A stretch of DNA of 64,000 nucleotides, from the sequence record MW879344.1; one strand, written 5' to 3'. The notes under the pieces were generated by a model. The model saw only the letters and a list, made by a program, of their open reading frames with translations, was not told the DNA's origin and searched no databases. Position numbers and translations under genes: made by a program. Below are positions 1 to 64,000 of the stretch, piece by piece. Within the stretch, counting starts at the first letter, position 1, and the number at the start of each line of letters is the position of its first letter.

Positions 1-3
1 AAA

Positions 4-405
4 TTGATAGATTTAATTAAATCAATCGAAAACATTTGTCCTAATCCAGATTGGAAATTACAAATGTACGGTGTTAATGATCCTATAGATTTAGATATTG
101 ATAAAATTACTGATGGTATGGAACTCGTTAATGAAGAAGATTTGAAAGAATTTTTTGATTTTGCACCTGTAAATGTAGAAATTTTAAAAGAATCCATTAA
201 ACTTAGAAGTGTATATGGTTCAGAATTGCATTACAGCTTAGGTTCAGGTATAGTTAATGAGAGCTACGTTACTGGTCTTCTAAAAGAAGAAATGACACTA
301 GATGGCACTCGTTTAAGTGCTGTACTAGGAGAAAACTATGACGTGCTAAGAAGTGGGAAAAACTACATTGTAGGCATCAACGGACGTTATATAGTACTAA
401 GATAA
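4..405 (+). CDS. hypothetical protein (may be 5'-truncated by the window)
   Basis: ORF track; stop overlaps next ATG. Confidence 0.6.
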   Translation: MIDLIKSIENICPNPDWKLQMYGVNDPIDLDIDKITDGMELVNEEDLKEFFDFAPVNVEILKESIKLRSVYGSELHYSLGSGIVNESYVTGLLKEEMTLDGTRLSAVLGENYDVLRSGKNYIVGINGRYIVLR

Positions 406-1199
406 TGAAAATATATAATATGTTAATTGCACTACATGAAAGTACTAAAACATCAATACAACAGTATGGTAATGTTGGTTTGAGTAAGCGTCTATATGTT
501 AGGACGTATGAAATCAACAGAATCGGAAAGAATTATGATGAAGTAAATCGCAATGATGTAAGTACTGAGATGGTTCTCAAAGCATATTTGGCACGTAAAG
601 TATACATTAATGAAAAATACCTTAGAGGAAGATTTTTAATTGATGAATTTTATGAGCAAGAGGTAGAATTCACTGAAGGTTTATGGAGAATATTCTCTAT
701 GGAAGTATTCGGTGAACTTCTTCCAGAGTTACCAGTACCTACTACATATAAAGAATTACAACATATATTTGATCATAGTGATATGTATAAAGAATTCAAT
801 TTATACACTACGGTCAAAGAAGCAGTTATTCATAATCAAATAGCTGATTCCGATAAATGTGTTAGTATTAGAGATTTCGATTTATTTTGTTCATTACCAG
901 GAATTCCTGGTTGGACTTCAGTACAGCATGGTGCAAGCCTTGTTGACGGTCGCACAGAAGCCCCACAAAGGCTACTACAAGCGTGTATGGGAATGTATAG
1001 ATATGATTATCTGAAATGCCCTGAACCGTATGAAAACTTCTGGAAAGAACGTGCTGAGGCTGCGATGAAAAAAGCAGTTGCAATTTTGGAAAGAACGTAT
1101 ATAATAAAATTTAGAAATGCAACGATGTACGGCATGACGCCTGTACCGGAAAGATTTGATCCGGTAACCTCGTTTCATTGGAATATCAAAAGGACGTGA
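405..1199 (+). CDS. hypothetical protein
   Basis: 264 aa ORF followed by hairpin-T-run terminator. Confidence 0.7.
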   Translation: MKIYNMLIALHESTKTSIQQYGNVGLSKRLYVRTYEINRIGKNYDEVNRNDVSTEMVLKAYLARKVYINEKYLRGRFLIDEFYEQEVEFTEGLWRIFSMEVFGELLPELPVPTTYKELQHIFDHSDMYKEFNLYTTVKEAVIHNQIADSDKCVSIRDFDLFCSLPGIPGWTSVQHGASLVDGRTEAPQRLLQACMGMYRYDYLKCPEPYENFWKERAEAAMKKAVAILERTYIIKFRNATMYGMTPVPERFDPVTSFHWNIKRT

Positions 1200-1219
1200 A
1201 TTTATTTTCGTCCTTTTTT
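1191..1219 (+). terminator. intrinsic terminator
   Basis: AAAAGGACG...CGTCCTTTTTT. Confidence 0.6.
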
Positions 1220-1228
1220 ATTTTCTCC

Positions 1229-1320
1229 CTTGACAGGGGTCACTTTTAAGCGTAGAATGTACCACATGAACACAGCGTAACAAAGTACTTGACAAAACGC
1301 TGAGTTCAATATAAAATCTT
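1229..1320 (+). promoter_or_regulatory. tandem sigma70-type early promoters
   Basis: TTGACA-N17-TAGAAT and TTGACA-N17-TAAAAT. Confidence 0.7.
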
Positions 1321-1349
1321 TCGAGTCAAAACCTAAAAAGGAAAAAGTA

Positions 1350-1940
1350 ATGAAAACTGTAAATTTCTTGTACACTGAAGGCGTTTCTTACAAAGCAACC
1401 AACGTTGAAAACATCGAGTCCGATGGTTATACTGTTGATTATTCTCGTACTGTTCAGAACGAATCTGGTACAGTTGTTGGGGTTGACTTCCGTTCTGTCA
1501 GTACCGAAGATTTGCTTTTCGCTACTGTAAAAGATCACAGTACTGGTATTGTTACAATCATCCCTGGTATCTACGATCATTTCGATATTGTGCCTAAAGG
1601 TAACGCGGTTACTCGTCAACAAAATATCGAACGCGAAGCGGCTGCCGTTGCAGCAAATCGTGCAGCAAAGGCACCAGAACGTAACGCTAAAGAACTTGCT
1701 AAGTTCGAAGCTCGCCGTGCAGCACGTAAAGCAGCATGGGAAGCTGAAAACGGCGTAACCCCTGTTGCCCCTGCTCCAACACCACGAGCCAAGGCTGTAG
1801 CTCCAGAAGCTCCTGTAATGATGATGAAAGCAGAGCCGACTCCTGCACCATCTGCAAATACTGCGATTGAACAGCTACGTAATGCTGGCGTTTCTGAAAG
1901 TGACATTGCAGTACTAAAATCTCTAAACGTGTTGAAATAA
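1350..1940 (+). CDS. early hypothetical protein with Ala/Pro-rich C-terminus
   Basis: ORF with AAGGA RBS behind two sigma70 promoters. Confidence 0.75.
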   Translation: MKTVNFLYTEGVSYKATNVENIESDGYTVDYSRTVQNESGTVVGVDFRSVSTEDLLFATVKDHSTGIVTIIPGIYDHFDIVPKGNAVTRQQNIEREAAAVAANRAAKAPERNAKELAKFEARRAARKAAWEAENGVTPVAPAPTPRAKAVAPEAPVMMMKAEPTPAPSANTAIEQLRNAGVSESDIAVLKSLNVLK

Positions 1941-1969
1941 TTTGACACTCTGATAAAAAAGGATATATA

Positions 1970-2170
1970 ATGGAAACCGGAAAATACTTAGTAGTATCGC
2001 GTGATAAGACAACCAAGCGTTGTTCTATGTCTGCATCACCAAAAGAGCATAGCACTGAAGCAGTTGCGAAAGCAGAAGCGGCACGTCTAGCTCAAGAAAA
2101 CCAAGAAAAAGAATTCACTGTTGTACGTGTAGTCGCTACAGCAACAGTTGCTAAGGTTTCTTGGCGTTAA
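1970..2170 (+). CDS. small hypothetical protein
   Basis: own TTGACA/TATAAT promoter, AAGGA RBS, terminator after. Confidence 0.7.
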   Translation: METGKYLVVSRDKTTKRCSMSASPKEHSTEAVAKAEAARLAQENQEKEFTVVRVVATATVAKVSWR

Positions 2171-2229
2171 TTACAACGGGGAGTTCTAGAACTCCCCGAT
2201 CTTTTAAGTAAACAGCGAGATTAAAATCC

Positions 2230-3390
2230 ATGAAAGGCAAATATTTTTTCAAAGATACAAATGGAAATCCTGTCGAAATTCAAGAATTCGACTACGAGTA
2301 TGTTCGTAATTCTTTGCTAAAAGTTTTTGATAAAAATGTCGCAAAGAAATACATCTTTAATGTGGTCGTTCGTCGTGATTATGATTCGATGGGATTACCA
2401 GTTTTTGATGTTCGTCCATTAAATTTAAATGAAATCTATTATGATAGTACACGTCTTCGTGTACTAGAAATGATGCTTGATGACATTTACTTTGGTCGCA
2501 TCTCTATCAAAGAACTGGCAGTTCCACGGTTGCAGCAAGAATATAACGAATTCTTGGAAGGTCGCACTAAACCCGCACCAGTTCCGGCAATTCCTGATGT
2601 TCCTGCACCGATAGTTCATACTCGTGTTGAAATCAGTGAAAACGATCCACGAATCATGAAAATTGCGACCATTGATTCTAATGTACCAATCTTACCAATG
2701 AAGGTACTTGATTGGATTGACAACTTCGAAGTGTGTAGTCAAGAAATGACTGTATGTACTCAGAAGTTGTCAGAAGAACAAATTCGTCTAGTACAAGTAT
2801 TGAAAACAAATAGTGATTACATTCACAGCGTGTTTTCGAACTTAACTTCTGTACTAGAAACTATGTTCCCATTGAAACCTTCGTTCACACAACGTTTGTT
2901 TGGAACAAAGAAAGATATTGAAGTTAAACAGGATGAATTGGGTACTATTCTCAGTACTTTGCGAAATGCGGTTTCTGTTGACCCGAACCGTTTTAGTGGT
3001 ATTGGTGAAGTGTTTAAAAACATCCAAAGTAGTATTCAGGAAATAAAAGATAGTGTAGAACAAGGTGTTGTTGGTTGTAAGTACGTGATTCAAACAACCG
3101 AAGATGCATATGAGTTTGAATTACGCCAAGAGCGTTTGATGAAAATTCGTGCTACTACTGAAATTTCTGAACTGTCTTTGGTAACTATCAATAAGAAGTT
3201 TCTTTCTGACTTGAATAAGTTAAAAGAAGTACAAGAAGTGGTAGTCCCTCTGTTAATTATTAAATTACAGAATCAGGCTACTAAGAAGGTTGATGACGAA
3301 ACGGTCAATATTATCCGCAATCTGGCATATAGCCGTGATGCTGAAAAACCGATTCTACCACCTGAATATAAACCTGAAGATGATTACTAA
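2230..3390 (+). CDS. hypothetical protein with TelA-like coiled-coil C-terminal half
   Basis: SFTQRLFG segment and long amphipathic helices; adjacent to telA. Confidence 0.5.
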   Translation: MKGKYFFKDTNGNPVEIQEFDYEYVRNSLLKVFDKNVAKKYIFNVVVRRDYDSMGLPVFDVRPLNLNEIYYDSTRLRVLEMMLDDIYFGRISIKELAVPRLQQEYNEFLEGRTKPAPVPAIPDVPAPIVHTRVEISENDPRIMKIATIDSNVPILPMKVLDWIDNFEVCSQEMTVCTQKLSEEQIRLVQVLKTNSDYIHSVFSNLTSVLETMFPLKPSFTQRLFGTKKDIEVKQDELGTILSTLRNAVSVDPNRFSGIGEVFKNIQSSIQEIKDSVEQGVVGCKYVIQTTEDAYEFELRQERLMKIRATTEISELSLVTINKKFLSDLNKLKEVQEVVVPLLIIKLQNQATKKVDDETVNIIRNLAYSRDAEKPILPPEYKPEDDY

Positions 3391-3480
3391 AATCTCTTGA
3401 CATGCCATGAGAGTGCTGATATAATCTTTTACATCAAGACGACACACTCTCCCATTAACTTAGAATGAAGGAATTACCCA

Positions 3481-4620
3481 ATGATTGACGATCAGATGAA
3501 CGGTTTTGAAGCGGAACAGCAGCCAGCGAAACGTACTCGTAAGCCACGTGCAAAGGCGACGAAACAAGCTGAACCAGTAACTATCGATCAAGATGTGTTC
3601 GAACAAGAACAAAAAAATCTGCCAGTACTGCGTGATGCTAAAGGCACACAAATGGAACTGACAGTATCGAACATCCATTCGTTGGGTTCAGATGCTGGTC
3701 AGAATATTGGTAAATTGTCAGAAGAAATTCTGTCTAAAGTAAAAGTTGCAAATACTGGTGAACTCGGTGAAGGTATTTCAAACATTCTGACTCTGACCCG
3801 TAAAGTCGATATTACACGGCTCGGAACTCAGCAAACAGGTATTCTGTCTCGTGTTTGGAACATCTTTGGTGATACTAAACAAAAAGTACTCGACCAGTTC
3901 GAAACCAGCAAAGACCAGATCGAAAAGATCACTACTACATTAAGTACTGGTATTGATCGTATGCGTGGTGAAGCAGTTTGGCTTGAAAATGCATATGACG
4001 CTAACATTGAATATCTCCATGAACTAGAAGATATTCTGGATAACGTCGATATGGTTAAAGAGATCGAAGATAAAAAGTTATCAGTACTGATGGGTAATCC
4101 AGATACTCCAATGAACGTTCTGGATGAACAACGTATCATCACTGATGCATTGGACAAACAAGCTGATAAACTTCGCCGTTTAGTTCAACTTGCTAAATTG
4201 ACTGCACCTCAAATTGCATCAATGCGTAAAGTGAACGTTAACACTGTTGAAAAGTTTGAATCTCTAAACACAGTTGTAATTCCAGCATGGAAAAACAACA
4301 TGAGCTTGAGTCTCATCAGCTTGCAACAGAAGAAAGATAACGAGTTGTCAAACATGATTGACAATGAAACTAACCGTCTGTTGAAGGATAACGCAAAAAC
4401 CGTGTCTCAGAACATGAAAGACGCAGCAGCAGCGAACCAGCGTGGTGTTATTGATTTGAATACTCTCCAATCTATCCAGAACGATATGTTGGCTGGTATT
4501 AAAGAAACAATCCGCATCGAAGAAACTGGTCGTCAAGAGCGTAAACAAGCTGCAATTCAAATGCAAAAAATGGATAATGATCTGAAAAATGCACTACGTG
4601 ACATTGCTCAGAAAAAATAA
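3481..4620 (+). CDS. telA: toxic anion (tellurite) resistance protein TelA/KlaA family
   Basis: LGSDAGQNIGKLSEEILSKV, ILSRVWNIFG, TVVIPAWKNNMSL motifs; coiled-coil. Confidence 0.85.
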   Translation: MIDDQMNGFEAEQQPAKRTRKPRAKATKQAEPVTIDQDVFEQEQKNLPVLRDAKGTQMELTVSNIHSLGSDAGQNIGKLSEEILSKVKVANTGELGEGISNILTLTRKVDITRLGTQQTGILSRVWNIFGDTKQKVLDQFETSKDQIEKITTTLSTGIDRMRGEAVWLENAYDANIEYLHELEDILDNVDMVKEIEDKKLSVLMGNPDTPMNVLDEQRIITDALDKQADKLRRLVQLAKLTAPQIASMRKVNVNTVEKFESLNTVVIPAWKNNMSLSLISLQQKKDNELSNMIDNETNRLLKDNAKTVSQNMKDAAAANQRGVIDLNTLQSIQNDMLAGIKETIRIEETGRQERKQAAIQMQKMDNDLKNALRDIAQKK

Positions 4621-4641
4621 TCTAACAAAGTAGTAATACAT

Positions 4642-4667
4642 AAGGTTCCCAAAAGGGAACCTTTTTT
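4642..4667 (+). terminator. intrinsic terminator
   Basis: AAGGTTCCC-AAAA-GGGAACCTT followed by T-run. Confidence 0.7.
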
Positions 4668-4670
4668 CAT

Positions 4671-5012
4671 ATGGAGAAAATAAACATGGATTCTATTCAT
4701 ACTAAAGAACTTTTGGATAAATTATCGGAAATTATTACTGAAGGTGATTTTGAAGAAGATGCTAACGGTGAGTACAATGATGAAAAAATCAAATATGTAC
4801 AAGTAGAAGAAGGTGATTGGGTTGATGAAGGAAAGTACTCATATCGTGATGATACATTCTTCTTTCCAGATCTAAACGTATATGTAAATGTAGGCCAATC
4901 TCGTTCAGGATCATATTACAGTGATTATTACTATGATGATCCTAGTTTTATGTTCGTAGAACCACAAACAAAAACAGTAGTAACTACTGTATATGTAGGA
5001 ATTAAACTATGA
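4671..5012 (+). CDS. hypothetical phage protein
   Basis: ORF track; acidic/aromatic-rich. Confidence 0.65.
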   Translation: MEKINMDSIHTKELLDKLSEIITEGDFEEDANGEYNDEKIKYVQVEEGDWVDEGKYSYRDDTFFFPDLNVYVNVGQSRSGSYYSDYYYDDPSFMFVEPQTKTVVTTVYVGIKL

Positions 5013-5677
5013 GATTTTGTCTAGATATTGAAACTCTTGCAACACCAGAACAATCAGGATATGGTATTGTAATTCCTAATTACGCTATTGTTAAAATTCC
5101 TGAAGTACTAACTTCAGAATTAGAATGGATGTATGTACAACTTCCAATTCAAGAACAACTTGACCTTGGATTAAAAACAGATGCTCCTACTATGAATTTC
5201 TGGTTTAATATATGTGCACAGGAATTCCCATTAGCATTGTGCGAAATGCAAAAATCCTTCACTTTGAAAAATTCAAAAGTTATTATCAATGGTGAAGATG
5301 TTGATTCACACAATATCCCATTAATGCTAAGAAATTTCTTACATGGTTCTGATAAAATTGATAATAAAGTTAAAGTATTTGGTAATGGTTGTCACTTTGA
5401 CTGTTCAATTTTACAAGAAAATCATCGTGTTCTTTTTGGTGAGGGTAATCTATGGCATTATAGTGCACCTAATAATATCCGCACCTTACGCTTACTACTA
5501 AGTGAGCAGGAAGAACAAGATATGAAAGAAGCAGTAGAGCCAGTACTAGAGCAATTTTGTCAGGCAATGGATGAACAGGGTTATACTTATGATCTATGTT
5601 TACATAATCCAATCTTTGACGCTGCAAAAGAAGCATTATTCGCTACCTATATTCTAAATCTTAAAAAATCCACTTGA
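5009..5677 (+). CDS. DEDDh 3'-5' exonuclease (DexA/RNase T-like)
   Basis: LDIETL (ExoI), GNGCHFD (ExoII), HNPIFDA (ExoIII). Confidence 0.8.
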   Translation: MRFCLDIETLATPEQSGYGIVIPNYAIVKIPEVLTSELEWMYVQLPIQEQLDLGLKTDAPTMNFWFNICAQEFPLALCEMQKSFTLKNSKVIINGEDVDSHNIPLMLRNFLHGSDKIDNKVKVFGNGCHFDCSILQENHRVLFGEGNLWHYSAPNNIRTLRLLLSEQEEQDMKEAVEPVLEQFCQAMDEQGYTYDLCLHNPIFDAAKEALFATYILNLKKST

Positions 5678-5733
5678 CATGAGGTGGACAGTACTATATA
5701 ATAACCATGTTATCAACTAACTAGGCGAAAATC

Positions 5734-6828
5734 ATGGATTTTGTAATAATTGCATTACCTGCATTATTAACCTGTATAATCATGAAGTTCATTTTTAAGC
5801 ATGACATTACAGTAAAAGAATTTTTCATTCATTGTGGAGCAGCAATCGCCGCTATTGCTTTGATGATGGCAATCACGTATGCAAGTATGTATGCATCGAT
5901 GGCTGATCGGGAAATTCTTAATGGTAAAGTACTGTCCAAAACAAGGGAAGTAGAAACTTGTACTCAATACAGTTCATGTAAACATTATCATTGGAAAGAA
6001 AAATGCCACTATTATACTGATAGTAAAGGTAAACGACAAAAATCATGCGAATCATATAAAGTTTTTGACTACCGTTATGAAGTAGATTGGTATGTAAAAA
6101 CATCAGTTGATCGTCATGAAATTGAACGTGTAAACCGACAAGGTACTTCTATACCTCCAAGGTGGGAAATGGTTAAGATTGGCGATCCTGCCAGTACTAC
6201 CCATATGTACATTAACTATCTGTTAGGAAACGAAGATTCATTATTCTATCAGGAACAGTACAAGAAAGATTTTACTGAAGAATATAAAAAGACTTTACCT
6301 GAATATCCACAAATTTATGATTATTATCGAATTAATCATGTAATAAATTTGACAAAGCTACCAGATTCAGGGTATAATGATTACATCAACAACGTTCTGC
6401 GTGATATGGGTGAAAGCCAGCAAGTAAATCTTGTTTTGATAATGTATCCGTATGAAAATAAATCATTCGTACAAGGCGTTACTGCTAAATGGCGTGGTGG
6501 TAAGAAGAACGATGTGATTATGTTCTTTGGATTAGATAGTGAAGGGCGTGTTCAGAACTTTAGTAGTACTTCATTCGGTAAAGGTATGAAGAACGAGTTT
6601 CTACACAGTCAATTACGTATGACTGCATTAACTGAACAAATGTCACTTGACTTAGTGCAGAAAACAGTGCAAGATGTACAAAAGAATTTCAAACGGCTTC
6701 CAAATGCGGAATTCGAATATTTGAAATATAAACTTGAACCGAGTCGTTGGGTTGTGATATTATGTTCACTCTTAGCGTTAGGTATCTCAATCGGTGTTGG
6801 AATGTACATGAGGAAAGTAGATTTATGA
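5734..6828 (+). CDS. membrane protein, N- and C-terminal TM helices with large soluble domain
   Basis: hydrophobic termini; own sigma70 promoter at about 5675. Confidence 0.7.
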   Translation: MDFVIIALPALLTCIIMKFIFKHDITVKEFFIHCGAAIAAIALMMAITYASMYASMADREILNGKVLSKTREVETCTQYSSCKHYHWKEKCHYYTDSKGKRQKSCESYKVFDYRYEVDWYVKTSVDRHEIERVNRQGTSIPPRWEMVKIGDPASTTHMYINYLLGNEDSLFYQEQYKKDFTEEYKKTLPEYPQIYDYYRINHVINLTKLPDSGYNDYINNVLRDMGESQQVNLVLIMYPYENKSFVQGVTAKWRGGKKNDVIMFFGLDSEGRVQNFSSTSFGKGMKNEFLHSQLRMTALTEQMSLDLVQKTVQDVQKNFKRLPNAEFEYLKYKLEPSRWVVILCSLLALGISIGVGMYMRKVDL

Positions 6829-7382
6829 AGAACGGTATTATTGCAGTACTAATCGCATTTTTTGTTGTAATCGTTGTTGGTGGCATCGGTCTGTTTTCAG
6901 CTTATACTGGAACATACGATACAGCGAACAAGTTCGAACACAACATTGAACGTCTTAACAAAGCAAGTGAATCAGAGTTAAGTACCTTTACACTTAAAGT
7001 ACAGGAACAAGCTCAAATTCCTGCAATGTATAAAGATGATTTAAAAGACGTACTGAAAACTTACTTCGAAGGTCGTGGTAAGCAAGATGATACATATGTG
7101 CGTTCATTCGTTAAACAAGCACTACCAGAGTTCAGTACAAAAATGTACGAAAACTTGATGGTTACTATTGATGCTGGTCGTGATGCATTCAATAATATCC
7201 AGAAACAAAAAATTGATGCTTGTTCCGATTATGGCGAATACCGTGGAAAGTTCTGGAATAAGAAAATTCTTTCCGGTGAGTACCCGTCAAAGAACATCGA
7301 AGATATGTGTAAAGTAATCAGTGATGCTCGTACCAAAACAGCATTCGCAACTGGTGAACAAGAAGTAATTAAACTACGTTAA
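6825..7382 (+). CDS. membrane-anchored helical protein (LemA-like)
   Basis: single N-terminal TM then amphipathic helices; ATG overlaps previous stop. Confidence 0.5.
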   Translation: MKNGIIAVLIAFFVVIVVGGIGLFSAYTGTYDTANKFEHNIERLNKASESELSTFTLKVQEQAQIPAMYKDDLKDVLKTYFEGRGKQDDTYVRSFVKQALPEFSTKMYENLMVTIDAGRDAFNNIQKQKIDACSDYGEYRGKFWNKKILSGEYPSKNIEDMCKVISDARTKTAFATGEQEVIKLR

Positions 7383-7424
7383 CAATTAAAGCTACCTTCG
7401 GGTAGCTTTTTTGTATGGATTTTT

Positions 7425-7937
7425 ATGGAAAAATTAATACCCTTTAATATATGGTACAATGATTTAGAAGAACTACTTTCTATTGTAAACAAATCAAATC
7501 TTGAAGTACTGAAATATGCTAACTCTTATGTATTTGGGAATTTTAAATTTACTACACCAATGGAGAATTTATACAAATTCACAATTAGTAGAAATGCATC
7601 ACAATTTAATCCCCCTCCACCACCTCCACCATCTTTAAGTTCTAATGTTGGTTTAGCGTCATTTGGATCAACATTTAAACAAGACCTAATTAGTTATTCA
7701 GTATCATTAACTTTTACCAAAGATTTTATGGTTAAACTCGAAGTTACTGAAAACTGGAGTGGTACTTTTGAACATGACAAAAACATTCATAGTATTATTT
7801 TTGATAAAGATAATATTTTGGTTAATGGAAATTGGTATAAGGTTGATTCACCAGAACCGTTTATGAATGATATATCTGAAGATGATATTAGTATTTTAGC
7901 AGTACTTGATGTTATGAGTAGGTTTAATCCACAATGA
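7425..7937 (+). CDS. hypothetical protein
   Basis: ORF track. Confidence 0.6.
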   Translation: MEKLIPFNIWYNDLEELLSIVNKSNLEVLKYANSYVFGNFKFTTPMENLYKFTISRNASQFNPPPPPPPSLSSNVGLASFGSTFKQDLISYSVSLTFTKDFMVKLEVTENWSGTFEHDKNIHSIIFDKDNILVNGNWYKVDSPEPFMNDISEDDISILAVLDVMSRFNPQ

Positions 7938-8410
7938 TACATGAAATGAAATGTAATAAGGATCTTCCTTATAATGACATTATAAAAATTATTACAAATG
8001 TACTAGAATCTATGACTGATATTGATTTTAGCATTTTTGATCATATGACTGATTCAGAAGATTATGTTGAAGTTAATGTTGGAATGAAAGCCAGTAAAGA
8101 TAAAGATAACATAATATTCTATGGAAAAATGGGTGAAGAATTTTTTATTAGAATTTGCTTTAGAGATTCGAAATTACATTTTGTAAAAGTGATACATACC
8201 AAAAGTTCACATTTAATTTTACAATTTTATGTTGGAGAAAAAAAGTACTTGATTAATGAGATGTGGTTTGATAGAATAGAGTTCGAGTCAAAGGCATTCC
8301 AAATGGATACCACAAATGAATTACCATTTAGCCTTCTTGACATAAATGAAATTTTTAAAATTATGGGAGTTGCATATGTTCACGATAATTCTGACTCTGG
8401 TACTGACTAA
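7934..8410 (+). CDS. hypothetical protein (divergent xxFQ-motif family member)
   Basis: C-terminal ESKAFQMDTT. Confidence 0.6.
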   Translation: MIHEMKCNKDLPYNDIIKIITNVLESMTDIDFSIFDHMTDSEDYVEVNVGMKASKDKDNIIFYGKMGEEFFIRICFRDSKLHFVKVIHTKSSHLILQFYVGEKKYLINEMWFDRIEFESKAFQMDTTNELPFSLLDINEIFKIMGVAYVHDNSDSGTD

Positions 8411-8558
8411 TCAATCATCAAGCTCAGTAACTTACGGGTCATTCGATGATATTGATAAATGTAAAACTGCCATTTCTGAAGTGAAAAAAGAATATATTGG
8501 AAGTTCAGTCCGTGAAGTTATTGGGCGTTGTGCTCGTGCTAAGTAAGAGGAATAAATT

Positions 8559-8915
8559 ATGTCATGGTATTTTCTGGTAATTGTAATTTGTCTAGTACTG
8601 AATTTTGTAATTTGGTACGCATTCAGTCGCTGGTATCTTAAAGATGATTTTGTCATCATTATTGGCGACAATATGAAACGTTTTATGAAAACAATGTTAC
8701 TAGCGGTTGTTATTGCTACATTACTATGTTCCGTAAAACTATTCAAAATGAGTTCTTGTGCTACTAAAGGTTTCATTACTAATGCAAGTACTCAATATTC
8801 ATGGGTAATGGATCAATGTCAAGCTAAAAACGCCACTGGTGTTTATGTTGATATTGAACGTACACGTGGAACTCCTGGTGAAGACCACGGAATTGTAGAC
8901 GATACAGCGAACTAA
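8559..8915 (+). CDS. membrane protein
   Basis: two hydrophobic segments; GAGGA RBS. Confidence 0.6.
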   Translation: MSWYFLVIVICLVLNFVIWYAFSRWYLKDDFVIIIGDNMKRFMKTMLLAVVIATLLCSVKLFKMSSCATKGFITNASTQYSWVMDQCQAKNATGVYVDIERTRGTPGEDHGIVDDTAN

Positions 8916-8955
8916 ATACAATCCCCCAAATGGGGGATTTTTGCTATGGAAAATT

Positions 8956-9441
8956 ATGTTTGAATTTGAACAAGAACCTATATATAATCCTGATGAAGAT
9001 GGAATTACTCATATAAACATCTATAGTCAGGCCAAGACTGAACTTGGAAGACTTTTATCTAACTTTGCACATTCACCATTTGTATATGAACCTTATGGAA
9101 AATTTGAAAGTGGTGAGGGTTTTTGGTACTGGTATCTTACTGGACAACAACATGATTCATTAAGATACTTATCAGGATTTGAAGCAAAGAAAGAAGGAAA
9201 AAAATATAGAAATGATCGGTTAGACGTGTTAGGATTAACCGATGAAGATTTAGAAGTAATGATGCAAATGTTAGCACTTAAAGTGGCTTATAATCCACAC
9301 ATTGCAGCATTGTTAAAAGAAAGTACACTACCATTTTGCCACTATTATAACTATAGTGGAAGGGTAATAATGTGTACTGAATTCGATTGGTTATCTTCTG
9401 CCTATGCAGATATTAGAACAGTACTTAATGAATCGAACTGA
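8956..9441 (+). CDS. NADAR/YbiA-like protein (T4 30.3-like)
   Basis: DGITHINIYS..KTELGRLLSNFAHSPF and ESGEGFWYW motifs. Confidence 0.65.
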   Translation: MFEFEQEPIYNPDEDGITHINIYSQAKTELGRLLSNFAHSPFVYEPYGKFESGEGFWYWYLTGQQHDSLRYLSGFEAKKEGKKYRNDRLDVLGLTDEDLEVMMQMLALKVAYNPHIAALLKESTLPFCHYYNYSGRVIMCTEFDWLSSAYADIRTVLNESN

Positions 9442-9489
9442 TCAATTATTGATCAGAAATATAAATAGTTTTACCTTATTTTATACAAC

Positions 9490-11292
9490 ATGGAGTGTTA
9501 TATAATGATTATTAAAGTTACCCAAAAAGTCGTGTCTCTTGAAGATTGTGTTTACGACATTGATGTACTAAACAAAATTCAAAAAGAAATTGGTTCTGCG
9601 TATGTAGTTAAGTATTCAGTATCGCCAAAGAATATTGTTTTTTATGTTGAAGAACATGGTAGTCAATTTACAATTGATATGGAAGTTGAAACACAGACAT
9701 ATGTATTGCCAGTAATTGCAGGATACGAATTACTTGAAAAATTCCCAAATTCATTCAAAAAGACTCGTAGAATTGGTGATAGTTCAGTAGCCGATATTGA
9801 CAATCCAGTTGTAGCTGAACTACATAAAGATGAAAATGCCGAAATTAATGAATATATAAGAAAAATGCGTAATTTGGTAAATTCTTACATTGGTAAGCGT
9901 ATTCCAAATAAGCAAATTGAATTTGTTAACGGTGGTGCACAAATCTTTGAACCAAACGGTGACATTGTACTATTACTTGACAAGTACGTTCTAGAGTTTG
10001 ATCCTGCATCATTTGATATTCAGGATGAATCTGAAATAAACACAACTCTTATTCGTCGTTCAGAAACAATTAGGGATGAATATTTCTTTACTTCAGATGA
10101 AGAAATTACTCCTGAAGAAATAAACAAAATTCTCAATGAGACAAAAGAATTTCTTGATGAATTAACGTATAAAGAACAACAACCAGAAGTGAGTAAAATC
10201 TCTGGAACGGATGAAATTCAAGATTTACTAAATGTGTTTGAAGCAATTGAAAAAGATTTGCCTTATGCAGCCGCAGTTCCATCTTATAATGAATATGAGA
10301 AAAATGTTCAAGCAATGAAAGAACTTCTAATAAATGTACGTGGTGCAGATGAGGATACAACTACGATGGCACAATCCGTTAATACCTATACTTCTATGGA
10401 TGCTACTGGTGAACTTCATGCTGCACCTTCTAAAGAAGTTGTTGCATTACGATGGAGTAAGATTCCAGAAGGTGCGGCTTCTGATGGAGAATATATTCTT
10501 AATGCCCCAGCTACAGAAGCAGAGATTGAAGAATTAACTCAAGAAGAAGTTCGAGAACTAACTAAAGTACAACGTACTAATGAAGTTATTGAAGTTGAAA
10601 ATGCAGTAATTAGTTTTGATGCATTTGATAGCTACGCTTCTAAACATCATGTAATTGGTTGGGATTTGGCAACACCAAGTACTCTATCAATTAAGTTTAT
10701 TGAGGGTATTACACCAGAAAGTACTATTAGGAAATTTCATGATATGATGGATAGTCTTGATACTGGATGGATTAATAAAGAATATATGAAACGTCTTCAA
10801 GATGCCGAAGTAAGTACTAAATTCTTAGCTGATCTCCGAAATATGATTATAGATGATAAAGATATTGCAGATGAGTTTATTACTCGCGTCAAAAAACATA
10901 ATGTATTTGTACGTGACAGTATGGCTAAAATCCGTGCAGCACTACTTGATATGGAAAGTGATTTTGAACGCTCACTAAAAAGTGAAGTTAATCTATCTAT
11001 TGATTGGGATAAACTAACTGCTTATGCCGCTAAGAAGGAACGTACAGAGCACCGTGTTAATGGTGTGCGTATTATTTCAGGCAATGATGGAGTAGATTCA
11101 AACGTAGTTCGTGTTAATTCTGAATATAACAATGGAGATTTCTTCATTCCTATACATTTACTAACTGATGAACTTCGTTCTAAATATGTCCTAGAAGATT
11201 ATCCACATTACATTGAAGATGTTCCAGATTATGCATTCTATGAAGTGCATTTAAATGGTCACTACATTCTTATTGAGAATACAGAACTTTAA
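9490..11292 (+). CDS. large acidic hypothetical protein
   Basis: 600 aa ORF; terminator at about 11300. Confidence 0.75.
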   Translation: MECYIMIIKVTQKVVSLEDCVYDIDVLNKIQKEIGSAYVVKYSVSPKNIVFYVEEHGSQFTIDMEVETQTYVLPVIAGYELLEKFPNSFKKTRRIGDSSVADIDNPVVAELHKDENAEINEYIRKMRNLVNSYIGKRIPNKQIEFVNGGAQIFEPNGDIVLLLDKYVLEFDPASFDIQDESEINTTLIRRSETIRDEYFFTSDEEITPEEINKILNETKEFLDELTYKEQQPEVSKISGTDEIQDLLNVFEAIEKDLPYAAAVPSYNEYEKNVQAMKELLINVRGADEDTTTMAQSVNTYTSMDATGELHAAPSKEVVALRWSKIPEGAASDGEYILNAPATEAEIEELTQEEVRELTKVQRTNEVIEVENAVISFDAFDSYASKHHVIGWDLATPSTLSIKFIEGITPESTIRKFHDMMDSLDTGWINKEYMKRLQDAEVSTKFLADLRNMIIDDKDIADEFITRVKKHNVFVRDSMAKIRAALLDMESDFERSLKSEVNLSIDWDKLTAYAAKKERTEHRVNGVRIISGNDGVDSNVVRVNSEYNNGDFFIPIHLLTDELRSKYVLEDYPHYIEDVPDYAFYEVHLNGHYILIENTEL

Positions 11293-11340
11293 TATCCAAG
11301 ATACCAGCTTAACCGCTGGTATTTTTTTAATTGAGATTTA

Positions 11341-11369
11341 TGGAACAGCTTAAAAAAAGCTGGTATAAT
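11341..11369 (+). promoter_or_regulatory. TGGAAC-N17-TATAAT promoter (variant of phage class)
   Basis: exact 17-nt spacer, extended -10; precedes orphan ncRNA. Confidence 0.6.
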
Positions 11370-11390
11370 AGAAGTACAGAAATTTAGATA

Positions 11391-11748
11391 CAACTCTGAT
11401 TGACAAGGAACGTCCTTGATGAGTAAATGCACCTGATCCTATCGAAAACGTAGATGGCAGATGAGTAGTTCAATCAGTACGCAGAGCAGAAGAAACCCGT
11501 AAGGAGTTGGCATAGTTTGTACCACCCACGGCAATACGGCTCTATAAAGGGATATAATAGGCACACCCATGTCCCCTCGATAGATATATAAGGTCACACT
11601 TACCATTTCGCTAAGGGAGTTGACTCGAAAGAGTTGACAAGTACTGGTTTGGTCGAATAGACTCAGTACTCAGTGGAGCAATGAAAAAACTCCGACCGTT
11701 GCACATGACTGTGATAGAGAGAAACAGAGCAACCCGCTTTCGTTCTCC
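11391..11748 (+). ncRNA. orphan structured RNA, about 360 nt
   Basis: GC-richer, no credible ORF; CAACTC/GAGTTG, CTGATTGA/TCAATCAG, GACTC-GAAA-GAGTT, AGTACTG/CAGTACT helices; own promoter. Confidence 0.6.
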
Positions 11749-12025
11749 AAATTAAGTACAATGAAGTTGTATCTAAAATTCAGAGAAATTCACAATTCGA
11801 CAGATTCCGACGACTATCATCGTCAGGTATATAATCAGTACACAAACGTGTACTTTTTTTACGTCTTTATTCCCCTGTGGGGGGATGAAAATACCTCTAC
11901 AAATCTCGTCAGTATAATAGTATTAAACGTAATAAGTATTGAATTGAGTTTGTTTCAGTACAAACGAAGTGAAGTACAGAACAAACGAAAATTCTTTGAC
12001 ATTCGAAGAATGGCAAATTAAAAGG

Positions 12026-12961
12026 ATGATTATGAGTAATAATTTAGATAGATCTATTGGTGCATTAGTAGGATTGGCTGTTGGTGATGCATTAGGGACT
12101 ACGTTAGAATTTCATCAACGGGATACGTATGAACCATTGACCGATATTGTTGGCGGTGGACCATTTCAATTAAATGCTGGTGAATGGACAGATGATACCA
12201 GTATGGCTTTATGTTTAGGTCATAGTCTACTTGCTCGTTATAGATTTGATGCAAAAGACCAATTAACAAGATATTGTAATTGGATGAATTATGGTTATAT
12301 GAGTAGTACTGGTAAATGTTTTGATATTGGAACCACTACAAAAATTGCATTACGGGATTTTCTTCAACATGGTACGTTAATTAACAATCACCATTTTTTA
12401 GATTCTGGTAATGGAAGTTTAATGCGTTTAGCTCCAATCACTATATTCTATAATACTAAAGAAATGTACTCAGAAGATTTTGTAGAATTACTGAAATATT
12501 CAGAGTTAAGTTCAAGTACTACTCATGCACATCAAATTCCAGTACAGTCATGTGTTGCATTCTCAATTATGCTAAACCGTGCCATTCATGGTTATGATAA
12601 GGTTGATATTATAGATATAGATGAACCAGAAAAATTTGGAATTTTTGATGAAAATGTTAAAAGTACAATTAGTCTTGGTAATATTCTATCTAAAACACGA
12701 AATTCTATAAAAAGTACTGGATATGTAATTGATTCATTGGAAGCCGCTTTATGGTGTTTCATTACAACCGATTCTTTCAAGGAAGCTGTTCTTTTAGCTG
12801 CAAACTTAGGTGATGATGCAGATACTGTAGCTGCTATCACAGGACAAATTGCAGGGGCGTACTATGGAATCAATGAAATCCCTACTGAATGGGTTAATAT
12901 TATTACTGATTCTAAAGAAATAATTACATTAGCAGAAAACTTATATAATTGGAGAAACTAA
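12026..12961 (+). CDS. ADP-ribosylglycohydrolase (DraG/ARH family)
   Basis: GLAVGDALG, WTDDTSMALCL, GNGSLMRLAP, GDDADTVAAITGQIAGAYYG. Confidence 0.92.
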   Translation: MIMSNNLDRSIGALVGLAVGDALGTTLEFHQRDTYEPLTDIVGGGPFQLNAGEWTDDTSMALCLGHSLLARYRFDAKDQLTRYCNWMNYGYMSSTGKCFDIGTTTKIALRDFLQHGTLINNHHFLDSGNGSLMRLAPITIFYNTKEMYSEDFVELLKYSELSSSTTHAHQIPVQSCVAFSIMLNRAIHGYDKVDIIDIDEPEKFGIFDENVKSTISLGNILSKTRNSIKSTGYVIDSLEAALWCFITTDSFKEAVLLAANLGDDADTVAAITGQIAGAYYGINEIPTEWVNIITDSKEIITLAENLYNWRN

Positions 12962-13311
12962 TGCCTAACATGAGTTATTGTATGTTCGAGAACACATCGA
13001 AAGATATGCAAGATATAATTGATAAAATGTATGAAGATGATTTTGATCCTGATAAACTAAGTAAAACTGAACGTAGAGCATTTGATGCTCTTTGGGATCA
13101 ATGTGAAACTATTAGTGAAAGATTATCTGAACTTGACGACATGTTACAAGAACGTGCAGATGCTGAATGGGAGGAATCCGATGAAGCTCGTGAAGAAGAA
13201 TATCAAATGCATAAAGCTATTGTAGGTACAGAACGTGCCAATGAAGATTTTGGAATTGATAGTAGTACTGAAGATGATTTTTCAAGAAACACATTTACGA
13301 GGAAAGACTAA
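12949..13311 (+). CDS. hypothetical protein
   Basis: ORF track; true start probably 12961. Confidence 0.6.
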   Translation: MEKLMPNMSYCMFENTSKDMQDIIDKMYEDDFDPDKLSKTERRAFDALWDQCETISERLSELDDMLQERADAEWEESDEAREEEYQMHKAIVGTERANEDFGIDSSTEDDFSRNTFTRKD

Positions 13312-13511
13312 TGTTTAATGATGAAGAACTTAAAGCATTCTATGCGGGTAAAGAACAAGGTTATAAAGCAAATGAATATAAAAATCCACATCTTGAATTT
13401 GTAAATGGTTTAGGTGGTGCCGCAGCCATTGCTGAAGATAAACTACATCAACAGTTCAAGCGTGGTTATAGTTGGGGTCAAGCTCAAAAGAACGAGGAAG
13501 ATTCTAAATGA
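13311..13511 (+). CDS. small hypothetical protein
   Basis: translationally coupled ORF. Confidence 0.6.
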   Translation: MFNDEELKAFYAGKEQGYKANEYKNPHLEFVNGLGGAAAIAEDKLHQQFKRGYSWGQAQKNEEDSK

Positions 13512-13870
13512 GTCAAGAACCTTATATAAAAACTATCCGTACTATTGAGGAATTTCATTATAATCCCGAATATGGTGATGACCGTATTTGCGAATGTGGA
13601 CACTCTTATTATCGCCATTTTGATTCATATGAAGAAATGGCACCAATCGGATGTAAGTACTGTTCATGTTATGAATTTGTTGAAATACAAGATGGAAAGG
13701 ATACAATTGCTGATGCTGGTGACCAAGGGTATAAAGACGGTAAAGCTGGCTTGCGATACTTAAACCCATATGCTCAATATGGTTCAGATGGTCGTTGGCA
13801 TGAAGCATACAAAACAAAATACAATTATGGTCTAGACACTTATCGAGATTTAGGAAACACAGATGACTAA
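13508..13870 (+). CDS. hypothetical protein with Cys/His motif
   Basis: CECGHSYYRH...CKYCSC. Confidence 0.6.
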   Translation: MSQEPYIKTIRTIEEFHYNPEYGDDRICECGHSYYRHFDSYEEMAPIGCKYCSCYEFVEIQDGKDTIADAGDQGYKDGKAGLRYLNPYAQYGSDGRWHEAYKTKYNYGLDTYRDLGNTDD

Positions 13871-14171
13871 GAACGAAGCACTAAAATTAGCAGTGGGGAT
13901 GCATCAAACATTCAATAAAGCTGAAACTACTATTAGTTTAGAATTTGAATTATGTGAATACCGTTGGCGTTTTGATAGTAATGAAATTTGTTATATTGAA
14001 GAAGACGGTACTCTTGAAGATTTTGAAGAAGGAAACTGCTATTCATTAGAAATTTGTTATATTTCATACGAAGATGAAGATTTTCTTCACGCTAAGGTTG
14101 ACAACGGCTGTGGTGATCGGTATTATGTCGTTTTCCTAAAAGAAAATTTATTGCCTAATGAAGACAATTGA
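13863..14171 (+). CDS. hypothetical protein
   Basis: coupled ORF. Confidence 0.6.
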   Translation: MTKNEALKLAVGMHQTFNKAETTISLEFELCEYRWRFDSNEICYIEEDGTLEDFEEGNCYSLEICYISYEDEDFLHAKVDNGCGDRYYVVFLKENLLPNEDN

Positions 14172-14242
14172 TGATGCGTATCAGTTTGAAAAGTTATTCT
14201 TAAAATATATTAAATCTAGTAAGTAAAATGTAAGGAATTTAT

Positions 14243-14971
14243 ATGTCTACACGTTCTAATATCAATGTTAAAGTTGGTGATAAGTACCATTCGGTATATT
14301 GTCATTTTGATGGTTATCCAAGTGGTGTTGGTATGATGCTTGCACTACATTATAATTCACAAGAACTAGCAGAAAAATTAGTATCACATGGTGATATTTC
14401 TTCGGTTTATGAATCTTGTGAAAAACCAGAAGGTCACAGTTATGATACTCCAGTTAAAGGATACTGTGTGTATTATGGGAGAGATCGTGGAGAAGAAGAT
14501 ACTGAGTTCTCTGTGGTCGATGAACCGGTATGTGTAAATGAGTTTGGTTATGTATGGGATGGTACTAAGTGGACTATCTATGGTCACGAATATGATGAAG
14601 ATGATAACATGATCGAATGGTATGGTACTCCATTGGATGAAGTACTTGATTTAGAAGTTGCTCAAGATGATGAAATTCTTGAGGATGAAGGTACTAAAGT
14701 ATTCAAGTACTTCGGTACTAATATGGATGAAGTGCAAAACATTTATAACGAATGGGATGTTACTTTCAATACACCAGATGAGCGAATGACGGATTCATAT
14801 AATGAACGTATTCGTTGGATGGTTCGCCACCGCTTTGCCCCATATCAAGGAATTGATGAAGATGGCATTTGGCATCACACATTCTTTGGACGCACTTTGT
14901 ATGAAGCAGTTAGCCGTGCTAACGAATATCTACAACGTGCTAAAGATATGGAAGATGATCATCGTGGATAA
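14243..14971 (+). CDS. conserved phage hypothetical protein
   Basis: MSTRS..SVYCHFDGYP N-terminus common in phages. Confidence 0.7.
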   Translation: MSTRSNINVKVGDKYHSVYCHFDGYPSGVGMMLALHYNSQELAEKLVSHGDISSVYESCEKPEGHSYDTPVKGYCVYYGRDRGEEDTEFSVVDEPVCVNEFGYVWDGTKWTIYGHEYDEDDNMIEWYGTPLDEVLDLEVAQDDEILEDEGTKVFKYFGTNMDEVQNIYNEWDVTFNTPDERMTDSYNERIRWMVRHRFAPYQGIDEDGIWHHTFFGRTLYEAVSRANEYLQRAKDMEDDHRG

Positions 14972-15202
14972 TATCTTTGAATTCCATCCAATTAGTGAGC
15001 TACGTGAGCCGTTTGACGGCTCACAAGTTTATATGAATCGGTACTGGATTGTAAAAGATGATTGTGTTTTACGGTATATAAAACATCAAGCATGGCAATG
15101 TAATGCACATGAATTTGTTATTCAATCTGCAATGAAAGATAATCCAATCTATGAAGGTTGTAGTATTGTATTTTTCCCGTACTTGTATATTCCGAGGTAA
15201 TA

Positions 15203-15406
15203 ATGGAAGAACAATTCTTGTTCGATGAGCCGATAGAGTGCATCTATCGGGCTATACGCGGTTTAGACCGCTTGGCTGACCGAGGCATCAACCTCACTGA
15301 AAAACGTGCTCTGGATGAGCTACAGGCCAAATTTACACAGTTCTCAAGGGATGAGCTAAAACACATTTACAACACATACGGTGTTGTTGACGATTTTCAA
15401 ATTTAA
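15203..15406 (+). CDS. small hypothetical protein
   Basis: GAGG RBS. Confidence 0.55.
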   Translation: MEEQFLFDEPIECIYRAIRGLDRLADRGINLTEKRALDELQAKFTQFSRDELKHIYNTYGVVDDFQI

Positions 15407-15420
15407 AATAAGGATTTAAT

Positions 15421-16422
15421 ATGTCTCATTTTACAGTACTTGTACACATCCCATTTGAAGAAGCACAAGATGGTGAAATTCAAGATTTACTAGCTGCGAA
15501 ACTACAACCATTCCATGAATTTGAATGTACTGGTGTTAAAGACCAATATGTACAGGAATATGATGAAACTGAAGAACAACTTGCATCATATGGAATTGAA
15601 ACCACATCAGTAGTTTACAAAGATGGCGAAGTATTTGGTACACGTTATGGTGAACAGTGTGAACGTTTTTGGGTACGTAATGGGCTTGGTATCTCATCTT
15701 CAGATGAATTTGTTCTCCCTGAAGGTTATGAACTACGAGAAAATGTTCCAATCAAAGAAGTTTACACTTTTGAAGAATATCTTACTTCATGGCAAGGTTA
15801 TTCAATGGATGGGAACTATTCTGATTTCCGTGACGGTCGTTTCTATCGTTATACGAATCCAAATCGTAAATGGGATTGGTGGACTGTTGGTGGACGTTGG
15901 AGCGGTCACTTCTTAACGAAAGAAGGTAATCACGAAGATATGATCCAAGTACATGATTGGGATCTTGCAGGTGCTATGGCAAATGCCGTACAAAGTTATG
16001 TACACTTCTTCGAGAAGTATGAAGCCTCTGGTTTAAATGAATTGGAATACAAATCATGGTCTGAATGTGTTGATCTTTTCAATAAAGATTATAATGCAGC
16101 ACGTGAATATTATCATTCACAAGAAATTAAAACTAAAATTCGTGAATTGTTCAGTTCACCCGAAGAAGAACAAAAGTCTTATCTATTACATGATGTTGAT
16201 ACCTTCTATAAAGTATCACGTGAATCATTTATTAAAGCTCGTGTCTTTAATGAAATTGGTACGTTCGCAGTACTAAGTGATGGTCAATGGGTAGAACGTG
16301 GTGATATGGGCTGGTTTGGCATGGTCAGTGATGAAAATGCAAATTGGGATGACATTTACCTTGACAAAATCCGTGAGTTCGGTGATAATGATTACCTAAT
16401 CCTAATCGACTGTCATATCTAA
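15421..16422 (+). CDS. conserved phage hypothetical protein
   Basis: MSHFTVLV...NPNRKWDWWTVGGRWSG. Confidence 0.75.
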   Translation: MSHFTVLVHIPFEEAQDGEIQDLLAAKLQPFHEFECTGVKDQYVQEYDETEEQLASYGIETTSVVYKDGEVFGTRYGEQCERFWVRNGLGISSSDEFVLPEGYELRENVPIKEVYTFEEYLTSWQGYSMDGNYSDFRDGRFYRYTNPNRKWDWWTVGGRWSGHFLTKEGNHEDMIQVHDWDLAGAMANAVQSYVHFFEKYEASGLNELEYKSWSECVDLFNKDYNAAREYYHSQEIKTKIRELFSSPEEEQKSYLLHDVDTFYKVSRESFIKARVFNEIGTFAVLSDGQWVERGDMGWFGMVSDENANWDDIYLDKIREFGDNDYLILIDCHI

Positions 16423-16432
16423 CGGGTAAAAA

Positions 16433-16737
16433 ATGAAAAAAATATTGATGGCTTCTGTAATGGCACTAGCTGTTCTTAGTACGTCTGTTGTTGCAGATGA
16501 TGATTTCAAAACTGTTCCATTGTGTAAAGTTCAGGTCTGTAATAAGATTGAGCGTTTCTCAATGAGTCTTTGGTCGATAGTATGGGTGAAACCTGTATGG
16601 ATATTGTGATACCAAAAACTGAAGCAGTTGTGGGTAATGCACTAAGTGACGAATCTCGCTGGTATCAGGGGTCATCAATTAACCCTACCAAACGTTCAGT
16701 TACTCGTGTTTCGCAAGTATACAAATGTCAGGAGTAA
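16433..16737 (+). pseudogene. secreted small protein gene broken by a -1 frameshift near 16570
   Basis: signal-peptide frame MKKILMASVMALAVLS... continues in another frame as VDSMGETCMDIV...YKCQE*; span of 305 nt is not a multiple of 3. Confidence 0.6.
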
Positions 16738-16740
16738 CTT

Positions 16741-17799
16741 ATGACTAACGGGTTATTTTTTGGAAAATTTGCCCCATTAACTGTGGGGCATATTTCAGCT
16801 ATTGTACAAGCTGCAACTAAAGTTGATGAATTGTACGTAGTACTATGTTGGGATGATAAGTTTCAAAGTACTCTTACGCCTGAACTCAAAAAAGTAATGA
16901 CTTTGCGTAATCGCCAAATGTGGCTGAAAGATACTTTCAAACATATGTCTCATGTTCATATAACTTATGTAGATGAGTCACCAATTCAATCATATCCTGA
17001 TGGTGCAAAAGACTTTACTGATCTTGTTCGTAATGAACTATTCAGTACATTCAATTGCACGGTTCTGGATAAAGTATTCAGTTCAGAAACTGAGTATAAT
17101 GATTACTTCAGCCAAAATTGGCCTGAATGTGAACATGTTCTCATTGATCCACCACGTGACTTTGTAGATATTAGTGCAACTCGCGTTCGCAGTAATCCTT
17201 ATTTGTATTGGGATTTATTAGCACCCGCAGCACATCAACATTTTGTTAAAAAGGTTTGTATCATTGGTGTAGAAAGTACTGGCAAAAGTACTTTAACTAT
17301 CAATTTGGCAAATCATTTTAGTACTCAATATGTTGAAGAAGTGGGACGTACTATTTGTGAAAATGAATACCATTGGGCAGAAAACATGATGAATATTGAA
17401 GATTATGTTTATGTAGCAATGGAACATAAAGTAAAAGAACACAAATATGCAAAAACAGCAAATAAAGTACTCTTTAGTGATACCAATAATTTGATTACAC
17501 TTTTTAGTGCAGAATGTATGGGTAAAACGAGTGCATTGCTTAGCCAGATGGCAAATGCTGAAGATTATGATTTAGTAATAATGCTTGACATAGACGTGCC
17601 TTGGGTGTATGATCCATTACGTCTTAACAATACACCGGAGCGGCGTCAAGAAACATTTGACCATCTCAAGTTTTTGTGTCGTGCACATGGTGTCAAATAT
17701 CATACCGTTAGTGGTGATTTTGACAATCGTTATAAAACTGCTGTTAATTTGGTTCAGCAATTACTAGAAGGTTCATTAAATGAATGCACTGATTACTAG
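16741..17799 (+). CDS. nadR: NadR-like NMN adenylyltransferase / ribosylnicotinamide kinase
   Basis: FGKFAPLTVGH, ISATRVR, GVESTGKST P-loop, VEEVGR, DIDVPWVYDPLR. Confidence 0.92.
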   Translation: MTNGLFFGKFAPLTVGHISAIVQAATKVDELYVVLCWDDKFQSTLTPELKKVMTLRNRQMWLKDTFKHMSHVHITYVDESPIQSYPDGAKDFTDLVRNELFSTFNCTVLDKVFSSETEYNDYFSQNWPECEHVLIDPPRDFVDISATRVRSNPYLYWDLLAPAAHQHFVKKVCIIGVESTGKSTLTINLANHFSTQYVEEVGRTICENEYHWAENMMNIEDYVYVAMEHKVKEHKYAKTANKVLFSDTNNLITLFSAECMGKTSALLSQMANAEDYDLVIMLDIDVPWVYDPLRLNNTPERRQETFDHLKFLCRAHGVKYHTVSGDFDNRYKTAVNLVQQLLEGSLNECTDY

Positions 17800-18583
17800 T
17801 TTGAATTTATCACCAACCTTAGTATGGTCATATGCAGTATTCCTTACTTTGGTATGTGGTTTATATGTGTATCGTATTGCAGGTACAGATCTTAAACTGA
17901 CGCAAGTATTCAGTACTTGTTTCACTGACTTCAAAGGTTGGTCGTTAAAAGAATATGCATGGGCAATCATTGCACCTTCTATTATATTAGCTACTTCAGT
18001 AATAATGGGTGGTGGATGGATTGAATTTATCTGTTCAGTAACTGGTATCATTGGGGCAATTCTGGTTGCTAAAGGTAAGATTAGTTCTTATGTATGGGGT
18101 TTTGTAAGTACCGCCTTGTATATTTGGATCTCTTACCAGTACAAGCTATTTGGTGAAACAATTACTTATGCAATCTTGTTCTTACCAATGCAAGTTTCAG
18201 GTTATTACTACTGGATTCGTAACAAAAAAGTACAAGATACTGATGTAATTAAAAAAGTTATGAGTACTAAACAACGTATCTGCCTATTTGTAGGTACAGC
18301 AGTAGCTATCGCAGCTTACGCAGGTTTCTTGCGTTATCTCGAAGGCTCAATGCCAGGTTTAGATTCAGCAACCGCAATTCTATCTATCGTTGCAACAACC
18401 TTGATGGTTATGCGTTATGCAGAGCAATGGTTAGTTTGGATTATGGTTAATACCGTTGCAGTAATTATGTGGGTTATGGCTGTTATGCATCATCAGGATC
18501 AGGGCTTCGCAGTACTTGCAATGTGGTCTACATTCTGGTTGAACTCTGTATACGGCTGGTATCAATGGCGTAAAGGAAACTAA
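17780..18583 (+). CDS. pnuC: nicotinamide riboside transporter PnuC
   Basis: multi-TM protein, LVAKGKISSY, DSATAILSIVA..LMVMRYAEQWLVW; adjacent to nadR. Confidence 0.9.
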   Translation: MNALITSLNLSPTLVWSYAVFLTLVCGLYVYRIAGTDLKLTQVFSTCFTDFKGWSLKEYAWAIIAPSIILATSVIMGGGWIEFICSVTGIIGAILVAKGKISSYVWGFVSTALYIWISYQYKLFGETITYAILFLPMQVSGYYYWIRNKKVQDTDVIKKVMSTKQRICLFVGTAVAIAAYAGFLRYLEGSMPGLDSATAILSIVATTLMVMRYAEQWLVWIMVNTVAVIMWVMAVMHHQDQGFAVLAMWSTFWLNSVYGWYQWRKGN

Positions 18584-18586
18584 AAA

Positions 18587-18832
18587 ATGAAATTGATTGA
18601 ACATTCTCCAACAAAAGAAGTACAGTACTATGGTTTCACCTTCACTGTGCCTGTTTGTATCAAATATGCCGCAGTGGATGCAAATGGTACATTGATGGGT
18701 TTTGAAGATGAACCGAAAGTTGATCATGGATGGCAGTTTTGGGACAATCCAACTGCTAATGAAATGGTTGAAATGGGTAAAGTTGATCTAGAAGGTCAAG
18801 CTTGGGAAAGTACGCTACAAGTACTTAACTAA
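18587..18832 (+). CDS. hypothetical protein
   Basis: YAAVDANG..GFEDEP motif; paralog-like to 42054..42323. Confidence 0.6.
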   Translation: MKLIEHSPTKEVQYYGFTFTVPVCIKYAAVDANGTLMGFEDEPKVDHGWQFWDNPTANEMVEMGKVDLEGQAWESTLQVLN

Positions 18833-18850
18833 TGAATTTGTACTGCATTC

Positions 18851-19114
18851 GTGCAGTACTTTTTAATTGAGGTTATTATGTTTCTATTATTATTGAAATA
18901 CATTTTCTTTCAGTTTAAAAAATTCAAAAATAGTAGGATATTTTTCTATCTAGCTATGGGTATGCCAATTCCTCACGGTTTAACTGTATTGTTGTGTGAT
19001 TTGGTATTCAACATTGAACCATATATAAAAAATGGAATATTACTTGTATTGTTGCTATTACAAGTACTTTCTATGTTAATATATTTTAAACAACTTCGTA
19101 AAGGATACCTATAA
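18851..19114 (+). CDS. small membrane protein
   Basis: hydrophobic ORF. Confidence 0.5.
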   Translation: MQYFLIEVIMFLLLLKYIFFQFKKFKNSRIFFYLAMGMPIPHGLTVLLCDLVFNIEPYIKNGILLVLLLLQVLSMLIYFKQLRKGYL

Positions 19115-19536
19115 TGAAATACTTCCGTGTTAATGAAGGTGATGCATCTGGTATGTCAGATTTTTGGGAGTACTTTGCACTTCAAGATACTGATGATATT
19201 GATGAAGCAAAGGCATTGTTTGAAGAAAACAATAGCTGGGTATTCAGTCTTGATTGCCGCCGTAACCGTGCAGAAGAATTAACTGAAGAACAGTATAAAA
19301 TTGGTTTACAGTTTAATCGTCTGTACGAGTATGATCACGTGCGTAATGATCGTCGTAAGAAATACAATATCTATGACACTCGTGAAATGGCTGAAATGTT
19401 TGCAAACCGTGCACACAAATCTGGTACAGTTCGCATTGGTCATTTCAATTATCATAATGTGTATACCATTAATCAGAATGGTGAATTTATGTTCCGTTAC
19501 CATCATTGGGTGGATCGTATTGGAGTTTTGGTATGA
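19114..19536 (+). CDS. hypothetical protein
   Basis: coupled ORF. Confidence 0.6.
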   Translation: MKYFRVNEGDASGMSDFWEYFALQDTDDIDEAKALFEENNSWVFSLDCRRNRAEELTEEQYKIGLQFNRLYEYDHVRNDRRKKYNIYDTREMAEMFANRAHKSGTVRIGHFNYHNVYTINQNGEFMFRYHHWVDRIGVLV

Positions 19537-19769
19537 ATTCATCACAACTAAAGCAAGTTAAAGTTGCCGTTAGTATGTATAAAACTGATCCTGAACGGTT
19601 AAAGTTGTTGTATATGTCAGGTAGGCTACGGTTGTGTTATATTGCAATGTTCATTTTATATCTTCATTATATTCAACAGCGAACATTTGAAAATATTCGT
19701 TCAGATTATAGCTGGGGTTCTACTGAAAAGCTTATTTGTGATTTATTCATTGATGGGGATGACGAATGA
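19506..19769 (+). CDS. hypothetical protein
   Basis: coupled ORF; start probably later. Confidence 0.5.
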   Translation: MGGSYWSFGMNSSQLKQVKVAVSMYKTDPERLKLLYMSGRLRLCYIAMFILYLHYIQQRTFENIRSDYSWGSTEKLICDLFIDGDDE

Positions 19770-20077
19770 TAGAAGTTTATTATGATGACAAAATTGGTCG
19801 GGTTATACCTGATGGTTTAGCTATTGACTATTGTACTGAGAAAGTACAAATGGTAGATTTTGTCGATACGGTTGGATCTGAGTTTTTATTAATGTCATAT
19901 CGTTATTCTATGAAAATTAATAATATTCCACATGACTCTATTCGTTTCCATTTTGAACATGAGTATTATGGACATAATACTATTATCCTTGATGAAGATT
20001 ATAACATGCAATCTCCAGAGGGTGAACGTTTTTTGTATCCAGATTTAAATATTAAAATGATGTTGGAGTTCTTTTAA
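19766..20077 (+). CDS. hypothetical protein (paralog of next gene)
   Basis: MIEVYYD..G..IPD N-terminus. Confidence 0.6.
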   Translation: MIEVYYDDKIGRVIPDGLAIDYCTEKVQMVDFVDTVGSEFLLMSYRYSMKINNIPHDSIRFHFEHEYYGHNTIILDEDYNMQSPEGERFLYPDLNIKMMLEFF

Positions 20078-20382
20078 TGATTACTGTAATATTTGATAAT
20101 GAAAATGGCATTGCACTACCAGATGTTAAAGTACAAGAATTTGCTAATGATCTAATTAGCAAAGGAGAAGGTACTGTGTATGTTAGTCAGATGTTAATCA
20201 TTGATGCTATTCGTGTAGCTGTACTCAAAAATAAATTTGATCCTAAAAAGATCATTTTTGAAGTACATGATGGTGATAAAAAGACTTCCGTTAATATCGA
20301 TTCTGATGCGGTGATGAGTGATTGGCACCCATTTCCTGACGTTCAGATGAAATTATTACAAATACTTGCGAGGTGGGAATGA
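20077..20382 (+). CDS. hypothetical protein (paralog of previous gene)
   Basis: MITVIFD..G..LPD N-terminus. Confidence 0.6.
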   Translation: MITVIFDNENGIALPDVKVQEFANDLISKGEGTVYVSQMLIIDAIRVAVLKNKFDPKKIIFEVHDGDKKTSVNIDSDAVMSDWHPFPDVQMKLLQILARWE

Positions 20383-20723
20383 CTGTAAAAAATAAAGAAT
20401 TTATTCTTCGTTGTGAATGTCATGAGTTACGTGAGCATAGTATTCATGTAGCACAATACAATACAGGCGATGAATATGACGACGCGAATATTGGACAATG
20501 TTTAATGAACATGTCTATGGAAATCCGTCTTCCTTGGTATAAGCGTGTGTGGGTAGGTATCAAATATATGTTTGGTAGTACTGATCATGTACATTTTATG
20601 GATACTATGGTTGATGTTGAAGTACTTAAAGATCTAGTGCAAAAGCTAGATGATAATCGTACTGATGAACAGAAAGCCGCAGCAAAAGAAAGTCGTGATT
20701 GGTCTAAATTCGAGATTTTGTAA
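20373..20723 (+). CDS. hypothetical protein
   Basis: coupled ORF. Confidence 0.6.
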   Translation: MGMTVKNKEFILRCECHELREHSIHVAQYNTGDEYDDANIGQCLMNMSMEIRLPWYKRVWVGIKYMFGSTDHVHFMDTMVDVEVLKDLVQKLDDNRTDEQKAAAKESRDWSKFEIL

Positions 20724-21091
20724 TGGAATCTTTAAATGAAATTTTAGAGCTTGACTATGTTAAGCAAACCAATTATACTTTAAATGATTCAGTTAAAAGT
20801 GTTTGTCAGATTGAAATGAAATCAGGAACAAATGAGAAATATCTCATTATGAGCCGAATTATTGGTGAAAAAAATCAATACTGCACCTTAATTACTGAAT
20901 TCTTTACGTTGTCATATAATGGAACAACATTATCTGTAACTGATAGTGATGGAGTCATGTTAGATAATATAGATCCATCAATAACTGAAGAATGGTTTTT
21001 TCAACAATCGTGTGTTAAAAATTATAATGCTATTGAACATGAAGATATAACATTTTTAACTGATGTTTATAACATCCTTGTAAGGAAGTGA
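20723..21091 (+). CDS. TEExxFQ-motif family protein
   Basis: ITEEWFFQQS. Confidence 0.6.
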   Translation: MESLNEILELDYVKQTNYTLNDSVKSVCQIEMKSGTNEKYLIMSRIIGEKNQYCTLITEFFTLSYNGTTLSVTDSDGVMLDNIDPSITEEWFFQQSCVKNYNAIEHEDITFLTDVYNILVRK

Positions 21092-21411
21092 ATATGCTAA
21101 GTCCAATTTTTGAAATTATGTTAAATCCAGAACATTCCCATTCTAGATTTGAACGTTATGATGGTGTACGTAATAAACTAATCATCAGTACTTCAACACA
21201 TGAATTGGAAGTTACGTTGGATTATATTAAATTGGACTTAGTACATTATAACATGAATGTAATTAATCCATTTCATGGTATTCCTATTCATCGTGAGTTG
21301 GTTGTCATGATTGATTACGAAATATTCCTTATGTCTAATTCTGCTGAAGTATTTGGAATTACAAGGGATGATATTGTTGAAGTTTTAAGTTATTATAGGA
21401 AATTATCATGA
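21088..21411 (+). CDS. hypothetical protein
   Basis: coupled ORF. Confidence 0.55.
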   Translation: MNMLSPIFEIMLNPEHSHSRFERYDGVRNKLIISTSTHELEVTLDYIKLDLVHYNMNVINPFHGIPIHRELVVMIDYEIFLMSNSAEVFGITRDDIVEVLSYYRKLS

Positions 21412-21848
21412 GTAGATACGATCTGCTTGCCAATTTTGAAGTTGATAATATGGTAAGAACGTTTGACGAATTTTATGAGTATCAATCGGTACTTAATAAT
21501 GAAAAGTATATGTGCTTTGGAAGTACTATTAAATTAGTAGATGATATTGTGGCATCAGTATCTATTAATAAGTACAATGAACATGTTCAGTACTTTGGTG
21601 TTTGGGATAACAGTTTAACACATGTAATTTTTAGCACCCAAGATGAAGGATTTGTACAGCTTTTTGATATTGATAGTATTTTGTCAAATGATTGTTTAAA
21701 AGAATTTATATCTATCAATGATATTGAAGATGCGGATTTAGAGCGTTTTAAACTAACACGTGAGAATATTATTGTACTTTTCAATTTACACAGTCAAATT
21801 CTGCAAAAATTGAAAAAAGATGAAACAATCCAAAAAAATGTGCTATAA
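21408..21848 (+). CDS. hypothetical protein
   Basis: coupled ORF. Confidence 0.55.
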   Translation: MSRYDLLANFEVDNMVRTFDEFYEYQSVLNNEKYMCFGSTIKLVDDIVASVSINKYNEHVQYFGVWDNSLTHVIFSTQDEGFVQLFDIDSILSNDCLKEFISINDIEDADLERFKLTRENIIVLFNLHSQILQKLKKDETIQKNVL

Positions 21849-21849
21849 T
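21821..21849 (+). promoter_or_regulatory. TGAAAC-N17-TATAAT promoter
   Basis: exact motif, precedes tRNA-Ser. Confidence 0.7.
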
Positions 21850-21859
21850 ATACACATAC

Positions 21860-21952
21860 GGTAGATTGGGTGAGTGGTTTAAACCAGCTTCCTGCTAAGA
21901 AGTCGGTCGCTCAAAAGGCGGCCAGTGGGTTCAAATCCCACATCTACCTCCA
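21860..21952 (+). tRNA. tRNA-Ser(GCU)
   Basis: cloverleaf, CT-GCT-AA loop, long variable arm, CCA. Confidence 0.95.
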
Positions 21953-21979
21953 ATTAATCTTTTATTGAGATAATATAAA

Positions 21980-22291
21980 ATGTCTAAAATTTCTACATTG
22001 CGTCCTTGGGAACAACCTGCTAATTTCAAAATGGATTCATCTGTATTTGAAGAATGGGTACGTGAAGCATTGGTACAACAATGTCTCGAAGATGAAAATA
22101 TGTATGATTATTGTGATGGTGATTTTACCGGAGTTTTTAATTTGGATGATACGTTGTTCATTGATGGTTTCGTTGAAGAAGGTGAAACCGAAGATGATGA
22201 TGTTAATATTGATTTCATTAAGATTATCAAAGAACATTTACCAGCAGATTTTTCTGAAAAACGCATTGGGGTTTATTTCTGTAATGGCTAA
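21980..22291 (+). CDS. hypothetical protein
   Basis: ORF track. Confidence 0.6.
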   Translation: MSKISTLRPWEQPANFKMDSSVFEEWVREALVQQCLEDENMYDYCDGDFTGVFNLDDTLFIDGFVEEGETEDDDVNIDFIKIIKEHLPADFSEKRIGVYFCNG

Positions 22292-22700
22292 TATAAAATT
22301 AAAAGAGGAATTCTTACTACGTGAGGATGATTCTAAGCCAGTACAATATAGTATTGAACAAGGAGAACATGTGTTCTCCTATTTTGTTTGTACTTGTGCT
22401 GAAGAAGATAAAAAGTACTGGAAAGATAAATTGCATGATTATATGCCAGATTTTGATCCAGAAAAACACGCTGATATGATGAGTCAACTTGTTATGGAAC
22501 TTAATTGGTCTTATAATGGGTTTATTACAAGTATCGGTGCTGATCAATGGTTTGGTCTAAGCGTGGACTGTGCAATTTGGAATAAAGACCATACTGAACA
22601 TGAAACTGTTATTATTTCCATGCAGTGCGATGAAGTACTTTTTGGTATGATAGCAGTACTCGAAATATTAAAAAAGGTTATTTCGGATGAAGAAGATTAA
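22047..22700 (+). CDS. hypothetical protein (true start probably about 22284)
   Basis: C-terminal part has genomic codon style. Confidence 0.55.
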   Translation: MKNGYVKHWYNNVSKMKICMIIVMVILPEFLIWMIRCSLMVSLKKVKPKMMMLILISLRLSKNIYQQIFLKNALGFISVMANIKLKEEFLLREDDSKPVQYSIEQGEHVFSYFVCTCAEEDKKYWKDKLHDYMPDFDPEKHADMMSQLVMELNWSYNGFITSIGADQWFGLSVDCAIWNKDHTEHETVIISMQCDEVLFGMIAVLEILKKVISDEED

Positions 22701-23517
22701 ATGGTTAATTCAAGATACATCTCGGATGTATTCTGCCATTGAAGATGAAGTAACACCACTCAAAGCATTGGGGTTTGAGGTCATACCATTTGGTATGATA
22801 CCATTTACTGATACGATGACTGGTATTGATGATTTAGATCCTGATGATTTTTATATCATACGTGGTGGTACTAAAGTTGTACAACTTTTAGATTCTGGTG
22901 TTCCTGAAAATATCAGTCCAGAATTGATCAGCACCTTACGTAAAGGTATTTCGTATAATCAAAAAATGTTCGATCAAGCATATTATTCTAGTAATTTACA
23001 GTTACCATTACTTAATAGTACGCCAACAATTTTAGATTTATCAAACGAAAAAGATTTATATGCATCATTTAGTACTCCAAAGTTTGTTAAACCTAGTTCT
23101 GATTTGAAAGCATTTACTGCTGGTATTATGGAAGAAGGTGAAGTTATAAAGTACTTCATTGAAAACCATTATCATAGAACTAATTATGCAGAAGAAACTG
23201 CGTTAGTTCATGATGTTGTAGATATTGATGCAGAGTATCGTTTCATCTGTTTAAATGGTGAAGTGATTACAGGTTCAATGTACCGTAAAAATAACCAATT
23301 AGTATTAAGTTCAGAAATTCCTAAAATTGTACTTGACACGGCTGATGAATATGCGTTATTATATCGCCCAAGCGAAATTTACACTATGGATTTAGCTGAA
23401 ACACCCAACGGTATTAAAATCGTTGAGTATAATTGCTGGAATGGTTCAGGCTTGTATAAGATGGACACGATGAAACTTTTCAGTACTATTCATGAATATT
23501 ACAAAGGTAAACTATAA
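22687..23517 (+). CDS. ATP-grasp domain protein (R2K/DUF4343-like)
   Basis: FVKPSSDLKAF, AEYRFICLNGEVITGSMY, MDLA...KIVEYNCWNGSGLY. Confidence 0.75.
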   Translation: MKKIKWLIQDTSRMYSAIEDEVTPLKALGFEVIPFGMIPFTDTMTGIDDLDPDDFYIIRGGTKVVQLLDSGVPENISPELISTLRKGISYNQKMFDQAYYSSNLQLPLLNSTPTILDLSNEKDLYASFSTPKFVKPSSDLKAFTAGIMEEGEVIKYFIENHYHRTNYAEETALVHDVVDIDAEYRFICLNGEVITGSMYRKNNQLVLSSEIPKIVLDTADEYALLYRPSEIYTMDLAETPNGIKIVEYNCWNGSGLYKMDTMKLFSTIHEYYKGKL

Positions 23518-24794
23518 TGGGTTCTTTCAATACTACATGTGCTGTAAGTAATACACCGATCCGTGAAGGCGACAAAGTACGTTTGTTCTTCTTACTTTCT
23601 CATCGATTTAGTTATAATTTTGATCCTTTGCGAAATTCTATTTCACAAGGTTGTCAGTGCTATCCTCATGATGATTTTACTGTAATTGGTGGAATTTCAT
23701 TAGAAGCTGAGTATACTGATTATAATACTTACTCGTTTGACCAAGAATCAATTTTTGCTAATTATATTCATTCTATTATTCTTCGTGATTATGAAATGAA
23801 TGTTTCCGAAGAAGGTAAAGAATATAACCCATACCATGATCACATGGATGTACCAAAAAGTGATTTGACGTGGGAAAAAATTCAAGATATGATGCATAGC
23901 GGTCGTCTACATCTTAGGAGTTATGGAAATTGTAACCTTCCATTTGTTACAACGATGGCAATTCATGAATCAGTTTATCAGATCATGTTGAATGAACCAT
24001 TTGAACGTTATATTGGTTATCCTGATGGAATGGATTATCGCTCTGACTTCCACCCATATGAAACGGTTGATTTCAACAGCCTATTAGCAAATGAGTTGAC
24101 AAAAAATAACTCGGAAGAAATTGAAAAGCGAACTCAAGAATTGATTGAGATATTCAAAGACCAATTTGAAGCTGAACCAGAAAAAGAAGATGAAATTCTT
24201 AATATGATTAAGCGTATGGTCAAACGTGAATTGAGTTCTCGCCGTGATAACGGTTATGAATATGCTTATGCTATTATGTCACCACTTGAAGAACTTCGTG
24301 AACTTGCAGAAACCAGTAAAACTGATGAAGAAAATGAAGTTGAATTCACTCCATTTACTGACGTGGATTTAATTTCAAAAACCTTCGAAGGACGTTTCTT
24401 TGATGGTCGCATGTACACTCACAATATCATGTACAGGCCAATCATCACTTCTGGTCAAGAACACGATCTAACCAGTGATGGTATTTTCTGGATGAAAGTT
24501 GGTGCGGCATTAATGACCATTAATGACCGTTGGGAATCCGAAGAACATTTTGGTACTACCAAATATTCTGAACAATGGCAAGAAATGACATATGATCAAA
24601 TGATTGCTGGAATTAAAGAGTGGTATGAAGAAACTGATGAAGAATATTCAGATTTTGTAACTTCATTAAATGAATTGTTCAAAGATAAACATGAAATTGA
24701 AATTAAGGTTGAAGATTTTAAAAACCCTGAATACAAATTTATTTCTATGTATATCTGGAACAAGATGCTACCGTTGCGTATTTTGAAAAATTAA
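23517..24794 (+). CDS. hypothetical protein
   Basis: 425 aa; MGSFNTTCAVSNTPI N-terminus. Confidence 0.7.
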   Translation: MGSFNTTCAVSNTPIREGDKVRLFFLLSHRFSYNFDPLRNSISQGCQCYPHDDFTVIGGISLEAEYTDYNTYSFDQESIFANYIHSIILRDYEMNVSEEGKEYNPYHDHMDVPKSDLTWEKIQDMMHSGRLHLRSYGNCNLPFVTTMAIHESVYQIMLNEPFERYIGYPDGMDYRSDFHPYETVDFNSLLANELTKNNSEEIEKRTQELIEIFKDQFEAEPEKEDEILNMIKRMVKRELSSRRDNGYEYAYAIMSPLEELRELAETSKTDEENEVEFTPFTDVDLISKTFEGRFFDGRMYTHNIMYRPIITSGQEHDLTSDGIFWMKVGAALMTINDRWESEEHFGTTKYSEQWQEMTYDQMIAGIKEWYEETDEEYSDFVTSLNELFKDKHEIEIKVEDFKNPEYKFISMYIWNKMLPLRILKN

Positions 24795-24917
24795 CAAAAA
24801 GTGCTTGACACGGATATAGAATTGTGTTTTAATATCCGTGTTGAGCAATAAAGCTCCATTTTTAATTTATATAGTGCAGTACTTACCCATTGTTCAACAA
24901 AGTAACAGGAAAACTTA

Positions 24918-26087
24918 ATGTATAATCAAAGTGGTGATATTATCCAAATTGCTCGTGAATTTGGAAACAAGATTGATGTTCTACCAGCAGCAACTTACAC
25001 AGTAGAACAAAATCCACAAACTGGTGAATTTTACCTAATGAAGTCTAATCCATTTACTCGCCCATCTAAAGTATATGGTGAAATGACAAATCGTAATGAG
25101 AAAGTAATCAATACTTTCCTATCACGTGAAGGTAAAAACACTGGTGTACTACTAAGTGGTACAAAGGGTGCAGGTAAAACTCAGTTAGCAAAAGATGTTA
25201 GTATTGCATTGCTTGAAAAGGGAATCCCTACTATCATCGTTCAGAACTGTTATACCTGTGGTGGTTTCATCAACTTCATCAAAGCTATTGAAGATAAAGC
25301 ATTAGTTCTGTTTGATGAATTTGAAAAAGTTTATAGTGAACGTGAAGAACAAGAAGCAATTTTGACGCTACTTGACGGTACTGGTTCATACAATAAGTTG
25401 TATATTCTAACCTCAAACAATCGTCAAGTTTCTGAGTTCCTACGTAACCGTCCTAGCCGTATCTTCTATCACTTCGAATACAAGAAGCTAAGCAAACCAG
25501 TTATGTTTGATCTTCTTAATGACAAGTTGGTAAACAAAAACTACATTCCACAGTTTGATACGTTGTGGGAAGTTGCAGAAACTGTTAGCTTCGATATGAT
25601 TCAATGTCTAATTGAAGAACTAAACCGTTATCCAACTCAGACGTTCACTGAAACATTCCGTGAATTGAATGTGGAAGTTGAAGCTCGTGATGGTAATGCA
25701 TTCCTACTTTCTGAATTTACTTTAGATGGTAAAGAAGTTAAGTTCGATGCAGAAAATTACAACCACTTCACTACTTTCTCCTTTATGGCTAAGTATGATG
25801 ACTTCCGTGTGTACTTGTTCGCAGAAGAAGGCACAATGCTAGAAGAACTTAAAGCAATCGAAGCTCGTGAATACGACAACGATTATGATGAAGACGAAGA
25901 CGAAGAAGGTGAAAAACAACTTCGTGAAATCCAGTACTTTATCAATCTTGAGTTCAGCAAGGCAGATACTGTTGTAAATAGTACTGGCGTTACTATCGAC
26001 CGTGATCTAAATGGTGTAAAACTTCACGCTAAGTTCGTGAAAGCTGAATCACCAGATGTGATCGAAACCATGTTCGATGGTAAATAA
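24918..26087 (+). CDS. AAA+ ATPase
   Basis: Walker A GTKGAGKT, Walker B LFDEFEK, TSN, NRPSR. Confidence 0.88.
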   Translation: MYNQSGDIIQIAREFGNKIDVLPAATYTVEQNPQTGEFYLMKSNPFTRPSKVYGEMTNRNEKVINTFLSREGKNTGVLLSGTKGAGKTQLAKDVSIALLEKGIPTIIVQNCYTCGGFINFIKAIEDKALVLFDEFEKVYSEREEQEAILTLLDGTGSYNKLYILTSNNRQVSEFLRNRPSRIFYHFEYKKLSKPVMFDLLNDKLVNKNYIPQFDTLWEVAETVSFDMIQCLIEELNRYPTQTFTETFRELNVEVEARDGNAFLLSEFTLDGKEVKFDAENYNHFTTFSFMAKYDDFRVYLFAEEGTMLEELKAIEAREYDNDYDEDEDEEGEKQLREIQYFINLEFSKADTVVNSTGVTIDRDLNGVKLHAKFVKAESPDVIETMFDGK

Positions 26088-26096
26088 ATAACAATA

Positions 26097-26322
26097 GGGA
26101 AAGGAATTGTTAGTACTTGTACTTCCCCCTTTCCCGTATTGGATACCAAGGACTTCACCCTACTCAACGATGGTGAAATACCGGCTTCCCCTAAGCATAT
26201 TGAGACAAAACCAGACGGTTACTCTCTTTGGTGTGGCTGAAAGGCTTTCGGGGCTTGTTTGCAGTCAAGGTGCAAAAACTGAAGTGGTTATGCTGGTGGA
26301 CGCACTATAAATAACTGCGGGT
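26097..26322 (+). ncRNA. orphan structured RNA upstream of tRNA-Trp
   Basis: GC-rich intergenic; GGGAAAGG/CCTTTCCC, TTCACC/GGTGAA, TTTGCA/TGCAAA, CGCA/TGCG helices. Confidence 0.45.
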
Positions 26323-26324
26323 CT

Positions 26325-26395
26325 AGGAGATTGGCCGATTGGTCAGGCAGCGGATTCCAAATCCGTCTAGGTGGGTTCAATTCCTACATCTCCTG
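26325..26395 (+). tRNA. tRNA-Trp(CCA)
   Basis: AGGAGAT/ATCTCCT acceptor, GCGGA-TTCCAAA-TCCGT, TTCAATT T-loop. Confidence 0.9.
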
Positions 26396-26464
26396 CAAAT
26401 TTTACTTGACATATTATGTGAATTAATGATATATTATCCCTATCTTAAACGGTAGGGATTTTTT

Positions 26465-26935
26465 ATGAATCTAGTAACGAATGATGGACATAAAGTTTAT
26501 TATAGTGCATATCACTTAAAAGTACATGCTGATGTTTGTGAGTACTTAGAAGAAGCAATAAGTACTATTAATACGCATTCTGCACCATTTATTAAGGTAG
26601 CTGTCCAATTCGACAAAATTATTGGACAAAGTACATGTGTCAACGTTCGTAATGGTGATGAATTTAAATATGCTAAACGTATTGGACGTAAATATCCTAC
26701 TCGGTTTGTATTAAATCGTGAACCAGAACCATGTAGTACAGTCACCGTTATTATGAAACGTACTCCCAATAGTGAAAAGTACGGATATACCCTATTGACA
26801 GCATATATTGGTGGGTTAGCAACCAAAGAAGTGCATGATCCTAAACTAACTTATGAAGAAGCTCATGAGGCACATGAGTTTTGGAATTCACATGCATTGA
26901 TTTGGGATGAATCAATTATTGAACAGACGGCGTAA
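26465..26935 (+). CDS. hypothetical protein
   Basis: sigma70 promoter, terminator after. Confidence 0.7.
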   Translation: MNLVTNDGHKVYYSAYHLKVHADVCEYLEEAISTINTHSAPFIKVAVQFDKIIGQSTCVNVRNGDEFKYAKRIGRKYPTRFVLNREPEPCSTVTVIMKRTPNSEKYGYTLLTAYIGGLATKEVHDPKLTYEEAHEAHEFWNSHALIWDESIIEQTA

Positions 26936-26964
26936 GCCGTCTTTCTTATTAAAGGAAAGGTTAT

Positions 26965-27546
26965 ATGAGTTATGGCTATTGTCCGTACTGTGCAGCTAAA
27001 GGTGTTAACAGTGCAAGAAATCCAATCGGACCAACAATTTGTGAAAATGGTCACGAATATCCACATGCATTAAGACAGCCTACACCAACAATATTGTTCA
27101 AAAAAGCAGTTAAACCTTTGCGTATCTATGTTGATATGGATGGTGTTATTGCGGATTTTGAAGAACACTTAGATGGTCGTAATCCTAAAGTAGTAAAATT
27201 ACTACCAGGAACCTATATTAGTCTGAAACCAATGATCGGTGCTATTGATGCAGTACGATTATTGATTGAAGCTGGGCATGACGTGTTTTTGGCAACAAAG
27301 ATTCCAACACATAACGTTCTTGCTGCAACTGAAAAATTACACTGGATTAATCAACATTTTCCAGAAATGATTGCAAAAACAATTATCACACCAGACAAAG
27401 GTTGTTTGCGTGGTGATATTCTCATTGATGATCGCAAGCATAAAGCAAATTGCGAAGGATTCGAAGGAACTTTCATTCACTTCGGAACCGAAGAATTCCC
27501 ATCATGGGAAGAAGTACTTAAATTTATAGAGGGAATGCAATGTTAA
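26965..27546 (+). CDS. 5'(3')-deoxyribonucleotidase (HAD, NT5C-like) with N-terminal Cys/His finger
   Basis: IYVDMDGVIADF, EKLHWI..HFP, GDILIDDR; CPYC...CENGH. Confidence 0.85.
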   Translation: MSYGYCPYCAAKGVNSARNPIGPTICENGHEYPHALRQPTPTILFKKAVKPLRIYVDMDGVIADFEEHLDGRNPKVVKLLPGTYISLKPMIGAIDAVRLLIEAGHDVFLATKIPTHNVLAATEKLHWINQHFPEMIAKTIITPDKGCLRGDILIDDRKHKANCEGFEGTFIHFGTEEFPSWEEVLKFIEGMQC

Positions 27547-28094
27547 AAGAAGTACAAGATATTATTCAGCGTATCGCTGATGTTCTAAAAGATAATAATG
27601 ATTTCAGTACTGAAATTTTTGATGAAGGTGTTGGTATTCAAGTCATTTCCCGTAATGGTCCAGCTAATAACTATCACGGTTATGAATTGTATCTTATGGA
27701 AGAAGTAGTTAAATCATTAGGTCATACTCTTGATTTTAAGATCATTGATGGTGATGAATTTAAACGCTTTGTAGTGACAACTGATGCTAACTTTAATCTA
27801 CAATCGTATATTAATAGTACTAATCTAAAGTTACGTTCATTGAGTACTGATGAACTCCAAGTAGTATATATTTGTGAAAAGCTTACTGATGATAGTCGTG
27901 GTGAATTCAGTATTCTAACGGCTTACACCAATGGTACATGGACACGCTGTGATATTACTAAAGCCGAATTGCTTTATGCAGCAGTGAATAACCTTCCAAT
28001 TGAAGCTAATGAAAATGGTATCTATTGGTATCCAAAGCTAATTGAAATGAATGGCGTATTCTTTGATGAACTTTCAGAGGTCGCTAACGGGTGA
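27540..28094 (+). CDS. hypothetical protein
   Basis: coupled ORF. Confidence 0.65.
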   Translation: MLKEVQDIIQRIADVLKDNNDFSTEIFDEGVGIQVISRNGPANNYHGYELYLMEEVVKSLGHTLDFKIIDGDEFKRFVVTTDANFNLQSYINSTNLKLRSLSTDELQVVYICEKLTDDSRGEFSILTAYTNGTWTRCDITKAELLYAAVNNLPIEANENGIYWYPKLIEMNGVFFDELSEVANG

Positions 28095-28122
28095 TGAAAA
28101 TCACCTTTTTTAATTAAAAAAA

Positions 28123-28151
28123 TGAAACACTAAAAAAAATTGTGGTATAAT
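28123..28151 (+). promoter_or_regulatory. TGAAAC-N17-TATAAT promoter
   Basis: exact motif. Confidence 0.7.
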
Positions 28152-28174
28152 ATACACATAGACAAGATGAGACA

Positions 28175-28768
28175 TTGGAGAATCAGCAAATGAAAATTAC
28201 CTTACGTAAAGCACACCGTTTAGTAAAAGAATTACAATCAAAAGTATCAGTACGTTTTGAACAAAAAGATGTACACCATTCAGCTACAGACGATGAAGTA
28301 CGTGCGGTAGTTGCAGAAACCCAATCTGCAAGTTTCCAATCCGTTGAAAAAGCGTTGAAAGTTCAAGAAGCAATTTTTGACATTCGTAAATCTTTGCAAG
28401 ATGCAAACGCTAAAGATGTTGACGGTAACACCGTTGATTCTCTATTGAACCGAAAAGTTCTAGTAGAAGCACAAATGAAGGTTCTATCTTCATTCCGTGA
28501 ACCATCTAAGACTAAAGACGAAGAAGTGTTGAATAAAATTCTTCGTGAAGTAAAAGACAACCATGAAAGTACGTCCGAGTATCGTAGCACGTATACACGT
28601 GTTAGTGGGTTGTCATCTGTTATGCATGACAATTTGAATACGCTTTACGTGACGTTAAAGCAAGAACAAGAAACAGTTAGTGATAAACTAGCTTATATCA
28701 ATAATAAACTTGAAATCGAAGTTGATGACAAGTACAAAGAATTGTTTAAAGAACTTCAAGTTCTTTAA
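28175..28768 (+). CDS. coiled-coil hypothetical protein followed by a structured RNA
   Basis: MKITLRKAHRLVKEL; helical. Confidence 0.7.
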   Translation: MENQQMKITLRKAHRLVKELQSKVSVRFEQKDVHHSATDDEVRAVVAETQSASFQSVEKALKVQEAIFDIRKSLQDANAKDVDGNTVDSLLNRKVLVEAQMKVLSSFREPSKTKDEEVLNKILREVKDNHESTSEYRSTYTRVSGLSSVMHDNLNTLYVTLKQEQETVSDKLAYINNKLEIEVDDKYKELFKELQVL

Positions 28769-28774
28769 TAAACT

Positions 28775-29021
28775 GAGTAAGAGAGAAGTCGCTTAACTCA
28801 CTCTCTTACTCCCTTGCCTAAGAAGCCCATCGAATGAATTTTCGATGATATTATTTTTCTTACAAAAGAAAAATGGTCAATTACGCTAACGTAATTAAGA
28901 TAAAGAGTTTGCTCCGTTTATACTAAACAGATACTATATCTTGCTTGGTTGTAGAAACGGTTTAACTCGATTGTATGGTTGCATGATTGCATTGTTGAAC
29001 GGTTGCTTCGCTTCTTAGGCA
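28775..29021 (+). ncRNA. structured 3' RNA of the coiled-coil gene
   Basis: perfect 11-bp GAGTAAGAGAG/CTCTCTTACTC hairpin; perfect 12-bp TGCCTAAGAAGC/GCTTCTTAGGCA long-range helix. Confidence 0.6.
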
Positions 29022-29068
29022 CAATCTTTTTGTTACGTTTTTATATTGATAAATAAAAATGTAACGCT

Positions 29069-29140
29069 GGTTGGTTCATATAAAGGCTATTATGGCGGTT
29101 TTGTAATCCGTTCATCAGGGTTCGAGTCCCTGACTAACCA
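29069..29140 (+). tRNA. tRNA-Thr(UGU)
   Basis: GGTTGGT/ACTAACC, TT-TGT-AA loop, canonical T-arm. Confidence 0.85.
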
Positions 29141-29157
29141 CAAAATAATAAAGAATT

Positions 29158-29329
29158 TCTCTCGAAAGAGAGCGTAGGGTGGCCTGTAGTTTGGGCTGGC
29201 GTAAGATGGCGACTATACTCTGTATAGTTTCGATGATGAGACACAGCTATATGCTGTCACCGAACGGGAAGTTCTGAGGCATGTCAGCCAAGAAACAGAA
29301 AGACATACTGTACTGAATCTTCAGTACAA
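29158..29329 (+). ncRNA. orphan structured RNA between tRNAs
   Basis: CTCTC-GAAA-GAGAG, ACTATAC/GTATAGT, GGCTGGC/GTCAGCC, TGTACTGAA/TTCAGTACA. Confidence 0.5.
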
Positions 29330-29330
29330 T

Positions 29331-29449
29331 CGGGAATTGGTGTAATGGCAGCACAACGTTATAACATAAATTCTTGTACAGGAATTTCACAGCAACCAAT
29401 ACAATTGCATAGGGAGCCGTGAGATAAGGTTCGATTCCTTGATTCCCGA
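29331..29449 (+). ncRNA. tRNA-like RNA with ACAGCAA-helix insert in anticodon arm (TTGCATA loop)
   Basis: CGGGAAT/ATTCCCG acceptor, D and T arms, AAATTC/GAATTT helix, ACAGCAA at 29389. Confidence 0.75.
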
Positions 29450-29638
29450 CTAATTAACTAAACCAGCACATTGCTGGTTTTTTCATTTCTGGAGTTTTAT
29501 AATGAAGATATTAAAGTTACACAAAACTGTAGGATATATTAAAATTACATTATTAAAAAATAATCCACAATATGGCGGTCGCTGTGATACGTGTGGAAGA
29601 TATGATAATGATGGTGGCCCACTATGTGGTAATGTTTT

Positions 29639-29899
29639 TTGTCCAGGAGGAAACTGATGAATCCTAATGATTTAAATAATTCCGAAAAATATACATGGTC
29701 TGATCTTCGTGAGAACTATGATAAGCTAAAACTTGTCAATCAAGAATTTATTGAATTGCATGGATTTGCAATTCCTGATGATGTTAAAGTTGGTGATGTT
29801 TTTGTAGTAGTTGAACTGACTGAAGATCATGGTACTCGTGTTGATCGTGGTTTCGTTATTCCTCGTCATTATCTTGACTTCTTTGAGGCAAACTGCTAA
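29639..29899 (+). CDS. small hypothetical protein
   Basis: GGAGG RBS; start probably 29657. Confidence 0.55.
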   Translation: MSRRKLMNPNDLNNSEKYTWSDLRENYDKLKLVNQEFIELHGFAIPDDVKVGDVFVVVELTEDHGTRVDRGFVIPRHYLDFFEANC

Positions 29900-30687
29900 T
29901 GCACTTTTTAATAATGGACAAATACTTTAATGAAGAAGGATTCCGTGTAATGAAAGATTACATGGTACAACATAATATATCCCATACTTCAGTAAAACCT
30001 GTCCCTGTACTTAATATATTCGTTCCTGAAGATGTTAATGATTATTCAGACGCTTCATATGAGAAGTATTTTGATAAATCTGTACCAACTATGTCATTTG
30101 GAAGCTATGCATTAGCTAATCAACTTATACAAGAAGGATATACTCCTGGTGGTTATATTAATGAGAACTTTAATATAAAAGTACAAATGGAACATTGGGG
30201 ATTAGATAGTTTTCTTAATGGAATGGCTATTTTTGGGACGTTAGAAAATATGACTGCTCCTTATTGGAAACGTATTTTTATTCGTCCAGTACACGATACT
30301 AAACAAATGTTGGCTACCGTTATTGAAAAAGAAAACTTTGATTATTCTTTAGAACTATTTCGTTATGGTAAAGAACCAGGATTTGAAATTATGATCTCTG
30401 AATTTAAAGAAATTAAAGCAGAGTTTCGTTTGTTTATTGTTCATGGTAAAGTTGTTGCACATTCATTATATAAGTTGAATGGTTCAGTTTGTATTGCATC
30501 ATCTGTTCCTGAAGAAATAATTACAAAAGCAGAAGAACTATGTAATATTTGGACACCTGCTGATGCGTTCGTAATGGATTTTGCAGAAACTGTTGACGGA
30601 TTTAAAGTACTCGAAGTTAATAACATAAACTGTGCTGGATTCTATGCATGTGATATTCCTTCAATTGTTGAGGCATTTATAAAATGA
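29899..30687 (+). CDS. ATP-grasp domain protein (R2K/DUF4343-like), second copy
   Basis: IFIRPVHDTK, AEFRLFIVHGKVV..SLY, MDFA...KVLEVNNINCAGFY. Confidence 0.75.
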   Translation: MHFLIMDKYFNEEGFRVMKDYMVQHNISHTSVKPVPVLNIFVPEDVNDYSDASYEKYFDKSVPTMSFGSYALANQLIQEGYTPGGYINENFNIKVQMEHWGLDSFLNGMAIFGTLENMTAPYWKRIFIRPVHDTKQMLATVIEKENFDYSLELFRYGKEPGFEIMISEFKEIKAEFRLFIVHGKVVAHSLYKLNGSVCIASSVPEEIITKAEELCNIWTPADAFVMDFAETVDGFKVLEVNNINCAGFYACDIPSIVEAFIK

Positions 30688-31052
30688 AAAATCATTTGAA
30701 CGAGTACTTTGAAGGATTAGATAATCTCATATTTGAATTTTATGAAACTATAAATCAAAATATTAGTTCAAAAACAATAACTATTCAAATGACTTTTTTA
30801 TATAATAAGCATATAAATTTTCATTATAATATTGAAAATGACGAATTGGTTATAGAAGATTTTGTTGATAAAATAAAATTAAAATATCCAAATTTCTCAA
30901 AACTTCAAGATGAAGCTTATCATTTTCAAAAAATGACAGTATGGCCTCATATTAGTTTTGAATGTACTGAAGTTGAGAAATTTATGATTGAAATTGAAAG
31001 GATTAAAAATGAAACCAAATTTACCCCAAGAGCCAAATCCGAATTTGATTGA
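30684..31052 (+). CDS. TEExxFQ-like family protein
   Basis: DEAYHFQKMT. Confidence 0.55.
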   Translation: MKNHLNEYFEGLDNLIFEFYETINQNISSKTITIQMTFLYNKHINFHYNIENDELVIEDFVDKIKLKYPNFSKLQDEAYHFQKMTVWPHISFECTEVEKFMIEIERIKNETKFTPRAKSEFD

Positions 31053-31245
31053 AAGTATGTGTATGCGTTTTGATCACTCACATGGTATTAGATCTCTACG
31101 TATGAAAGATGGTAAGTACGATGTTGAAACGGAAGAAGAATTTGAACGTAGGCGAGATTCGAATCGTAGAGTAATGCGACAATTGTATGAAGAAGTATCT
31201 GGTTATGGATTTTATCAATATCCAAAGGATAGTACTGATGAATGA
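30988..31245 (+). CDS. hypothetical protein
   Basis: ORF track. Confidence 0.55.
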   Translation: MKLKGLKMKPNLPQEPNPNLIESMCMRFDHSHGIRSLRMKDGKYDVETEEEFERRRDSNRRVMRQLYEEVSGYGFYQYPKDSTDE

Positions 31246-31669
31246 AATAGTAAGAAAACAACTTCATGATATAGCGAATAATGCACATTGCATTTATACT
31301 ACCATAATCAGAGAACGAGTTAAGTATTCAAAATTTGGGTCAAAGGTTGGCATTCAGATTGATAATGCAATTCAATTTTCTAATACACCTGATAAATTTG
31401 AAATGTGGATTAAATTTGGAAAACATACTATTATATATACTGATAACAGTGTAATATATCGTTATTGGGATAGTAAGAAGCCAGATAAACATATATATGA
31501 TGTGATTGATTTACCTGATATAAATAAATTTCAATTCACCGAGGAATATTATTTTCAGTACTCTACATTATTCAATTTCAAGTATTTAGAGTTAGAAGAT
31601 CTTAAAGCACTTGACACTATACGTAGAAAGGTACAAAACATTTGGAGTACACAATTACTATGTTGGTAA
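31187..31669 (+). CDS. TEExxFQ-motif family protein
   Basis: FTEEYYFQYST. Confidence 0.6.
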   Translation: MKKYLVMDFINIQRIVLMNEIVRKQLHDIANNAHCIYTTIIRERVKYSKFGSKVGIQIDNAIQFSNTPDKFEMWIKFGKHTIIYTDNSVIYRYWDSKKPDKHIYDVIDLPDINKFQFTEEYYFQYSTLFNFKYLELEDLKALDTIRRKVQNIWSTQLLCW

Positions 31670-31835
31670 CACGTTATGAATTAATTGATGGGGAATTGAT
31701 ACCTCATGAATTTGGTGAATATGTAAAATTCACTGATTATAAAAAAGTGGAAGATGCCAGAAGTAAAGCAGTATCTGATGCTGGTTGGGCTGCTGATGCA
31801 GCACGTGAACAAGAAGAAATAAATCGTAATAGAGG

Positions 31836-32075
31836 ATGGAATTAATGGCTATAAAAGCAAAACTTAATTTTTGTGATCTAGATTTAGATTATGCACGTAC
31901 AGCATGGGATGGTGCATACATGGTACTAGCAGAAGTTAATGAAGTACTGAAAGAACGTGGAATTAAAATTGAATTTTTGTTAGAAGTTCATTCGGAAGAA
32001 GATTATCCTTCTAAGTTTTGGGATGAAGAAGATGTTGAATACACTACTAATACTACGGAAATTACTGACGAATGA
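31836..32075 (+). CDS. small hypothetical protein
   Basis: coupled ORF. Confidence 0.55.
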   Translation: MELMAIKAKLNFCDLDLDYARTAWDGAYMVLAEVNEVLKERGIKIEFLLEVHSEEDYPSKFWDEEDVEYTTNTTEITDE

Positions 32076-32578
32076 AAGATCCTAATCTCAATAATGAATT
32101 TATTGATTTTTTAGCAGATGAATTTCCAGAGGTATCGTTTAGTACTACATACGTACATTGGCACCCATCTGTAGGTGAGTACTGTGTATATATCAATGAC
32201 ACGTGGAGTGGTTACGTTCCTGAAGAATATATATTTAAAGCCGGATTTGAGTATTATACTCTTTGGTCTAAGTATTGGGAAAAGTACCGTCAAACTGAAA
32301 TTTTTATGGATTTAAATAGAAAATATGTTCAATCAATTTATAACATTCTTCAAGAAGAAAATACTACTGAATCTGATATTAGCCTTAATGTACGTATTCT
32401 TATGGACATTATACGGAATCGCTCGTACCCTACAGATTATCAAAATTTTACCATAAAGATGATATTAGAAGTATTACAAAATAAAGGATACAATCAGTAC
32501 ACAGAAATGTTAGAAAACATTATTGGTGAAATAAATGACTTGGAAGAAAATAAACGAAGTCGTAGGAAGGTTTTATAA
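32072..32578 (+). CDS. hypothetical protein
   Basis: coupled ORF. Confidence 0.6.
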   Translation: MKDPNLNNEFIDFLADEFPEVSFSTTYVHWHPSVGEYCVYINDTWSGYVPEEYIFKAGFEYYTLWSKYWEKYRQTEIFMDLNRKYVQSIYNILQEENTTESDISLNVRILMDIIRNRSYPTDYQNFTIKMILEVLQNKGYNQYTEMLENIIGEINDLEENKRSRRKVL

Positions 32579-32981
32579 AAACTTTAGTACATTAAGAAAA
32601 ACAGTTAATCGTGGAGATTATTGTTATTTTAAACTTAATGATTATTATGAGATTAAATGTGGTGATGATTATTTGGTTCAATTTAAGTATAAACCAAATA
32701 GTCAAGATTATTATTATATGAATTATGATTATAATAATGATTCTGTTATGTTTTATACAACTAGAAAGTATTCTGGTTATTGGAAACATTCAGCACCTGA
32801 TAATATCGTAATATTTAAGAACTTAACAAGGTTATGTACAGAGGAAGGACATTTTCAGGAAATGACCAGACAGGACTTGACAGATTTTGAAATTCCTGAT
32901 ATAATTTCCTTATTGATGATGGGAAAAGCCATCGTTGACAAAACTAAGGAATATAGAAATGTCGGAACGTCCAGTACTTAA
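32535..32981 (+). CDS. TEExxFQ-motif family protein
   Basis: CTEEGHFQEMT. Confidence 0.6.
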   Translation: MTWKKINEVVGRFYKNFSTLRKTVNRGDYCYFKLNDYYEIKCGDDYLVQFKYKPNSQDYYYMNYDYNNDSVMFYTTRKYSGYWKHSAPDNIVIFKNLTRLCTEEGHFQEMTRQDLTDFEIPDIISLLMMGKAIVDKTKEYRNVGTSST

Positions 32982-33390
32982 TTATAAATGTTACATTCTT
33001 CTTCGTGAAGATCTTGACATGCCGCAAGGTAAATTTGCTGTACAGGTAGGGCATGGTTTAGATCAAGTATGGCCTCTATATATGGACTACAAAGAACGTA
33101 GTCGTAAAGAGGATAATGAAGATTTAATCATGCCTGTTTCTAACTTTGAAGGTTGGTATAAAGAAGGTCGTCGCAAGATAGTACTACGCCTTAAAAGCGA
33201 AGACCATATGAACAAGATTAAAGAAAAAATTCAGGCTGAAATTGATTCTAATGAATATCATCCTGGATATTTTGTTCATGATATTTTTGATTATGGTTTT
33301 AACTTCTTTGATGGGTTAACACAAACTGGCCTTATCATTTATCCTAATAAAGAAGACATACGGGCAGTTAAGCGGTTACAGTGCTGGTAA
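32959..33390 (+). CDS. peptidyl-tRNA hydrolase, Pth2 type
   Basis: ILLREDLDMPQGKFAVQVGHG, GRRKIVLR, DYG..FF...TQTGL. Confidence 0.8.
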   Translation: MSERPVLNYKCYILLREDLDMPQGKFAVQVGHGLDQVWPLYMDYKERSRKEDNEDLIMPVSNFEGWYKEGRRKIVLRLKSEDHMNKIKEKIQAEIDSNEYHPGYFVHDIFDYGFNFFDGLTQTGLIIYPNKEDIRAVKRLQCW

Positions 33391-33463
33391 AAAGGTACAC
33401 ACTATTATACCCATGTATTATAGTGCTTTCCATAAATAATATAAAGTTATTATGGAGAGTACT

Positions 33464-33934
33464 ATGAGAAAAGATATTCTAGAAAGTAGAGAGTTGATTG
33501 AAAAACTGATAAGTGAAAATCAACCAAAGACAGAAATCGCAAGACAACTAAATTGTAAGATTGACACATTAAATTTGTATCTTAAAAAGATGGAAATTGT
33601 GTATAATGGTAACATGGGTGGTAAGGGTATTAAAACTCAACCTAACCAATATGTTAATGCTATGGAATATATTGAACGCGGGGAACAAGGGCAATATGTT
33701 AAATCACACAAACTACGTCTTAAATTAATTAAAGATGGAATCAAAGAAGAAAAGTGTGAAATATGTGGTAATCATGAATGGAATGGTAAAACTATACCAT
33801 TAGAATTAGATCATATTGATGGTGACCATTATAATAACGATTTAGAAAATCTCCGTATTATATGTCCTAATTGCCATGCACAAACTGATTCACATGCTGG
33901 TAAAAATGTTGGTAAAAATATGAAACAGAAATAA
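33464..33934 (+). CDS. HNH homing endonuclease
   Basis: CEICG...LELDHIDGDHYNN..ENLRIICPNCH; adjacent to tRNA-Leu. Confidence 0.9.
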   Translation: MRKDILESRELIEKLISENQPKTEIARQLNCKIDTLNLYLKKMEIVYNGNMGGKGIKTQPNQYVNAMEYIERGEQGQYVKSHKLRLKLIKDGIKEEKCEICGNHEWNGKTIPLELDHIDGDHYNNDLENLRIICPNCHAQTDSHAGKNVGKNMKQK

Positions 33935-33949
33935 AAATTGTGGTATAAT
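33921..33949 (+). promoter_or_regulatory. TGAAAC-N17-TATAAT promoter
   Basis: exact motif, precedes tRNA-Leu. Confidence 0.7.
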
Positions 33950-33963
33950 ATAAATATAATAAA

Positions 33964-34049
33964 GGGGATGTGGCGAAATTGGTAGCACGCAAGGGTCTTA
34001 GAAGCCCTCGTCTGTAATGGGCGTGTCGGTTCGAGTCCGACCATCCCCA
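33964..34049 (+). tRNA. tRNA-Leu(UAG)
   Basis: class II cloverleaf, CT-TAG-AA. Confidence 0.93.
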
Positions 34050-34236
34050 CAAACGTAGATTCAGTAACCCGCTCTATGATGGTTTGAATCGTTCGAGTGC
34101 GTAGCACAGTAGAGCCATACGTGGCTCTCGCCCTTTTTGATTCATTTGGTAACATTCATTATTTGCTTGACAGTACCTCATCTTTGTGTGATAATATCTG
34201 TACAGGCGTTTAAGCTGCTAACGCAGCTTTTTTTAT

Positions 34237-34650
34237 TTGTGGAGATTGACAATGAAGCGTGAAGCAATGAGCAGTACTAATTTGTATTGGTTTATATTCT
34301 TCTGGATCGCATTTACTTGTGTTAATATATACGTTGTTATGTATAAACCAGAAGCGAACTGGAAAGAAAAAATCGAAACGCAAGTTAAAGCTGAATACAA
34401 AAAGAATGAACCAGCACCACCTGATGCAATGCGTCAAAACCAACCAGCATATATCCAAATGCTAAACGATATTCAAAAATGTCCTAATGTTACTGACAAA
34501 GAAAATAATACTTTCTATACCTGTGAAAATGGTACTAAAGCTAGTATGATACATTGGACACGTGGTGACAAGAAAGGTGTAGTTACTCGTGAATATAATC
34601 CTGAAGGTAAATTAATCTTAATCTACGGACACCCTGATGATGTTTACTAA
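34237..34650 (+). CDS. membrane-anchored hypothetical protein
   Basis: N-terminal TM; sigma70 promoter at about 34168. Confidence 0.6.
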   Translation: MWRLTMKREAMSSTNLYWFIFFWIAFTCVNIYVVMYKPEANWKEKIETQVKAEYKKNEPAPPDAMRQNQPAYIQMLNDIQKCPNVTDKENNTFYTCENGTKASMIHWTRGDKKGVVTREYNPEGKLILIYGHPDDVY

Positions 34651-34885
34651 AATTGAAAATGCCGAAGTACTTGTTCGAACCAGTTCTGGACTAAAAGTAC
34701 TACCCCTCTATACCCGCAATAGTAATAACCATGTATATGCTAAAAATGGTGCATACTATATTGCCCTAATGTCAACTAAACTAACAAGTAATCCTAAAAT
34801 TACTTGGCAGGAAGTATCTATTCCTGAACAATTCGAAAAGAGCTACATGACTTATGCACAAACATGCAAAGAATCTGTCAGTTAA
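34637..34885 (+). CDS. small hypothetical protein
   Basis: coupled ORF. Confidence 0.55.
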   Translation: MMFTKIENAEVLVRTSSGLKVLPLYTRNSNNHVYAKNGAYYIALMSTKLTSNPKITWQEVSIPEQFEKSYMTYAQTCKESVS

Positions 34886-35255
34886 TGACATGGTTAAAGT
34901 AGCTAAAGATGAGTACTTGAAAGTTATTAAAATCGAGTACTTTGAATATTCTGTTCGCATTCAGGGATTCATTAACTATGGAACTGACTGTGAACAGCGT
35001 AGTTTTGGCTACTGTGATGTTGTATTCCTTAAAGCTGATGAAAAACCATCCAGCTTATTCTCAAGAATAATAAAGTACTTTACATGAAAAATCCCGTATA
35101 TTTAATGAGCACTCATAATGGTCGTACTTTTATGATGACTAGCTATGATCCAAAAACAATCGTTATCTTTGAAAATCCTGTAAAAGAGCTTGACAAAGAT
35201 GGCAACGAACTGGTATTCTATACCACAATAGAAATTCGCAAGATGTGAGAACAAA

Positions 35256-35510
35256 ATGACAAAAGTAGTCCGTAAGCGTCGAGTACTTGATAATGATGAA
35301 TTCAAATCAAGGGAAATCCATCGCCAATTGTGGCGACGACTGTGTGCTGGTGAAAAGCAAATTGTTGTAACTGAAACAGTAGTTGAACCAGAAACAATTT
35401 TTGGGACGTACTTCAATGTATTCAATCATTTTATTAAAAAAGGATTACTTGAAGTAATTACTATTGATGAGTTAGATCCATCTGAACACGAATTCACTGT
35501 AATTAAATGA
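35256..35510 (+). CDS. small hypothetical protein
   Basis: ORF track. Confidence 0.55.
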   Translation: MTKVVRKRRVLDNDEFKSREIHRQLWRRLCAGEKQIVVTETVVEPETIFGTYFNVFNHFIKKGLLEVITIDELDPSEHEFTVIK

Positions 35511-35518
35511 GGTGACAT

Positions 35519-35884
35519 ATGTCTTGGAACAACCGAGTAAGTATTCATGAACATACTTACCAAGATGGTGAAAAAGAAAGTACTGCAACTGTGCATGAAG
35601 TATATTACACTGATGATGGTGTAATGTTCAGTGCTGCAATCGCTCCACAGGGTTCAGGTTCTAACAGTACTGAAGCACTTCAAGAATTGAAGTTAGAACT
35701 TCAGTTAATGCTTGAAGCAGTAGAATACGCACTTGATGGAAAAACTTCTATTTTTGATTATGATAACAAAGATACCCACGATGCGGGTGAACATTCTGAA
35801 ATTATTCGTAAACGAAATGAAGTTAAAGTACTTGATCCTGATGATGTGTATCTTGATGAAAAGTATGGTGATAATGATGACTGA
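35519..35884 (+). CDS. hypothetical protein
   Basis: MSWNNRV..HEVYY motif common in phages; GAGG RBS. Confidence 0.65.
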   Translation: MSWNNRVSIHEHTYQDGEKESTATVHEVYYTDDGVMFSAAIAPQGSGSNSTEALQELKLELQLMLEAVEYALDGKTSIFDYDNKDTHDAGEHSEIIRKRNEVKVLDPDDVYLDEKYGDNDD

Positions 35885-36156
35885 TGCAGAGTTTTTAAAA
35901 CAAGCTGAAGAAGATCTTTGGACTCAAGTTCAAAATCTTCGAAATCGAAGCAATGAAGCCCTTGAAGAAGGTGCTACATATCGCTTTGTTCTTTGTAATG
36001 CTAAAATCAGTTTTATTAATTCACTTTTACGTGATATTCAATTCGCAAGGTCTGGACATGCACCTGACATTGTGGTAAAATCAACAATAGAAGCAGTGAA
36101 GCACGTTGAAGAAAATTTCAAGCCGTTTTTAGGCCAGTGCGGAACGTGTAATTGAT

Positions 36157-36693
36157 TTGGAGGATAACATGGATCTCAACCGGATAGAAGTAATCAAAAA
36201 ACTTAATGAACTAGCGTTGGTTTATCAAAAACAAGCACAGGAAGTTTTTTGTTTATTCGATTATAAATTTGAATTTGGGCTTTCAGTTCATTTCAAAGAC
36301 CGTGTGATGCAGCGTTATCCTACATATGAAATTGCTGAAAATCTTATTAAGCAAAATTTTGATTTGTTTTTCAAGAATCATACTCAATATATTTCACGAG
36401 CAATCACTGAAGTTGTTGATGTAAAGTTAGTTAATATTCGTCATGATTCTTTGAATAAACAAAATGTCATCGTACTACAAATGTGTCGAATTGATGACAT
36501 TATAAAAATAATTGGTATTACGATGTTTCAAAAAAATACATCATATATCAAAAATAACCCAAATGAATTTGTACTATTACATAAACCAAAAAAATGGACT
36601 TCATTGGGAACAGTCGGTGAACGATTAAAACGATACGCCAAAAAACATGGCGTACCTGATGGGTTACAATGCTTAACCCAACCGTGGAGGTAA
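36157..36693 (+). CDS. hypothetical protein
   Basis: GGAGG RBS; start probably 36169. Confidence 0.6.
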   Translation: MEDNMDLNRIEVIKKLNELALVYQKQAQEVFCLFDYKFEFGLSVHFKDRVMQRYPTYEIAENLIKQNFDLFFKNHTQYISRAITEVVDVKLVNIRHDSLNKQNVIVLQMCRIDDIIKIIGITMFQKNTSYIKNNPNEFVLLHKPKKWTSLGTVGERLKRYAKKHGVPDGLQCLTQPWR

Positions 36694-36697
36694 TAAC

Positions 36698-37399
36698 ATG
36701 CATTCAGATATGAAAGCTGCATTGGATGCTGCGTTAGAAGACATTAAAAATATGTCATCTGATGATTTCTTTGCAAAATTGTATGGTTACAATCCAGAAC
36801 AGTTGCAAGCCTATACTGAAGAAGTATTTTTAGTCGAGCTTCAGTACTTGAGAAGTTTCTTTGTAGATGGGGCATATTCTTTTGAACCAAGCTATGATAA
36901 TCTTCCAGTACCAGAAATTACGAAGTTGTTTTGGAATTATATTGAAAGAAATGCTCGTAGCACATATGAAGACACTTCTACATCATTTCCAACATATTAC
37001 GTTGAATTGCCTAAGTATGGTATTCGTGTCACGCACATTTATGGTCAAGGTACTGTTACCGTTGTAGAAGACTTTGATTATTCTGATCCCATGTATATTG
37101 CTAAGAACATTACACGTTTTAAGCGTGAAGCTGCATGGGAACATCAACGTAAAATTGATGAATTATTGTATGGAAAACCAAAACATTTAGATGAAGTACG
37201 TTTTAGTACTGAAGTTAATGGTATTGGTATTGTGGATACTGGTATCATTGAACGTGTGTACACCAAGAAAGGTGTAGTGCGATATTTGATTGATTCTGTT
37301 AATAACGGTAAAGTACTAGTATTCTACGATCAGGGTGAAAAATATCCAATGGATGCAGTAGAAATAATTGAACTTCATCCAAACAACTACGATAGGTAA
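36698..37399 (+). CDS. hypothetical protein
   Basis: GGAGG RBS. Confidence 0.7.
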   Translation: MHSDMKAALDAALEDIKNMSSDDFFAKLYGYNPEQLQAYTEEVFLVELQYLRSFFVDGAYSFEPSYDNLPVPEITKLFWNYIERNARSTYEDTSTSFPTYYVELPKYGIRVTHIYGQGTVTVVEDFDYSDPMYIAKNITRFKREAAWEHQRKIDELLYGKPKHLDEVRFSTEVNGIGIVDTGIIERVYTKKGVVRYLIDSVNNGKVLVFYDQGEKYPMDAVEIIELHPNNYDR

Positions 37400-37405
37400 T
37401 ATATC

Positions 37406-37747
37406 ATGGAAATTGATTATAAGCTGGTGCGTGAGTTAACTCATGATTTGGAAATGAATGGTCGTCAATTTATTGCACGTGATCGTTTAATTCAGCAAAT
37501 GAAAGCTGATGGAACTTATGATGTTAAGCACGGTCAGGATTTAATTTATTTCCATGTAGTAAGTGGAATGATTAATTCCATTATTGAAAAGATCTTTATG
37601 TACTTAGAATATAAAACTGTAAATGAAGGTCTTGAAAGTGCATTTCGTGGTTTAGTGGAAAAAGAGTACAACGAATATAAAGAATATTATAACCATTGTG
37701 ATTTTTTATCTGCAATGGATAGAAAGTACGGATTGAATCTATTATGA
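37406..37747 (+). CDS. hypothetical protein
   Basis: ORF track. Confidence 0.6.
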   Translation: MEIDYKLVRELTHDLEMNGRQFIARDRLIQQMKADGTYDVKHGQDLIYFHVVSGMINSIIEKIFMYLEYKTVNEGLESAFRGLVEKEYNEYKEYYNHCDFLSAMDRKYGLNLL

Positions 37748-37941
37748 ATATTGAACAAAAACTTACACCTAAGTATTGGGCTGCACATGATTCCCGTACT
37801 GATGATGTTATTTTAAGTACCTTGTTTAAGTACAAGCAAGATACATATGATGAATTAGTGAAGTTGTATGGTGAAGATTGGGAAGATACACATCCTAATT
37901 TGACTATTAACTTAATTGAACTGAAGTTAGTTCAACTGTAA
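37744..37941 (+). CDS. small hypothetical protein
   Basis: coupled ORF. Confidence 0.55.
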   Translation: MNIEQKLTPKYWAAHDSRTDDVILSTLFKYKQDTYDELVKLYGEDWEDTHPNLTINLIELKLVQL

Positions 37942-37951
37942 CAGAATACTG

Positions 37952-38203
37952 ACCGTTGTTGGGATGTTGGCTTAGAGGCAGCAATCATATAATGAGTGTC
38001 GAGAACGATCCGTAATTGGTAAACGTACCACAATGACCAATCGTATAAGTTCAGGGGAAGAAAAGACCGGATACAGTTATGTTAGTACGGTATGCACGGG
38101 CGGCGTATACTTAATACAGGAAAGGTAGGTGGTACTACTTTGTACTGATAAATGCTAACATAGACCCTTAGAGACTTTGGCGTAATAGCACACCATCAAC
38201 GGC
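37952..38203 (+). ncRNA. 23S rRNA GTPase-associated-centre (H43/H44, L11 site) mimic with 182-nt insert
   Basis: GGATGTTGGCTTAGAGGCAGCAATCATATAATGAGT ... GCGTAATAGCACAC matches E. coli 23S 1055-1104; closed by CCGTTGTTGG/CCATCAACGG helix. Confidence 0.85.
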
Positions 38204-38234
38204 TTTTTAATTAAAATAATATATGGTATAACCT

Positions 38235-38567
38235 ATGACTATTAAAGTTAACGGTACTGTAACTGAAGTAAAATCAGTTGAAGTTGATATTAGCATAGTT
38301 GAACTCGAAAAAGCGGCAAATCAGTTGACAAACGGACAACTTCTTATTATATTAAAACGGAAGTTGGTTCAACAATTGATTTCAAAAGATCCTGCACTGC
38401 AAGGTGCAGAACTTTCATGGCATGGTACATGTTGGGAAGTTTTTGATTACTATGATTATCATCATCGTGAAGATAAGTACAAAAAACTTCGTGATTTAAA
38501 TGATGAAGAAAAGTACGCACTATCCACATTCAACGATGTATTTGAACTATTCAGGAAATTACAATGA
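38235..38567 (+). CDS. hypothetical protein
   Basis: ORF track. Confidence 0.6.
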   Translation: MTIKVNGTVTEVKSVEVDISIVELEKAANQLTNGQLLIILKRKLVQQLISKDPALQGAELSWHGTCWEVFDYYDYHHREDKYKKLRDLNDEEKYALSTFNDVFELFRKLQ

Positions 38568-38821
38568 CAGTACAAAAATTTGAAAAGTTACCTATCCAGA
38601 TTGATGCCCTTGAATGGACTGGTAATAATCTTAAAGAGTTAAAAGCCTTTGCGAGTCCAAAAGAAGTAAAGATTAATAATATGGGTCATTGCAAAATTGA
38701 AACTTTAGAAGGCTGGTTAACTGCATCGATTGGTGATATGGTCATCAAAGGTGTACAAGGGGAAATTTACCCATGCAAACCTGATGTGTTTGCACTAACG
38801 TATCGTAAAATTGAGGAATAA
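38564..38821 (+). CDS. conserved phage protein (IETLEG...IKGVQGEIYPCKPDVF family)
   Basis: widespread phage motif. Confidence 0.7.
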   Translation: MTVQKFEKLPIQIDALEWTGNNLKELKAFASPKEVKINNMGHCKIETLEGWLTASIGDMVIKGVQGEIYPCKPDVFALTYRKIEE

Positions 38822-38825
38822 AAAA

Positions 38826-39164
38826 ATGACGCACTAGAATGATAAAACTTGGATCTATGTATTTGTTCGTACTGATTTACCAATCGAACAAGTTGTAGTA
38901 CAATCAAACCACGCCGCTTATGAAAGCGGATTAGCATTCGAAAATAACAGTACTGAGACTAGTTCTCTAATCGTTATCTCGTGTAAGAATAAACATAAGT
39001 TACAAAAAGCATATGATGAACTCCAAGCTGAGGGTATTGATTTAATTCAATTCCATGAACCAGATTGGGATTATGGTTTAACGGCATTTGCCAGTGCTCC
39101 AGTAACCGCTGAACAGCGTAGTATCTTCCGTAAGTTTCAACTTTTTCGTGGAGGTGCTAAATGA
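38826..39164 (+). CDS. Pth2-like protein with in-frame TAG at codon 4 (missed by ORF track)
   Basis: GAGGA RBS, ATG ACG CAC TAG then 108 sense codons: YVFVRTDL..EQVVVQSNHAA...LIV...FHEPD...LTAFA. Confidence 0.75.
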
Positions 39165-39727
39165 TTTATCCTAACACTTTCGAAGAATTGCTACAAGTAA
39201 TGCAAAAAACTGAGCAAATGAAAGGTCTTAGTGTTCATGCACATGGACTTATGGTTGTTGAACAGTATAAAGTACTAATTTCAGAACTTGACACTGGATA
39301 GGGCGACCCTATATTACTTGAGGTATATGGTAAAATTAAAGATAAGATTTTATCAGATGATATTGTATTACGTTACCAAGAGTTTCATGATTGTGGTAAA
39401 CCAATATGTCGTGTAGTTGATGATGAGGGTAAAGTTCATTTTCCTGAACATGCTAATATCAGTGCAGATGTTTGGAGTAAGCTATTTCCAAATGAAAATG
39501 TCATTCAAGAGTTGATGCGAAAAGATATGACTTTCCATGTTGCAAAATCTGATGATTTTGATACAATATGGCAAGATCCTTTAGCACCTACTTTGTATGT
39601 AACTGCATGGGCTGAGATTTTAGCGAACTGTACAATGTTTGGTGGTCATGATAGCACTTCTTTTAAAATTAAAAAGAAGAAGCTAATCCAAGCAGGTAAA
39701 AAGTACTTAAACTCTTTACCTAAATAA
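39161..39727 (+). CDS. HD-domain protein with in-frame TAG at codon 47
   Basis: GGAGG RBS, ATGA overlap; HAHGLMV...FHDCGKP...HFPEHA; single TAG at 39299-39301, frame continuous. Confidence 0.75.
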
Positions 39728-39769
39728 TTTTAAGGCGGCTCCGGTCGCCTGTTTTAAGAGGTTTCCATT

Positions 39770-40231
39770 ATGGAAAGTAAAAATACTGAAAATGTAATGA
39801 CTGTTGAAATTTTCAAAGGAGCCACGCAAGAAACTATTTTTGTGTGTCGTTCACAAGGACAGTACTTTGCACCTGACCAAACGTATGATATTCATGAACA
39901 TGAATACATCAAACGCTACGATACACATTTTTATCATAAAATTGGTGAAAAGAATTGTCGAGAAAGTCATCGTGAAATCATGTTTGGTAAAGATGGAAAA
40001 CCTGGATATATCTTTAGTTTAGCTAAAGGTTTATCAAAATCATATAATTTAGGTGAACTTGACAGTATTATATTCACTTTTAGTGGATATGGTGACTGTA
40101 CGGGTGAAACCTTTATTGTTAGTACTCTAGACTATGCAGAAAAGGAAGAATTTCAGCAAATTGTCGATGACAAGGAATTACTCTTTAGTAAGTTTAAAGA
40201 AGCATTCCCTGAACATGAATTAAATTTATAA
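39770..40231 (+). CDS. hypothetical protein
   Basis: ORF track. Confidence 0.6.
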   Translation: MESKNTENVMTVEIFKGATQETIFVCRSQGQYFAPDQTYDIHEHEYIKRYDTHFYHKIGEKNCRESHREIMFGKDGKPGYIFSLAKGLSKSYNLGELDSIIFTFSGYGDCTGETFIVSTLDYAEKEEFQQIVDDKELLFSKFKEAFPEHELNL

Positions 40232-40436
40232 GGATGTATTATGATTACTACTGAAAATGTAACGCTATACGATACCCTAAATGAATCATATGGTTCTCCG
40301 TATGGCTTAGGATATAAGGGATATATCTTTGTGTTCGAAACTGTTGCTGAACGTGATTCTTGGATCAATGAATGCACCGACGAAGACTTAGATTATATCA
40401 TTGAAAATGAAAGTGTAGAAACCGAGGATTAAAACT

Positions 40437-40787
40437 ATGGGTTCGAATGTAGAAGCTTCAATTAATGTAAAACTTGTAAAACAACCACGTGGTATGAAAG
40501 GTGCTAAACCTGATATTGAACAAATTCATACTGATTTGTGTTCTATTGTTGAAAATGAAACGTTTTCTATTCATAGTAATACTAATATTGTGGCTGAACC
40601 AGAATGTCGTTGGAGTGAAATAGATTCTGATATGAAAAAATTATCAGTACTATATCCTGGAATTTTATTCACGGTTAAAGTTGTTATTCCAGACTATGAA
40701 GTAAATGAACTACATTACTTCTATGAAGGTAAAACTCACGAAGCTGTGATCACATTCTCACCATTCGATGAAGCACTTTTGAAATAA
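40437..40787 (+). CDS. hypothetical protein
   Basis: ORF track. Confidence 0.6.
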   Translation: MGSNVEASINVKLVKQPRGMKGAKPDIEQIHTDLCSIVENETFSIHSNTNIVAEPECRWSEIDSDMKKLSVLYPGILFTVKVVIPDYEVNELHYFYEGKTHEAVITFSPFDEALLK

Positions 40788-40805
40788 ATAAAGTACCACA
40801 AAAAA

Positions 40806-40834
40806 TGAAACAATATTATTTTTTGTGGTATAAT
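40806..40834 (+). promoter_or_regulatory. TGAAAC-N17-TATAAT promoter
   Basis: exact motif inside TACCACAAAAAA/TTTTTTGTGGTA inverted repeat. Confidence 0.7.
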
Positions 40835-40843
40835 ATTAGTATT

Positions 40844-40915
40844 CTCCTGTTAGCTCAATGGATAGAGCAGTAGCCTTCTAAGCTATAGATATAGGTTCGA
40901 TTCCTATACGGGAGA
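40844..40915 (+). tRNA. tRNA-Arg(UCU)
   Basis: cloverleaf, CT-TCT-AA. Confidence 0.93.
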
Positions 40916-40957
40916 CAAAACAAATACGCCTAAGCATATGCTTGGGCTTTTTTATGG

Positions 40958-41368
40958 GTGGATATTGTGGAAGAACAAACCTTTCCAGAAGAAATATTTA
41001 AAGCTCTAGAAGATATATATGTAAAATATATTATACCTAATGGTAAAGTTGATAAATTTCTATCATGGGCTGATTTAGAAGATAGAGATTTAACAGATTG
41101 TGGGTTTGAATTACATCCAGACTATGAAAATAAATATGAAAATTCTCACCATATTTGTTTGTATGGAACAATTGGAACCACTTATATAAGTGATAATAAT
41201 TTAACCTTCTTCTATCATGGTGGAGGACAACCACCTTCAGTACTTGACAATTACACTGAACTTACTGAAGAACGTCATTTCCAATTAGGGACAACCACCT
41301 TTCTTGCTGGTGTATTTGAATTACAAGATTTTCAAAAGATACACAACTATTTCAATAAGATTATGTAA
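40958..41368 (+). CDS. TEExxFQ-motif family protein
   Basis: LTEERHFQLGT. Confidence 0.6.
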   Translation: MDIVEEQTFPEEIFKALEDIYVKYIIPNGKVDKFLSWADLEDRDLTDCGFELHPDYENKYENSHHICLYGTIGTTYISDNNLTFFYHGGGQPPSVLDNYTELTEERHFQLGTTTFLAGVFELQDFQKIHNYFNKIM

Positions 41369-41819
41369 TATGAAAACTGTATTAGTATTTGACTATCACT
41401 TTATTGAACATGTAGAATATCCAGGTGGACCTGGTTGTTTAGGTACAGTAAAGTGGAATGAAATTGTAGAAGCTAATTTTACTACCTTCGAATTACAAGA
41501 CAATGGTTTATATTTGTCATGGGGATTGGAGCGGGAAGATGATGGTCATTATATAGAAATTCCAAGATATATATCATTTGATGAGATTGGTAAAGAACAG
41601 TACAGAATGTACAAAGAAGTCATAGAAAATGAATCATATTGGTTCGAAGATATTTCTATAGAAAGAGATTTTCTTTTATCGCAACTGTGCTATAATGAGT
41701 TGAACACCGTACAAAACCGTGCGTGGATTGAGTACTGGATTTTATATCAACATACTGAATGGACAAATGAATATGAAGAAAAACGAGCCAGAAAAGCCGC
41801 TGAAGCGTTCAACACGTAA
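41304..41819 (+). CDS. hypothetical protein (start probably 41370)
   Basis: ORF track. Confidence 0.6.
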   Translation: MLVYLNYKIFKRYTTISIRLCNMKTVLVFDYHFIEHVEYPGGPGCLGTVKWNEIVEANFTTFELQDNGLYLSWGLEREDDGHYIEIPRYISFDEIGKEQYRMYKEVIENESYWFEDISIERDFLLSQLCYNELNTVQNRAWIEYWILYQHTEWTNEYEEKRARKAAEAFNT

Positions 41820-42053
41820 TCCTTTACCGTGGCTTCAGCAATGGTTAAAAACGCCACAGATGCCTGTCAGTGAGCTTCCTGAAGTTCAAAAAAAGTGTAA
41901 AAAAGGGGCTTGACAATGAATCCGAGTAAGTGTAAAGTACATACATCGATGAGCGACGAAACTAAAGCTCGATTGAAAGAAATGATTAATCCGAAAAGTA
42001 ATGTTGTATTTGTAAACTTCAATTGTAAGTAATGGTAATTCAGGAGAATCAGA

Positions 42054-42323
42054 ATGAAGATGTTGAATTTACCTAGTACTGTAAAATGTAATGTCAATGG
42101 TTGTGAGCTTGAAGTTCCGCGTGGTATTCATTACATTGTAATTAATTACACTGGACATATTGACGCATATGAAACTAAACCATATTTGCGTGAAGGTATG
42201 TGGGTAAATGATGGTGAAGTAGGCATTTACCTTGGACATGCGAAACTTGAAGATAATGATGAATGGACACATCCATTCCTTGTTGATAAAAACCGTTTTA
42301 GTACATATAGTGATTGTGATTAA
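42054..42323 (+). CDS. hypothetical protein
   Basis: paralog-like to 18587..18832. Confidence 0.6.
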   Translation: MKMLNLPSTVKCNVNGCELEVPRGIHYIVINYTGHIDAYETKPYLREGMWVNDGEVGIYLGHAKLEDNDEWTHPFLVDKNRFSTYSDCD

Positions 42324-42409
42324 TTTTTGTTCAAGTCGTTGAAATTTTTGAGAAAAAGATGGAACGACTTAAAAAAGTCTGGTATAATATACGTATTGAA
42401 ACAACATAT

Positions 42410-42485
42410 GCCTTTGTAGCTCAGTTGGTAGAGCGGGAATCTCTAAAATTCTTTGTCGTCGGTTCGAGTCCGACCATCGGCACCA
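42410..42485 (+). tRNA. amber suppressor tRNA (anticodon CUA)
   Basis: GGAAT-CT-CTA-AA-ATTCT anticodon arm, canonical D/T arms, ACCA end; two mismatches in acceptor stem. Confidence 0.85.
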
Positions 42486-42487
42486 AT

Positions 42488-42596
42488 GTACAAATGATGG
42501 AATTGGTAAACATAACGTCCAACAATAGCTAATGCGACGATAGGAGGTGGGAAGTACCGCGAGGTTTCCTTATAGGTTCGAAGCCTATTTTGTGCA
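42488..42596 (+). tRNA. Leu-type tRNA-like element with 16-nt anticodon loop and enlarged variable arm (pseudo-tRNA)
   Basis: GTACAAA/TTTGTGC, ATG-GAATTGGTAAA-CAT, ATAGG-TTCGAAG-CCTAT. Confidence 0.6.
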
Positions 42597-42617
42597 CTTT
42601 TAATTGAGGGACATAAT

Positions 42618-42815
42618 ATGTCTAAATGTGAAAGTTGTAACGGAACTGGATACCATTATGCAGGTGATGGAATGGTATATGATTGTACTCCATGTAATAG
42701 TACAGGAAGTCAACGTACAGTAAGCACGGAAACTTTCGAAAAATTACAAGAAGAAATTCAAAAACCTTCTATGCCTACACTTATGTTACGAAAGTTAATG
42801 CGGCGGTTGAAGTAA
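42618..42815 (+). CDS. small protein with CxxCxGxG zinc-finger repeats
   Basis: CESCNGTG...CTPCNSTG. Confidence 0.6.
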   Translation: MSKCESCNGTGYHYAGDGMVYDCTPCNSTGSQRTVSTETFEKLQEEIQKPSMPTLMLRKLMRRLK

Positions 42816-42825
42816 AAACAAATTC

Positions 42826-42900
42826 GGCCCTTTAGCTCAGTGGTAGAGCAGGCGACTCATAATCGCTTGGTCGTTGGATCGTTCCCAACAAGGGCCACCA
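42826..42900 (+). tRNA. tRNA-Ile2(CAU)-like (ileX type)
   Basis: close to E. coli ileX body (GGCGA-CTCATAA-TCGCT); aberrant T-loop ATCGTTC. Confidence 0.8.
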
Positions 42901-43239
42901 TACACGCTACCTGATTAGTAGCTAGGAGAATTGCTATCTTCGAATGTAGCCAGTTGATCTTGGTAAAATAAGCTCTAATATGAGAGTACTCATATCTCGA
43001 CGTGGCGAGAATGGGATGGGGCTGGAGAGGAAACTCTGAGAAGGTCACGACCCCCGACCATTAACTATTAAGTGAGGTTTCATATGTGGAAATACATTAA
43101 GACCAATTTACATATAATTTTATTTGCAATTCTGGCTTTGATAGTACTTGGTATCGTCACTAATGCAATTGCAGATGGTATCGGGCGTATTGTTACTCAG
43201 CAGATGATTAATGATACCTATCTAATTCACAGGTGATTT

Positions 43240-43449
43240 ATGACAATTGCAGAAATACAAAAACAGCTTGCAAATTCTTTTCAAAACGGTTATTATATTC
43301 GTCGTCCACATTTTATCGCGTTAAACGTTGAGTTATACTTGGATAAGAATAACAACTTGTTCGAAATTGATACTCAAGAGGGTCGTGTGGTTGAAGTTGA
43401 ATTCACACGAGTAGAAAGTACTGTCACTGATTGGGAAATAATTTTATGA
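43240..43449 (+). CDS. small hypothetical protein
   Basis: ORF track. Confidence 0.5.
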   Translation: MTIAEIQKQLANSFQNGYYIRRPHFIALNVELYLDKNNNLFEIDTQEGRVVEVEFTRVESTVTDWEIIL

Positions 43450-43818
43450 GTCCTTCTGTAATCCGTATGATTTTTTCTGTTTCTTTGGGTATTATTGCAG
43501 CGGTTATTCATCCATATATTACTGCTGGTCATATTAGTAGCTTGATGTTAACTATTATATTCATTACTATTATGGCAGGTGGTGAAGCTTTGGGAGCATA
43601 CGCCGCGTCTTTGAAGAAAAAGGACATAAAATCATGATTTTGACCTTGATTTTTCTTTGGAGTCTGTTAAACTCTATTTCTGGTTGGGTGATGGCAACAA
43701 AAGCTGTCTTAATAGGAGATTATAGTACATTTTCCTATCGGGTGGGGAACTCATTACTATTCACTATTGTTTGTATTGATGCATTTCTCCGAATCTTTTC
43801 AGTTACACAAACAGGCTT

Positions 43819-44265
43819 GTGGTAATGAAACTATTAACTACTTCTGATTTTAAAACACAACACCTTGCAAAAATGTGTGTTGAATCACATCTATTTCATT
43901 CATATGCATGGACACTGTTTCAATGCTTTACTGATGTAATGGATGATGAAGATATTGCAAATACATCTGAGATTATGATTCTACAAGATGATTCTGGTAA
44001 GAATATTGGTACTATCTTCCACAATCATGAATATGAATCCAATTATTGGGGTACTAATATTCAGGTGTTTGTTATTGAATCTGAACGTGGAAAAGGTTAT
44101 GGCAAATTGCTGTACAAAGAAATGAACAAACTTCTTATTCAAAAGAAATTTGATGGAACACTTTATGCTGGTTCAGGTATTCAGGGTTCGATGGATTTTT
44201 GGGGTAAGATGGCTGAATTACATGAAAGTGACGAATGTCTGACTTTACAGGCTGAGTACTTTTAA
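43819..44265 (+). CDS. GNAT-family acetyltransferase
   Basis: VFVIESERGKGYGKLLY acetyl-CoA motif A. Confidence 0.75.
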   Translation: MVMKLLTTSDFKTQHLAKMCVESHLFHSYAWTLFQCFTDVMDDEDIANTSEIMILQDDSGKNIGTIFHNHEYESNYWGTNIQVFVIESERGKGYGKLLYKEMNKLLIQKKFDGTLYAGSGIQGSMDFWGKMAELHESDECLTLQAEYF

Positions 44266-44273
44266 TATATAAT

Positions 44274-44362
44274 GCGGGTGTGGCGGTATTGGCAGTACGC
44301 ACAGGACTTAAAATCCTGTAGGGGTTTCCCCCTTGTGAGTTCGAATCTCATCACCCGTACCA
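44274..44362 (+). tRNA. tRNA-Leu(UAA)
   Basis: class II cloverleaf, CT-TAA-AA, ACCA. Confidence 0.95.
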
Positions 44363-44395
44363 AATAACATTTCGAAGTAGTCTTTAGGAGACACT

Positions 44396-44707
44396 ATGAA
44401 AAAGATTTTTGTAGTACCAAATGGTGAAAGCTATTTTGGTGTTAGTATGGTAGCACTCACTGAAGATGGTGATTGTATCGCTGGTCATCTAAGTAGCAAT
44501 ACTACGTGGGGTCGCCATGATATGGGCATTGGTTCAGATTGGAAGCACGATCTTTATGATAAAGAATATGGTGCTGGACAATGGGAACTATTGTATGCTG
44601 ACGATGAAGTTATGGATTCAGAAGAATTCAAACTTGCAGTACAGCGTAATCATGAAAAAGGTGAAGCTGATGAACAGGAAGAAACTGAAGATGAAGAAAC
44701 TGAATAA
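44396..44707 (+). CDS. hypothetical protein
   Basis: AGGAG RBS. Confidence 0.6.
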   Translation: MKKIFVVPNGESYFGVSMVALTEDGDCIAGHLSSNTTWGRHDMGIGSDWKHDLYDKEYGAGQWELLYADDEVMDSEEFKLAVQRNHEKGEADEQEETEDEETE

Positions 44708-44933
44708 GTTAATTCTAGGAGCAATACTGTTAAGTACTTTCACGGTACAAGCAGACGCTCCACGCCAAGCACGTTATCATGCAGAATGTTCAAAACCTAT
44801 AGGTGTCTTCGACGAAGACATTTATGATTATAGTGAATATTCTTATGGTAGCTATAAAATTACACCACTTGTGGGTAAAAAAATATTATTCACAAATTCT
44901 TTTTGTGTATTCACTGAATACTAAGGTAAAAAT

Positions 44934-45167
44934 ATGAAGATTATCGAAGATGCAGTACTGGCTAAAATGAACCTTAAACGTCTGAAATCGCATCGTACTT
45001 CAGTACTGGCAAGTATTAACAAAGAGTTTTTTGATTATACCAAAGATGATGACCAAATTCGTTTTCCAGTAAATCATGATACGAAAGAATATGCTGATGC
45101 AATCGCGTATCGTAATAAAGTAAACAAATATTATGATGCTGCACGTTCAGCAGTAAAGGTGAAATAA
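44934..45167 (+). CDS. small hypothetical protein
   Basis: ORF track. Confidence 0.55.
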   Translation: MKIIEDAVLAKMNLKRLKSHRTSVLASINKEFFDYTKDDDQIRFPVNHDTKEYADAIAYRNKVNKYYDAARSAVKVK

Positions 45168-45424
45168 TGTCTGGAACATTTACAATTGTGCCACGGTACT
45201 GTATTGAAAGTGGTGAAGTTAGTGGTGTTGGTGAAATGATCGGACTAGATTGGAATGATGTATGTGATCTTGTATCTCGTGCTGGTCTTTATGGTGAAGA
45301 TGGTGCAGGTTACACTACTGTTCAAAAAGGTCAGACCTTTGGAAACGATTTAGATCTTATTTTCACTAAGATTTTTGAAGATAATCCATCTGCTGATGAA
45401 ATCTATATTCTTGATGATTTCTAA
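45167..45424 (+). CDS. small hypothetical protein
   Basis: coupled ORF. Confidence 0.55.
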   Translation: MSGTFTIVPRYCIESGEVSGVGEMIGLDWNDVCDLVSRAGLYGEDGAGYTTVQKGQTFGNDLDLIFTKIFEDNPSADEIYILDDF

Positions 45425-45616
45425 AAGGTAAATCTATGTGGATTGAATGTGATGACTTTACAAAAGTACCCGAAGGTACTTGGTTAGGAACTGCAATCGA
45501 AACTGACTGTAATAATCAAAAAATACTTGTTAAGATAGAAGTTGATCAAGCTTCTAACTATACCCTACGTATTGTTGATGGTCATCACGCATCTGATCGT
45601 GACTATTTGAAGCTCC

Positions 45617-46135
45617 TTGCCTATTGTGAACCACCAAAACTATTTGGAGAATAATATGATCGGCAGTACTGTGATATTTGAATATCATGAAATGTGTTAT
45701 CCTTACCATATTGCATGTTTTCATACCCATAAACAACTGACCAATGAAGAACTTGAAGCAGAGATGTGTAAAGTACTTGGTTGGGATGAAATGGATGATT
45801 GGCATCGCCATTCACTTAAATTTATTGATCACAATCGCCTACGCGGTTTGACAATTCTAGGTGAAGAAATTGATCCAGATATTATACGGGCATTGAAACG
45901 ATTCTTTCCTGAATCGTTGAAAGGTATGGGTGGTGATCAATCGTTTGGTAATTTTAGTTACCAATACTATGATGCTAAAGCAAACGAAGTTATTTGGATG
46001 AACTTATATCAAGAAGAACTTCAAGAACGTTTGCATGAATTGCAAAAAGCTTCAGCGATTCTTTATCAAGAACGGCGTTCTCGTGAAAAAGAGGAACGTA
46101 AAAATGACGAAAGCGGAACTACTGGAAATTCTTAA
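45617..46135 (+). CDS. hypothetical protein
   Basis: ORF track; start probably later. Confidence 0.6.
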   Translation: MPIVNHQNYLENNMIGSTVIFEYHEMCYPYHIACFHTHKQLTNEELEAEMCKVLGWDEMDDWHRHSLKFIDHNRLRGLTILGEEIDPDIIRALKRFFPESLKGMGGDQSFGNFSYQYYDAKANEVIWMNLYQEELQERLHELQKASAILYQERRSREKEERKNDESGTTGNS

Positions 46136-46718
46136 AGATTATTCAGATGATTCATGTATTGAAGTAGTTCATGGTGGTGCACATTTTGATATTACGTGTG
46201 TAGTACCTTATAATGATAATGGAACTATTATCGCTGAATTAGGAATTTTTGATCAAAAAACTATTCCTGAATCTGCAAAAAGGGTAATTTAAATGTCAAT
46301 AAAAATTGATCCAGAAACTCAAACTGCGGTAGACCCTGAAAGTATTGGTAAGGGTATGTGGAAACGTGCAGTACTAGCAATTTGTGTTATTGCTGCAATT
46401 ATTGTCACTGCAAAAATTCTGTAAAAAGTACTTGACAGATATTGATAATTTTGATATTATATCTGTCAAGGAATTTTTAATTAAGAACAAAAAAGGTACT
46501 TACATGAAAACTCTGTATTGCTGGGTCGCTGGTTTAATTAGTGTGATGGTTGGTATAATGATAACCTCTATCCGAATGGCAACATGGCCTCAAGGTAATA
46601 TGTATTATCTATCATATGATGAACGGCTGTTTGTCGGTTTGTGGGGTGGTGGTCTATTTTGTATGTGGGTGCTTATAATTGCACTTATTGTTTGGTTAGT
46701 TGTAAAAGGTACTGACTA

Positions 46719-47126
46719 ATGAATGAAGTAATTGAAACTTGGCTTAATAAGGCAAAAACGTATCCACCTGCGGAAATCTTTTTTGAAAAATACGGAAAAG
46801 AAGCAAAAGCAGAAGAACGCCTGAAAGGTGTTTGTGAAGAAGTATATCGTTTCTGTTTCCCTGAAAACCAAAAAAATCCATTAGGTGATTTGGGTGCTTC
46901 CTATCGTGATTTTGAAGTAGCTTATATTATGGGTTTTGAAGGTATGAAGCCAGAATATATTCAAAAAGTAAAAGATAAATTTCTCGAAGATGTGAAATTT
47001 GCAATTACTGCATTGGATAATCTGTTTAAAAAAGATCAAGTACTTCAACAGTATTATGCACCGTGGAAAGTTAAATTCTCTGAAATTAATTCTATTGTGT
47101 TCGATATGACTAAGGATTATCTATGA
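46719..47126 (+). CDS. hypothetical protein
   Basis: coupled ORF. Confidence 0.6.
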   Translation: MNEVIETWLNKAKTYPPAEIFFEKYGKEAKAEERLKGVCEEVYRFCFPENQKNPLGDLGASYRDFEVAYIMGFEGMKPEYIQKVKDKFLEDVKFAITALDNLFKKDQVLQQYYAPWKVKFSEINSIVFDMTKDYL

Positions 47127-47422
47127 AAAAGTTTCATCATGAACATCAAATTCATTTAGTATCACCTTGCATTGAACTTATTACCAATAATTCAGATTAT
47201 TGGGAAGTACGTGAACGCTTGGATGATAATATGAATGGTGAAGTATCATTGGTATGGGATCAGTATAATAGAAATCTTTTAAATCTCAGTATTAAAGTAC
47301 GTTCAGCCGATATTAATTATGCTGAAAAGCTTGATAAAGCTATTGACGATTTAGCTGGGTACTGTTATGATTACGAATGTAATATCCGTATCGGCGGTGA
47401 AATTGTTCGGAGTGAAGTATGA
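47123..47422 (+). CDS. hypothetical protein
   Basis: coupled ORF. Confidence 0.6.
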   Translation: MKKFHHEHQIHLVSPCIELITNNSDYWEVRERLDDNMNGEVSLVWDQYNRNLLNLSIKVRSADINYAEKLDKAIDDLAGYCYDYECNIRIGGEIVRSEV

Positions 47423-47655
47423 AACTTGTAGCAATCGAACGAATTGGTGATTTTTCTATGCCGTACTTGAAATTGTTCAAAGGTTCAGAAGATTCACCAT
47501 CACCTGAAGTAGTACTGGCAGAATTGGAAGCAGTTAATTATCAAATTAATGTATTCTCAGATCAGGATGAAAAATTAGATAAACAAATGACTCGTATTCT
47601 TAACCGTAATGGTTATACGGAGTTTGAACCACCAACGGTCACGATTAGTGACTAA
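47419..47655 (+). CDS. small hypothetical protein
   Basis: coupled ORF. Confidence 0.55.
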   Translation: MKLVAIERIGDFSMPYLKLFKGSEDSPSPEVVLAELEAVNYQINVFSDQDEKLDKQMTRILNRNGYTEFEPPTVTISD

Positions 47656-47662
47656 TTAATTT

Positions 47663-47778
47663 GCAGTGATCGTCTAGAGGCTTAGGACACGAAAAAGCGA
47701 TTCTTGGTTAAGAATCTTACGGCATCAATAAACTTTCATTTCACGAACGTAACGCAGGTTCGAATCCTGCTCACTGCA
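47663..47778 (+). tRNA. tRNA-Glu(UUC)-like gene interrupted by 43-nt helix/ACGGCA insert (47692-47734)
   Basis: Glu-type D arm GTCTAGAGGCTTAGGAC; CG|TTC-ATTTCAC-GAACG stem restored on removing the insert. Confidence 0.8.
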
Positions 47779-47796
47779 CTAATATTGGAGTAATAT

Positions 47797-48099
47797 ATGA
47801 AAAGTATTCTTCTCTTTGAGTACTTCGCAACTGGCGAAGGTTGGCGTACTGTAATCCGTTTCTATAATCAGAATCGTATTTCTGATGAGGCTGCACTGGA
47901 AACATTAAAATCAGAATTCGATCCATATTTTCATGTAGGATTTGAATTGCATGATATTAGTACTGTCAAGGATAACGCATCATTAATGCGTACTTTGAAA
48001 GAACATGTTCCAATTTTGTACAATTATGTTATGTTACCAGATGATGAATATCATCCAGTAATTAATGTAAAATATGAAGGTTATGTAAACTATTCATAA
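47797..48099 (+). CDS. hypothetical protein
   Basis: GGAG RBS. Confidence 0.6.
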   Translation: MKSILLFEYFATGEGWRTVIRFYNQNRISDEAALETLKSEFDPYFHVGFELHDISTVKDNASLMRTLKEHVPILYNYVMLPDDEYHPVINVKYEGYVNYS

Positions 48100-48108
48100 A
48101 AGTAATTT

Positions 48109-48234
48109 GTGGGGTTAGCTCAGTCTGGTAGAGCAGCGAAAGAAAAAACAATGGAATCTTGAAAAGGATTCTAACAGCATTATATCTTCTACTGTAAATT
48201 CGCAGGTCGGTGAGTTCGAATCCACCATCCCACA
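48109..48234 (+). tRNA. tRNA-Tyr(GUA)-like gene interrupted by 51-nt helix/ACAGCA insert (48141-48191)
   Basis: GCGAA|CT-GTA-AA-TTCGC; short variable loop; bulged T stem. Confidence 0.7.
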
Positions 48235-48307
48235 CAAATTTGTCTTGACATGGTGTATCCTGTGTGTTATATTACTATCATCAATTAAACGAGATAGGAT
48301 TTAAATT

Positions 48308-48580
48308 ATGGACGGGATTGCAATGCGTATTCAAGTCTTACCGAATGGTTTGATTATTGGTCATGTTGTTCCAAAAGAACATCCAGCGAATCGCTGTTAT
48401 AATTTGGAACCTAACCATGTATATGAACTTCAAATTGATCTTACTTATGGTAACGATAAATTGAAAAACATTGGCGAAGCTGATTTTAAAACTTCTGATG
48501 TTGATCCTCGTGGTTGTAGTATCGACCACTTGATTGCAGTAAGCAGTGGGCGTCATTTAACCGTGAATGATGGGAAATAA
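48308..48580 (+). CDS. hypothetical protein
   Basis: sigma70 promoter at about 48246. Confidence 0.55.
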   Translation: MDGIAMRIQVLPNGLIIGHVVPKEHPANRCYNLEPNHVYELQIDLTYGNDKLKNIGEADFKTSDVDPRGCSIDHLIAVSSGRHLTVNDGK

Positions 48581-48582
48581 AA

Positions 48583-48948
48583 ATGAAAGTATTCATTGAT
48601 GATATTCGTGACCCAAAAAATTACTTGACACCAGAACAGGCTGATGGTATTATTTGGATCAAAGAGTGGTGGTCAGCAAAACGCTTTTTGATTGATCATG
48701 CTGCTGAAATTGAAGTGATTCATTTTGACCATTACATGGATGAACCAACGTTAACTGGTAAAGATTTATTCTTTATGGTTGCTGGGGATTGTATGTGGGG
48801 TGGAAAAGAAACATGGATTAAACTACAGAAAATTTATTTACATTCTTCTGATGTTGATATGGTTGAAGAACTTGTTGAAGAATATAGTACTGAATTGGCT
48901 GAAGCTGGTGTTGAGCTTATTGATAACCATCAAGAAAGGAACTACTAA
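48583..48948 (+). CDS. cyclic-phosphate-processing receiver-like domain protein, copy 1
   Basis: VFIDDIRDP...IHFDHY...TGKD...IYLHSS. Confidence 0.65.
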   Translation: MKVFIDDIRDPKNYLTPEQADGIIWIKEWWSAKRFLIDHAAEIEVIHFDHYMDEPTLTGKDLFFMVAGDCMWGGKETWIKLQKIYLHSSDVDMVEELVEEYSTELAEAGVELIDNHQERNY

Positions 48949-49305
48949 ATGAAAGTTTATGTAGATGATATTCGTAATCCACAAAACCATCTAAGTTCTG
49001 AACAGGCAGCCGATGTAGTATGGATTAAAGAATGGTGGGATGCACGTAACTTTATCTTTTATAATAATTTAGAAATTGAAGTGATTCATTTAGATAATTA
49101 TCTAGGTGACCGTACCCACACTGGGGCTGATTTACTTCAAATGATTACATATAGGTTTCGCCGTGGGGAATTCCCTAAGTTGAAACAAATTTATCTTCAC
49201 AGTTCTGATAAAGATATTGTGAATAAACTGTATGACAAACATATTGAACGTTGTACAGAAGCTGGTGTTGAATTAATTAAAAATTCACGTCCAAACCGTA
49301 GTTAA
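48949..49305 (+). CDS. cyclic-phosphate-processing receiver-like domain protein, copy 2
   Basis: VYVDDIRNP...IHLDNYLG..TGAD...IYLHSS; tandem paralog. Confidence 0.65.
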   Translation: MKVYVDDIRNPQNHLSSEQAADVVWIKEWWDARNFIFYNNLEIEVIHLDNYLGDRTHTGADLLQMITYRFRRGEFPKLKQIYLHSSDKDIVNKLYDKHIERCTEAGVELIKNSRPNRS

Positions 49306-49311
49306 ACAAAT

Positions 49312-49433
49312 GGCGAGTTAGCTCAGTTGGTAGAGCAGGAAAAAAACCGATTCTTGTATTGAATCGTACAGCAAACAATACTATTGCACTTTTAATGCCC
49401 TTGTCGGGGGTTCAATTCCCTCACTCGCCACCA
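49312..49433 (+). tRNA. tRNA-Lys(UUU) gene interrupted by 46-nt helix/ACAGCAA insert (49340-49385)
   Basis: removing the insert gives GG|GCA-CTTTTAA-TGCCC, a perfect 76-nt cloverleaf with ACCA. Confidence 0.85.
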
Positions 49434-49441
49434 AAACATCA

Positions 49442-49493
49442 AATATTCGAACCTATATGATAAATAAAAATAAATTATATAGGTTCGAATATT
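49442..49493 (+). promoter_or_regulatory. 17-bp inverted repeat enclosing late-promoter word and occluding HNH RBS
   Basis: AATATTCGAACCTATAT / ATATAGGTTCGAATATT, GATAAATA in loop, ATG at 49494. Confidence 0.75.
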
Positions 49494-50105
49494 ATGAATA
49501 TATGTTTACAATGTAATCAAGAAATTGATGATAAGAAAAAGTTTTGTAATAAATCTTGTGCGGCAAAGTACAATAATTCTCATAGAATATTGTCGGAAGA
49601 AACAAAATCTAAAATTTCTAAATCTTTAAAAGATCGAGAAGCTAAATTTATTGAAACTGAAAATGTTAAGGCTGGTAGACTTCGAGCAGGTGCAAAACGT
49701 AGTGAATATGCGATTGGAAAATTATTATCTGATGATTTTGAATCATTAAGTGTTATAAGAAAGAAAAAACGTGTAAAAATGGAACAAGATAATAAATGTT
49801 TAATATGTGATTTATCTGAATGGCGTGGTTCTTTATTAACATTGGAAGTAGATCATATAGATGGAAATAACATGAATAATAGTAGAGATAATTTAAGAGC
49901 TTTATGTCCTAATTGTCATTCACAAACTGAAACGTGGCGTGGGAAAAATAGTAAAAAAGTTATTTCAGATGAACTTTTAATTGAGATTATTTCAGTTTCT
50001 TCATCTATTGCAGAAGTTATTCGAAATACCAATATGTCTAAATCAAAAACTTCGTATAATAAAATCCGTGCTATTATGGAAATGAATAAACTATCATTTA
50101 ACTAA
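49494..50105 (+). CDS. HNH homing endonuclease
   Basis: CLQC..FCNKSC finger; LEVDHIDGNNMNN..DNLRALCPNCH. Confidence 0.9.
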   Translation: MNICLQCNQEIDDKKKFCNKSCAAKYNNSHRILSEETKSKISKSLKDREAKFIETENVKAGRLRAGAKRSEYAIGKLLSDDFESLSVIRKKKRVKMEQDNKCLICDLSEWRGSLLTLEVDHIDGNNMNNSRDNLRALCPNCHSQTETWRGKNSKKVISDELLIEIISVSSSIAEVIRNTNMSKSKTSYNKIRAIMEMNKLSFN

Positions 50106-50310
50106 GGTATAATTATGTTCCTTGATGAAATTAAATCTGTTCCATTCCCAAGCTATAAAGCTTTGGAAAAATCACGTAACGAATCGTCTAAGTCTGTTAA
50201 TCCAACAACTTATGATCGTTATGAAAAGTACCATTATCCTGCTGGTACAGAATTACGTTTAGCAAAAGCTATTGATTCTGTAATTGTAAAAATTAAAAAG
50301 GTAATTAACT

Positions 50311-50721
50311 ATGTCGGTTAAATTCACACCAGTAGTAACTACATTGAAAAATACACTTGTTGTTGAATTGGAATACGAGCATGGTGATGCAGATGCAACT
50401 ACCTTTGAATATGTAAATATTCCAGTACTTCCTGAACAAAAAGAAAGTATTGGTGTGTTACTTTCAATGATTGAGCACGGTCTTGAATGTCAAAATGCTG
50501 AACGTTATGATGAAGATAGTGATCCAGTATTTGAAGATGACACTGTTTCATTATTAGTAATGGACGGTGGCGAAATTAGCTTTACATATAATGGTATTAA
50601 TGTTAACATTGGCAATGTTGGTGATTGTACCGTTGATGGTCAATTTAATGCATCGGGCGGTATTAATGCGGTTTATTACTACGATGAAAATGCTATTAAA
50701 TACAGTGTAACTGAATATTAA
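50311..50721 (+). CDS. hypothetical protein
   Basis: ORF track. Confidence 0.6.
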   Translation: MSVKFTPVVTTLKNTLVVELEYEHGDADATTFEYVNIPVLPEQKESIGVLLSMIEHGLECQNAERYDEDSDPVFEDDTVSLLVMDGGEISFTYNGINVNIGNVGDCTVDGQFNASGGINAVYYYDENAIKYSVTEY

Positions 50722-50928
50722 AATTTGCGGGAACGCTTGACAAACTGCCAAAGACCCCGCTATAATAGAGGGGTTCTTTATGAAGCATTATTATGATGTA
50801 TTAGTGACGGTAGTTGTCTTATTCGGTCTTGCAACTTGTTTGTTTAAAAGTATAATTGTGGCATTTATTGGAATAGCAATATTCTTTTTAGGATGCCTTG
50901 TTGAATATCTTATCAATAGGAACAAAAC

Positions 50929-51270
50929 ATGAAACACTTCTTGGAAGTACTGTTCGTAGCAATTGCAATTTTGGCGGGTTTATTAGGTCACGTTGGTCTT
51001 GCGATTTGGGCAGGTATGTTTGGTGTGATTATGTGGTTTATTATCCCAAATCCAACGTACCAACCACAAGTTCCTGTAGTACCAAAAATTAATGGTATTG
51101 AAGTGGAATTTAAATATCGTTCAGATGAAGAAGGTAAAACGTTCACCATCGTTGTGCCAAATAATGGTGATGAAGAAATTGTTAATGTGGTTAAGTACAT
51201 TAACAATTTAACAGGTACAGAAACCTCGGCTGAACGTTTAGAGATTTTATCTACTAGGTACTTAATTTAA
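50929..51270 (+). CDS. membrane protein
   Basis: two N-terminal TM segments. Confidence 0.6.
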   Translation: MKHFLEVLFVAIAILAGLLGHVGLAIWAGMFGVIMWFIIPNPTYQPQVPVVPKINGIEVEFKYRSDEEGKTFTIVVPNNGDEEIVNVVKYINNLTGTETSAERLEILSTRYLI

Positions 51271-51314
51271 AAGTACTTTAATAGTGAAAGCCCTTATTAA
51301 AGGGCTTTTTAATT

Positions 51315-51400
51315 GGGGATATGGCGAAATTGGTAAGACGCACCACACTCAAAATGTGGCGGTTTAATCCGTGTCGGTTCGACTCCGACTATCCCCACCA
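51315..51400 (+). tRNA. tRNA-Leu(CAA)
   Basis: class II cloverleaf, CT-CAA-AA, ACCA. Confidence 0.95.
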
Positions 51401-51600
51401 AAAAAAAAAGATTGACAGTGCTACAAATTTTAAGTAAGATAGAGTCATTGAGTTCAGCAAGTTTAAAAAATCTTTAAAAAACTGCTTGACAAGTGATTAC
51501 AAATTCGATACTATGTATCACATCGACGGATGTAAAACGTATCTCTTGGTACTCAACGTTGAGTACTGTTTTAGAAAATAATATATAAGGGCTTTAAAAA

Positions 51601-51822
51601 ATGGCTAAGAACACTATTACTGATATTGGCGAAGTTGAACGTACTGTGAACTACATCAAGTTCCAGATCTCTCAAGCTGACGAACAGCTTGCTCCATTCG
51701 CTAACAGCGATAAGCCAAAGATCTGCTATGCACATCTGTTGGATTGGAAAAAACAGTTGCAGTCTGAACTGTATGAAATCCGTCAGGCTCAGCAGAAAGC
51801 ACGTCACAACACGCACAAGTAA
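51601..51822 (+). CDS. small early protein
   Basis: two sigma70 promoters upstream (about 51412, 51487). Confidence 0.65.
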   Translation: MAKNTITDIGEVERTVNYIKFQISQADEQLAPFANSDKPKICYAHLLDWKKQLQSELYEIRQAQQKARHNTHK

Positions 51823-51882
51823 TGAGCCATGCCGCTAACATCGTTAGCGGCGTCTTTTAAGTGATAAAAAGAGTATAAAAAT

Positions 51883-52125
51883 ATGAAAAGTGCAACTACT
51901 TTAAAGAACATGCATACTCGCATTGAGTTACTTAAATCACAACGTGATTTAGCATGGATTGAATGGCATAAGTTAAATGATTTGGAACAGCGTAACAAAG
52001 AGCAAGGTAAAGCATTGTCTCAAACTTTCGCCCTTATCACTAAACTGACATATGAAATTCGCGGTCTGCAAATCACCTTTGGTGAACTGAAAGAACAAGT
52101 CATCAAAGAAATCATTTTGTCTTAA
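51883..52125 (+). CDS. small coiled-coil protein
   Basis: ORF track. Confidence 0.55.
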   Translation: MKSATTLKNMHTRIELLKSQRDLAWIEWHKLNDLEQRNKEQGKALSQTFALITKLTYEIRGLQITFGELKEQVIKEIILS

Positions 52126-52141
52126 CTAAAATGGGGTTGTT

Positions 52142-52603
52142 ATGGGTGCAATTATTCTGTACAGTATTTTAGGTTTTCTCGGTGTATTCACTTTGTATAT
52201 GTTCGTTGTAACATCTGCAATGGGTACTGAACGTTTAAAAACTTCACAGTACTTTATGTCTTCATTAAGTTATAGTGAAGAAGCTACAGTAAAAATCAAT
52301 CTTTTGATTGATAAGTATCAAGCTGGCTTACTTAAAGCTAAGCTTAAATCAAATGTTATAGAATTCACCGAAATGGAAGGTAATGCACTGGCTGGTGAGA
52401 TTTATATTGCAAATAAGTACTTCTCGTATGGTCAGTTGTATCGTTATGGTGCAAATGGAAATACTAAGTGGCAATGCAATAAACCAGATTTAAAAACTTT
52501 CAAGCGTATTATTAAACTTGAAAAACAACTTGATATTACTGATGAAGTTCCAGTACAAAAAAGTACTAGTAAGTCATCAGAAGAACAGGTTATTCTGGAC
52601 TAA
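52142..52603 (+). CDS. membrane-anchored hypothetical protein
   Basis: N-terminal TM. Confidence 0.6.
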   Translation: MGAIILYSILGFLGVFTLYMFVVTSAMGTERLKTSQYFMSSLSYSEEATVKINLLIDKYQAGLLKAKLKSNVIEFTEMEGNALAGEIYIANKYFSYGQLYRYGANGNTKWQCNKPDLKTFKRIIKLEKQLDITDEVPVQKSTSKSSEEQVILD

Positions 52604-52639
52604 GGGCAGTAATGCCCTATTTTAATTGAGAGATTTAAT

Positions 52640-53323
52640 ATGAATATCATTGAACGAGCAAAACATATTGTTTCCGTTTCTGAATTTGAAAGTAATGTTA
52701 ATCCAATAGAAATGAAAAAGATTAAAGCAGTTTGTCCATACGATGAACAATATATTTTACGTATGGTGGTAAGTACCGATGGTTTGACCTATCACTTACC
52801 TATTGAATTACGATGGATGTATCCATTGTATATTGCAGCTTTAAAACATCAAACTGAAGTAATTGGGATAAAACATCCGTTTTGTTATATTACTGTTCGT
52901 CATGGTTTAGTTAAATCAATAACTGATGACGAATGGCACGTTGATGGATTCAGTACTAAAATTGTTCATGTACCTGAACAGAACTACATTTGGTCTAACA
53001 GTATTCCTACCGAATACACCAATGTTTCTGTTAAGTTCCCTGATGATTTTGATTCTAATATTCATAATGTGAATCATTACTTACAAAAGTTTGTCCATAA
53101 TGATGAAGTTCAGCAGTGTAAAGAAAATGTGTTGTATTGTTTAGACCCATATATCTTACATCGTCGTCCATCATCAAGTACTGGTGAAGTACGTACTTTT
53201 GTTCGTATCTCATTTGTTCCAATTGAAATCAATGATGTTAATAACACCCAAAATAAGTTATTACCACGTACTTATAACAACGATGGGGTTCAAGTACGAA
53301 ATAAATTGAGAACGTATGGCTAA
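52640..53323 (+). CDS. 2OG-Fe(II) oxygenase-like protein
   Basis: WHVDG...ILHRRP...RTFVRISF (HxD...H...R pattern). Confidence 0.6.
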   Translation: MNIIERAKHIVSVSEFESNVNPIEMKKIKAVCPYDEQYILRMVVSTDGLTYHLPIELRWMYPLYIAALKHQTEVIGIKHPFCYITVRHGLVKSITDDEWHVDGFSTKIVHVPEQNYIWSNSIPTEYTNVSVKFPDDFDSNIHNVNHYLQKFVHNDEVQQCKENVLYCLDPYILHRRPSSSTGEVRTFVRISFVPIEINDVNNTQNKLLPRTYNNDGVQVRNKLRTYG

Positions 53324-53729
53324 AATTATTTGTGGATTTCCTGGTATAGGTAAGAGTAGTATTAAAAATATCGGCAAAGTACTTGATTTGGATAGTTCTT
53401 TGTATACCAAGAATTCTTTATTTCCTGCTAATTATATTGTTGATATTGTATCTGCAATGGATGAATATGATTATATTTTGGTAAGTACGCATGACGTACT
53501 TAGAAAAGAATTACAATCAATGGGTATTAGTTATACTAATGTATATCCAGAGATTGATTTAGGTGAAGAATACCACGACCGTTATGTTCAACGCGGAAGT
53601 CCTGAAAGTTTTATTAATTTTATTGATGAAAATTGGGATGACTTCATATACGAATTGCAGTATGATGATTCTGAATATGTTGAACTGGAAAGCGGTCAAT
53701 TTCTTTCAGATATTATAGCAAATATTTGA
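53316..53729 (+). CDS. small P-loop kinase-like protein
   Basis: IICGFPGIGKSS..VLDLDSS. Confidence 0.65.
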   Translation: MAKIICGFPGIGKSSIKNIGKVLDLDSSLYTKNSLFPANYIVDIVSAMDEYDYILVSTHDVLRKELQSMGISYTNVYPEIDLGEEYHDRYVQRGSPESFINFIDENWDDFIYELQYDDSEYVELESGQFLSDIIANI

Positions 53730-53755
53730 AACGAAAGAAAAAATTGTGGTATAAT
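53727..53755 (+). promoter_or_regulatory. TGAAAC-N17-TATAAT promoter
   Basis: exact motif, precedes permuted tRNA-like RNA. Confidence 0.7.
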
Positions 53756-53772
53756 ATAGTACATAAGGCAAC

Positions 53773-53889
53773 GGAATCTTACAGCAAAAATACTAATTTT
53801 TGATGAAAACGAAACGACGAGGTTCGAATCCTCACCCACGAATTGCCTTATTATTAGTGGGAGCACGGTGCTGGATAAACAAAGATTCC
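53773..53889 (+). ncRNA. circularly permuted tRNA-like RNA (YrlA/Y-RNA-like) 1
   Basis: GGAATCT-T-ACAGCAA...T-arm GAGG-TTCGAAT-CCTC, CCCAC/GTGGG closed acceptor, AGCA-CGG-TGCT, AGATTCC. Confidence 0.75.
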
Positions 53890-53910
53890 AGAATTTAAGT
53901 TAGAAAATTA

Positions 53911-53939
53911 TGAAACAAATCAAAAATTTGTGGTATAAT
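53911..53939 (+). promoter_or_regulatory. TGAAAC-N17-TATAAT promoter
   Basis: exact motif. Confidence 0.7.
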
Positions 53940-53951
53940 ATAAGAAGTAAA

Positions 53952-54059
53952 GCGGGATGGTGATTGATGAAAGCTATTATTTGATTCTAGAAAATCATAA
54001 TAAGCGAGTAAGAGAACAGGGTTCTTAATATCACGAGGGTTCGATCCCCTGTCGCTGCA
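53952..54059 (+). ncRNA. aberrant tRNA-like RNA
   Basis: T-arm GAGGG-TTCGATC-CCCT and imperfect acceptor; two internal hairpins replace D/anticodon arms. Confidence 0.45.
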
Positions 54060-54072
54060 CAAAGCAACAAAC

Positions 54073-54190
54073 GAAATCTCACAGCAAACAAAACAATTTT
54101 TTTCCTTGCATAGAAAAACGGTGGGGTTCGATTCCCCAACATCCAAGTTGCTTTTAGGATGTGTCTGGAAGGCCGTATGACAAAGATTTC
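54073..54190 (+). ncRNA. circularly permuted tRNA-like RNA 2 (TTGCATA loop)
   Basis: GAAATCT-C-ACAGCAA, GGGG-TTCGATT-CCCC, CATCC/GGATG, AGATTTC. Confidence 0.75.
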
Positions 54191-54366
54191 AGTTCCTATC
54201 AACTAAAAAGGATAGCATATAATGAGTTCTGAAGAAAATTTAGAATTATTAAATAAAATAATGAATGCCATTGCAAATGGTAAGTTGAATGAAACAATGA
54301 CTGAACTTGGTTACGAAGTAACTAAGAGTACTGATAAAAGTACAGAATGGTCATTAAAACAATAAT

Positions 54367-54440
54367 GTTCTGTTAGACAAATTGGTAAAGTCACCACCCT
54401 TTCAAGGTGGGGTTTACGGGTTCGACCCCCGTACAGAACG
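54367..54440 (+). tRNA. tRNA-Glu(UUC)
   Basis: cloverleaf, CT-TTC-AA. Confidence 0.9.
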
Positions 54441-54444
54441 CTAA

Positions 54445-54556
54445 AGGATTCGCACAGCAACAATAAAATCTTAAAATTCAATTGGTGAAAACAACCTTGC
54501 AGTTCGATTCTGCTTCCACAATGCGTGGATCTGGTCGATAGAAAAAACCGAATCCT
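54445..54556 (+). ncRNA. circularly permuted tRNA-like RNA 3
   Basis: AGGATTCG-C-ACAGCAA, GCAG-TTCGATT-CTGC, TCCAC/GTGGA, CGAATCCT. Confidence 0.72.
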
Positions 54557-54594
54557 GATTTTAATTAAGAAGTACTAAAGAATTTGATACACAC

Positions 54595-54747
54595 GGATTT
54601 ATACAGCAAACATAATCCTAAAATAAAACATACGATAATGTTACTAACTCGGAATTCGTTCCCTTCGTTAGTACTTGGCAACTTGGGTACTTAAATAAGT
54701 TGTATCACCTCACGTGTATCGGATTAGAGGTGATTATAAATAAATCC
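54595..54747 (+). ncRNA. derived member of the ACAGCAA family (permuted type) 4
   Basis: GGATTTA-T-ACAGCAA ... TAAATCC; AACAT/ATGTT, ACTAAC/GTTAGT, ATCACCTC/GAGGTGAT helices. Confidence 0.6.
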
Positions 54748-54783
54748 AGTAACACAAAAGTACCTTGAACGGTACTTTTTTAT

Positions 54784-54876
54784 GGTAGGTTGGCAGAGTT
54801 TGGCTTATTGCACTTGTCTTGAAAACAAGCGGGGGTTAACAGCCCTCCGAGGGTTCAAATCCCTCACCTACCTCCA
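54784..54876 (+). tRNA. tRNA-Ser(UGA)
   Basis: class II cloverleaf, CT-TGA-AA, CCA. Confidence 0.95.
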
Positions 54877-54887
54877 ATACAATAAAG

Positions 54888-55205
54888 GTGAACATGATGG
54901 ATTCAGTTGGTTTAATCGTTGTGTTTTTAGAACAACGTGTTCGTGGTTCTAATGAAATGCATTATGTAGTACAAGTTACTGAAGAAGGAACTTGTGACGT
55001 TCATGTTACTGACTCATGGAGTTTTAAGTCATGGGAAGATTTAAAAGAAACGCATCCTACTTTCAAAAGTTTGTTATATGAATTTTTTAATTCTTGCAAT
55101 TGGGCACCTTATGTAAACGAAAAAGAAATTTGGGCTGATGAAGTAATCGGCGGCGAAGGTCTTTATGATGATGATGATTCACATGTATTAAGTACTGATT
55201 TGTAA
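54888..55205 (+). CDS. hypothetical protein
   Basis: ORF track. Confidence 0.55.
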   Translation: MNMMDSVGLIVVFLEQRVRGSNEMHYVVQVTEEGTCDVHVTDSWSFKSWEDLKETHPTFKSLLYEFFNSCNWAPYVNEKEIWADEVIGGEGLYDDDDSHVLSTDL

Positions 55206-55213
55206 AGTTCAAT

Positions 55214-55288
55214 GGGGTACGTAGCTCAGTCTGGTAGAGCAGCCATGCGAAAACGGTGTGTCGGTGGTTCGAATCCACTCGCTCCCCA
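55214..55288 (+). tRNA. degenerate tRNA (Phe GAA-like, probable pseudo-tRNA)
   Basis: good D and T arms, mismatched acceptor and anticodon stems. Confidence 0.5.
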
Positions 55289-55292
55289 CTAA

Positions 55293-55349
55293 GGAATCTA
55301 GCAGCAACCATAACCCAATCAAACTTTTAATTTGACAATTATGGATTCC
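55293..55349 (+). ncRNA. mini ACAGCAA-family RNA carrying only a Lys(UUU) anticodon stem-loop
   Basis: GGAATCT-A-GCAGCAA ... TCAAA-CTTTTAA-TTTGA ... GGATTCC. Confidence 0.8.
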
Positions 55350-55527
55350 CGTTATTTTTAAGGATGTGATATGTCTAAAGAACAAGATGAATTTGAAAAA
55401 GAATATCTTATAAGTAAGCGTATTGATCCAAAAGCAACATTTTATATAAAATCTCGTAGAAAGAAAAATGGTTATAGAACTCGTGAATTGAATAATAAAT
55501 TTCAAGAATTTCTTAAACGATTTAAAG

Positions 55528-55619
55528 GGTAAAGTGGCAGAGCGGCTGAATGCAACCGCTTGGAAAGCGGTCAGGTTAGGTAATCCCTAGCCTCGTAGGT
55601 TCAAATCCTATCTTTACCG
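55528..55619 (+). tRNA. tRNA-Ser(GGA)
   Basis: class II cloverleaf, TT-GGA-AA. Confidence 0.93.
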
Positions 55620-55671
55620 CAAAGTAATAACTCCTTATTAAAGTGAAGTACAAAAACAATAGGAGAATATT

Positions 55672-56028
55672 ATGTACGAGAAAGATGATGGTCCATTAAC
55701 TGATGAACAAATTCGTATCATCCGTGAAATGAATAGCCATCTGAATCAAACTGATTTAGAAATTGATTTAAATTGGTTGAACAGTGATATACAAGGAAAT
55801 GCAATGTATTACGACTATTATTACAAAGTTGACGGTGATCTTCGTCGTTATACCAGTAATCAAGAGTTAACGGATGCGGAAATCAATAATATTTTTGGTG
55901 CAAGCAAACAAGTAGTAATGCTTACTCCAATTGTATTTGAACGTGACGTAACTACTGAAGACAAATCTGGTAAAAAGATTAAAAGTACTGAAAAAGTACA
56001 TGTTGGCTTCTTAGGATATGTGGAATAA
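55672..56028 (+). CDS. hypothetical protein
   Basis: AGGAG RBS. Confidence 0.55.
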   Translation: MYEKDDGPLTDEQIRIIREMNSHLNQTDLEIDLNWLNSDIQGNAMYYDYYYKVDGDLRRYTSNQELTDAEINNIFGASKQVVMLTPIVFERDVTTEDKSGKKIKSTEKVHVGFLGYVE

Positions 56029-56030
56029 AA

Positions 56031-56717
56031 ATGTCAAAAAAGACTGATAAAGAAGTAAAAGATACAAAAGAAAAGTACACTGTTGTTAAACACGGTTCAC
56101 TAACACTAGTGAATACACCAACAGTAAAAACTTTCTATATGAATGGTTCTATTGATCATCCTACATTAACTAAGTTCCAAAAGTTCTTAGAAGATACATG
56201 TACGGAAAATAATAAAATTGATACCGAAGAAACTGAACGCAAAGAAAAGGATGAATTTAAAAAGATTCATGATCCTGAATCTAAGCCAGAGTTTGTTCCT
56301 GCTAAACGTAAAGTTGAGCGTATCAATCTGGTTATCAATAGTGGTGGTGGTTTAGTTGCAGTAATGCTAGAAGTTGTAGCACTAATGAAAACTTCACCAA
56401 TTCCAATTGATACCTACTGTTTTGGTTCTGCAATGAGTGCAGCTTTCTTTATCTTCTTACATGGCAAACGCCGTTTTGTTGGTGAAGGTGCCTCATTTAT
56501 GACACATAGCATTGGTGCTATGGCATGGGATAATGTACCAAACATGACAATTCGTATGGAGTACTTGGTTAAACAAAACGAGTACGCACAACAGGAAATT
56601 GCTAAACGTACTGGAATTCCTCTTGAAAAATTAAAAGAGAAAGAACATCTCGATTGGTACTTGACTGCTGAAGAAGCGTTAGATGTTAAAATCGGTGAAT
56701 ATTTGATCCGAGATTAA
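56031..56717 (+). CDS. clpP: ClpP-like protease
   Basis: INSGGG, GSAMSAA (catalytic Ser), FMTHS, DWYLTAEEAL. Confidence 0.8.
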   Translation: MSKKTDKEVKDTKEKYTVVKHGSLTLVNTPTVKTFYMNGSIDHPTLTKFQKFLEDTCTENNKIDTEETERKEKDEFKKIHDPESKPEFVPAKRKVERINLVINSGGGLVAVMLEVVALMKTSPIPIDTYCFGSAMSAAFFIFLHGKRRFVGEGASFMTHSIGAMAWDNVPNMTIRMEYLVKQNEYAQQEIAKRTGIPLEKLKEKEHLDWYLTAEEALDVKIGEYLIRD

Positions 56718-56757
56718 ATATAAATTCTGGATTCGAAAGAATCCTTTTTTAAGTGAG

Positions 56758-56988
56758 ATGATTATGGACAATCAACACAAACATATTAAAGGGTATCGTG
56801 ACCTTTCACAAAAAGAAGTGGATGCGATGAATGAGATTAAACAACTGGCTGCCATCGTTGGAGAGTTGATAGAAAAACTTGAAAGTACTGAATCAGTAGA
56901 TAAACGTTGGCTTGCAATTGCAAAGACGGATTTACAAAAAGGATTCATGTCAGCAGTACGAAGTGTGGCTAAACCAGATTCCTTCTAA
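56758..56988 (+). CDS. acb2: Acb2-family cyclic-nucleotide sponge (anti-CBASS)
   Basis: MDNQHKHIKGYRDLSQKEVDAMNEIK...RWLAIAKTDLQKGFMSAVRSVAKPDSF matches the Acb2 pattern. Confidence 0.85.
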   Translation: MIMDNQHKHIKGYRDLSQKEVDAMNEIKQLAAIVGELIEKLESTESVDKRWLAIAKTDLQKGFMSAVRSVAKPDSF

Positions 56989-56997
56989 GGAACAAAG

Positions 56998-57378
56998 ATG
57001 TATACAACGGTTAATCATGCTGATATAATTGATGATATTATAACTGAAATACTTGAAATTTATACATGTCGAGTTGAAATTTATAAAGATGGTCATTTAT
57101 TCACTCAGTACGGGTATAATACTAAACATAATGTGAATTATCATATAAATGTAAAGTACTATAATGATAATCCAAGTAATGGTGATAAAGCGAATAGCTT
57201 AATGGTAGAATTTAAATTTACCAATAGAGTTCCGAAGGGACTGAAAAATCATTACAAGTTATCTATACCTGAAATAACAAGTCTTACAGAAGAACGGCAT
57301 TTTCAATTAATGTTTGTCACTGATGATATGTATTTGGATTATGAAGTTATAAATAAATTACGTACACATATTGTGTAA
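56998..57378 (+). CDS. TEExxFQ-motif family protein
   Basis: LTEERHFQLM. Confidence 0.6.
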   Translation: MYTTVNHADIIDDIITEILEIYTCRVEIYKDGHLFTQYGYNTKHNVNYHINVKYYNDNPSNGDKANSLMVEFKFTNRVPKGLKNHYKLSIPEITSLTEERHFQLMFVTDDMYLDYEVINKLRTHIV

Positions 57379-57389
57379 AAAAAAAGTTT

Positions 57390-57443
57390 TAGAATCTAAC
57401 AGCAATCAAAACTCATTGGATATATGAAAAAAGATAGATTCTA
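57390..57443 (+). ncRNA. mini ACAGCAA-family RNA (TCAT-TGGATAT-ATGA hairpin)
   Basis: TAGAATCT-A-ACAGCAA ... AGATTCTA; abuts tRNA-Ile. Confidence 0.75.
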
Positions 57444-57449
57444 GTATTT

Positions 57450-57522
57450 GGGAATATAATTCAGTTGGTAGAATGCTCGACCGATAATCGAGTCGCCGCT
57501 GGTTCGAGTCCAGCTATTCCCA
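57450..57522 (+). tRNA. tRNA-Ile(GAU), C at position 33
   Basis: cloverleaf, CTCGA-CC-GAT-AA-TCGAG. Confidence 0.85.
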
Positions 57523-57621
57523 CGAAGTAGTTCAGTACTGAAAAATGTACAGTGAAATTATTCAACACTATAGGTAGCACTTTGAATGAATCAGTAAGCC
57601 TATAAGTAACTACAATAAATT

Positions 57622-57750
57622 TGGAATTCAACAGCAATTCACTTACTAAAAACAGCTACCTCACGGTTTGTAGGTTCAAGTCCTACCTTGTACTTTCGAG
57701 TACATGTGGTGAAAATGGTAAACACGGCTGTCCAAAAGAAATGAATTCCA
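57622..57750 (+). ncRNA. circularly permuted tRNA-like RNA 5 (Leu-type D arm, long variable arm)
   Basis: TGGAATTCA-ACAGCAA, ACAGC/GCTGT, GTAGG-TTCAAGT-CCTAC, TGTACT-TTCG-AGTACA, TGAATTCCA. Confidence 0.8.
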
Positions 57751-57802
57751 GTATTAATTAAGACATAAATATTCTTATACACTTTTTTGTAAGGATATAA
57801 TT

Positions 57803-58402
57803 ATGGAAATGAAAAAGTTGATGGAAGATATTTCTGCCATCATGGAAGGACAATTACCTGGTTATTATTATCATGGAAGTTCTGCCCCAATATCAAATTT
57901 TAGTGATGAGTTTGTTGGTAGAGGAAATGATGAATACGGTCCGGGAATATATTTTAGTTCAGTTCCAAATACTTCTATAGGTTATGCAAAAGATGGCGGT
58001 TCTAATGGAATGGTATATCAGTGCGAAATCAATTTAAGAAAAGAACTATCTAAAAAAACTAGAGTTAATAAAGCAGTACTATTAAAATTAATGCAAAATA
58101 CACCTGATGAAGATGCATATACTAACTGGAATGAAAATAAAAATGTTGCTTATAGAACAGCATTACAGGGTTATGTAGATGAAGGTAATATGTATGATGC
58201 GTTAATGGGTGTTTGGTACGATTGGTATAGAGAATATCCTGTTCAATTCGTGCGTTCACTAGTACAGTTAGGATATGATGGATACATATATACTTTTGCA
58301 AGCGGTGAACGTTTTATTATAGTATATAATCCAGCAAGTATAAAAGTTGTAAACACATTCAATCCAGAAGAAGCTATGCAGAAACTGATTGGAAGTGAAT
58401 AA
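57803..58402 (+). CDS. ADP-ribosyltransferase-like (ART-fold) protein, probably late-expressed
   Basis: YYHGS...F...YGPGIYFS..YA...VY pattern; CATAAATA late word upstream. Confidence 0.55.
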   Translation: MEMKKLMEDISAIMEGQLPGYYYHGSSAPISNFSDEFVGRGNDEYGPGIYFSSVPNTSIGYAKDGGSNGMVYQCEINLRKELSKKTRVNKAVLLKLMQNTPDEDAYTNWNENKNVAYRTALQGYVDEGNMYDALMGVWYDWYREYPVQFVRSLVQLGYDGYIYTFASGERFIIVYNPASIKVVNTFNPEEAMQKLIGSE

Positions 58403-58409
58403 TAAGATT

Positions 58410-58529
58410 TGGAATTCAACAGCAAATCATTCTAAACCCGTAGCATGTCGTAGGTTCAAGTCCTACCAGTACTTTCGAGTACTGTAGCTCAGTTGGTAGA
58501 GCAGCCACCTTAAAAAGAAATGAATTCCA
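58410..58529 (+). ncRNA. circularly permuted tRNA-like RNA 6 (canonical class I D arm)
   Basis: T-arm, then CAGTACT-TTCG-AGTACTG acceptor, then TA-GCTC-AGTTGGTA-GAGC D-arm, inside TGGAATTCA/TGAATTCCA. Confidence 0.85.
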
Positions 58530-58560
58530 GTATTAATTAAAACAACATGAGTATAAATCA

Positions 58561-59010
58561 ATGTCTGATAAGCATCAATTTAAAGTAAACATCGGTGATT
58601 GGTCACAAGATGGTCATAATCAATATGATGTTTTAGTTCTTAACAGTACTAAACCAGTAGATGAAGTACAAAAAGCATTTAAAAAAGCTGCAACTGATTT
58701 ACATTTACTAGTAAATGGTCGTTTTCTAATTGCAGATGAATTTGAAGATTGTAGTCTATCTGAAGACCATGCAGAAGTTCTTAAAAATGCAGGTGTAAAA
58801 TTTGATGATTTAGTGTATAATGATGGCGATGATGAAGAACCAAATTATATTATTGAAGGTTCAAGTGATATGACTATCCTTGTGATGCGGATCGCCCAAC
58901 TTGAATTGGACTTTGAATTTGAAATTACGAATGATGCAATTCCGAACTTTAACGGGTTCTGGACAGAAGAACAAATGCCATCAATCGGATATGGTTTGTA
59001 TAACATATAA
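58561..59010 (+). CDS. conserved phage hypothetical protein
   Basis: IGDWSQDGH motif. Confidence 0.65.
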   Translation: MSDKHQFKVNIGDWSQDGHNQYDVLVLNSTKPVDEVQKAFKKAATDLHLLVNGRFLIADEFEDCSLSEDHAEVLKNAGVKFDDLVYNDGDDEEPNYIIEGSSDMTILVMRIAQLELDFEFEITNDAIPNFNGFWTEEQMPSIGYGLYNI

Positions 59011-59019
59011 AACAAGTTT

Positions 59020-59084
59020 TGGAATCTAGCAGCACCCATAAAATGAAATCAACTGTTAATTGAAAAATTCAAAAATGGATTCCA
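59020..59084 (+). ncRNA. mini ACAGCAA-family RNA carrying only an Asn(GUU) anticodon stem-loop
   Basis: TGGAATCT-A-GCAGCAC ... TCAA-CTGTTAA-TTGA ... GGATTCCA. Confidence 0.78.
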
Positions 59085-59103
59085 GCCTATTTCGGAGTAA
59101 AAA

Positions 59104-59373
59104 ATGTATTATGCTCGATTAGAATATCCAAACAATGGATATGAGATTGAAAGAATACGTCTTAAAGCCTTAGATCGCAAAAAGTACTACCCAGTAGTTT
59201 CGATTGATATTGGTAGTTCAAGTACTCGCATATATCTTGAAGGTGATAAGAATGCATATAATAGTGTGAACTTTGAATTCTATACCAAACATGGTGATGA
59301 ATATATTCTTGAAGATATTTTCGAAGACCCTGATTTAAATCCGTACTTGGATGATGATGATGAAGAATATTAA
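59104..59373 (+). CDS. hypothetical protein
   Basis: GGAG RBS. Confidence 0.6.
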   Translation: MYYARLEYPNNGYEIERIRLKALDRKKYYPVVSIDIGSSSTRIYLEGDKNAYNSVNFEFYTKHGDEYILEDIFEDPDLNPYLDDDDEEY

Positions 59374-59393
59374 ATAAAAATACCACAAATAAA

Positions 59394-59422
59394 TGAAACG
59401 CTTCAAAAAATTGTGGTATAAT
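59394..59422 (+). promoter_or_regulatory. TGAAAC-N17-TATAAT promoter
   Basis: exact motif; TACCACAA/TTGTGGTA inverted repeat overlaps. Confidence 0.7.
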
Positions 59423-59441
59423 ATAAGTAAGTTAAACAAGA

Positions 59442-59513
59442 GGTTATGTCGTATAAAGGTTATTACGGAGAGCTGTTAACTCTTTTATCTTGGTTCGATT
59501 CCAAGCATGACCG
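59442..59513 (+). tRNA. tRNA-Asn(GUU)
   Basis: cloverleaf, CT-GTT-AA. Confidence 0.9.
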
Positions 59514-59630
59514 CAAAAAGTTAAATTCACCAGGCGTACTATGGTGGGAAAGGTATCATGATACCAATTCGAATAGAATACGTATTAAACCCTTGAACGG
59601 TTTTCTGTAAACTCAATTTAACAAATAATT

Positions 59631-59685
59631 AAGAATCTAACAGCAATCAAAACTCATTCGATTATATGAAAAAAGATAGATTCTT
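59631..59685 (+). ncRNA. mini ACAGCAA-family RNA (TCAT-TCGATTAT-ATGA)
   Basis: near-duplicate of 57390-57443; abuts tRNA-Gln. Confidence 0.75.
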
Positions 59686-59690
59686 GTTTT

Positions 59691-59763
59691 AGGAGTATGG
59701 TGTAATTGGTTAGCACACGTGACTTTGACTCACGTAGTTGAGGTTCGAGTCCTTATATTCCTG
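59691..59763 (+). tRNA. tRNA-Gln(UUG)
   Basis: cloverleaf, CT-TTG-AC. Confidence 0.9.
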
Positions 59764-59914
59764 CAAATTAAAATTTCATTCATTTCCTTGTGTGAAACAA
59801 GCTGGTATGATTCCCCTTGCTTGTAAAATTATCGAACGGGAACCGCGTTGCACCTGTACAGGTCAGATTGTAAAGATCGAGTATGTACAGTACTGAGAGC
59901 GGCAGTACAATAAA

Positions 59915-59996
59915 GCGGGATTAGCTCAGTGGTAGAGCACTTGCCTTCCAAGCAAGAGGCGAATAGGTTCCATCGGTTCGAATCCGATATTCCGCT
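59915..59996 (+). tRNA. tRNA-Gly(UCC) with 15-nt variable region
   Basis: CTTGC-CT-TCC-AA-GCAAG, U73. Confidence 0.85.
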
Positions 59997-60114
59997 CAAA
60001 CTAAACAAACAATAAGGTGATTTTTATGCTATAGAATCCTAGTACTGGTCCTCCTAAAGAATTTAATTCTGATATAAACAACTCAAAATTAAACTACTAT
60101 AGGAAGAACATACC

Positions 60115-60441
60115 ATGTTAAACAAAGAACAATATATTACTGTAAAAAATACTTGGAAAGCTGTAAAAGAACATAACATTTTTGATCATGTGATCTATAA
60201 TGTACTTCGTGGAGTCCCATCTGATACTGGTTTCGCACCAATTACAGACAGGGGTCGTTTACACGCTAACAACAATGACCCGTTCAATATGTACAATTAC
60301 GCAGTTCGTGAAATTCATTATGAATTAAACGAAAAACGGTACAATTACGAAAAGACAGTAAAGCATTATTCTGAACTATTCGGCATTGAATTTACAAAAG
60401 AACTCATCGAAGAAATTGTTTCTTTGATTAAAGTTAAATAA
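60115..60441 (+). CDS. hypothetical protein
   Basis: ORF track. Confidence 0.65.
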   Translation: MLNKEQYITVKNTWKAVKEHNIFDHVIYNVLRGVPSDTGFAPITDRGRLHANNNDPFNMYNYAVREIHYELNEKRYNYEKTVKHYSELFGIEFTKELIEEIVSLIKVK

Positions 60442-60449
60442 CAGAATTA

Positions 60450-60506
60450 AAGAATCCAGCAGCAACTAAAACTCATTCGCTTAATATGAAAAAGAAACGG
60501 ATTCTT
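60450..60506 (+). ncRNA. mini ACAGCAA-family RNA (TCAT-TCGCTTAAT-ATGA)
   Basis: AAGAATCC-A-GCAGCAA ... GGATTCTT. Confidence 0.72.
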
Positions 60507-60514
60507 GTTTTTAT

Positions 60515-60754
60515 TTGGAAAACGATATGAAACGTAACTACTTCCATTTTGTTACTTTTACTAAACCAAAGGTATCTACAGCTAAAAGTGCAGACGATGT
60601 AGCACAATTAATTGAAGATACTATCAATAAAATGCAAGAAGATGGTGAAAAATATGGAGAAATTCATATTGATATGCCAGAAGACTTAACACCAGAAGAA
60701 CAACAAATGTTCATAGAAGAAATTATGAAACGATTTGGTGGAACTGATGAGTAA
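60515..60754 (+). CDS. small hypothetical protein
   Basis: ORF track. Confidence 0.5.
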   Translation: MENDMKRNYFHFVTFTKPKVSTAKSADDVAQLIEDTINKMQEDGEKYGEIHIDMPEDLTPEEQQMFIEEIMKRFGGTDE

Positions 60755-61001
60755 TTCATTTTATGAAGATTTAAGATTTAGATATATTGAAGTGCTTGAT
60801 TGTCAAGCATATTGTAATCCTGATGAACCTACTAGCAACAAACATTTAGTATGGATGTTATTAGAACTAAGTAATCCTAATATGTCTGAAACAAAGAAAC
60901 ACAGATGGTTAGGATACATACAAGGTTGTATGGTTTCTAAAGGACTAATCAATGTTCAAGAAGAACGTGAATTAACCAGAGATGTATTTCAAGGTAAATA
61001 A
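60735..61001 (+). CDS. conserved phage hypothetical protein
   Basis: KKHRWLGYIQG motif. Confidence 0.65.
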   Translation: MVELMSNSFYEDLRFRYIEVLDCQAYCNPDEPTSNKHLVWMLLELSNPNMSETKKHRWLGYIQGCMVSKGLINVQEERELTRDVFQGK

Positions 61002-61212
61002 TATGAAAAAATATTTTGTACGCTACACTTATCCTAGTACGGAATATAGTCAAGAACTTCATGACTTTGAACGAATAGAAACAAGTGATATTATTAGTAC
61101 TGAACACGAATTTGAAGATATTTCGGATGTTCGTGAAAAATTAAGAAGTGTATTTTCATGGCGTAATATTCAAGAACATGAATTTGACGTTATAGCATTG
61201 AACGTGCTATAA
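60982..61212 (+). CDS. small hypothetical protein
   Basis: ORF track; start probably later. Confidence 0.5.
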   Translation: MYFKVNNMKKYFVRYTYPSTEYSQELHDFERIETSDIISTEHEFEDISDVREKLRSVFSWRNIQEHEFDVIALNVL

Positions 61213-61217
61213 TAAAT

Positions 61218-61289
61218 GGAGCTATCGTATATCGGTTAGTATACTCCCCTGTCACGGGAGAGAGGCGGGTTCGATTCCCGCTAGTTCCG
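61218..61289 (+). tRNA. tRNA-Asp(GUC)
   Basis: CTCCC-CT-GTC-AC-GGGAG, G73. Confidence 0.9.
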
Positions 61290-61306
61290 CAAAAATAAGG
61301 AAAAAT

Positions 61307-61570
61307 ATGAATAAGAAAGCTAAAAAACGTATTTTTAATACTGTGATAGAAACATCATCAGAACATTGTAAGTACAATTACTGGTATCATAATCTTCTTA
61401 GAAAAACAATTTTACTTATGTCTAAAGGAAAGTATCGTAAATCTGAGAAAGAGATTATACGAATACTTACTGCAAGACATGGTAAACCTAGATATAATCC
61501 TACACCAGAACAACATGATGAAATGGTTCGTTTAGAACAAAGTGTTGGTCTAATGTGTGGTGTTAAATAA
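61307..61570 (+). CDS. small basic hypothetical protein
   Basis: AAGGA RBS. Confidence 0.55.
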   Translation: MNKKAKKRIFNTVIETSSEHCKYNYWYHNLLRKTILLMSKGKYRKSEKEIIRILTARHGKPRYNPTPEQHDEMVRLEQSVGLMCGVK

Positions 61571-61576
61571 ATTGGT

Positions 61577-61968
61577 AATAAAGAGTGTAAGGGTTAGTAC
61601 TTAGTATCATATCCCCCCCTCTACTTTCATCCCCCATAAATTGGGTTCTAGTCGTAGACACAAAGAAGTACTTTATTACCCGCGATTTTCCCGAAAGGGT
61701 GACGATGTGAATAGTGCATATCCTTGTAGTATGGGACAGTACTACATTTTTATAAATAAATTGGAATAGAGAATGAGACTGCCCTCACTATTCGACGCTT
61801 TAAGTAGCTAGCAGACGTTTACTGCATGTAATAAATATGATAGTAGGTTGCAATTCATATTGTTGTGCGGTATCATGCAACCACTTTGGATAAAGGTCAA
61901 GAAACTAGATTCTCTTTATCGACGCTTTAAGTAGCTTTCTAGAGAGTACTTTCGGGTACTCATCCCAA
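61577..61968 (+). ncRNA. orphan structured RNA region (two domains, second behind TATAAATA)
   Basis: GGTAATAAAG/CTTTATTACC, AGAGAAT/ATTCTCT, GAGTACT-TTCG-GGTACTC; 18-nt direct repeat. Confidence 0.55.
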
Positions 61969-61982
61969 ATAATATAAACACT

Positions 61983-62056
61983 GTTCTCGTAGCTCATTCG
62001 GATAGAGCGTCACGCTACGAACGTGAAGGTAGTAGGTTCGATCCCTTCCGAGAACG
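61983..62056 (+). tRNA. tRNA-Arg(ACG)
   Basis: cloverleaf, CT-ACG-AA. Confidence 0.9.
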
Positions 62057-62075
62057 CACATTAAAGGTCATTAAG

Positions 62076-62297
62076 ATGAAATCACTAGTAACTATGGTAA
62101 AAGACAAAAAAGTCTATTTTAGCCATTATCAAAACAACGAGTTATGGTACAGTACTGAATGCGGATTTATGTTTCCGGTTCCGGTATCTGATACTGGTAA
62201 CGCAGAATTTAAACAAGAAGATAAAGCCACTTTCTTTATGCGTTGGATTCGCAAACATCTTGAAATGATCGAGAATGAGCGAGTTCAGTTTGAATGA
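62076..62297 (+). CDS. conserved small phage protein
   Basis: LWYSTECGFMFPVPVSDTGNAEF...FMRWIRKH. Confidence 0.7.
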   Translation: MKSLVTMVKDKKVYFSHYQNNELWYSTECGFMFPVPVSDTGNAEFKQEDKATFFMRWIRKHLEMIENERVQFE

Positions 62298-62611
62298 GAG
62301 AACCAATGTCTGATGAGAACTGGAAAGAAGTACATACTATAATTAATAATTACATAACCAACGGTGAAAATACCGTCTATGGATATGTAACGTATGATTA
62401 CTTTCCAAAGTACTGTTATATGATGGGAACTGGCTTTAGTTTTACAAATGAATACGTTCATTTTAACGGAAGCCGACGCATTATAGATCAAGTACTGTCA
62501 GAAGAATCTTTCTTTCAACAAAGTACAATCTATGATTTTTACGACCTAACACTCGAAGAAATCATAGCATTAAAAGAAATCTATAAATTTATGCTAGGGG
62601 ATTTTCCGTGA
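62294..62611 (+). CDS. TEExxFQ-motif family protein
   Basis: LSEESFFQQSTIYDFYDL. Confidence 0.6.
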   Translation: MREPMSDENWKEVHTIINNYITNGENTVYGYVTYDYFPKYCYMMGTGFSFTNEYVHFNGSRRIIDQVLSEESFFQQSTIYDFYDLTLEEIIALKEIYKFMLGDFP

Positions 62612-63030
62612 GGAAAATCCCTTTTTCGTTTCTGGAGTTTATGTTGAACAATATTAATACATTACTTAGACAATATATTAAGATTATTAAATCGTTTGAC
62701 CATCCTATAACCCGCGACGAAATTGAAATTTATGGTTTTAATAATTGTATTAGAAATTTAAGAACTACACCGTGTAATACTAGTACTGATTTGTTATTTG
62801 ATTTTGGTAGATATACACATGATAAAAAGTTTAATCATATTGGAATAATAAAAGTATCTAGTGAATTATTATGGTACATTTATTTTGGTGGAAATATAAG
62901 ATTCAAAACTGACCTTACTGAAGAAGAAATATTTCAACAAAGTACTGTTAATAACTTCTATGATTTGGAACCTGATGTTGCATCAAATATATCAGAGTTG
63001 ATTTCATTATTAGAACACTTATGGAAATAA
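62608..63030 (+). CDS. TEExxFQ-motif family protein
   Basis: LTEEEIFQQSTVNNFYDL. Confidence 0.6.
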   Translation: MRKIPFSFLEFMLNNINTLLRQYIKIIKSFDHPITRDEIEIYGFNNCIRNLRTTPCNTSTDLLFDFGRYTHDKKFNHIGIIKVSSELLWYIYFGGNIRFKTDLTEEEIFQQSTVNNFYDLEPDVASNISELISLLEHLWK

Positions 63031-63033
63031 ATT

Positions 63034-63459
63034 ATGAATGTATTTGAAACGTGTTTTTTATATGCAAGTAATGGTAACCAAAATAAAACAATTAGAAGTG
63101 TAAATGATGAAAAAATTCTATTCATGTACAAAGTCATAACCGAATATGATTCTTCAATTGAACAGAATGTGTGTATTTTAATGATTACTGTGTTTGAGGA
63201 AAGTGAAACATTAATATTTGCCTTTGGCATATCTGAACAATATCCAGATATTGGAATTTCAATTATGAAAGTACAAGGTAATAAAACCTTACATTGCAGT
63301 GATGTAAGTACTGTAGAAGATTTAGAAGCACGTTTGTTTCAATTGGAAACAGTAGTTGATGTATATGATTTAGATACTTCTTTATTGGATAAAATGAATA
63401 TTATTCGTGAAGTATTTTTAAATAAAAAAGATGAAACGGTGCTGAATAATCTGGTATAA
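63034..63459 (+). CDS. TEExxFQ-like family protein
   Basis: LEARLFQLETVVDVYDL. Confidence 0.6.
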   Translation: MNVFETCFLYASNGNQNKTIRSVNDEKILFMYKVITEYDSSIEQNVCILMITVFEESETLIFAFGISEQYPDIGISIMKVQGNKTLHCSDVSTVEDLEARLFQLETVVDVYDLDTSLLDKMNIIREVFLNKKDETVLNNLV

Positions 63460-63460
63460 T
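63432..63460 (+). promoter_or_regulatory. TGAAAC-N17-TATAAT promoter
   Basis: exact motif, precedes tRNA-Pro pair. Confidence 0.7.
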
Positions 63461-63482
63461 ATCAGTACCTTAGAAATAAATT

Positions 63483-63559
63483 CGGGGTGTAGCTCAGTTG
63501 ATTAGAGTGCATATTTTGGGGATATGAAGCCGCTGGTTTGAGTCCAGCCATCCCGACCA
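63483..63559 (+). tRNA. tRNA-Pro(UGG), copy 1
   Basis: CGGGGTG/CATCCCG, TT-TGG-GG, ACCA; D-loop GA and T-loop TTTGAGT are atypical. Confidence 0.85.
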
Positions 63560-63568
63560 ATACAAAAT

Positions 63569-63640
63569 CTCCGATTGGGTCATTGGTTGATCGCATAGTT
63601 TGGGACTATGATTAAGGGTGTTCGATTCACTCATTGGAGA
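63569..63640 (+). tRNA. tRNA-Pro(UGG), divergent copy 2
   Basis: CTCCGAT/ATTGGAG, CATAG-TT-TGG-GA-CTATG. Confidence 0.8.
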
Positions 63641-63707
63641 CTAACTGTAGGTTTTGAGTTCAAAACCTACAACATTGATAAATATTCCATAACAGGGAGA
63701 TTTATCA

Positions 63708-64000
63708 ATGAAAATAAATTTTACGAAAGAGCAGCTTTTGAAAGCATCTATTGGTATAACAAGAAAAGTTCATCTTTATAGGAATTTAGGTATTGCGAAT
63801 ACAAATAGTACAACATCTAATAAAATAAAACAACTGTGTTTAGATAATGGTATTGATATAGAACAAATAATACACGACAATTTGTATGAATATAAATCAT
63901 GTCCAGTGTGTGGAAATGAGTTTAAAGTTTCTAAACAATATGAAACACATAGTCCAAAAACCACTTGCTCACATTCTTGCTCTAATACCTACTTCAGAAG
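63708..64000 (+). CDS. probable HNH homing endonuclease, N-terminal part (runs off the window; absent from ORF track)
   Basis: open from ATG 63708 to window end; CPVCG...CSHSC finger like the 49494 HNH; same hairpin/late-word leader. Confidence 0.65.
   Translation, partial: MKINFTKEQLLKASIGITRKVHLYRNLGIANTNSTTSNKIKQLCLDNGIDIEQIIHDNLYEYKSCPVCGNEFKVSKQYETHSPKTTCSHSCSNTYFR

What the first reader, a model, noticed from the sequence alone, without database searches (positions are those of the whole stretch)
29331..60506. A 15-member phage RNA family built on one helix+ACAGCAA module, in three tRNA-related topologies
Seen in sequence: 15 intergenic elements share a 5-9 bp helix followed 1-2 nt later by ACAGCAA (10 copies), GCAGCAA (2), GCAGCAC, ACAGCAT or ACGGCAT, with A-rich linkers. 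The helix covaries: GGAATCT/AGATTCC, GAAATCT/AGATTTC, AGGATTCG/CGAATCCT, GGATTTA/TAAATCC, GGAATTC/GAATTCC. The module is always joined to tRNA parts at the anticodon arm. It is inserted in a linear tRNA at 29331, 47663, 48109 and 49312. It closes a circularly permuted tRNA at 53773, 54073, 54445, 54595, 57622 and 58410. It closes a bare anticodon-like hairpin at 55293, 57390, 59020, 59631 and 60450. Established knowledge: bacterial YrlA Y RNAs are tRNA mimics whose Ro60-binding stem replaces the anticodon arm. Inference: this is a single protein-docking module, possibly for a Ro60/TROVE protein encoded outside the window, expanded into a tRNA-decoy or tethering system. I know of no description of the three-topology arrangement.
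Basis: partly seen in the sequence, partly recalled or inferred. Interest (0 to 1): 0.92.

Follow-up and report, generated by a model that had tools for sequence, protein, structure and literature searches.

The report
Phage Y-like RNAs built on tRNA parts
A jumbo phage carries 15 small RNA genes that graft one conserved docking module onto whole tRNAs, tRNA bodies or anticodon-like hairpins; the module most likely binds a Ro60-like ring protein encoded elsewhere in the genome, which makes this a previously undescribed and widespread class of phage 'Y RNAs'.

Summary
The window is Erwinia phage pEa_SNUABM_49, a Rak2-like jumbo phage close to Serratia phage BF. It has 15 plus-strand intergenic elements, found nowhere else in the 358-kb genome. 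Each has a 6-9 bp helix, then 1-2 nt, then R-C-R-G-C-A-H, then a G-free linker; an A-rich strand lies opposite.

- Four sit inside the anticodon stem of tRNAs. Deleting the 42-51 nt insert in silico restores canonical tRNA-Pro, Glu, Tyr and Lys.
- Five close YrlA-like, acceptor-capped tRNA bodies, and one closes a non-tRNA three-hairpin RNA.
- Five close short hairpins. Two of these have clear anticodon-like loops (Lys, Asn).

No Rfam family reaches threshold; YrlA matches only the tRNA-like core of one copy.

A DUF2828+DUF7788 protein about 175-205 kb away folds as Ro60 (Foldseek E 9e-11). In unrelated phages (Felixounavirus, mycobacteriophage, Listeria, Enterococcus, metagenomic) the same module lies directly beside this gene. 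A model trained only on Rak2-like copies gives 39 hits there, all on the gene's strand.

Best reading: a new Y-RNA-like family that partners DUF2828-type Ro60 proteins. A decoy or tether function is inferred, and binding is untested.

The parts
29331..29450 (+). Class A: tRNA-Pro(AGG)-like gene with a 48-nt module insert at 29359-29406. The insert holds hairpin AAAUUCUU/AGGAAUUU, then c, then ACAGCAA, then an 11-nt linker. It lies in the 5' strand of the anticodon stem (ACG|insert|GC).
   Evidence: Sequence, helix, fold. ARAGORN calls tRNA-Pro(agg) once the insert is removed in silico.
47663..47779 (+). Class A: tRNA-Glu(UUC)-like gene with a 42-nt insert at 47692-47733 (GAUUCUU/AAGAAUC, uu, ACGGCAU).
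   Evidence: GenBank MT939488 annotates it as a 116-nt 'tRNA-Phe(aaa)', an intron-type miscall. Orthologues occur in CBB, GAP32 and XbC2.
48109..48235 (+). Class A: tRNA-Tyr(GUA)-like gene with a 51-nt insert at 48141-48191 (GGAAUCUU/AGGAUUCU, a, ACAGCAU). The insert sits between the 5' strand of the anticodon stem and the loop.
   Evidence: An orthologue occurs in fHe-Yen9-04.
49312..49433 (+). Class A: tRNA-Lys(UUU) gene with an encoded CCA and a 46-nt insert at 49340-49385 (CGAUUC/GAAUCG, u, ACAGCAA, 11-nt linker). The stem reads GG|insert|GCA-CUUUUAA-UGCCC.
   Evidence: Rfam tRNA scores 46.5 bits despite the insert. It is annotated 'tRNA-Lys(ttt)', 122 nt, in MT939488, and an HNH endonuclease gene follows.
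53773..53889 (+). Class B: GGAAUCU...AGAUUCC closes a permuted tRNA-like body. The body has a Phe-like hairpin UUUUG-AUGAAAA-CGAAA, a T arm GAGGUUCGAAUCCUC, a 5-bp acceptor-like stem closed by a 17-nt loop, and a mini D arm.
   Evidence: A promoter-like TTGAAA-N18-TGnTATAAT lies at 53726-53755. Orthologues occur in all relatives.
54073..54190 (+). Class B: GAAAUCU...AGAUUUC closes a tRNA-like body with T arm GGGGUUCGAUUCCCC and acceptor-like stem ACAUCC/GGAUGU closed by a loop.
54445..54556 (+). Class B: AGGAUUCG...CGAAUCCU closes a tRNA-like body with a Phe-like hairpin UUG-GUGAAAA-CAA, T arm GCAGUUCGAUUCUGC and a capped stem UCCAC/GUGGA. It starts 4 nt after tRNA-Glu.
   Evidence: The helix shows compensatory changes in CBB and GAP32 (AAGAAUCG/CGAUUCUU).
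54595..54747 (+). GGAUUUA...UAAAUCC closes a 139-nt cargo of three hairpins. This cargo is not tRNA-like.
   Evidence: In the alifold of 5 orthologues, 15 of 35 pairs show compensatory changes and there is no T or D arm.
55215..55349 (+). Pseudo-tRNA (55215-55287, aberrant anticodon arm) followed after 5 nt by a class C element at 55293-55349. The element reads GGAAUCU a GCAGCAA, 11-nt linker, UCAAA-CUUUUAA-UUUGA (Lys UUU-like loop), caauuau, GGAUUCC.
   Evidence: Rfam tRNA scores 36.4 bits. Model R1 scores 63 bits. The same position in XbC2 and Kaldavass holds an intact class A tRNA-Lys.
57389..57444 (+). Class C: UUAGAAUCU a ACAGCAA ... UCAU-UGGAUAU-AUGA ... aaaaagau AGAUUCUAG. It ends 5 nt before tRNA-Ile.
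   Evidence: R1 scores 73.8 bits.
57621..57751 (+). Class B: UUGGAAUUC...GAAUUCCAG closes a tRNA-like body with anticodon-stem-like ACAGC/GCUGU, T arm GUAGGUUCAAGUCCUAC, an acceptor-like stem capped by UUCG, and a D-like arm.
   Evidence: R1 E-value is 0.06 across the large insertion.
58409..58530 (+). Class B: UUGGAAUUC...GAAUUCCAG closes a tRNA body with a T arm, a 7-bp acceptor stem capped by UUCG, a canonical D arm UAGCUCAGUUGGUAGAGCA and stem GCCAC/GUAGC. There is no anticodon loop.
   Evidence: Rfam YrlA scores 40.5 bits (gathering 69) on 58443-58505 only, model positions 24-84 of 114. Orthologues of 83-93% identity occur in GAP32, XbC2, Kaldavass and Yen9 phages and are unannotated everywhere.
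59019..59085 (+). Class C: UUGGAAUCU a GCAGCAC ... UCAA-CUGUUAA-UUGA (Asn GUU-like loop) ... GGAUUCCAG.
   Evidence: The loop is kept in copies from six relatives. R1 scores 64.6 bits.
59630..59686 (+). Class C: UAAGAAUCU a ACAGCAA ... UCAU-(8-nt loop)-AUGA ... AGAUUCUUG. It ends 4 nt before tRNA-Gln.
60450..60506 (+). Class C: AAGAAUCC a GCAGCAA ... UCAU-(9-nt loop)-AUGA ... GGAUUCUU.

Best explanation
The 15 elements are paralogous small RNAs of a Y-RNA-like family. Each has two parts.

(i) A conserved docking module. It is a helix whose ends read 5'-WGGA.../...UCCWG-3', followed by 1-2 nt, an invariant single-stranded R-C-A-G-C-A-A, and a G-free linker of about 11 nt. A 7-9 nt A-rich strand lies opposite. 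Together these form a stem plus a large internal loop, as in Y RNAs.

(ii) A variable cargo made of tRNA parts: a complete tRNA, an acceptor-capped tRNA body, or a short hairpin that in several copies reproduces an anticodon loop.

The module is most likely the binding site of the phage's Ro60-like ring protein (DUF2828 = divergent TROVE, plus DUF7788 = vWA). That protein is encoded about 175-205 kb away, next to an ATP-dependent RNA ligase. By analogy with Ro60-Y RNA particles, the protein would hold the module. The cargo would then present tRNA features to tRNA-directed proteins such as host anticodon nucleases, exoribonucleases, or the phage's own repair enzymes (Rnl1, Pnkp, RlaP, CCA-adding enzyme). 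The effect would be to titrate them or tether them to the ring.

Shown here: the family, its structure and covariation, the tRNA nature of the cargos, the Ro60-like fold of the protein, and the genomic coupling of RNA and protein in other phages.

Inferred: physical binding, and the decoy, tether or counter-defence role.
For: - Family and helix.
- Core conservation over 79 distinct copies: C2, G4, C5 and A6 are invariant, the linker after the core is G-free, and the opposite strand is A-rich.
- Cargo: class A copies become canonical tRNAs when the insert is removed. Class B copies have a T arm, a capped acceptor stem and a D arm, and one matches the tRNA-like core of Rfam YrlA.
- Protein: Pfam DUF2828 (4e-33) plus DUF7788 (8e-41). 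The AlphaFold model has pLDDT 87 and pTM 0.86. The top 12 Foldseek hits in the PDB are all Ro60/TROVE structures, with E from 9e-11 to 8e-6. Homologues in mycobacteriophages are annotated 'Ro-like RNA binding protein'.
- Coupling, model test: model R1 was trained only on Rak2-like class C copies. On 1.03 Mb of other DUF2828 loci it gives 39 hits at E<=1, all on the gene's strand, and about 16 lie within 150 nt upstream of the start codon.
- Coupling, pattern test: density is 4.83 per 10 kb in the 1.5 kb upstream, against 0.15 per 10 kb on the opposite strand.
- The same module lies beside the gene in metagenomic phages, Felixounavirus EC6, mycobacteriophage Clautastrophe, Listeria LMTA-94 and Enterococcus EFDG1.
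- RNA-repair context: Rnl1, Pnkp, RlaP, a CCA-adding enzyme and a second RNA ligase two genes upstream of the Ro60-like gene.
- Counter-defence context: an Acb2/Tad1-domain gene and an ADP-ribosyltransferase gene lie among the RNAs. In the Felixounavirus Bas63, the Ro60-like gp130, which sits upstream of the tRNA genes, was reported to counter the Ppl defence system (10.1101/2024.10.10.617714).
Against: - No binding or expression data exist for this phage.
- In Rak2-like phages the RNAs are not next to the Ro60-like gene, and R1 finds no copy within 8 kb of it. Here the link therefore rests on co-occurrence in one genome plus adjacency in other lineages.
- The conserved motif differs from the known Ro60-binding motifs GNCGAAN0-1G and GGUCCGA (PMC4201824).
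- Only 34 of 71 other loci showed a strict-pattern copy within 1.5 kb upstream.
- The cargo anticodon-like loops cover many identities (Lys, Asn, Gln, Phe, Glu, Tyr, Pro, and Cys and Ser in other phages), so no single target enzyme is implied.
Confidence: 0.7

Rival explanations
1. The module is a removable cassette: a protein-spliced tRNA intron or processing signal. A phage or host endonuclease would cut at both ends of the insert, and Pnkp plus an RNA ligase would reseal the tRNA. The permuted and bare forms would then be processing intermediates, circular products or relics.
For: - Removing the insert restores perfect 5-bp anticodon stems and canonical cloverleaves in all four class A genes.
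- Public annotations already treat two of them as intron-containing tRNAs.
- The phage encodes Pnkp, Rnl1 and a second RNA ligase.
- The distance from the helix to the 3' junction is nearly constant, 19 nt in three of the four (and sequence).
Against: - The insert is 42-51 nt, too short for a group I intron, and no intron family was hit in Rfam.
- The junctions lie in a multiloop and do not form a bulge-helix-bulge.
- Eleven of 15 copies have no exons to join, and acceptor stems are capped by tetraloops.
- The same module stands alone beside Ro60-like genes in phages where no interrupted tRNA was seen.
- The phage also carries ordinary uninterrupted Lys, Tyr, Glu and Pro tRNAs.
- This reading is not exclusive of Ro60-like binding.
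Confidence: 0.1
2. The module is a structured RNA element with a different partner or none. It could be the site of another phage or host protein, or a self-contained tertiary motif or ribozyme. Where it lies next to DUF2828 genes it could instead be a cis-regulatory leader of that gene and not a trans-acting partner RNA.
For: - In Vibrio phage phi-pp2 the 3' strand of the helix overlaps the start codon, and the Shine-Dalgarno sequence lies inside the element.
- Many copies sit 40-130 nt upstream of the DUF2828 start codon.
- In this genome the RNAs and the gene are far apart.
Against: - In Felixounavirus and in the mycobacteriophage the copies lie downstream of the gene, among tRNAs, so they are not leaders.
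- Several copies per locus with tRNA-like cargos match the rsr-yrlA/yrlB pattern (PMC4201824).
- No known ribozyme or motif family matches in Rfam.
Confidence: 0.12
3. The repeats act at the DNA level, as promoter or terminator parts, recombination or homing sites, or a miniature mobile element that spread through the tRNA island.
For: - The elements are intergenic and multi-copy.
- HNH endonuclease genes occur nearby.
- Hairpins could act as terminators.
Against: - Strand bias is strict: 84 copies on the + strand in eight loci, against 0-1 per locus on the - strand.
- Compensatory changes keep RNA pairing, including G-U pairs.
- The partner strand can be 18 to 150 nt away, with structured tRNA-like cargo between.
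- Only two terminator-like matches touch the elements. One, on the - strand, overlaps the A49312 hairpin. The other is the T arm of the 57621 element.
- The insertion point is defined in tRNA structural terms.
Confidence: 0.03

Closest known systems
Bacterial YrlA / YrlB Y RNAs (Rfam RF02553; Chen et al. 2014, PMC4201824)
   Same: - A terminal stem formed by the 5' and 3' ends carries the protein-binding motif on its 5' side, next to a large internal loop with an A-rich 3' strand.
- In YrlA the cargo is a tRNA-like domain (T arm, D arm, acceptor-like stem closed by a loop) attached where the anticodon arm would be.
- A second, shorter Y RNA (YrlB) lacks the full tRNA-like domain, as class C does here.
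- The genes lie beside the Ro60 gene, and several copies per locus are usual.
- The core of one copy here matches the YrlA model at 40.5 bits, and one mycobacteriophage copy matches at 39.3 bits.
   Different: - The conserved motif is RCAGCAA after a WGGA.../...UCCWG helix, not GNCGAAN0-1G.
- No copy reaches the Rfam gathering score of 69 bits.
- The partner is a DUF2828-type protein that Pfam does not recognise as TROVE.
- Here there are 15 copies, not adjacent to the protein gene.
- The module also occurs as an insertion in otherwise complete tRNAs and around bare anticodon-like hairpins.
Thermus phage phiLo Ro60 with Yrl1/Yrl2 (NAR 2025, PMC12135203)
   Same: A phage-encoded Ro60 homologue has Y-RNA-like genes directly upstream. 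Binding was shown by EMSA and cryo-EM, and a role in hijacking host PNPase was proposed. Its structure (9l5y, 9kop) is among the Foldseek hits of the protein studied here.
   Different: That protein is a canonical TROVE protein, and its RNAs were identified by the CGAA motif. No tRNA-derived cargo, no ACAGCAA motif and no expansion were reported.
Bas63 (Felixounavirus) gp130, a Ro60-like counter-defence protein (PhageMaP preprint 10.1101/2024.10.10.617714)
   Same: A Ro60-like protein is encoded directly upstream of the phage tRNA cluster, which is the layout of the DUF2828 gene in Felixounavirus EC6. The authors guessed that some annotated tRNAs might be Y RNAs. Its deletion sensitises the phage to the Ppl defence system.
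   Different: No RNA partner was identified there. Orthology of gp130 to the DUF2828 protein was not verified here; only the genus and the gene layout agree.
Interrupted and circularly permuted tRNA genes of archaea and red algae (bulge-helix-bulge introns, Cyanidioschyzon merolae permuted tRNAs)
   Same: tRNA genes are interrupted in the anticodon arm, and there are genes in which the 3' half precedes the 5' half, with the termini paired in a helix.
   Different: Those are processed into functional tRNAs by a splicing endonuclease that recognises a bulge-helix-bulge. Here no such motif is seen, acceptor stems are sealed by tetraloops, several cargos lack an anticodon loop, and the shared module tracks a Ro60-like gene.
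Phage tRNAs that replace or evade host tRNAs cleaved by anticodon nucleases (T4 Pnkp/Rnl1 repair of PrrC-cut tRNA-Lys; T5 tRNAs versus PARIS and retron nucleases). This comparison comes from general knowledge and was not examined here.
   Same: These are tRNA-derived phage RNAs placed in a tRNA island together with RNA-repair and anti-defence genes. The cargos include Lys(UUU), Glu(UUC), Gln-like, Tyr(GUA) and Asn(GUU) anticodon loops, which are typical nuclease targets.
   Different: Those are working tRNAs. Here the anticodon arm carries a bulky insert or stands alone, so decoding is unlikely. The cargos also include identities not known as nuclease targets.

Membership tests
YrlA (Rfam RF02553) bacterial Y RNA | Scores at or above the family's gathering threshold (69 bits) | tested here: not met
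   The best match is 40.5 bits at 58443-58505, covering model positions 24-84 of 114 only. The other 14 copies give no match at E<=10.
YrlA (Rfam RF02553) bacterial Y RNA | GNCGAAN0-1G Ro60-binding motif near the 5' end (PMC4201824) | tested here: not met
   All copies carry R-C-R-G-C-A-H instead, and C2, G4, C5 and A6 are invariant in 79 distinct copies.
YrlA (Rfam RF02553) bacterial Y RNA | tRNA-like domain: T arm, D arm and an acceptor-like stem closed by a loop, joined to the terminal stem at the anticodon-arm position | tested here: met
   This is met for 53773, 54073, 54445, 57621 and 58409. It is not met for 54595 or for the five class C copies.
YrlA (Rfam RF02553) bacterial Y RNA | Encoded within about 2 kb of a Ro60 (TROVE) gene | tested here: not met
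   In this genome the Ro60-like gene is about 175-205 kb away, and no copy lies within 8 kb of it. The feature is met for the same module in other phages.
Y RNA in the functional sense (RNA bound by a Ro60-family protein) | A Ro60-family protein is encoded by the same genome | tested here: met
   The DUF2828+DUF7788 protein has a predicted fold matching Ro60 over its full length, at E 9e-11.
Y RNA in the functional sense (RNA bound by a Ro60-family protein) | Physical binding to the Ro60-family protein | not testable with these tools
   This needs RIP/CLIP or EMSA.
tRNA (class A copies) | Canonical cloverleaf with a 7-nt anticodon loop | tested here: met
   It is met only after the 42-51 nt insert is removed in silico. 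ARAGORN then calls Pro(agg), Glu(ttc), Tyr(gta) and Lys(ttt), and calls nothing on the full sequences in no-intron mode.
Group I intron-containing bacterial tRNA gene | A self-splicing group I core (about 200 nt or more, P3-P9) in the anticodon loop | tested here: not met
   The inserts are 42-51 nt, lie in the anticodon stem, and gave no Rfam intron hit.
Archaeal/eukaryal-type tRNA intron or permuted tRNA gene | A bulge-helix-bulge at the two junctions, and a product that is a functional tRNA | tested here: not met
   By inspection of sequences and MFE folds, the junctions lie in a multiloop with A-rich and G-free single strands. Class B acceptor stems are capped by UUCG or other loops, and several lack an anticodon loop. 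A splicing endonuclease gene was not searched for systematically.

The most novel reading that the evidence does not exclude
Phages from many families use a Ro60-like ring as a common chassis. One RNA docking module is grafted onto interchangeable tRNA-derived cargos: whole tRNAs, tRNA bodies and single anticodon arms. The resulting panel of particles would display specific anticodon loops as baits. These baits would capture or misdirect host tRNA-targeting immune nucleases, or hand damaged tRNAs to the phage's ligase and kinase repair set. The Rak2-like jumbo phages would then carry the largest such panel seen in this survey (15 RNAs), including tRNA/Y-RNA chimeras, for which I found no published description.
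Probability: 0.3. Interest if true: 0.9.

Novelty: new variant of a known kind. Interest (0 to 1): 0.72.

Why it matters
Ro60 and its Y RNAs are conserved from bacteria to humans, yet what the tRNA-like part of bacterial Y RNAs does remains open. This finding bears on that question in four ways.

- It defines a second, sequence-distinct Y-RNA-like family. The family is tied to a Ro60-like protein that domain databases label only as DUF2828, and homologues of that protein occur in 709 phage genome records.
- It gives a simple, searchable signature: a helix followed by ACAGCAA.
- The docking module is portable. It can be inserted into a complete tRNA, can close a tRNA body, or can close a bare anticodon-like arm. 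That portability points to the cargo as the functional 'bait'.
- A related Ro60-like protein was reported to counter an anti-phage defence system. The family therefore makes the role of phage Ro60 particles in the tRNA and RNA-repair arms race directly testable in laboratory E. coli phages.

It also corrects current annotation. Two of the four interrupted tRNAs are annotated, as long or mis-assigned tRNAs, and the other two interrupted tRNAs and the remaining 11 elements are not annotated at all.

Tried and rejected
- ACAGCAA counted alone is not significant, 14 found against 9.2 expected. Only the composite motif is.
- Rfam at gathering and at permissive thresholds gave only tRNA and a partial YrlA match.
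- An exact-pattern scan of IMG/VR (GGAATCTNACAGCAA) returned mostly chance matches. Only contigs longer than 330 kb were relatives.
- Sequence searches of the DUF2828 protein against PDB chains found no significant Ro60 match, whether with the single sequence or a profile (best TROVE E-value 1.5). Only the fold comparison found Ro60 (versus 58).
- I considered a pseudoknot between ACAGCAA and a UUGC(U) in the loop closing the acceptor stem. It is present in two copies and absent in the others, so I dropped it.
- I compared the junction by eye with a kink-turn, CsrA GGA sites and Hfq (ARN)n sites. None fits consistently.
- The abundant long noncoding RNAs of Staphylococcus phage K near tRNA genes (PMC9241854) looked like possible expression evidence. 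That region has no DUF2828 gene and no core motif.
- The supplement of the jumbo-phage survey and two reviews or papers on Ro/TROVE systems were not held in the library.
- My guess at the Bas63 accession was wrong, so orthology of Bas63 gp130 was not verified.
- The promoter scan as a whole is at chance level, 66 found against 66.5 expected. Only three repeated extended -10 sites are worth noting.

Full report
Source. The window matches Erwinia phage pEa_SNUABM_49 (MW879344.1; window position 53300 corresponds to record position 301300) at 100% identity. It is about 99.5% identical to Serratia phage BF, genus Eneladusvirus, a Rak2-like jumbo phage of 357 kb. The window covers most of the phage's tRNA island. 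ARAGORN and Rfam each tRNAs, with overlapping but not identical sets, and all are on the + strand.

Observation. All 15 elements exist at the stated places, with the stated core variants. Each core (R-C-R-G-C-A-H) is preceded after 1-2 nt by a strand with consensus RGAAUCY. That strand has a perfect 6-9 bp partner, either about 18-20 nt upstream (4 copies) or 38-139 nt downstream (11 copies). ACAGCAA alone is not enriched. The composite motif occurs only on the + strand between 29.3 and 60.5 kb. The scanned remainder of the near-identical genomes, about 290 kb, holds four isolated coding-region matches, three on the + strand and one on the - strand.

Anatomy. The geometry is the same in all three arrangements. 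The 3' strand of the helix (X') is preceded by a 7-12 nt A-rich stretch. The 5' strand (X) is followed by one nucleotide, the core, and a G-free linker of about 11 nt that runs into the cargo.

Class A consists of complete tRNAs with the whole module, as a hairpin, inserted in the 5' strand of the anticodon stem. The inserts are at 29359-29406, 47692-47733, 48141-48191 and 49340-49385. ARAGORN finds nothing in the full sequences in its no-intron mode. After in-silico removal of the insert it calls tRNA-Pro(AGG), Glu(UUC), Tyr(GUA) and Lys(UUU), each with a perfect 5-bp anticodon stem. Public records annotate two of them as over-long tRNAs, and GAP32 and XbC2 likewise.

Class B is the circular permutation of class A. 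The helix is open at the RNA termini and the acceptor end is sealed. The 58409 and 57621 copies have a T arm, an acceptor stem capped by UUCG, and a D arm. The cap sequence varies among orthologues while the stems are kept. The 54595 copy is an exception, with three covarying hairpins and no tRNA features.

Class C is the module around a short hairpin. The loop CUUUUAA (Lys) occurs at 55293. The loop CUGUUAA (Asn) occurs at 59019 and is kept in copies from six relatives. Gln-like and Phe-like loops occur elsewhere. Three window copies carry a conserved UCAU/AUGA stem with non-canonical loops.

Several copies abut tRNA genes within 4-5 nt, so they are probably released from the same transcripts by tRNA processing. 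This is inference. One copy has its own extended -10 promoter-like site.

Conservation. Syntenic regions of CBB, GAP32, XbC2, Kaldavass, fHe-Yen9-04 and two uncultured relatives carry 6-15 copies each on the + strand and 0-1 on the - strand. Over 79 distinct copies, C2, G4, C5 and A6 of the core never change. Helix positions 1-7 each show 2-5 standard pair types. Swapping partners between copies lowers pairing from 603 of 632 cells to 480 +/- 6. My scan required a paired helix of at least 6 bp, so the 100% pairing of the inner six positions is partly by construction. The shuffle test and the tool's own test on the class C alignment (covariation 0.219 against 0.110, reached by 0 of 500 shuffles; slid registers 21-50% paired against 95.6%) do not depend on that requirement. 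XbC2 has a class A tRNA-Lys whose module helix is AAUUACA/UGUAAUU, unrelated in sequence to the usual helix.

Known RNA families. Nothing but tRNA reaches an Rfam gathering score. YrlA matches only the tRNA-like core of the 58409 copy, at 40.5 bits against a threshold of 69. The Ro60-binding motif described for YrlA is GNCGAAN0-1G (PMC4201824), and it is absent here.

The partner. I read the annotation of the near-identical genome MT939488, and of BF for the first 50 kb. Nothing is named TROVE or RtcB. A 508-aa hypothetical protein at 100645-102171 lies two genes after an RNA ligase that has an OB-fold N-terminal domain. It hits Pfam DUF2828 and DUF7788. An AlphaFold model built on 26 homologues (pLDDT 87.3, pTM 0.86) has Ro60 structures as its top 12 Foldseek hits: X. 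laevis and human Ro60, D. radiodurans Rsr and Thermus phage phiLo Ro60. These hits have E from 9e-11 to 8e-6 and TM-scores up to 0.58 over about 550 aligned columns, and the next hits are isolated vWA domains. Sequence methods alone do not see the relationship. Homologues occur in 709 phage records. In mycobacteriophages they are annotated 'Ro-like RNA binding protein' and elsewhere 'RNA-binding protein'. The genome also encodes T4-type Rnl1 and Pnkp, an RlaP nucleotidyltransferase, a CCA-adding enzyme, TyrRS, a Thg1-like enzyme and peptidyl-tRNA hydrolase.

Link between RNA and protein. In this genome the two are far apart. I therefore looked at unrelated phages that encode a homologue.

- In two metagenomic contigs, the 500-900 nt gap directly upstream of the gene holds two copies in one contig and at least four in the other. 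These include a Cys-anticodon-like hairpin and a permuted tRNA-like form.
- Across 75 further viral loci (1.0 Mb), helix (7 bp or more) plus RCAGCAA occurs at 4.83 per 10 kb in the 1.5 kb upstream on the gene's strand. The density is 0.15 per 10 kb on the opposite strand away from the gene, and zero on the opposite strand upstream.
- Model R1 was built only from 28 class C copies of Rak2-like phages. It finds 39 hits at E<=1 in those loci, all on the gene's strand, and about 16 lie within 150 nt of the start codon.
- The same layout is seen in annotated phages. Felixounavirus EC6 has four copies, one of them permuted tRNA-like, among the tRNAs immediately downstream of the gene.
- Mycobacteriophage Clautastrophe has three copies right after the gene. 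The middle one scores 39 bits on YrlA, but only through its tRNA-like core.
- Listeria phage LMTA-94 has three copies upstream, and Enterococcus phage EFDG1 has three upstream, two of them permuted tRNA-like.

Across all these lineages the shared features are the helix ends 5'-WGGA/UCCWG-3', the ACAGCAA core, the G-free linker and the A-rich opposite strand.

Mechanism. Established knowledge holds that Y RNAs bind the outer surface of the Ro60 ring through a conserved stem, and that a second module tethers other proteins or gates the ring's cavity (PMC4201824; PMC12135203). By analogy, I infer that the DUF2828 protein binds the helix and ACAGCAA, and that the tRNA-derived cargo engages tRNA-directed proteins. 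A 42-51 nt insert, with or without a bound 55-kDa protein, in the anticodon stem should keep class A RNAs out of the ribosome. The phage also has ordinary Lys, Tyr, Glu and Pro tRNAs. The class A RNAs therefore look like full-identity mimics, not decoders. Three observations point to a role in the conflict over tRNA integrity. The Ro60-like gene lies beside an RNA ligase. An Acb2/Tad1-domain gene (56758-56988) and an ADP-ribosyltransferase gene (57803-58402) sit among the RNAs. A Ro60-like protein in the Felixounavirus Bas63 was reported to counter the Ppl defence system (genus confirmed). Which protein the cargos address is unknown, because the loops cover many identities.

Rivals. The intron reading explains the clean restoration of the tRNAs. 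It does not explain the 11 exon-less copies, the capped acceptors, or the coupling to the Ro60-like gene. It could still hold in addition to Ro60-like binding. A cis-regulatory leader reading fits some upstream copies, notably Vibrio phage phi-pp2, where the helix overlaps the start codon. It does not fit the downstream and distant copies. A DNA-level element is unlikely given the strict strand bias and the RNA-type covariation.

Novelty. Four things are already known: Ro60 homologues in phages, tRNA-mimicking Y RNAs, their adjacency to Ro60 genes, and a published guess that some Felixounavirus 'tRNAs' might be Y RNAs. I found no Rfam family and no paper describing the following four points:
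- the RCAGCAA module;
- its pairing with DUF2828-type proteins across phage families;
- its expansion to 15 copies in Rak2-like phages;
- its insertion into intact tRNAs.
I therefore rate this a new variant of a known kind.

Noticed in passing
window 56758-56988 and 57803-58402 (also 56031-56717): Protein genes interleaved with the RNAs include an Acb2/Tad1 hairpin-domain protein (anti-CBASS/anti-Thoeris sponge family, E 8e-19), an ART-PolyVal ADP-ribosyltransferase (E 2e-11) and a ClpP-like protease. This part of the tRNA island looks like a counter-defence island.
   Followed up: partly
window 42410-42485: ARAGORN calls a 'tRNA-Pyl' with anticodon CUA, which would make it a phage-encoded amber-suppressor-type tRNA. 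Rfam tRNA scores it at 60 bits.
   Followed up: no
window 53726-53755, 53910-53939, 59393-59422: Three copies of a near-identical extended -10 promoter-like sequence (aaaaaTTGTGGTATAATATA) occur. One lies directly upstream of the 53773 element, one lies before an unannotated stretch at 53950-54066 that contains a T-arm-like GAGGGTTCGATCCCCT, and one lies before tRNA-Asn.
   Followed up: partly
window 29150-29330, 57524-57615, 59515-59625, 59765-59915: These intergenic stretches between tRNA genes are unannotated and relatively G+C-rich. They have no ORF and no Rfam match, and could be further structured RNAs.
   Followed up: no
window 49494-50105 and 29899-30687: An HNH/NUMOD3 homing-endonuclease gene directly follows the interrupted tRNA-Lys. 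An R2K-clade ATP-grasp protein gene lies about 450 nt downstream of the interrupted tRNA-Pro.
   Followed up: partly
L222 (Vibrio phage phi-pp2) 2460-2505: This locus has a single degenerate copy of the module. Its 3' helix strand overlaps the ATG of the DUF2828 gene, and the Shine-Dalgarno sequence lies inside the element. This suggests possible autoregulation of the Ro60-like gene.
   Followed up: no
L221 (Listeria phage LMTA-94) 5349-6506: A gene annotated 'tRNA-splicing ligase' (RtcB-type by its name) lies 1.3 kb downstream of the DUF2828 gene. This echoes the rtcB-rsr-yrlA operon of Salmonella.
   Followed up: no
L122:898-965 and L123:1295-1362 (uncultured Rak2-like phages): In a class A tRNA-Lys, the module strand AUUGGAUUC is also complementary to the 3' half of the tRNA's own T arm (GAAUCCAGU). 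More generally, the module helix GGAAUC/GAUUCC resembles the T-arm sequence GGUUCGAAUCC. This may hint at the evolutionary origin of the module or at an alternative pairing.
   Followed up: no
MT939488.1 312036-312122 (outside the window): A second tRNA-Lys(UUU) is annotated at 87 nt, longer than a standard class I tRNA. It has no helix+RCAGCAA motif.
   Followed up: no

Follow-up and report, generated by a model that had tools for sequence, protein, structure and literature searches.

A phage RNA family resembling the GTPase-associated centre of 23S rRNA and its possible role as a decoy for ligands of the ribosome

Why should a phage keep, in a short gap between two of its genes, a stretch that reads like a functional centre of the ribosome? 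The DNA that raises this question, referred to here as the window (a stretch of 64,000 nucleotides from record MW879344.1), comes from an Erwinia/Serratia jumbo phage of the GAP32/CBB 'Rak2-like' group. Phage pEa_SNUABM_49 is 100% identical to the window and Serratia phage BF is 99.7% identical (901 nt tested). An earlier note on this DNA had described two separated segments that, when joined, resemble the GTPase-associated centre (GAC) of 23S rRNA. Re-reading the window showed that both strings had been quoted correctly, GGGATGTTGGCTTAGAGGCAGCAATCATATAATGAGT at 37961-37997 and GCGTAATAGCACACC at 38180-38194, and that the features said to bound them are present: a closing helix formed by CCGTTGTTGG (37953-37962) and CCATCAACGG (38193-38202) with one U·U mismatch, and a run of five T residues after the helix, at 38204-38208. 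The element as we delimit it, an RNA gene of about 250 nt, occupies window positions 37953-38202 on the plus strand and sits in a 293-nt gap that separates the plus-strand open reading frames 37744-37941 and 38235-38567. Its parts, with the 23S positions to which they correspond, are as follows.

37953-37962, plus strand: 5' strand of the closing helix P1, CCGUUGUUGG, H42-like, paired with 38193-38202; G37962 corresponds to 23S G1055
37964-37988, plus strand: H43-like hairpin with the loop CUUAGAGGC, 23S 1057-1081; A37974 corresponds to 23S A1067
37989-37993, plus strand: the 1082-1086 turn, AUAAU, with A37989-U37993 in the place of the 23S U1082-A1086 pair
37994-37997, plus strand: 5' strand of the lower stem of H44, GAGU, 23S 1087-1090
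37998-38175, plus strand: accessory domain (the 'insert' of the earlier note), a three-way junction whose base helix co-varies in the family
G37998-C38175, U37999-A38174 and C38000-G38173, plus strand: base helix of the accessory domain
38001-38002, plus strand: junction GA of the accessory domain
38003-38006 with 38049-38052, plus strand: helix Pa of the accessory domain, which co-varies
38053-38056 with 38165-38168, plus strand: helix Pb of the accessory domain, AGGG/CCCU
38169-38172, plus strand: junction UAGA of the accessory domain
38176-38179, plus strand: conserved single-stranded linker UUUG, joining the accessory domain to G1091
38180-38192, plus strand: upper hairpin of H44, GCGUAAUAGC (23S 1091-1100), then A1101, C1102 and A1103; A38184 corresponds to 23S A1095
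38193-38202, plus strand: 3' strand of P1, CCAUCAACGG, paired with 37953-37962
38204-38208, plus strand: U-run directly 3' of P1; the sequence YUUUUAAUU follows P1 in the window's lineage and is kept in all jumbo-phage relatives

Likeness to 23S rRNA and the fold under selection

We compared the element with fetched 23S sequences, namely that of Salmonella LT2 (NR_076079) and a Staphylococcus fragment. The joined halves aligned to both without gaps, as had been claimed for E. coli 23S, with 43 of 52 positions matching in Salmonella and 45 of 52 in Staphylococcus, and the 15-nt exact run was found in the fetched sequences as well. The 5' half matched 23S at 30 of 35 positions, compared with 25 of 35 for the best of 200 window shuffles; the 14-nt 3' half matched at 12 of 14, which is not significant in the shuffle comparison when that half is taken alone. 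The Rfam bacterial LSU model, a comparison that the earlier note had asked for, aligned the 5' half at its own positions 1095-1146, with a score of 13.3 bits and an E value of 0.061 when 451 nt were searched, and one relative, L122, scored 31.4 bits against the same model (E = 5e-6). At the gathering threshold of Rfam 15 the window matched tRNAs only, with no family for the element; at E ≤ 10 the element region gave the sub-threshold LSU match and nothing else, and 14 relatives likewise gave only tRNAs and sub-threshold LSU matches. The loops CUUAGAAGC and GUAAUA and the AUUUAAAG junction, the sequence marks of the GAC, are all present. Across the family the consensus departs from that of bacterial 23S at 1055-1104 only in an accessory arm, the UUUG linker and the change U1101A, and its identity to the GAC is about 46 of 50.

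The likeness is confined to this domain. The LSU model covers about 50-70 nt only, position 1101 is A or G in the family rather than U, and the genuine 23S continuation (the H42 kink-turn and H45) is absent, the flanks being phage open reading frames or tRNAs. The record Pd_22F provides a contrast, as genuine 23S runs on there beyond the matching stretch. Two differences from E. coli had been read as compensatory. The change at 1082/1086 is real and occurs throughout the family, whereas U-A in place of A1090-U1101 looks compensatory only when E. coli serves as the reference: bacteria ordinarily have GAGU at 1087-1090, the tetranucleotide of Firmicutes 23S and of the Rfam LSU consensus, and it is E. 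coli, with GAAA, that departs from it.

For the fold, we aligned 125 distinct cores with the interior of the variable segment removed and imposed the known GAC secondary structure, so that the GAC pairs were taken from the known rRNA structure and tested by counting. Thermodynamic folding of single sequences gave no useful signal, the element scoring z = -1.0 and the insert -0.36, and RNAalifold mis-paired the GAC halves when run on the whole element, so only its insert helices were used. Standard pairs filled 91.6% of cells, as against 65.2% in shuffles, and changes on both sides were seen in 21 of the 25 pairs. The covariation score was 0.651, compared with 0.159 in shuffles and at most 0.18 when partners were slid by 1-3 columns, and none of 500 shuffles reached it.

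Each helix contributes to this signal. P1, usually 7-10 bp long with a mode of 9 bp, shows compensatory changes in nine of its ten pairs, the tenth (1055-1104) staying G-C in 122 of 125 cores. H43 is paired in 99.1% of cells, with both-sided changes in all six pairs; at 1058/1080, for example, GC occurs 46 times, UA 42, AU 26 and CG 6. H44 is paired in 100% of cells. Its pair G1087-C1102 is present in 125 of 125 cores, U1090-A1101 in 122 with U·G in the other 3, and G1091-C1100 is invariant, whereas the pair 1092-1099 (CG 94, UA 27, UG 4) co-varies with position 1072.

This last relation has a structural meaning: in the rRNA domain, position 1072 and the pair 1092-1099 form a base triple that fastens the loop of H43 to H44. 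The tertiary contacts of that domain, which are said to have been described by Conn, Gutell and Draper in 1998 and, separately, by Wimberly and by Conn in 1999, reportedly comprise this triple, the 1082-1086 pair and U1060-A1088. All three recur in the phage RNAs. The triple is C/C/G in 94 cores, U/U/A in 25, U/U/G in 4 and C/U/A in 2, a distribution whose score was reached by 0 of 500 shuffles; the 1082/1086 pair is UA in 87, CG in 19 and AU in 13, the window having A-U; and U1060 and A1088 are each present in 125 of 125. U1094 (125/125), G1089 and A1085 are also invariant, while G1093, A1095 and A1098 were fixed by the extraction pattern, and rare A1095G and U1094A variants appear in the set of members anchored on the 5' half. 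A1067 is less constant, with A in 97 and G in 25 of the 125 (20%). A1061, which stabilises the tertiary fold of the isolated RNA (PMC1802607), is found in 46 of 125 members.

Since both the helices and the tertiary contacts co-vary, the tertiary fold of the rRNA domain is under selection. The earlier note had preferred selection on the tertiary fold to a dead rRNA fragment, and this distinction is borne out by the excess of pairing over shuffles, the compensatory changes and the co-varying triple. Comparative sequence evidence strongly supports the reading that the RNA has been selected to adopt the GAC fold on its own, as an autonomous copy. A rival origin would be a piece of host rDNA, captured and now in decay, or else a chimaeric assembly. 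Pieces of host 23S do exist in some 'phage' records (Pd_22F and several short unverified ones), but this explanation is almost certainly wrong. The same locus recurs in many independent complete genomes. The check on relatives and chimaeras that had been called for found the same element at the same locus in eight near-identical complete genomes, which is not what an assembly chimera would give. Moreover, the family holds at least 172 distinct versions with compensatory changes; the arm, UUUG, A1101 and P1 are absent from real 23S and common to phages of unrelated hosts; and the window's copy does not match the variant of its own host, which in Enterobacterales is GAAA with U1101.

A variable arm between positions 1090 and 1091

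The two halves of the GAC copy are separated in every member by a segment placed between U1090 and G1091, 23-365 nt in length with a median of 178. The first and last 3-4 nt of this arm pair with each other in every member, pairing at the base of the arm having been a selection criterion, and these pairs co-vary. Most inserts are unrelated in sequence. The three-way-junction module of the window, consisting of the GUC/GAC base, GA, Pa, Pb and UAGA, was found in 33 of 172 distinct inserts; within it, Pa takes the forms GAAC/GUUC, GAGC/GCUC, GUUGA/UCAAC, GUGG/CCAC and GCGG/CCGC, and the GA-rich junction of the arm is conserved. The linker UUUG that follows the arm has two invariant U residues in the alignment of 125 cores and at least 90% conservation at its last two positions, and the variants UUUA, UUCG, UUAA and UUGG occur in the 5'-anchored set, which is unbiased for the linker. 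The 3' strand of H44 runs on without a break from C1100 to A1101, which would allow the lower part of the helix to stack on the upper as in rRNA while the arm leaves sideways.

The segment had previously been read as a self-splicing, group I-like intron that splits the rRNA mimic and activates it by splicing. Some eukaryotic rRNAs carry group I introns near LSU position 1090, and in the window the segment is preceded by U and has G as its last base, both of which would suit such an intron. The family as a whole makes this reading very improbable. Arms of 23-80 nt are too short for a group I ribozyme, the arm ends pair with each other instead of forming P1/P10 helices with exons, and in members whose linker reads UUUA or UUAA the terminal base is A, not G. 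Comparison among relatives yields a three-way junction with co-varying helices, in which the P3-P9 core is absent. The Rfam group I and group II models (Intron_gpI, gpII) matched neither the window, searched at E ≤ 10, nor any of 14 relatives, searched at E ≤ 1, and inspection of the window's insert revealed no guide sequence complementary to ...GAGU. Neither the intron nor the proposed splicing switch survives this comparison: on this evidence, the arm is not an intron, and the locus would give rise to an unspliced RNA.

We also considered whether the window's insert mimics the sarcin-ricin loop, as it contains the strings AGUACGG and GACCGG. These are not kept even in XaC1 or fHe-Yen9-03, and the idea was rejected.

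Spread and genomic surroundings of the family

Counting IMG/VR contigs, cultured phages and contigs of metagenome-assembled genomes (MAGs), the family comprises at least 214 copies with at least 172 distinct cores, in a set that is biased towards members retaining the search patterns. Copies with 75-80% identity occupy the corresponding locus in GAP32, CBB, XbC2, Kaldavass and fHe-Yen9-03/04, and XaC1 has a more distant one there. In IMG/VR, an exact pattern from the 3' half (TTTGGYGTARYARCACAC) gave at least 120 matches, and about 100 of the loci listed carry the 5' half upstream; a scan anchored on the 5' half contributed about 65 further loci. In one-genome-per-species contigs, the same 3' pattern identified full elements in 41 of the 120 matches listed, mostly in MAG contigs. 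Several of the MAG-contig elements are identical to those of viral contigs, and we read the MAG copies as phage or prophage DNA. The pattern CCTTAGAGANTTTGG-N9-CACAC is specific to the jumbo-phage subgroup, giving one chance match in metagenomes and none in genomes. Cultured carriers include the Pseudomonas phages pf16, Milchi, Astolliot and UNO-G1W1, Aeromonas phage 4_4572 and Xanthomonas phage XacN1. The hosts or bins span many phyla, with phages of both Gram-negative and Gram-positive hosts represented. Two loci (L222 and L125) hold two different copies each. The element is unannotated in every GenBank phage examined, and a full-text literature search, with thin coverage of subscription journals such that an earlier report is possible, found no description of such an RNA.

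The gene keeps close company with tRNA genes. A tRNA lies within 20 nt of the element in 67 of 175 distinct members and within 2 kb in 115 of 175, and all 556 of the tRNAs within 2 kb are on the strand of the element. Where a tRNA follows, it most often begins 4 nt past P1; the pf16 copy lies between tRNA-Asn and tRNA-Pro. The window itself contains 20 or more tRNA genes, all on the plus strand, the nearest being 2.6-3.9 kb from the element, which places it among the roughly one third of members that have no tRNA within 2 kb. From this spacing and shared strand it follows that the RNA is probably expressed and processed like a stable RNA, and we infer co-transcription with the tRNAs and release by tRNA processing. 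In the window's lineage, the U-run probably marks the 3' end of the transcript and may act as its terminator. A pattern scan called no terminator there, the 'loop' enclosed by the helix being very large. A T-run is present in 29 of 129 members without a following tRNA, so that the U-run is not a feature of the family but one kept in the jumbo-phage subgroup.

Such an arrangement could also arise if the element were a structural or processing part of tRNA-array transcripts, for instance a spacer that directs RNases or a stabiliser of the precursor, and its likeness to rRNA were incidental. The embedding between tRNAs with spacings of a few nucleotides fits this view. We nevertheless regard it as quite unlikely, as a spacer needs neither about 46 of 50 positions of GAC identity nor invariant loops and a co-varying triple, and about a third of members have no tRNA within 2 kb.

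The surroundings also bear on the partner of the RNA. The search for a recurring neighbour protein family found none, the best candidate being present at 14 of 174 loci, and the open reading frames flanking the element in the window have no counterpart in Pfam, their only matches being to PHROGs without a known function. A position in the 5' UTR of a ribosomal-protein operon was not seen either, the neighbours being tRNAs or open reading frames of unknown function. Because no neighbouring protein is conserved, a partner supplied by the host is indicated.

Candidate functions and comparison with known systems

These observations suggest a model in which the locus would be the gene for a stable, non-coding, trans-acting and unspliced RNA of about 250 nt. 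The RNA is predicted to fold as an autonomous GAC, the 58-nt uL11/thiostrepton domain made up of H43 and H44, which a phage-specific helix would clamp shut and from which the variable arm would exit through the 5' strand of H44 at 1090/1091. In most phages it would be made as part of a tRNA-array transcript and freed by tRNA processing, and in the jumbo-phage lineage the transcript would end at its own U-run. Having retained the fold and the loop nucleotides, the RNA would be expected to be bound by whatever recognises the GAC, above all the uL11 of the host. In general terms, we give a probability of roughly 0.55 to the reading that phages of many phyla use such a replica of an rRNA domain either to strip exchangeable uL11 from ribosomes, with RelA and the stringent response silenced and termination altered, or as bait for a widespread class of host immunity factors that would disable ribosomes at the GAC.

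Of the specific forms of this reading, our working proposal, to which we give somewhat less than even odds, is that the RNA accumulates to high copy, captures uL11 and in this way competes with ribosomes, both for that protein and for ligands that bind the uL11-rRNA surface. RelA activation requires uL11, and ribosomes would be shifted to a uL11-poor state in which RelA is not activated and RF1-dependent termination is impaired. Capture of uL11 would be the most direct expectation, because the C-terminal domain of uL11 recognises exactly the folded 58-mer (PMC1802607), and the breadth across many phyla fits a universally conserved target. The proposal is weakened by the fact that ribosomes already carry most of the uL11 in the cell. 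As uL11 has been reported to act specifically in RF1-dependent termination (PMC1802607), reduced RF1 function might leave a trace in stop-codon usage. TAG stops made up 15.3% at member loci and 18.1% at control viral loci (p = 0.16), and amber-suppressor tRNAs were not clearly enriched (14 of 1,005 versus 1 of 200 in controls). We therefore set aside a link to RF1 or amber suppression, for which neither suppressor tRNAs nor TAG usage offered family-level support. As separate observations, 14 of the 15 suppressor tRNAs close to members are CUA, and the window's lineage has a tRNA(CUA) together with TAG stops at 1 of 88.

The ligand may be one other than uL11, since the conserved U1094 and A1095 and the largely conserved A1067 are contacts of factors, drugs and toxins. 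In the ribosome, the exposed nucleotides of the H44 loop and A1067 mainly contact these and not the C-terminal domain of uL11. One such alternative, which we consider possible but on balance doubtful, is that the RNA is a decoy or pseudo-substrate that absorbs an attacker of the GAC sent by the host or a competitor, sparing the ribosomes that the phage needs. The attacker might be an ADP-ribosyltransferase, a nuclease, a modifying enzyme or a thiopeptide-like ligand, and the RNA would possibly meet it in a uL11-bound form. Tre23 illustrates the kind of enzyme concerned, as it ADP-ribosylates H44 at about nucleotides 1095-1098 and blocks the EF-G GTPase (PMC8661411). Its target in the H44 loop is nearly invariant in the phage RNA. 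Phage tRNA arrays can be read as counter-defence cargo, and the logic of an attacker decoy would be analogous to that of phage tRNAs that counter tRNA-targeting defences; the position of the gene in such arrays, the lack of a linked protein partner and the hosts of many phyla would all be expected. On the other side, no known anti-phage defence directed at the GAC came up in the literature search, a stoichiometric decoy is weak against a catalytic enzyme unless it binds very tightly, and A1067 is not strictly conserved.

The surface contacted by translation factors (A1067, A1095 and both loops) is likewise kept, and this raises the alternative that the RNA traps a factor that docks at the GAC, such as EF-G, the EF-Tu ternary complex, IF2, RF3 or RelA, and so alters translation or stringent signalling directly instead of through depletion of uL11. 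Munishkin and Wool reportedly found in 1997 that EF-G binds oligoribonucleotide mimics of the thiostrepton domain in vitro. We think a factor trap unlikely: factors bind the isolated domain far less tightly than the whole ribosome, and the mimic has neither the sarcin-ricin loop nor the stalk-base site for uL10/bL12, P1 being variable and without conserved H42 features.

If our general reading is right, this would be the first known case of a viral RNA that reproduces a functional ribosomal centre in a molecule of its own, and a function would be assigned to one of the genes other than tRNAs in phage tRNA arrays. Should the RNA act by stripping uL11 or as immunity bait, 'rRNA-domain decoys' would form a new category of viral counter-measure. 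The family is common and unannotated, and it has existed long enough to diversify among phages of both Gram-negative and Gram-positive hosts. It may offer a handle on why phage tRNA arrays hold RNAs other than tRNAs, on whether phages use RNA to interfere with the stringent response or with the make-up of ribosomes, and on whether bacteria have immunity factors aimed at the GAC. For the GAC fold it amounts to a natural experiment, in which evolution has re-discovered the base triple and the stabilising A1061 in an isolated RNA, and the tolerance for an arm at 1090/1091 could serve RNA engineering and the structural biology of uL11/thiopeptide complexes. With a covariance model of the family in annotation pipelines, these loci would no longer be left blank or mistaken for rRNA contamination.

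Several known systems share single traits with this RNA. Group I introns of LSU rRNA genes also interrupt a conserved rRNA-like sequence after a U, but none of their defining features is present here. Phage tRNAs, tmRNA and the ROOL and GOLLD RNAs occupy the same genomic niche in large phages, on the tRNA strand. ROOL and GOLLD are tRNA-associated RNAs of unknown function. The phage RNA has no sequence or structure relation to any of these and no Rfam match, and, unlike theirs, the fold that it imitates can be identified. Pseudo-ToxI, which neutralises ToxN, and 6S RNA, which mimics open promoter DNA, follow the logic proposed here, in which an abundant RNA titrates a protein; they act on another class of target, and the decoy activity demonstrated for them is one that we infer for the phage RNA. 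The leaders of ribosomal-protein mRNAs (L10(L12)4, L1, S8 and S15) resemble it as extra-ribosomal RNAs that imitate the rRNA site of a ribosomal protein. Those leaders are cis-acting 5' UTRs of ribosomal-protein operons in which only local structure is mimicked, whereas the phage RNA is a separate gene of tRNA arrays, has no ribosomal-protein gene nearby and copies nearly the whole domain, sequence included.

The closest relative in form is the 23S GAC itself (E. coli 1051-1108; H43-H44). Over 1055-1104 the two have nearly identical consensus sequences; they also share both hairpins with their junction, the covariation of the 1082-1086 pair and of the 1072·(1092-1099) triple, and the invariant U1060 and A1088. 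In contrast to the ribosomal domain, the phage RNA is free-standing and phage-encoded, is closed by a variable helix in place of the H42 kink-turn and uL10 site, carries an extra arm and UUUG between 1090 and 1091, and has A rather than U at 1101.

Host 23S rRNA sequence and divergent members of the family

Searches for further copies of the GAC-mimic RNA, which resembles the GTPase-associated centre of 23S rRNA, also gathered genuine ribosomal sequence. One such locus, in Paenibacillus phage Pd_22F (L378; MZ092003.1), has a 23S-like stretch at about 83,600-84,050 of the record. Because true 23S rRNA sequence runs on past the GAC region there (GAGUGCGUAAUAGCUCACUGGUCGAGUG...), the sequence indicates that this stretch is host rDNA, captured or contaminating, and not a GAC mimic. 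Host 23S fragments also account for several short 'phage' records labelled 'UNVERIFIED' and assigned to Staphylococcus, Listeria and Escherichia. In the IMG/VR contig L370, a match to the 5' half is followed directly by GCGUCAUAGCUCACUGG and the arm, the variable segment that splits the rRNA-like sequence, is absent; the match belongs either to a true rRNA gene carried by a 'viral' contig or to a variant of the GAC mimic without an arm.

Two GC-rich IMG/VR contigs (L050 and L052) carry a divergent relative, which retains UUUAAAGAGU and CCCUUAGAGACUUUG on either side of an arm of about 390 nt, together with the ...AGCACAC end, and has changes in both GAC loops (GGGGGUAGAAUCUC; GCCGAAAAGC). These contigs may show what becomes of the family once the rRNA-like loops escape constraint. 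Two phage contigs have two GAC-mimic elements each, L125 and L222, the latter with GAGU at oriented positions 4038 and 5246; on both contigs the copies differ from each other, as do their arms.

Genes downstream of the element

Three further features of the window lie 3' of the element:

38564-38821, + strand, second ORF downstream of the element, 85 aa, with PHROG matches
42410-42485, + strand, amber-suppressor-type tRNA with anticodon CUA (ARAGORN; Rfam tRNA, 60 bits)
49312-49430, + strand, tRNA-like gene (Rfam tRNA, 46.5 bits)

The ORF matched several PHROGs, each of unknown function, and had a weak match (E=4e-4) to a 'nucleotide pyrophosphohydrolase' PHROG. In other phages, removal of ppGpp has been linked to MazG-type enzymes; as a clue to such an activity here, the match is too weak to build on.

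The tRNA with the CUA anticodon, which ARAGORN named 'tRNA-Pyl', is present alongside near-total avoidance of TAG stops. Across the whole window, 88 non-overlapping + strand ORFs of at least 80 aa end in TAA (65), TGA (22) or TAG (1). Since ORFs in the window are not interrupted by TAG, the codon has apparently not been reassigned to an amino acid.

ARAGORN called no tRNA at 49312-49430 despite the Rfam match. The acceptor, D and T arms of this gene are intact; it encodes CCA and folds well (z=-3.0), and a 62-nt segment replaces the anticodon arm of roughly 15 nt. Either the gene encodes a tRNA with an intron, or its product is a tRNA-like RNA whose arm has expanded.

A recurrent junction module in the arm

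Comparison of arms identified a GA-rich three-way-junction module, NNC-GA-[Pa]-[A-GGG...CCC-U]-UAGA-GNN, in which Pa is an arm helix:

38001-38002 and 38169-38172, GA and UAGA of the junction module in the window

The module is kept in 33 of the 172 distinct arms, and its carriers, which besides the window include L023, L048, L056, L100 and L294, are otherwise unrelated. The module may serve in protein binding or docking, as a motif of the kink-turn or loop-E kind.

What the first reader, a model, noticed from the sequence alone, without database searches (positions are those of the whole stretch)
38826..42485. Amber-gated gene pair: Pth2-like and HD-domain genes each carry one in-frame TAG, with a tRNA(CUA) about 3 kb downstream
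Seen in sequence: 38826-39164 begins ATG ACG CAC TAG (TAG at 38835) behind a GAGGA RBS and continues for 108 codons of a Pth2-like fold. The coupled gene 39161-39727 (GGAGG RBS, ATGA overlap) has a single TAG at codon 47 (39299), with the HD motif downstream. Neither gene has a frameshift. tRNA(CUA) lies at 42410-42485 behind a TGGAAC-type promoter. Among the upstream ORF stops I checked, TAG ends only nadR; the rest use TAA or TGA. A weaker third case is a 31-codon ORF at 60026-60121 (AAGGTG RBS, ATG CTA TAG AAT, the same TAG-AAT context as the first). Inference: this is local, suppressor-dependent read-through acting as an expression gate for translation-rescue enzymes, not whole-genome recoding.
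Basis: partly seen in the sequence, partly recalled or inferred. Interest (0 to 1): 0.8.

Follow-up and report, generated by a model that had tools for sequence, protein, structure and literature searches.

The report
Suppressor tRNA with two amber-interrupted genes
A giant bacteriophage carries two adjacent tRNA-end-processing genes that can only be made if a stop codon (TAG) inside them is read through by the phage's own suppressor tRNA. The same arrangement recurs in about a hundred distantly related phage and bacterial loci, which points to targets for phage suppressor tRNAs whose purpose was unknown.

Summary
The window is Erwinia phage pEa_SNUABM_49 (Eneladusvirus, 358 kb).

- **The two genes.** Gene 1 (38826-39164) reads MTH-TAG-108 codons. 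It has a Pth2 fold and no canonical start codon after the TAG. Gene 2 (39161-39727) has TAG at codon 47, in a predicted loop between its first conserved histidine and its HD motif.
- **Scope in this genome.** A scan of the whole genome found no other coding-strand ORF that needs TAG read-through.
- **Conservation.** Both TAGs are kept in the ten distinct relatives aligned. In about 100 loci with Pth2-like or HD homologues, the genes begin M-x(1-6)-TAG, which gives 102 distinct sites.
- **Context.** The base after the in-frame TAG is A in 80 of 102 sites. After genuine TAG terminators it is A in 26 of 135.
- **Linkage.** A tRNA(CUA) lies on the same strand at a median of 1.8 kb (odds ratio 26, p 4e-7). 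One locus has TGA paired with a tRNA(UCA). Bacterial homologues without TAG have no suppressor.
- **Annotation.** GenBank omits or truncates these genes, and the "Q" shown in database proteins is a code-15 artefact.

Best reading: expression of this module is tied to suppressor activity through programmed amber read-through. The purpose is inferred, not shown. The third candidate (60026) is not supported.

The parts
38812..38816 (+). Shine-Dalgarno (GAGGA) of gene 1. It overlaps the end of the upstream ORF 38564-38821.
   Evidence: Read directly from the sequence. An SD 6-10 nt before the ATG that precedes the TAG is present in the homologous sites listed.
38826..39164 (+). Gene 1: a Pth2-fold protein of 112 codons, counting the TAG as one codon (ATG ACG CAC TAG, then 108 codons, then TGA).
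   Evidence: Translation. AlphaFold model with pLDDT 93. Foldseek matches to Pth2 structures 2zv3, 3erj, 1q7s and 1xty with TM about 0.75 and probability 1.0. Pfam PTH2 scores 17.2 bits for this protein, below the cut-off of 23; relatives score 25-76 bits. There is no canonical start after the TAG. The gene is not annotated in GenBank.
38835..38837 (+). In-frame amber codon 4 of gene 1, in the context TAG-A.
   Evidence: It is conserved in Yen9-04, CBB, GAP32, Kaldavass and six metagenomic relatives, while the two preceding codons vary.
39150..39154 (+). Shine-Dalgarno (GGAGG) of gene 2, lying inside the end of gene 1.
   Evidence: Read directly from the sequence.
39161..39727 (+). Gene 2: an HD-domain protein of 188 codons, counting the TAG as one codon. 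Its ATG overlaps the TGA of gene 1 (ATGA).
   Evidence: Translation. phrog_14850 spans both pieces. The family profile aligns with the HDIGKP...GK..F..H region of the class II tRNA nucleotidyltransferase 3wfo, and TIGR02692 matches at E 1e-4. The model of a natural TAG-free homologue has pLDDT 96; its best PDB folds are 3wfq, 3wfr and 3wfs, followed by HD proteins. GenBank splits the gene into 46-aa and 70-aa fragments.
39299..39301 (+). In-frame amber codon 47 of gene 2, in the context TAG-G. It lies between the conserved H28-G29 and the HD dyad.
   Evidence: By alignment with the modelled homologue it falls near the predicted loop between helices 25-44 and 50-62. It is conserved in all Eneladusvirus/Mimasvirus-type relatives examined.
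39733..39756 (+). Terminator-like hairpin (GGCGGC-UCCG-GUCGCC) followed by UGUUUU, just after gene 2.
   Evidence: RNA fold of -13.1 kcal/mol, z -2.4. The equivalent stretch in Yen9-04 keeps the GGCGGC and GTCGCC arms, with a different loop. The consensus terminator scan did not list it. Its function is inferred.
42381..42389 (+). Extended -10-like element (TGgTATAAT) about 20 nt upstream of the tRNA(CUA).
   Evidence: Read directly from the sequence. A similar TG-TATAAT precedes tRNA-Arg. Its function is inferred.
42410..42485 (+). tRNA with anticodon CUA (amber suppressor). It has a class I cloverleaf, the anticodon loop CUCUAAA and an encoded CCA. The acceptor stem has U4.C69 and U5.U68 mismatches.
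   Evidence: ARAGORN. Rfam tRNA score 60.1 bits. The same acceptor stem occurs in Yen9-04 and CBB, while the GAP32 version is fully paired. The amino acid it carries is unresolved; it is weakly closest to tRNA-Lys(CUU).
60026..60121 (+). It is probably not part of the system in this phage.
   Evidence: ATGCTATAGAA and the flanking bases are invariant in Yen9-04 and CBB. In those two phages the ORF runs in frame into the downstream gene. In the window, 2 extra nt break that frame.

Best explanation
The two genes form a conserved module of tRNA 3'-end enzymes: a divergent Pth2-fold hydrolase and an HD phosphohydrolase of the kind found in CCA-adding enzymes. Translation of the module is deliberately made to depend on the phage's own amber-suppressor tRNA.

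**How it would work.** Ribosomes start at the SD-preceded ATG and meet UAG at codon 4 (gene 1) or codon 47 (gene 2). At that point either RF1 terminates, leaving a harmless tripeptide or a 46-residue fragment that lacks the HD site, or the tRNA(CUA) inserts an amino acid at a structurally tolerant position and the full enzyme is made. The amount of both enzymes therefore follows the ratio of functional (processed, CCA-bearing, charged) suppressor tRNA to RF1.

**What is shown.**
- The anatomy of the two genes and the tRNA.
- Conservation of the TAGs.
- The suppression-friendly TAG-A context.
- Physical linkage to the suppressor and covariation with it.
- That this is the only such case in this genome.

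**What is inferred.** That read-through actually occurs, and which amino acid is inserted.

**Most likely purpose (speculative, about 0.3-0.4).** A coupling or feedback loop. Both enzymes should act on tRNA 3' ends, and the minimal bacterial version is just the HD gene plus the tRNA. They may act on the suppressor tRNA itself or on by-products of suppression such as dropped-off peptidyl-tRNA, so that their supply is matched to suppressor activity.
For: **Anatomy**
- TAG positions, ribosome-binding sites and the ATGA overlap.
- Gene 1 has no in-frame ATG, GTG or TTG after the TAG.
- In gene 2 the TAG separates the conserved H28-G29 from the HD, H and D residues, so an intact active site needs one chain.

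**Conservation**
- Both TAGs are kept in Yen9-04 at 83% nucleotide identity and in the metagenome contigs L006 and L008.
- Ten distinct relatives keep the gene 1 TAG while the two preceding codons vary.

**Family-wide pattern**
- There are 102 distinct early in-frame TAG sites, 62 in Pth2-like genes and 40 in HD genes. The lead before the TAG is mostly 2-4 codons (up to 7 were allowed), and the listed sites have an SD before the ATG.
- TAG positions differ between lineages: N-terminal, the 'G*G' loop, and the 'PP*I' loop.

**Context**
- The base at +4 is A in 80 sites, G in 16, C in 5 and T in 1.
- After genuine TAG terminators it is A in 26, C in 16, G in 34 and T in 59. Fisher p = 2e-20.

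**Linkage**
- Among loci with at least one tRNA in the flank: TAG with CUA 64, TAG without CUA 5, no TAG with CUA 6, no TAG without CUA 12. Odds ratio 25.6, p = 4e-7.
- The nearest tRNA(CUA) is at a median of 1755 nt and on the same strand in 55 of 55 loci.
- In eight Obscuribacterales-type MAG contigs, the only tRNA in the flank fetched (4.9-12.6 kb) is a CUA tRNA, lying within about 170 nt downstream of the HD gene's stop, and that HD gene starts M-x-TAG.

**Covariation**
- L063 has MES-TGA-VLDKTY... with a tRNA(UCA) about 270 nt upstream and no CUA tRNA.
- Homologues without TAG have no suppressor: L129, L132, L141, L147, L148 and RaK2.

**Function**
- Pth2 fold.
- HD domain of the CCA-enzyme type.
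- The two domains are fused in one ORF in XacN1 and in L072.

**Scope and tRNA**
- The genome-wide scan finds only these two genes.
- The suppressor scores as a good tRNA in Rfam. 46 of 58 distinct CUA tRNAs have the loop CUCUAAA.
Against: - No expression, proteomic or aminoacylation data exist. Read-through is inferred only from comparative genomics.
- The window's tRNA(CUA) has two adjacent acceptor-stem mismatches, which could impair charging. The same stem is kept in three genera.
- The TAG of gene 2 is followed by G, which is less favourable than A.
- In HD genes with an N-terminal TAG, a conserved in-frame Met lies 6-12 codons downstream, so an alternative start cannot be excluded for them.
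- Five TAG-bearing loci have tRNAs in the flank but no CUA tRNA within 10 kb. One (L065) has only a UCA suppressor.
- The counts are not corrected for shared ancestry.
- In gene 1, Gln aligns with the Lys of the 'GK' motif of the matched solved peptidyl-tRNA hydrolase, so its chemistry may differ from peptidyl-tRNA hydrolysis.
- The purpose of the coupling is not established.
Confidence: 0.82

Rival explanations
1. Neutral 'detoxified stop' drift. Once a suppressor tRNA is present, TAG mutations at tolerant sites are harmless and simply accumulate. Read-through happens, but the TAGs have no regulatory role.
For: The TAGs sit at positions where any residue should be tolerated: the extreme N-terminus or a predicted loop. 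Suppressor tRNA sequences turn over while the TAGs stay. Borges et al. propose such a route to recoding.
Against: Drift predicts TAGs scattered over many genes. In this roughly 580-ORF genome only these two adjacent genes have them. The same two families carry them in about 100 loci, at independently different positions. The strong TAG-A bias and retention over deep divergence indicate selection. Seven of the nine single-base changes of TAG give a sense codon, so loss should be easy.
Confidence: 0.1
2. The TAG is a genuine stop. ATG-x-x-TAG is a tiny leader ORF, and the enzyme ORF is translated by re-initiation or from a non-canonical start just after it. Alternatively, the two pieces of gene 2 are made separately.
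For: The codon after the TAG is often AUU, AUC or GUU, which can act as weak starts. HD genes with an N-terminal TAG have a conserved Met 6-12 codons downstream. XacN1 ORF364 is annotated from such a Met.
Against: About a third of the sites have AAY (Asn) after the TAG, which is not a start codon. The frame between the ATG and the ORF is always kept. Gene 1 has no canonical start in 108 codons. This model does not explain the linkage to tRNA(CUA), the TGA/UCA switch in L063, or the absence of TAG where no suppressor is present. The internal TAG of gene 2 splits the conserved active-site residues.
Confidence: 0.05
3. The two genes are pseudogenes or contain sequencing errors, and the suppressor tRNA is unrelated to them.
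For: GenBank annotators treated them as gaps or fragments.
Against: The same TAGs occur in more than ten independently sequenced isolates and metagenome assemblies. There are no frameshifts or other stops. Protein-level conservation is strong and structure models are confident. The pattern is family-wide.
Confidence: 0.01
4. The phage uses genetic code 15 (TAG = Gln) throughout or in a late-gene block, as recoded gut phages do.
For: Metagenome gene callers translated the relatives with Q at the TAG. TAG is a rare terminator here: 34 of 584 ORFs in the greedy set.
Against: That 'Q' is a gene-caller artefact; the loci translate with a stop under table 11. No other coding-strand ORF in 358 kb needs TAG read-through. 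The NadR-like gene ends in TAG, in a TAG-T context. Structural and lysis genes are not recoded.
Confidence: 0.02

Closest known systems
Stop-codon-recoded phages (TAG read as Gln, 'code 15') with phage-encoded suppressor tRNAs (Borges et al., bioRxiv 10.1101/2021.08.26.457843; Peters et al., PMC9523058)
   Same: A phage-encoded tRNA(CUA) reads in-frame TAG in phage genes while the host uses the standard code. The phage has low GC and few TAG terminators. Recoding is proposed to regulate expression.
   Different: [quoted passage not shown] Here exactly two adjacent, non-structural tRNA-related genes carry one TAG each, mostly at codon 2-7. The arrangement is conserved as a cassette with the tRNA across jumbo phages, T4-sized phages and some bacterial contigs.
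prfB (RF2) autoregulation by an in-frame UGA early in the ORF (PMC12421855)
   Same: A gene for a translation-related factor carries a conserved premature in-frame stop near its start, so that its expression reports on decoding or termination at that stop codon.
   Different: prfB is rescued by a +1 frameshift and senses RF2 itself. Here the frame is unchanged and rescue needs a dedicated suppressor tRNA. Whether the products feed back on suppression is unknown.
Programmed read-through in viruses (Q-beta A1 protein, retroviral gag-pol). Recalled from my own knowledge, not tested here.
   Same: A stop codon is read as sense at a set efficiency to control the amount of a protein.
   Different: Those cases use the host's normal tRNAs and extend a protein at its C-terminus. 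Here the stop is at the N-terminus or inside the protein, nothing useful is made without read-through, and the virus supplies the tRNA.
Pyrrolysine and selenocysteine insertion
   Same: A dedicated tRNA reads a stop codon in specific genes, and the tRNA gene is linked to its targets.
   Different: No PylRS, pylBCD or SelB-type machinery was seen in the ORFs scanned near the tRNA, and no SECIS or PYLIS element was looked for. The tRNA is an ordinary class I cloverleaf. The TAG positions are not catalytic but tolerant sites. ARAGORN's 'Pyl' label comes from the anticodon only.
Jumbo-phage suppressor tRNAs reported without targets (XacN1, PMC5852040; RsoM2USA, PMC8504454; Atu_ph07, PMC6102473)
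   Same: The same kind of phages and tRNAs. XacN1 and RsoM2USA carry homologues of these genes.
   Different: The XacN1 paper read through its annotated TAG terminators and reported no identifiable target gene. The other two only inferred several potential targets from the number of stop codons. Here candidate targets are identified: XacN1 has a fused HD-Pth2 ORF preceded by MK-TAG, and RsoM2USA has ML-TAG and MKS-TAG.

Membership tests
Pth2 (PF01981, archaeal/eukaryotic-type peptidyl-tRNA hydrolase), for gene 1 | Pth2 alpha/beta fold | tested here: met
   Model with pLDDT 93. Foldseek matches 2zv3, 3erj, 1q7s, 1rlk, 1wn2 and 1xty at probability 1.0 and TM 0.66-0.76; no other fold scores below E 0.1.
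Pth2 (PF01981), for gene 1 | Sequence score above the Pfam gathering threshold | tested here: not met
   The window protein scores 17.2 bits against a cut-off of 23. Amber-bearing relatives pass: L042 76.3, L046 31.7, L040 25.3 and the XacN1 fusion 25.3 bits. The window protein is therefore a divergent member of the superfamily.
Pth2 (PF01981), for gene 1 | Catalytic residues (the Lys of the 'GK' motif and the Asp of the D-x-G-x-T motif; these residues are named from my memory of the literature) | tested here: inconclusive
   The profile alignment to the peptidyl-tRNA hydrolase chain 24bt_A puts the family's conserved Gln where that protein has Lys (IRTDL..GKK.VQ..HA against VRTDLPIEQ..VQ..HA). 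An invariant E-P-D...G.T is present. Enzyme activity is untested.
HD-domain metal-dependent phosphohydrolases, of the subtype found in class II CCA-adding enzymes, for gene 2 | The H...HD...D metal-binding motif is conserved | tested here: met
   Invariant H28, H76-D77, H92, D117 and H121 in 38 sequences. In the window these correspond to H28 in the N-terminal piece and FHDCGK plus later residues in the C-terminal piece.
HD-domain metal-dependent phosphohydrolases, of the subtype found in class II CCA-adding enzymes, for gene 2 | Significant match to a curated HD or CCA-enzyme model | tested here: not met
   No Pfam hit. TIGR02692 (CCA tRNA nucleotidyltransferase) matches at E 1e-4 but with 21 bits against a cut-off of 439. 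HDIG matches at E 0.07. The PDB profile hit to 3wfo has E 0.017.
HD-domain metal-dependent phosphohydrolases, of the subtype found in class II CCA-adding enzymes, for gene 2 | Fold similarity | tested here: met
   Model with pLDDT 96. The top PDB hits are 3wfq, 3wfr and 3wfs (tRNA nucleotidyltransferase) with TMq 0.56-0.66, probability 1.0 and E 0.07-0.2, followed by the HD proteins PhnZ, 1xx7 and PgpH. A BFVD homologue is named 'putative polynucleotide adenylyltransferase'. The E-values are weak.
Amber suppressor tRNA, for 42410-42485 | Canonical tRNA structure with anticodon CUA | tested here: met
   ARAGORN cloverleaf with the loop CUCUAAA. Rfam tRNA score 60.1 bits. There are two acceptor-stem mismatches.
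Amber suppressor tRNA, for 42410-42485 | It is expressed, aminoacylated and able to suppress UAG | not testable with these tools
   Support is indirect only: conserved in-frame TAGs in linked genes and covariation with the tRNA.
Genome-scale TAG recoding (code 15 phage) | In-frame TAG in a large share of genes, especially late genes | tested here: not met
   Two genes in 358 kb.
Pyrrolysine system | tRNA-Pyl architecture and pylS/pylBCD genes | tested here: not met
   The tRNA has an ordinary D-loop, a 5-nt variable loop and a 5-bp anticodon stem. Pfam scans of the 10 neighbouring ORFs tested found no Pyl genes. The rest of the genome was not searched for pylS.

The most novel reading that the evidence does not exclude
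A portable, self-contained translational control cassette exists in large phages and in some bacteria. It consists of a dedicated stop-codon suppressor tRNA together with tRNA 3'-end enzymes (a Pth2-like hydrolase and/or an HD phosphohydrolase). The genes for these enzymes carry that same stop codon at codon 2-7, which closes a feedback loop in which the enzymes act on the suppressor tRNA or on its by-products. If so, this would be the long-sought function of suppressor tRNAs in standard-code phages. It could also be the seed from which genome-wide recoding evolves. The odd tRNAs (anticodons AUU and AAU) beside TAG-free Pth2-HD pairs in bacteria hint that the cassette uses other unusual decoding events as well.
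Probability: 0.3. Interest if true: 0.9.

Novelty: new variant of a known kind. Interest (0 to 1): 0.8.

Why it matters
Many jumbo phages that use the standard genetic code carry suppressor tRNAs whose targets nobody could name. The XacN1 paper says so explicitly.

**What this work adds.**
- It identifies candidate targets: a conserved pair of tRNA-end-processing genes next to the tRNA. They were missed because gene finders cannot call an ORF with TAG at codon 3-5.
- It gives a directly testable model, namely that expression is proportional to suppressor activity.
- It links phage tRNA clusters to tRNA 3'-end repair or recycling.
- It offers a minimal, gene-specific form of recoding that may be the first step toward the genome-wide recoding seen in gut phages.
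- It shows that the same cassette occurs in what look like bacterial chromosomes.

**Practical consequences.**
- Annotation of these phages should be corrected.
- 'Q' at these positions in metagenome protein databases should be treated as an artefact.

Tried and rejected
- **Database homologues with Q at the TAG positions** first looked like sense-codon orthologues. Fetching their DNA showed TAG, so the Q is a code-15 gene-calling artefact.
- **A codon-usage score to find other in-frame TAGs** gave many antisense false positives. I replaced it with a gap and orphan-ORF analysis.
- **Inferring the isotype of the tRNA(CUA)** by similarity to 579 other phage tRNAs was inconclusive. Lys(CUU) ranked weakly first.
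- **Sequence searches of gene 2 against Pfam and PADLOC** gave nothing. A single-sequence PDB search gave only noise for gene 1.
- **The third case at 60026** was examined and set aside.
- **A first regular expression for the family signatures** was wrong and found only 9 sites. I corrected it.
- **Searching isolates for more opal-type examples** found none beyond the metagenomic L063.
- **Nine literature searches** found no description of this arrangement. Subscription journals are not covered.
- **Not done:** a phylogenetically corrected association test, a whole-genome tRNA inventory of RaK2, and follow-up of the AUU and AAU tRNAs.

Full report
**Identity of the window.** The region is 100% identical to Erwinia phage pEa_SNUABM_49 (MW879344.1; Eneladusvirus BF; 358,049 bp). 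Window position equals record position minus 248,000. It is 99.5% identical to Serratia phage BF and about 83% identical to Yersinia phage fHe-Yen9-04. It has more distant relatives in Mimasvirus (CBB), in GAP32, and in Kaldavass and XbC2. The window has 34% GC, nearly all genes lie on the + strand, and it holds 20 tRNA genes.

**The observation.**
- Gene 1 (38826-39164) reads ATG ACG CAC TAG, then 108 sense codons, then TGA. GAGGA lies 9 nt upstream of the ATG.
- Gene 2 (39161-39727) starts in an ATGA overlap behind GGAGG. Its single in-frame stop is TAG at codon 47.
- The tRNA(CUA) at 42410-42485 is a normal class I cloverleaf with the loop CUCUAAA and an encoded CCA. Rfam scores it at 60.1 bits. 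Its acceptor stem has U4.C69 and U5.U68 mismatches.
- A hairpin followed by UGUUUU comes just after gene 2.
- GenBank leaves gene 1 unannotated and splits gene 2 into fragments, in this phage and in its relatives.

**Is the TAG read through, or does translation start after it?**
- In the gene 1 frame there is no ATG, GTG or TTG anywhere after the TAG. The stretch that a downstream start would remove holds the most conserved residues: R11, D13, Q22 and H25.
- In gene 2 the TAG lies between the conserved H28-G29 and the HD, H and D residues. By alignment it falls near a predicted loop of the modelled homologue. Neither piece alone can form the active site.

**Scope within the genome.** I fetched the rest of the genome in pieces and scanned both strands.
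- The greedy ORF set uses TAA 428 times, TGA 122 times and TAG 34 times as its stop.
- The only unexplained coding-strand gaps that contain long open frames bounded upstream by TAG, with no usable start, are gene 1 and gene 2.
- In the window, the one solid TAG-terminated gene is the NadR-like ORF 16741-17799. Its context is TAG-T.
- This is therefore local recoding, not code 15.

**Conservation.**
- Both TAGs are present in Yen9-04 and in metagenome contigs.
- The gene 1 TAG is present in all ten distinct relatives aligned, while the two codons before it vary: ACG CAC, TCT CAC, GCT CAC and GCA CAA.
- A trap: database homologues show 'Q' at both positions. Their DNA has TAG, so the gene callers used code 15.

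**The wider pattern.** Eighty viral loci with gene 2 homologues, further loci with gene 1 homologues, isolates and genome contigs show that this is a property of the two families.
- Pth2-like genes begin M-x(1-6)-TAG, for example ML*NKHWI, MT*ISEHTY, MK*VQPKTY and MCL*IKEGDK. This includes canonical Pth2 genes that pass Pfam's threshold, such as MT*ITKQELL at 76 bits.
- HD genes carry an N-terminal TAG, or a TAG in one of two loop positions.
- I counted 102 distinct early sites. The listed sites have an SD before the upstream ATG.
- In the same loci, the pattern 'ATG, a few codons, a stop, then a long ORF without an early start' occurs 84 times with TAG, 46 times with TAA and 44 times with TGA. 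The + strand TAG cases are almost all from these families.

**Context of the TAG.** The base after the in-frame TAG is A in 80 sites, G in 16, C in 5 and T in 1. After genuine TAG terminators of ORFs of at least 120 aa in the same loci it is A in 26, C in 16, G in 34 and T in 59. The difference gives p = 2e-20. From general knowledge of E. coli genetics, a following A favours amber suppression and a following U favours termination.

**Linkage to the suppressor and covariation with it.**
- Among loci with at least one tRNA in the flank: TAG with CUA 64, TAG without CUA 5, no TAG with CUA 6, no TAG without CUA 12. The odds ratio is 25.6 and p = 4e-7, uncorrected for phylogeny. At least three of the 'no TAG' loci are misses of my regular expression.
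- The nearest tRNA(CUA) is at a median of 1.76 kb and on the same strand in 55 of 55 loci.
- L063 has MES-TGA-VLDKTY... beside a tRNA(UCA) and has no CUA tRNA.
- Homologues without TAG lack a suppressor: L129 and L132 (18-21 tRNAs in the flank), RaK2, and the Pseudomonas, Psychromonas and Bosea contigs.
- Suppressor sequences at the same genomic position differ greatly between relatives while the TAGs persist. This fits sites where the inserted residue does not matter.

**What the proteins are.**
- Gene 1 gives a confident model with the Pth2 fold. Gln aligns with the Lys of the 'GK' motif of the matched solved peptidyl-tRNA hydrolase, so its exact substrate is uncertain.
- Gene 2 is an all-helical HD protein. 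Its HDCGKP...GK.HFP.H signature and its fold are closest to the HD region of class II tRNA nucleotidyltransferases.
- From the literature as I recall it, that domain in E. coli Cca has phosphatase and 2',3'-cyclic phosphodiesterase activity.
- The two domains are fused in one ORF in XacN1 and in L072, preceded by MK-TAG and by a TAG at codon 8 respectively. Both proteins therefore probably act on tRNA 3' ends.

**Mechanism.**
- Shown: the anatomy, the conservation, the context, the linkage and the covariation.
- Inferred: the tRNA(CUA) competes with RF1 at these UAGs, so the yield of both enzymes follows suppressor activity.
- An early or loop position makes failure cheap and makes any inserted residue acceptable.
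- Purpose is speculative. In eight Obscuribacterales-type contigs the cassette is just the HD gene plus the tRNA, in what looks like chromosomal context. I therefore favour a loop in which the enzymes act on the suppressor tRNA or on the products of suppression. A simple timer is an alternative.

**Comparison with what is known.** The nearest systems are the code-15 recoded phages and prfB autoregulation. Neither has a two-gene, N-terminal, tRNA-linked cassette. The XacN1 paper explicitly failed to find targets for its suppressors, and the RsoM2USA and Atu_ph07 papers named none. Nine literature searches found no prior description. I rate this a new variant of a known kind.

**Third case.** ATG CTA TAG AAT at 60026 lies in a stretch that is nearly invariant in Yen9-04 and CBB. 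In those two phages it would extend the downstream protein by about 30 residues. In the window the frame is broken by 2 nt. It remains ambiguous and is not counted.

Noticed in passing
L136-L140, L143, L146, L149 (genome contigs; for example L139:5981-6790): Eight Obscuribacterales, Melainabacteria or Cyanobacteria MAG contigs carry an HD gene that starts M-[L/T/S]-TAG. The only tRNA in the flank fetched (4.9-12.6 kb) is a tRNA(CUA), lying within about 170 nt downstream of the gene's stop codon. The neighbours in L139 look chromosomal: an NRPS-like reductase, AsnB, Uma2, a methyltransferase and a NadR-like gene. No Pth2-like gene was detected there.
   Followed up: partly
L147:5342-5419, L148:5408-5485, L141:4766-4855: TAG-free canonical Pth2-HD pairs occur in Psychromonas, Bosea and a Pseudomonas serbica megaplasmid. 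Each has a well-formed tRNA gene just upstream, with an unusual anticodon (AUU or AAU) or a class II GCU tRNA with an A.C closing pair. Short leader ORFs (MKLPFS*, MMTLISH*) lie out of frame with pth2. The pth2 frame in L148 has no canonical start. Pth2-HD cassettes may in general be accompanied by a dedicated odd tRNA.
   Followed up: partly
L096:1937-2812 (Xanthomonas phage XacN1), L072, L074: The HD and Pth2-like domains are fused in a single ORF. In XacN1 it is preceded by MK-TAG-TIKAMKL, and the GenBank ORF364 starts at the later Met. The XacN1 paper stated that no targets of its two CUA suppressors could be found.
   Followed up: yes
P0001-P0008, P0028-P0031; L006, L008: Proteins in the large metagenome collection show Gln at the TAG positions because the contigs were gene-called with TAG as sense. 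The tool reports 'translates_to_query: no', and table 11 gives a stop at that position.
   Followed up: yes
L098:3810-3884 (Salmonella phage Arash): ARAGORN finds a tRNA(CUA) where GenBank annotates tRNA-Phe. Only the last 50 codons of the ML-TAG Pth2-like gene are annotated there, as 'peptidyl-tRNA hydrolase'.
   Followed up: partly
window 59998-60125; L134, L135: The spacer between tRNA-Gly and the next gene is almost invariant across genera (AACAAACAATAAGGT..ATGCTATAGAA..AGTACTGGTCCTCCT). In Yen9-04 and CBB the ML-TAG ORF is in frame with the downstream 108-aa gene. In the window it is not. It could be a promoter or RNA element, or a read-through extension that this lineage has lost.
   Followed up: partly
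window 43819-44265: A GNAT acetyltransferase (Pfam Acetyltransf_1, 25.2 bits) sits inside the tRNA cluster, 1.3 kb after the suppressor. A GNAT gene ending in TAG also lies directly upstream of the HD gene in L136. A weak TacA1 (antitoxin) hit is recorded on a neighbouring gene in L008.
   Followed up: no
window 42410-42485; L002, L005, L011, L004: The suppressor's acceptor stem has two adjacent mismatches (U4.C69 and U5.U68), shared by BF-type, Yen9-04 and CBB phages. GAP32 has a fully paired version. Kaldavass has a quite different CUA tRNA at the same genomic position.
   Followed up: partly
L138, L139, L146, L149 (about 250-700 nt upstream of the HD gene): A small multi-pass membrane protein gene (MLxRxxxKVLLFMFxLPALGLV...) precedes the HD gene. 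It ends in TAG in all four loci inspected.
   Followed up: no
L065:about 9780-10400: An HD homologue has two in-frame TAGs (MKQDFQ-TAG and GET-TAG), but only a tRNA(UCA) among the 27 tRNAs in the flank. The phage may be more widely recoded, or the CUA tRNA may lie elsewhere.
   Followed up: no
window 40805-40834 and 42381-42389: The two tRNA genes examined upstream (tRNA-Arg at 40844 and tRNA(CUA) at 42410) are each preceded by a TG-extended TATAAT element (tGTGGTATAAT and cTGGTATAAT). This suggests individual promoters.
   Followed up: no
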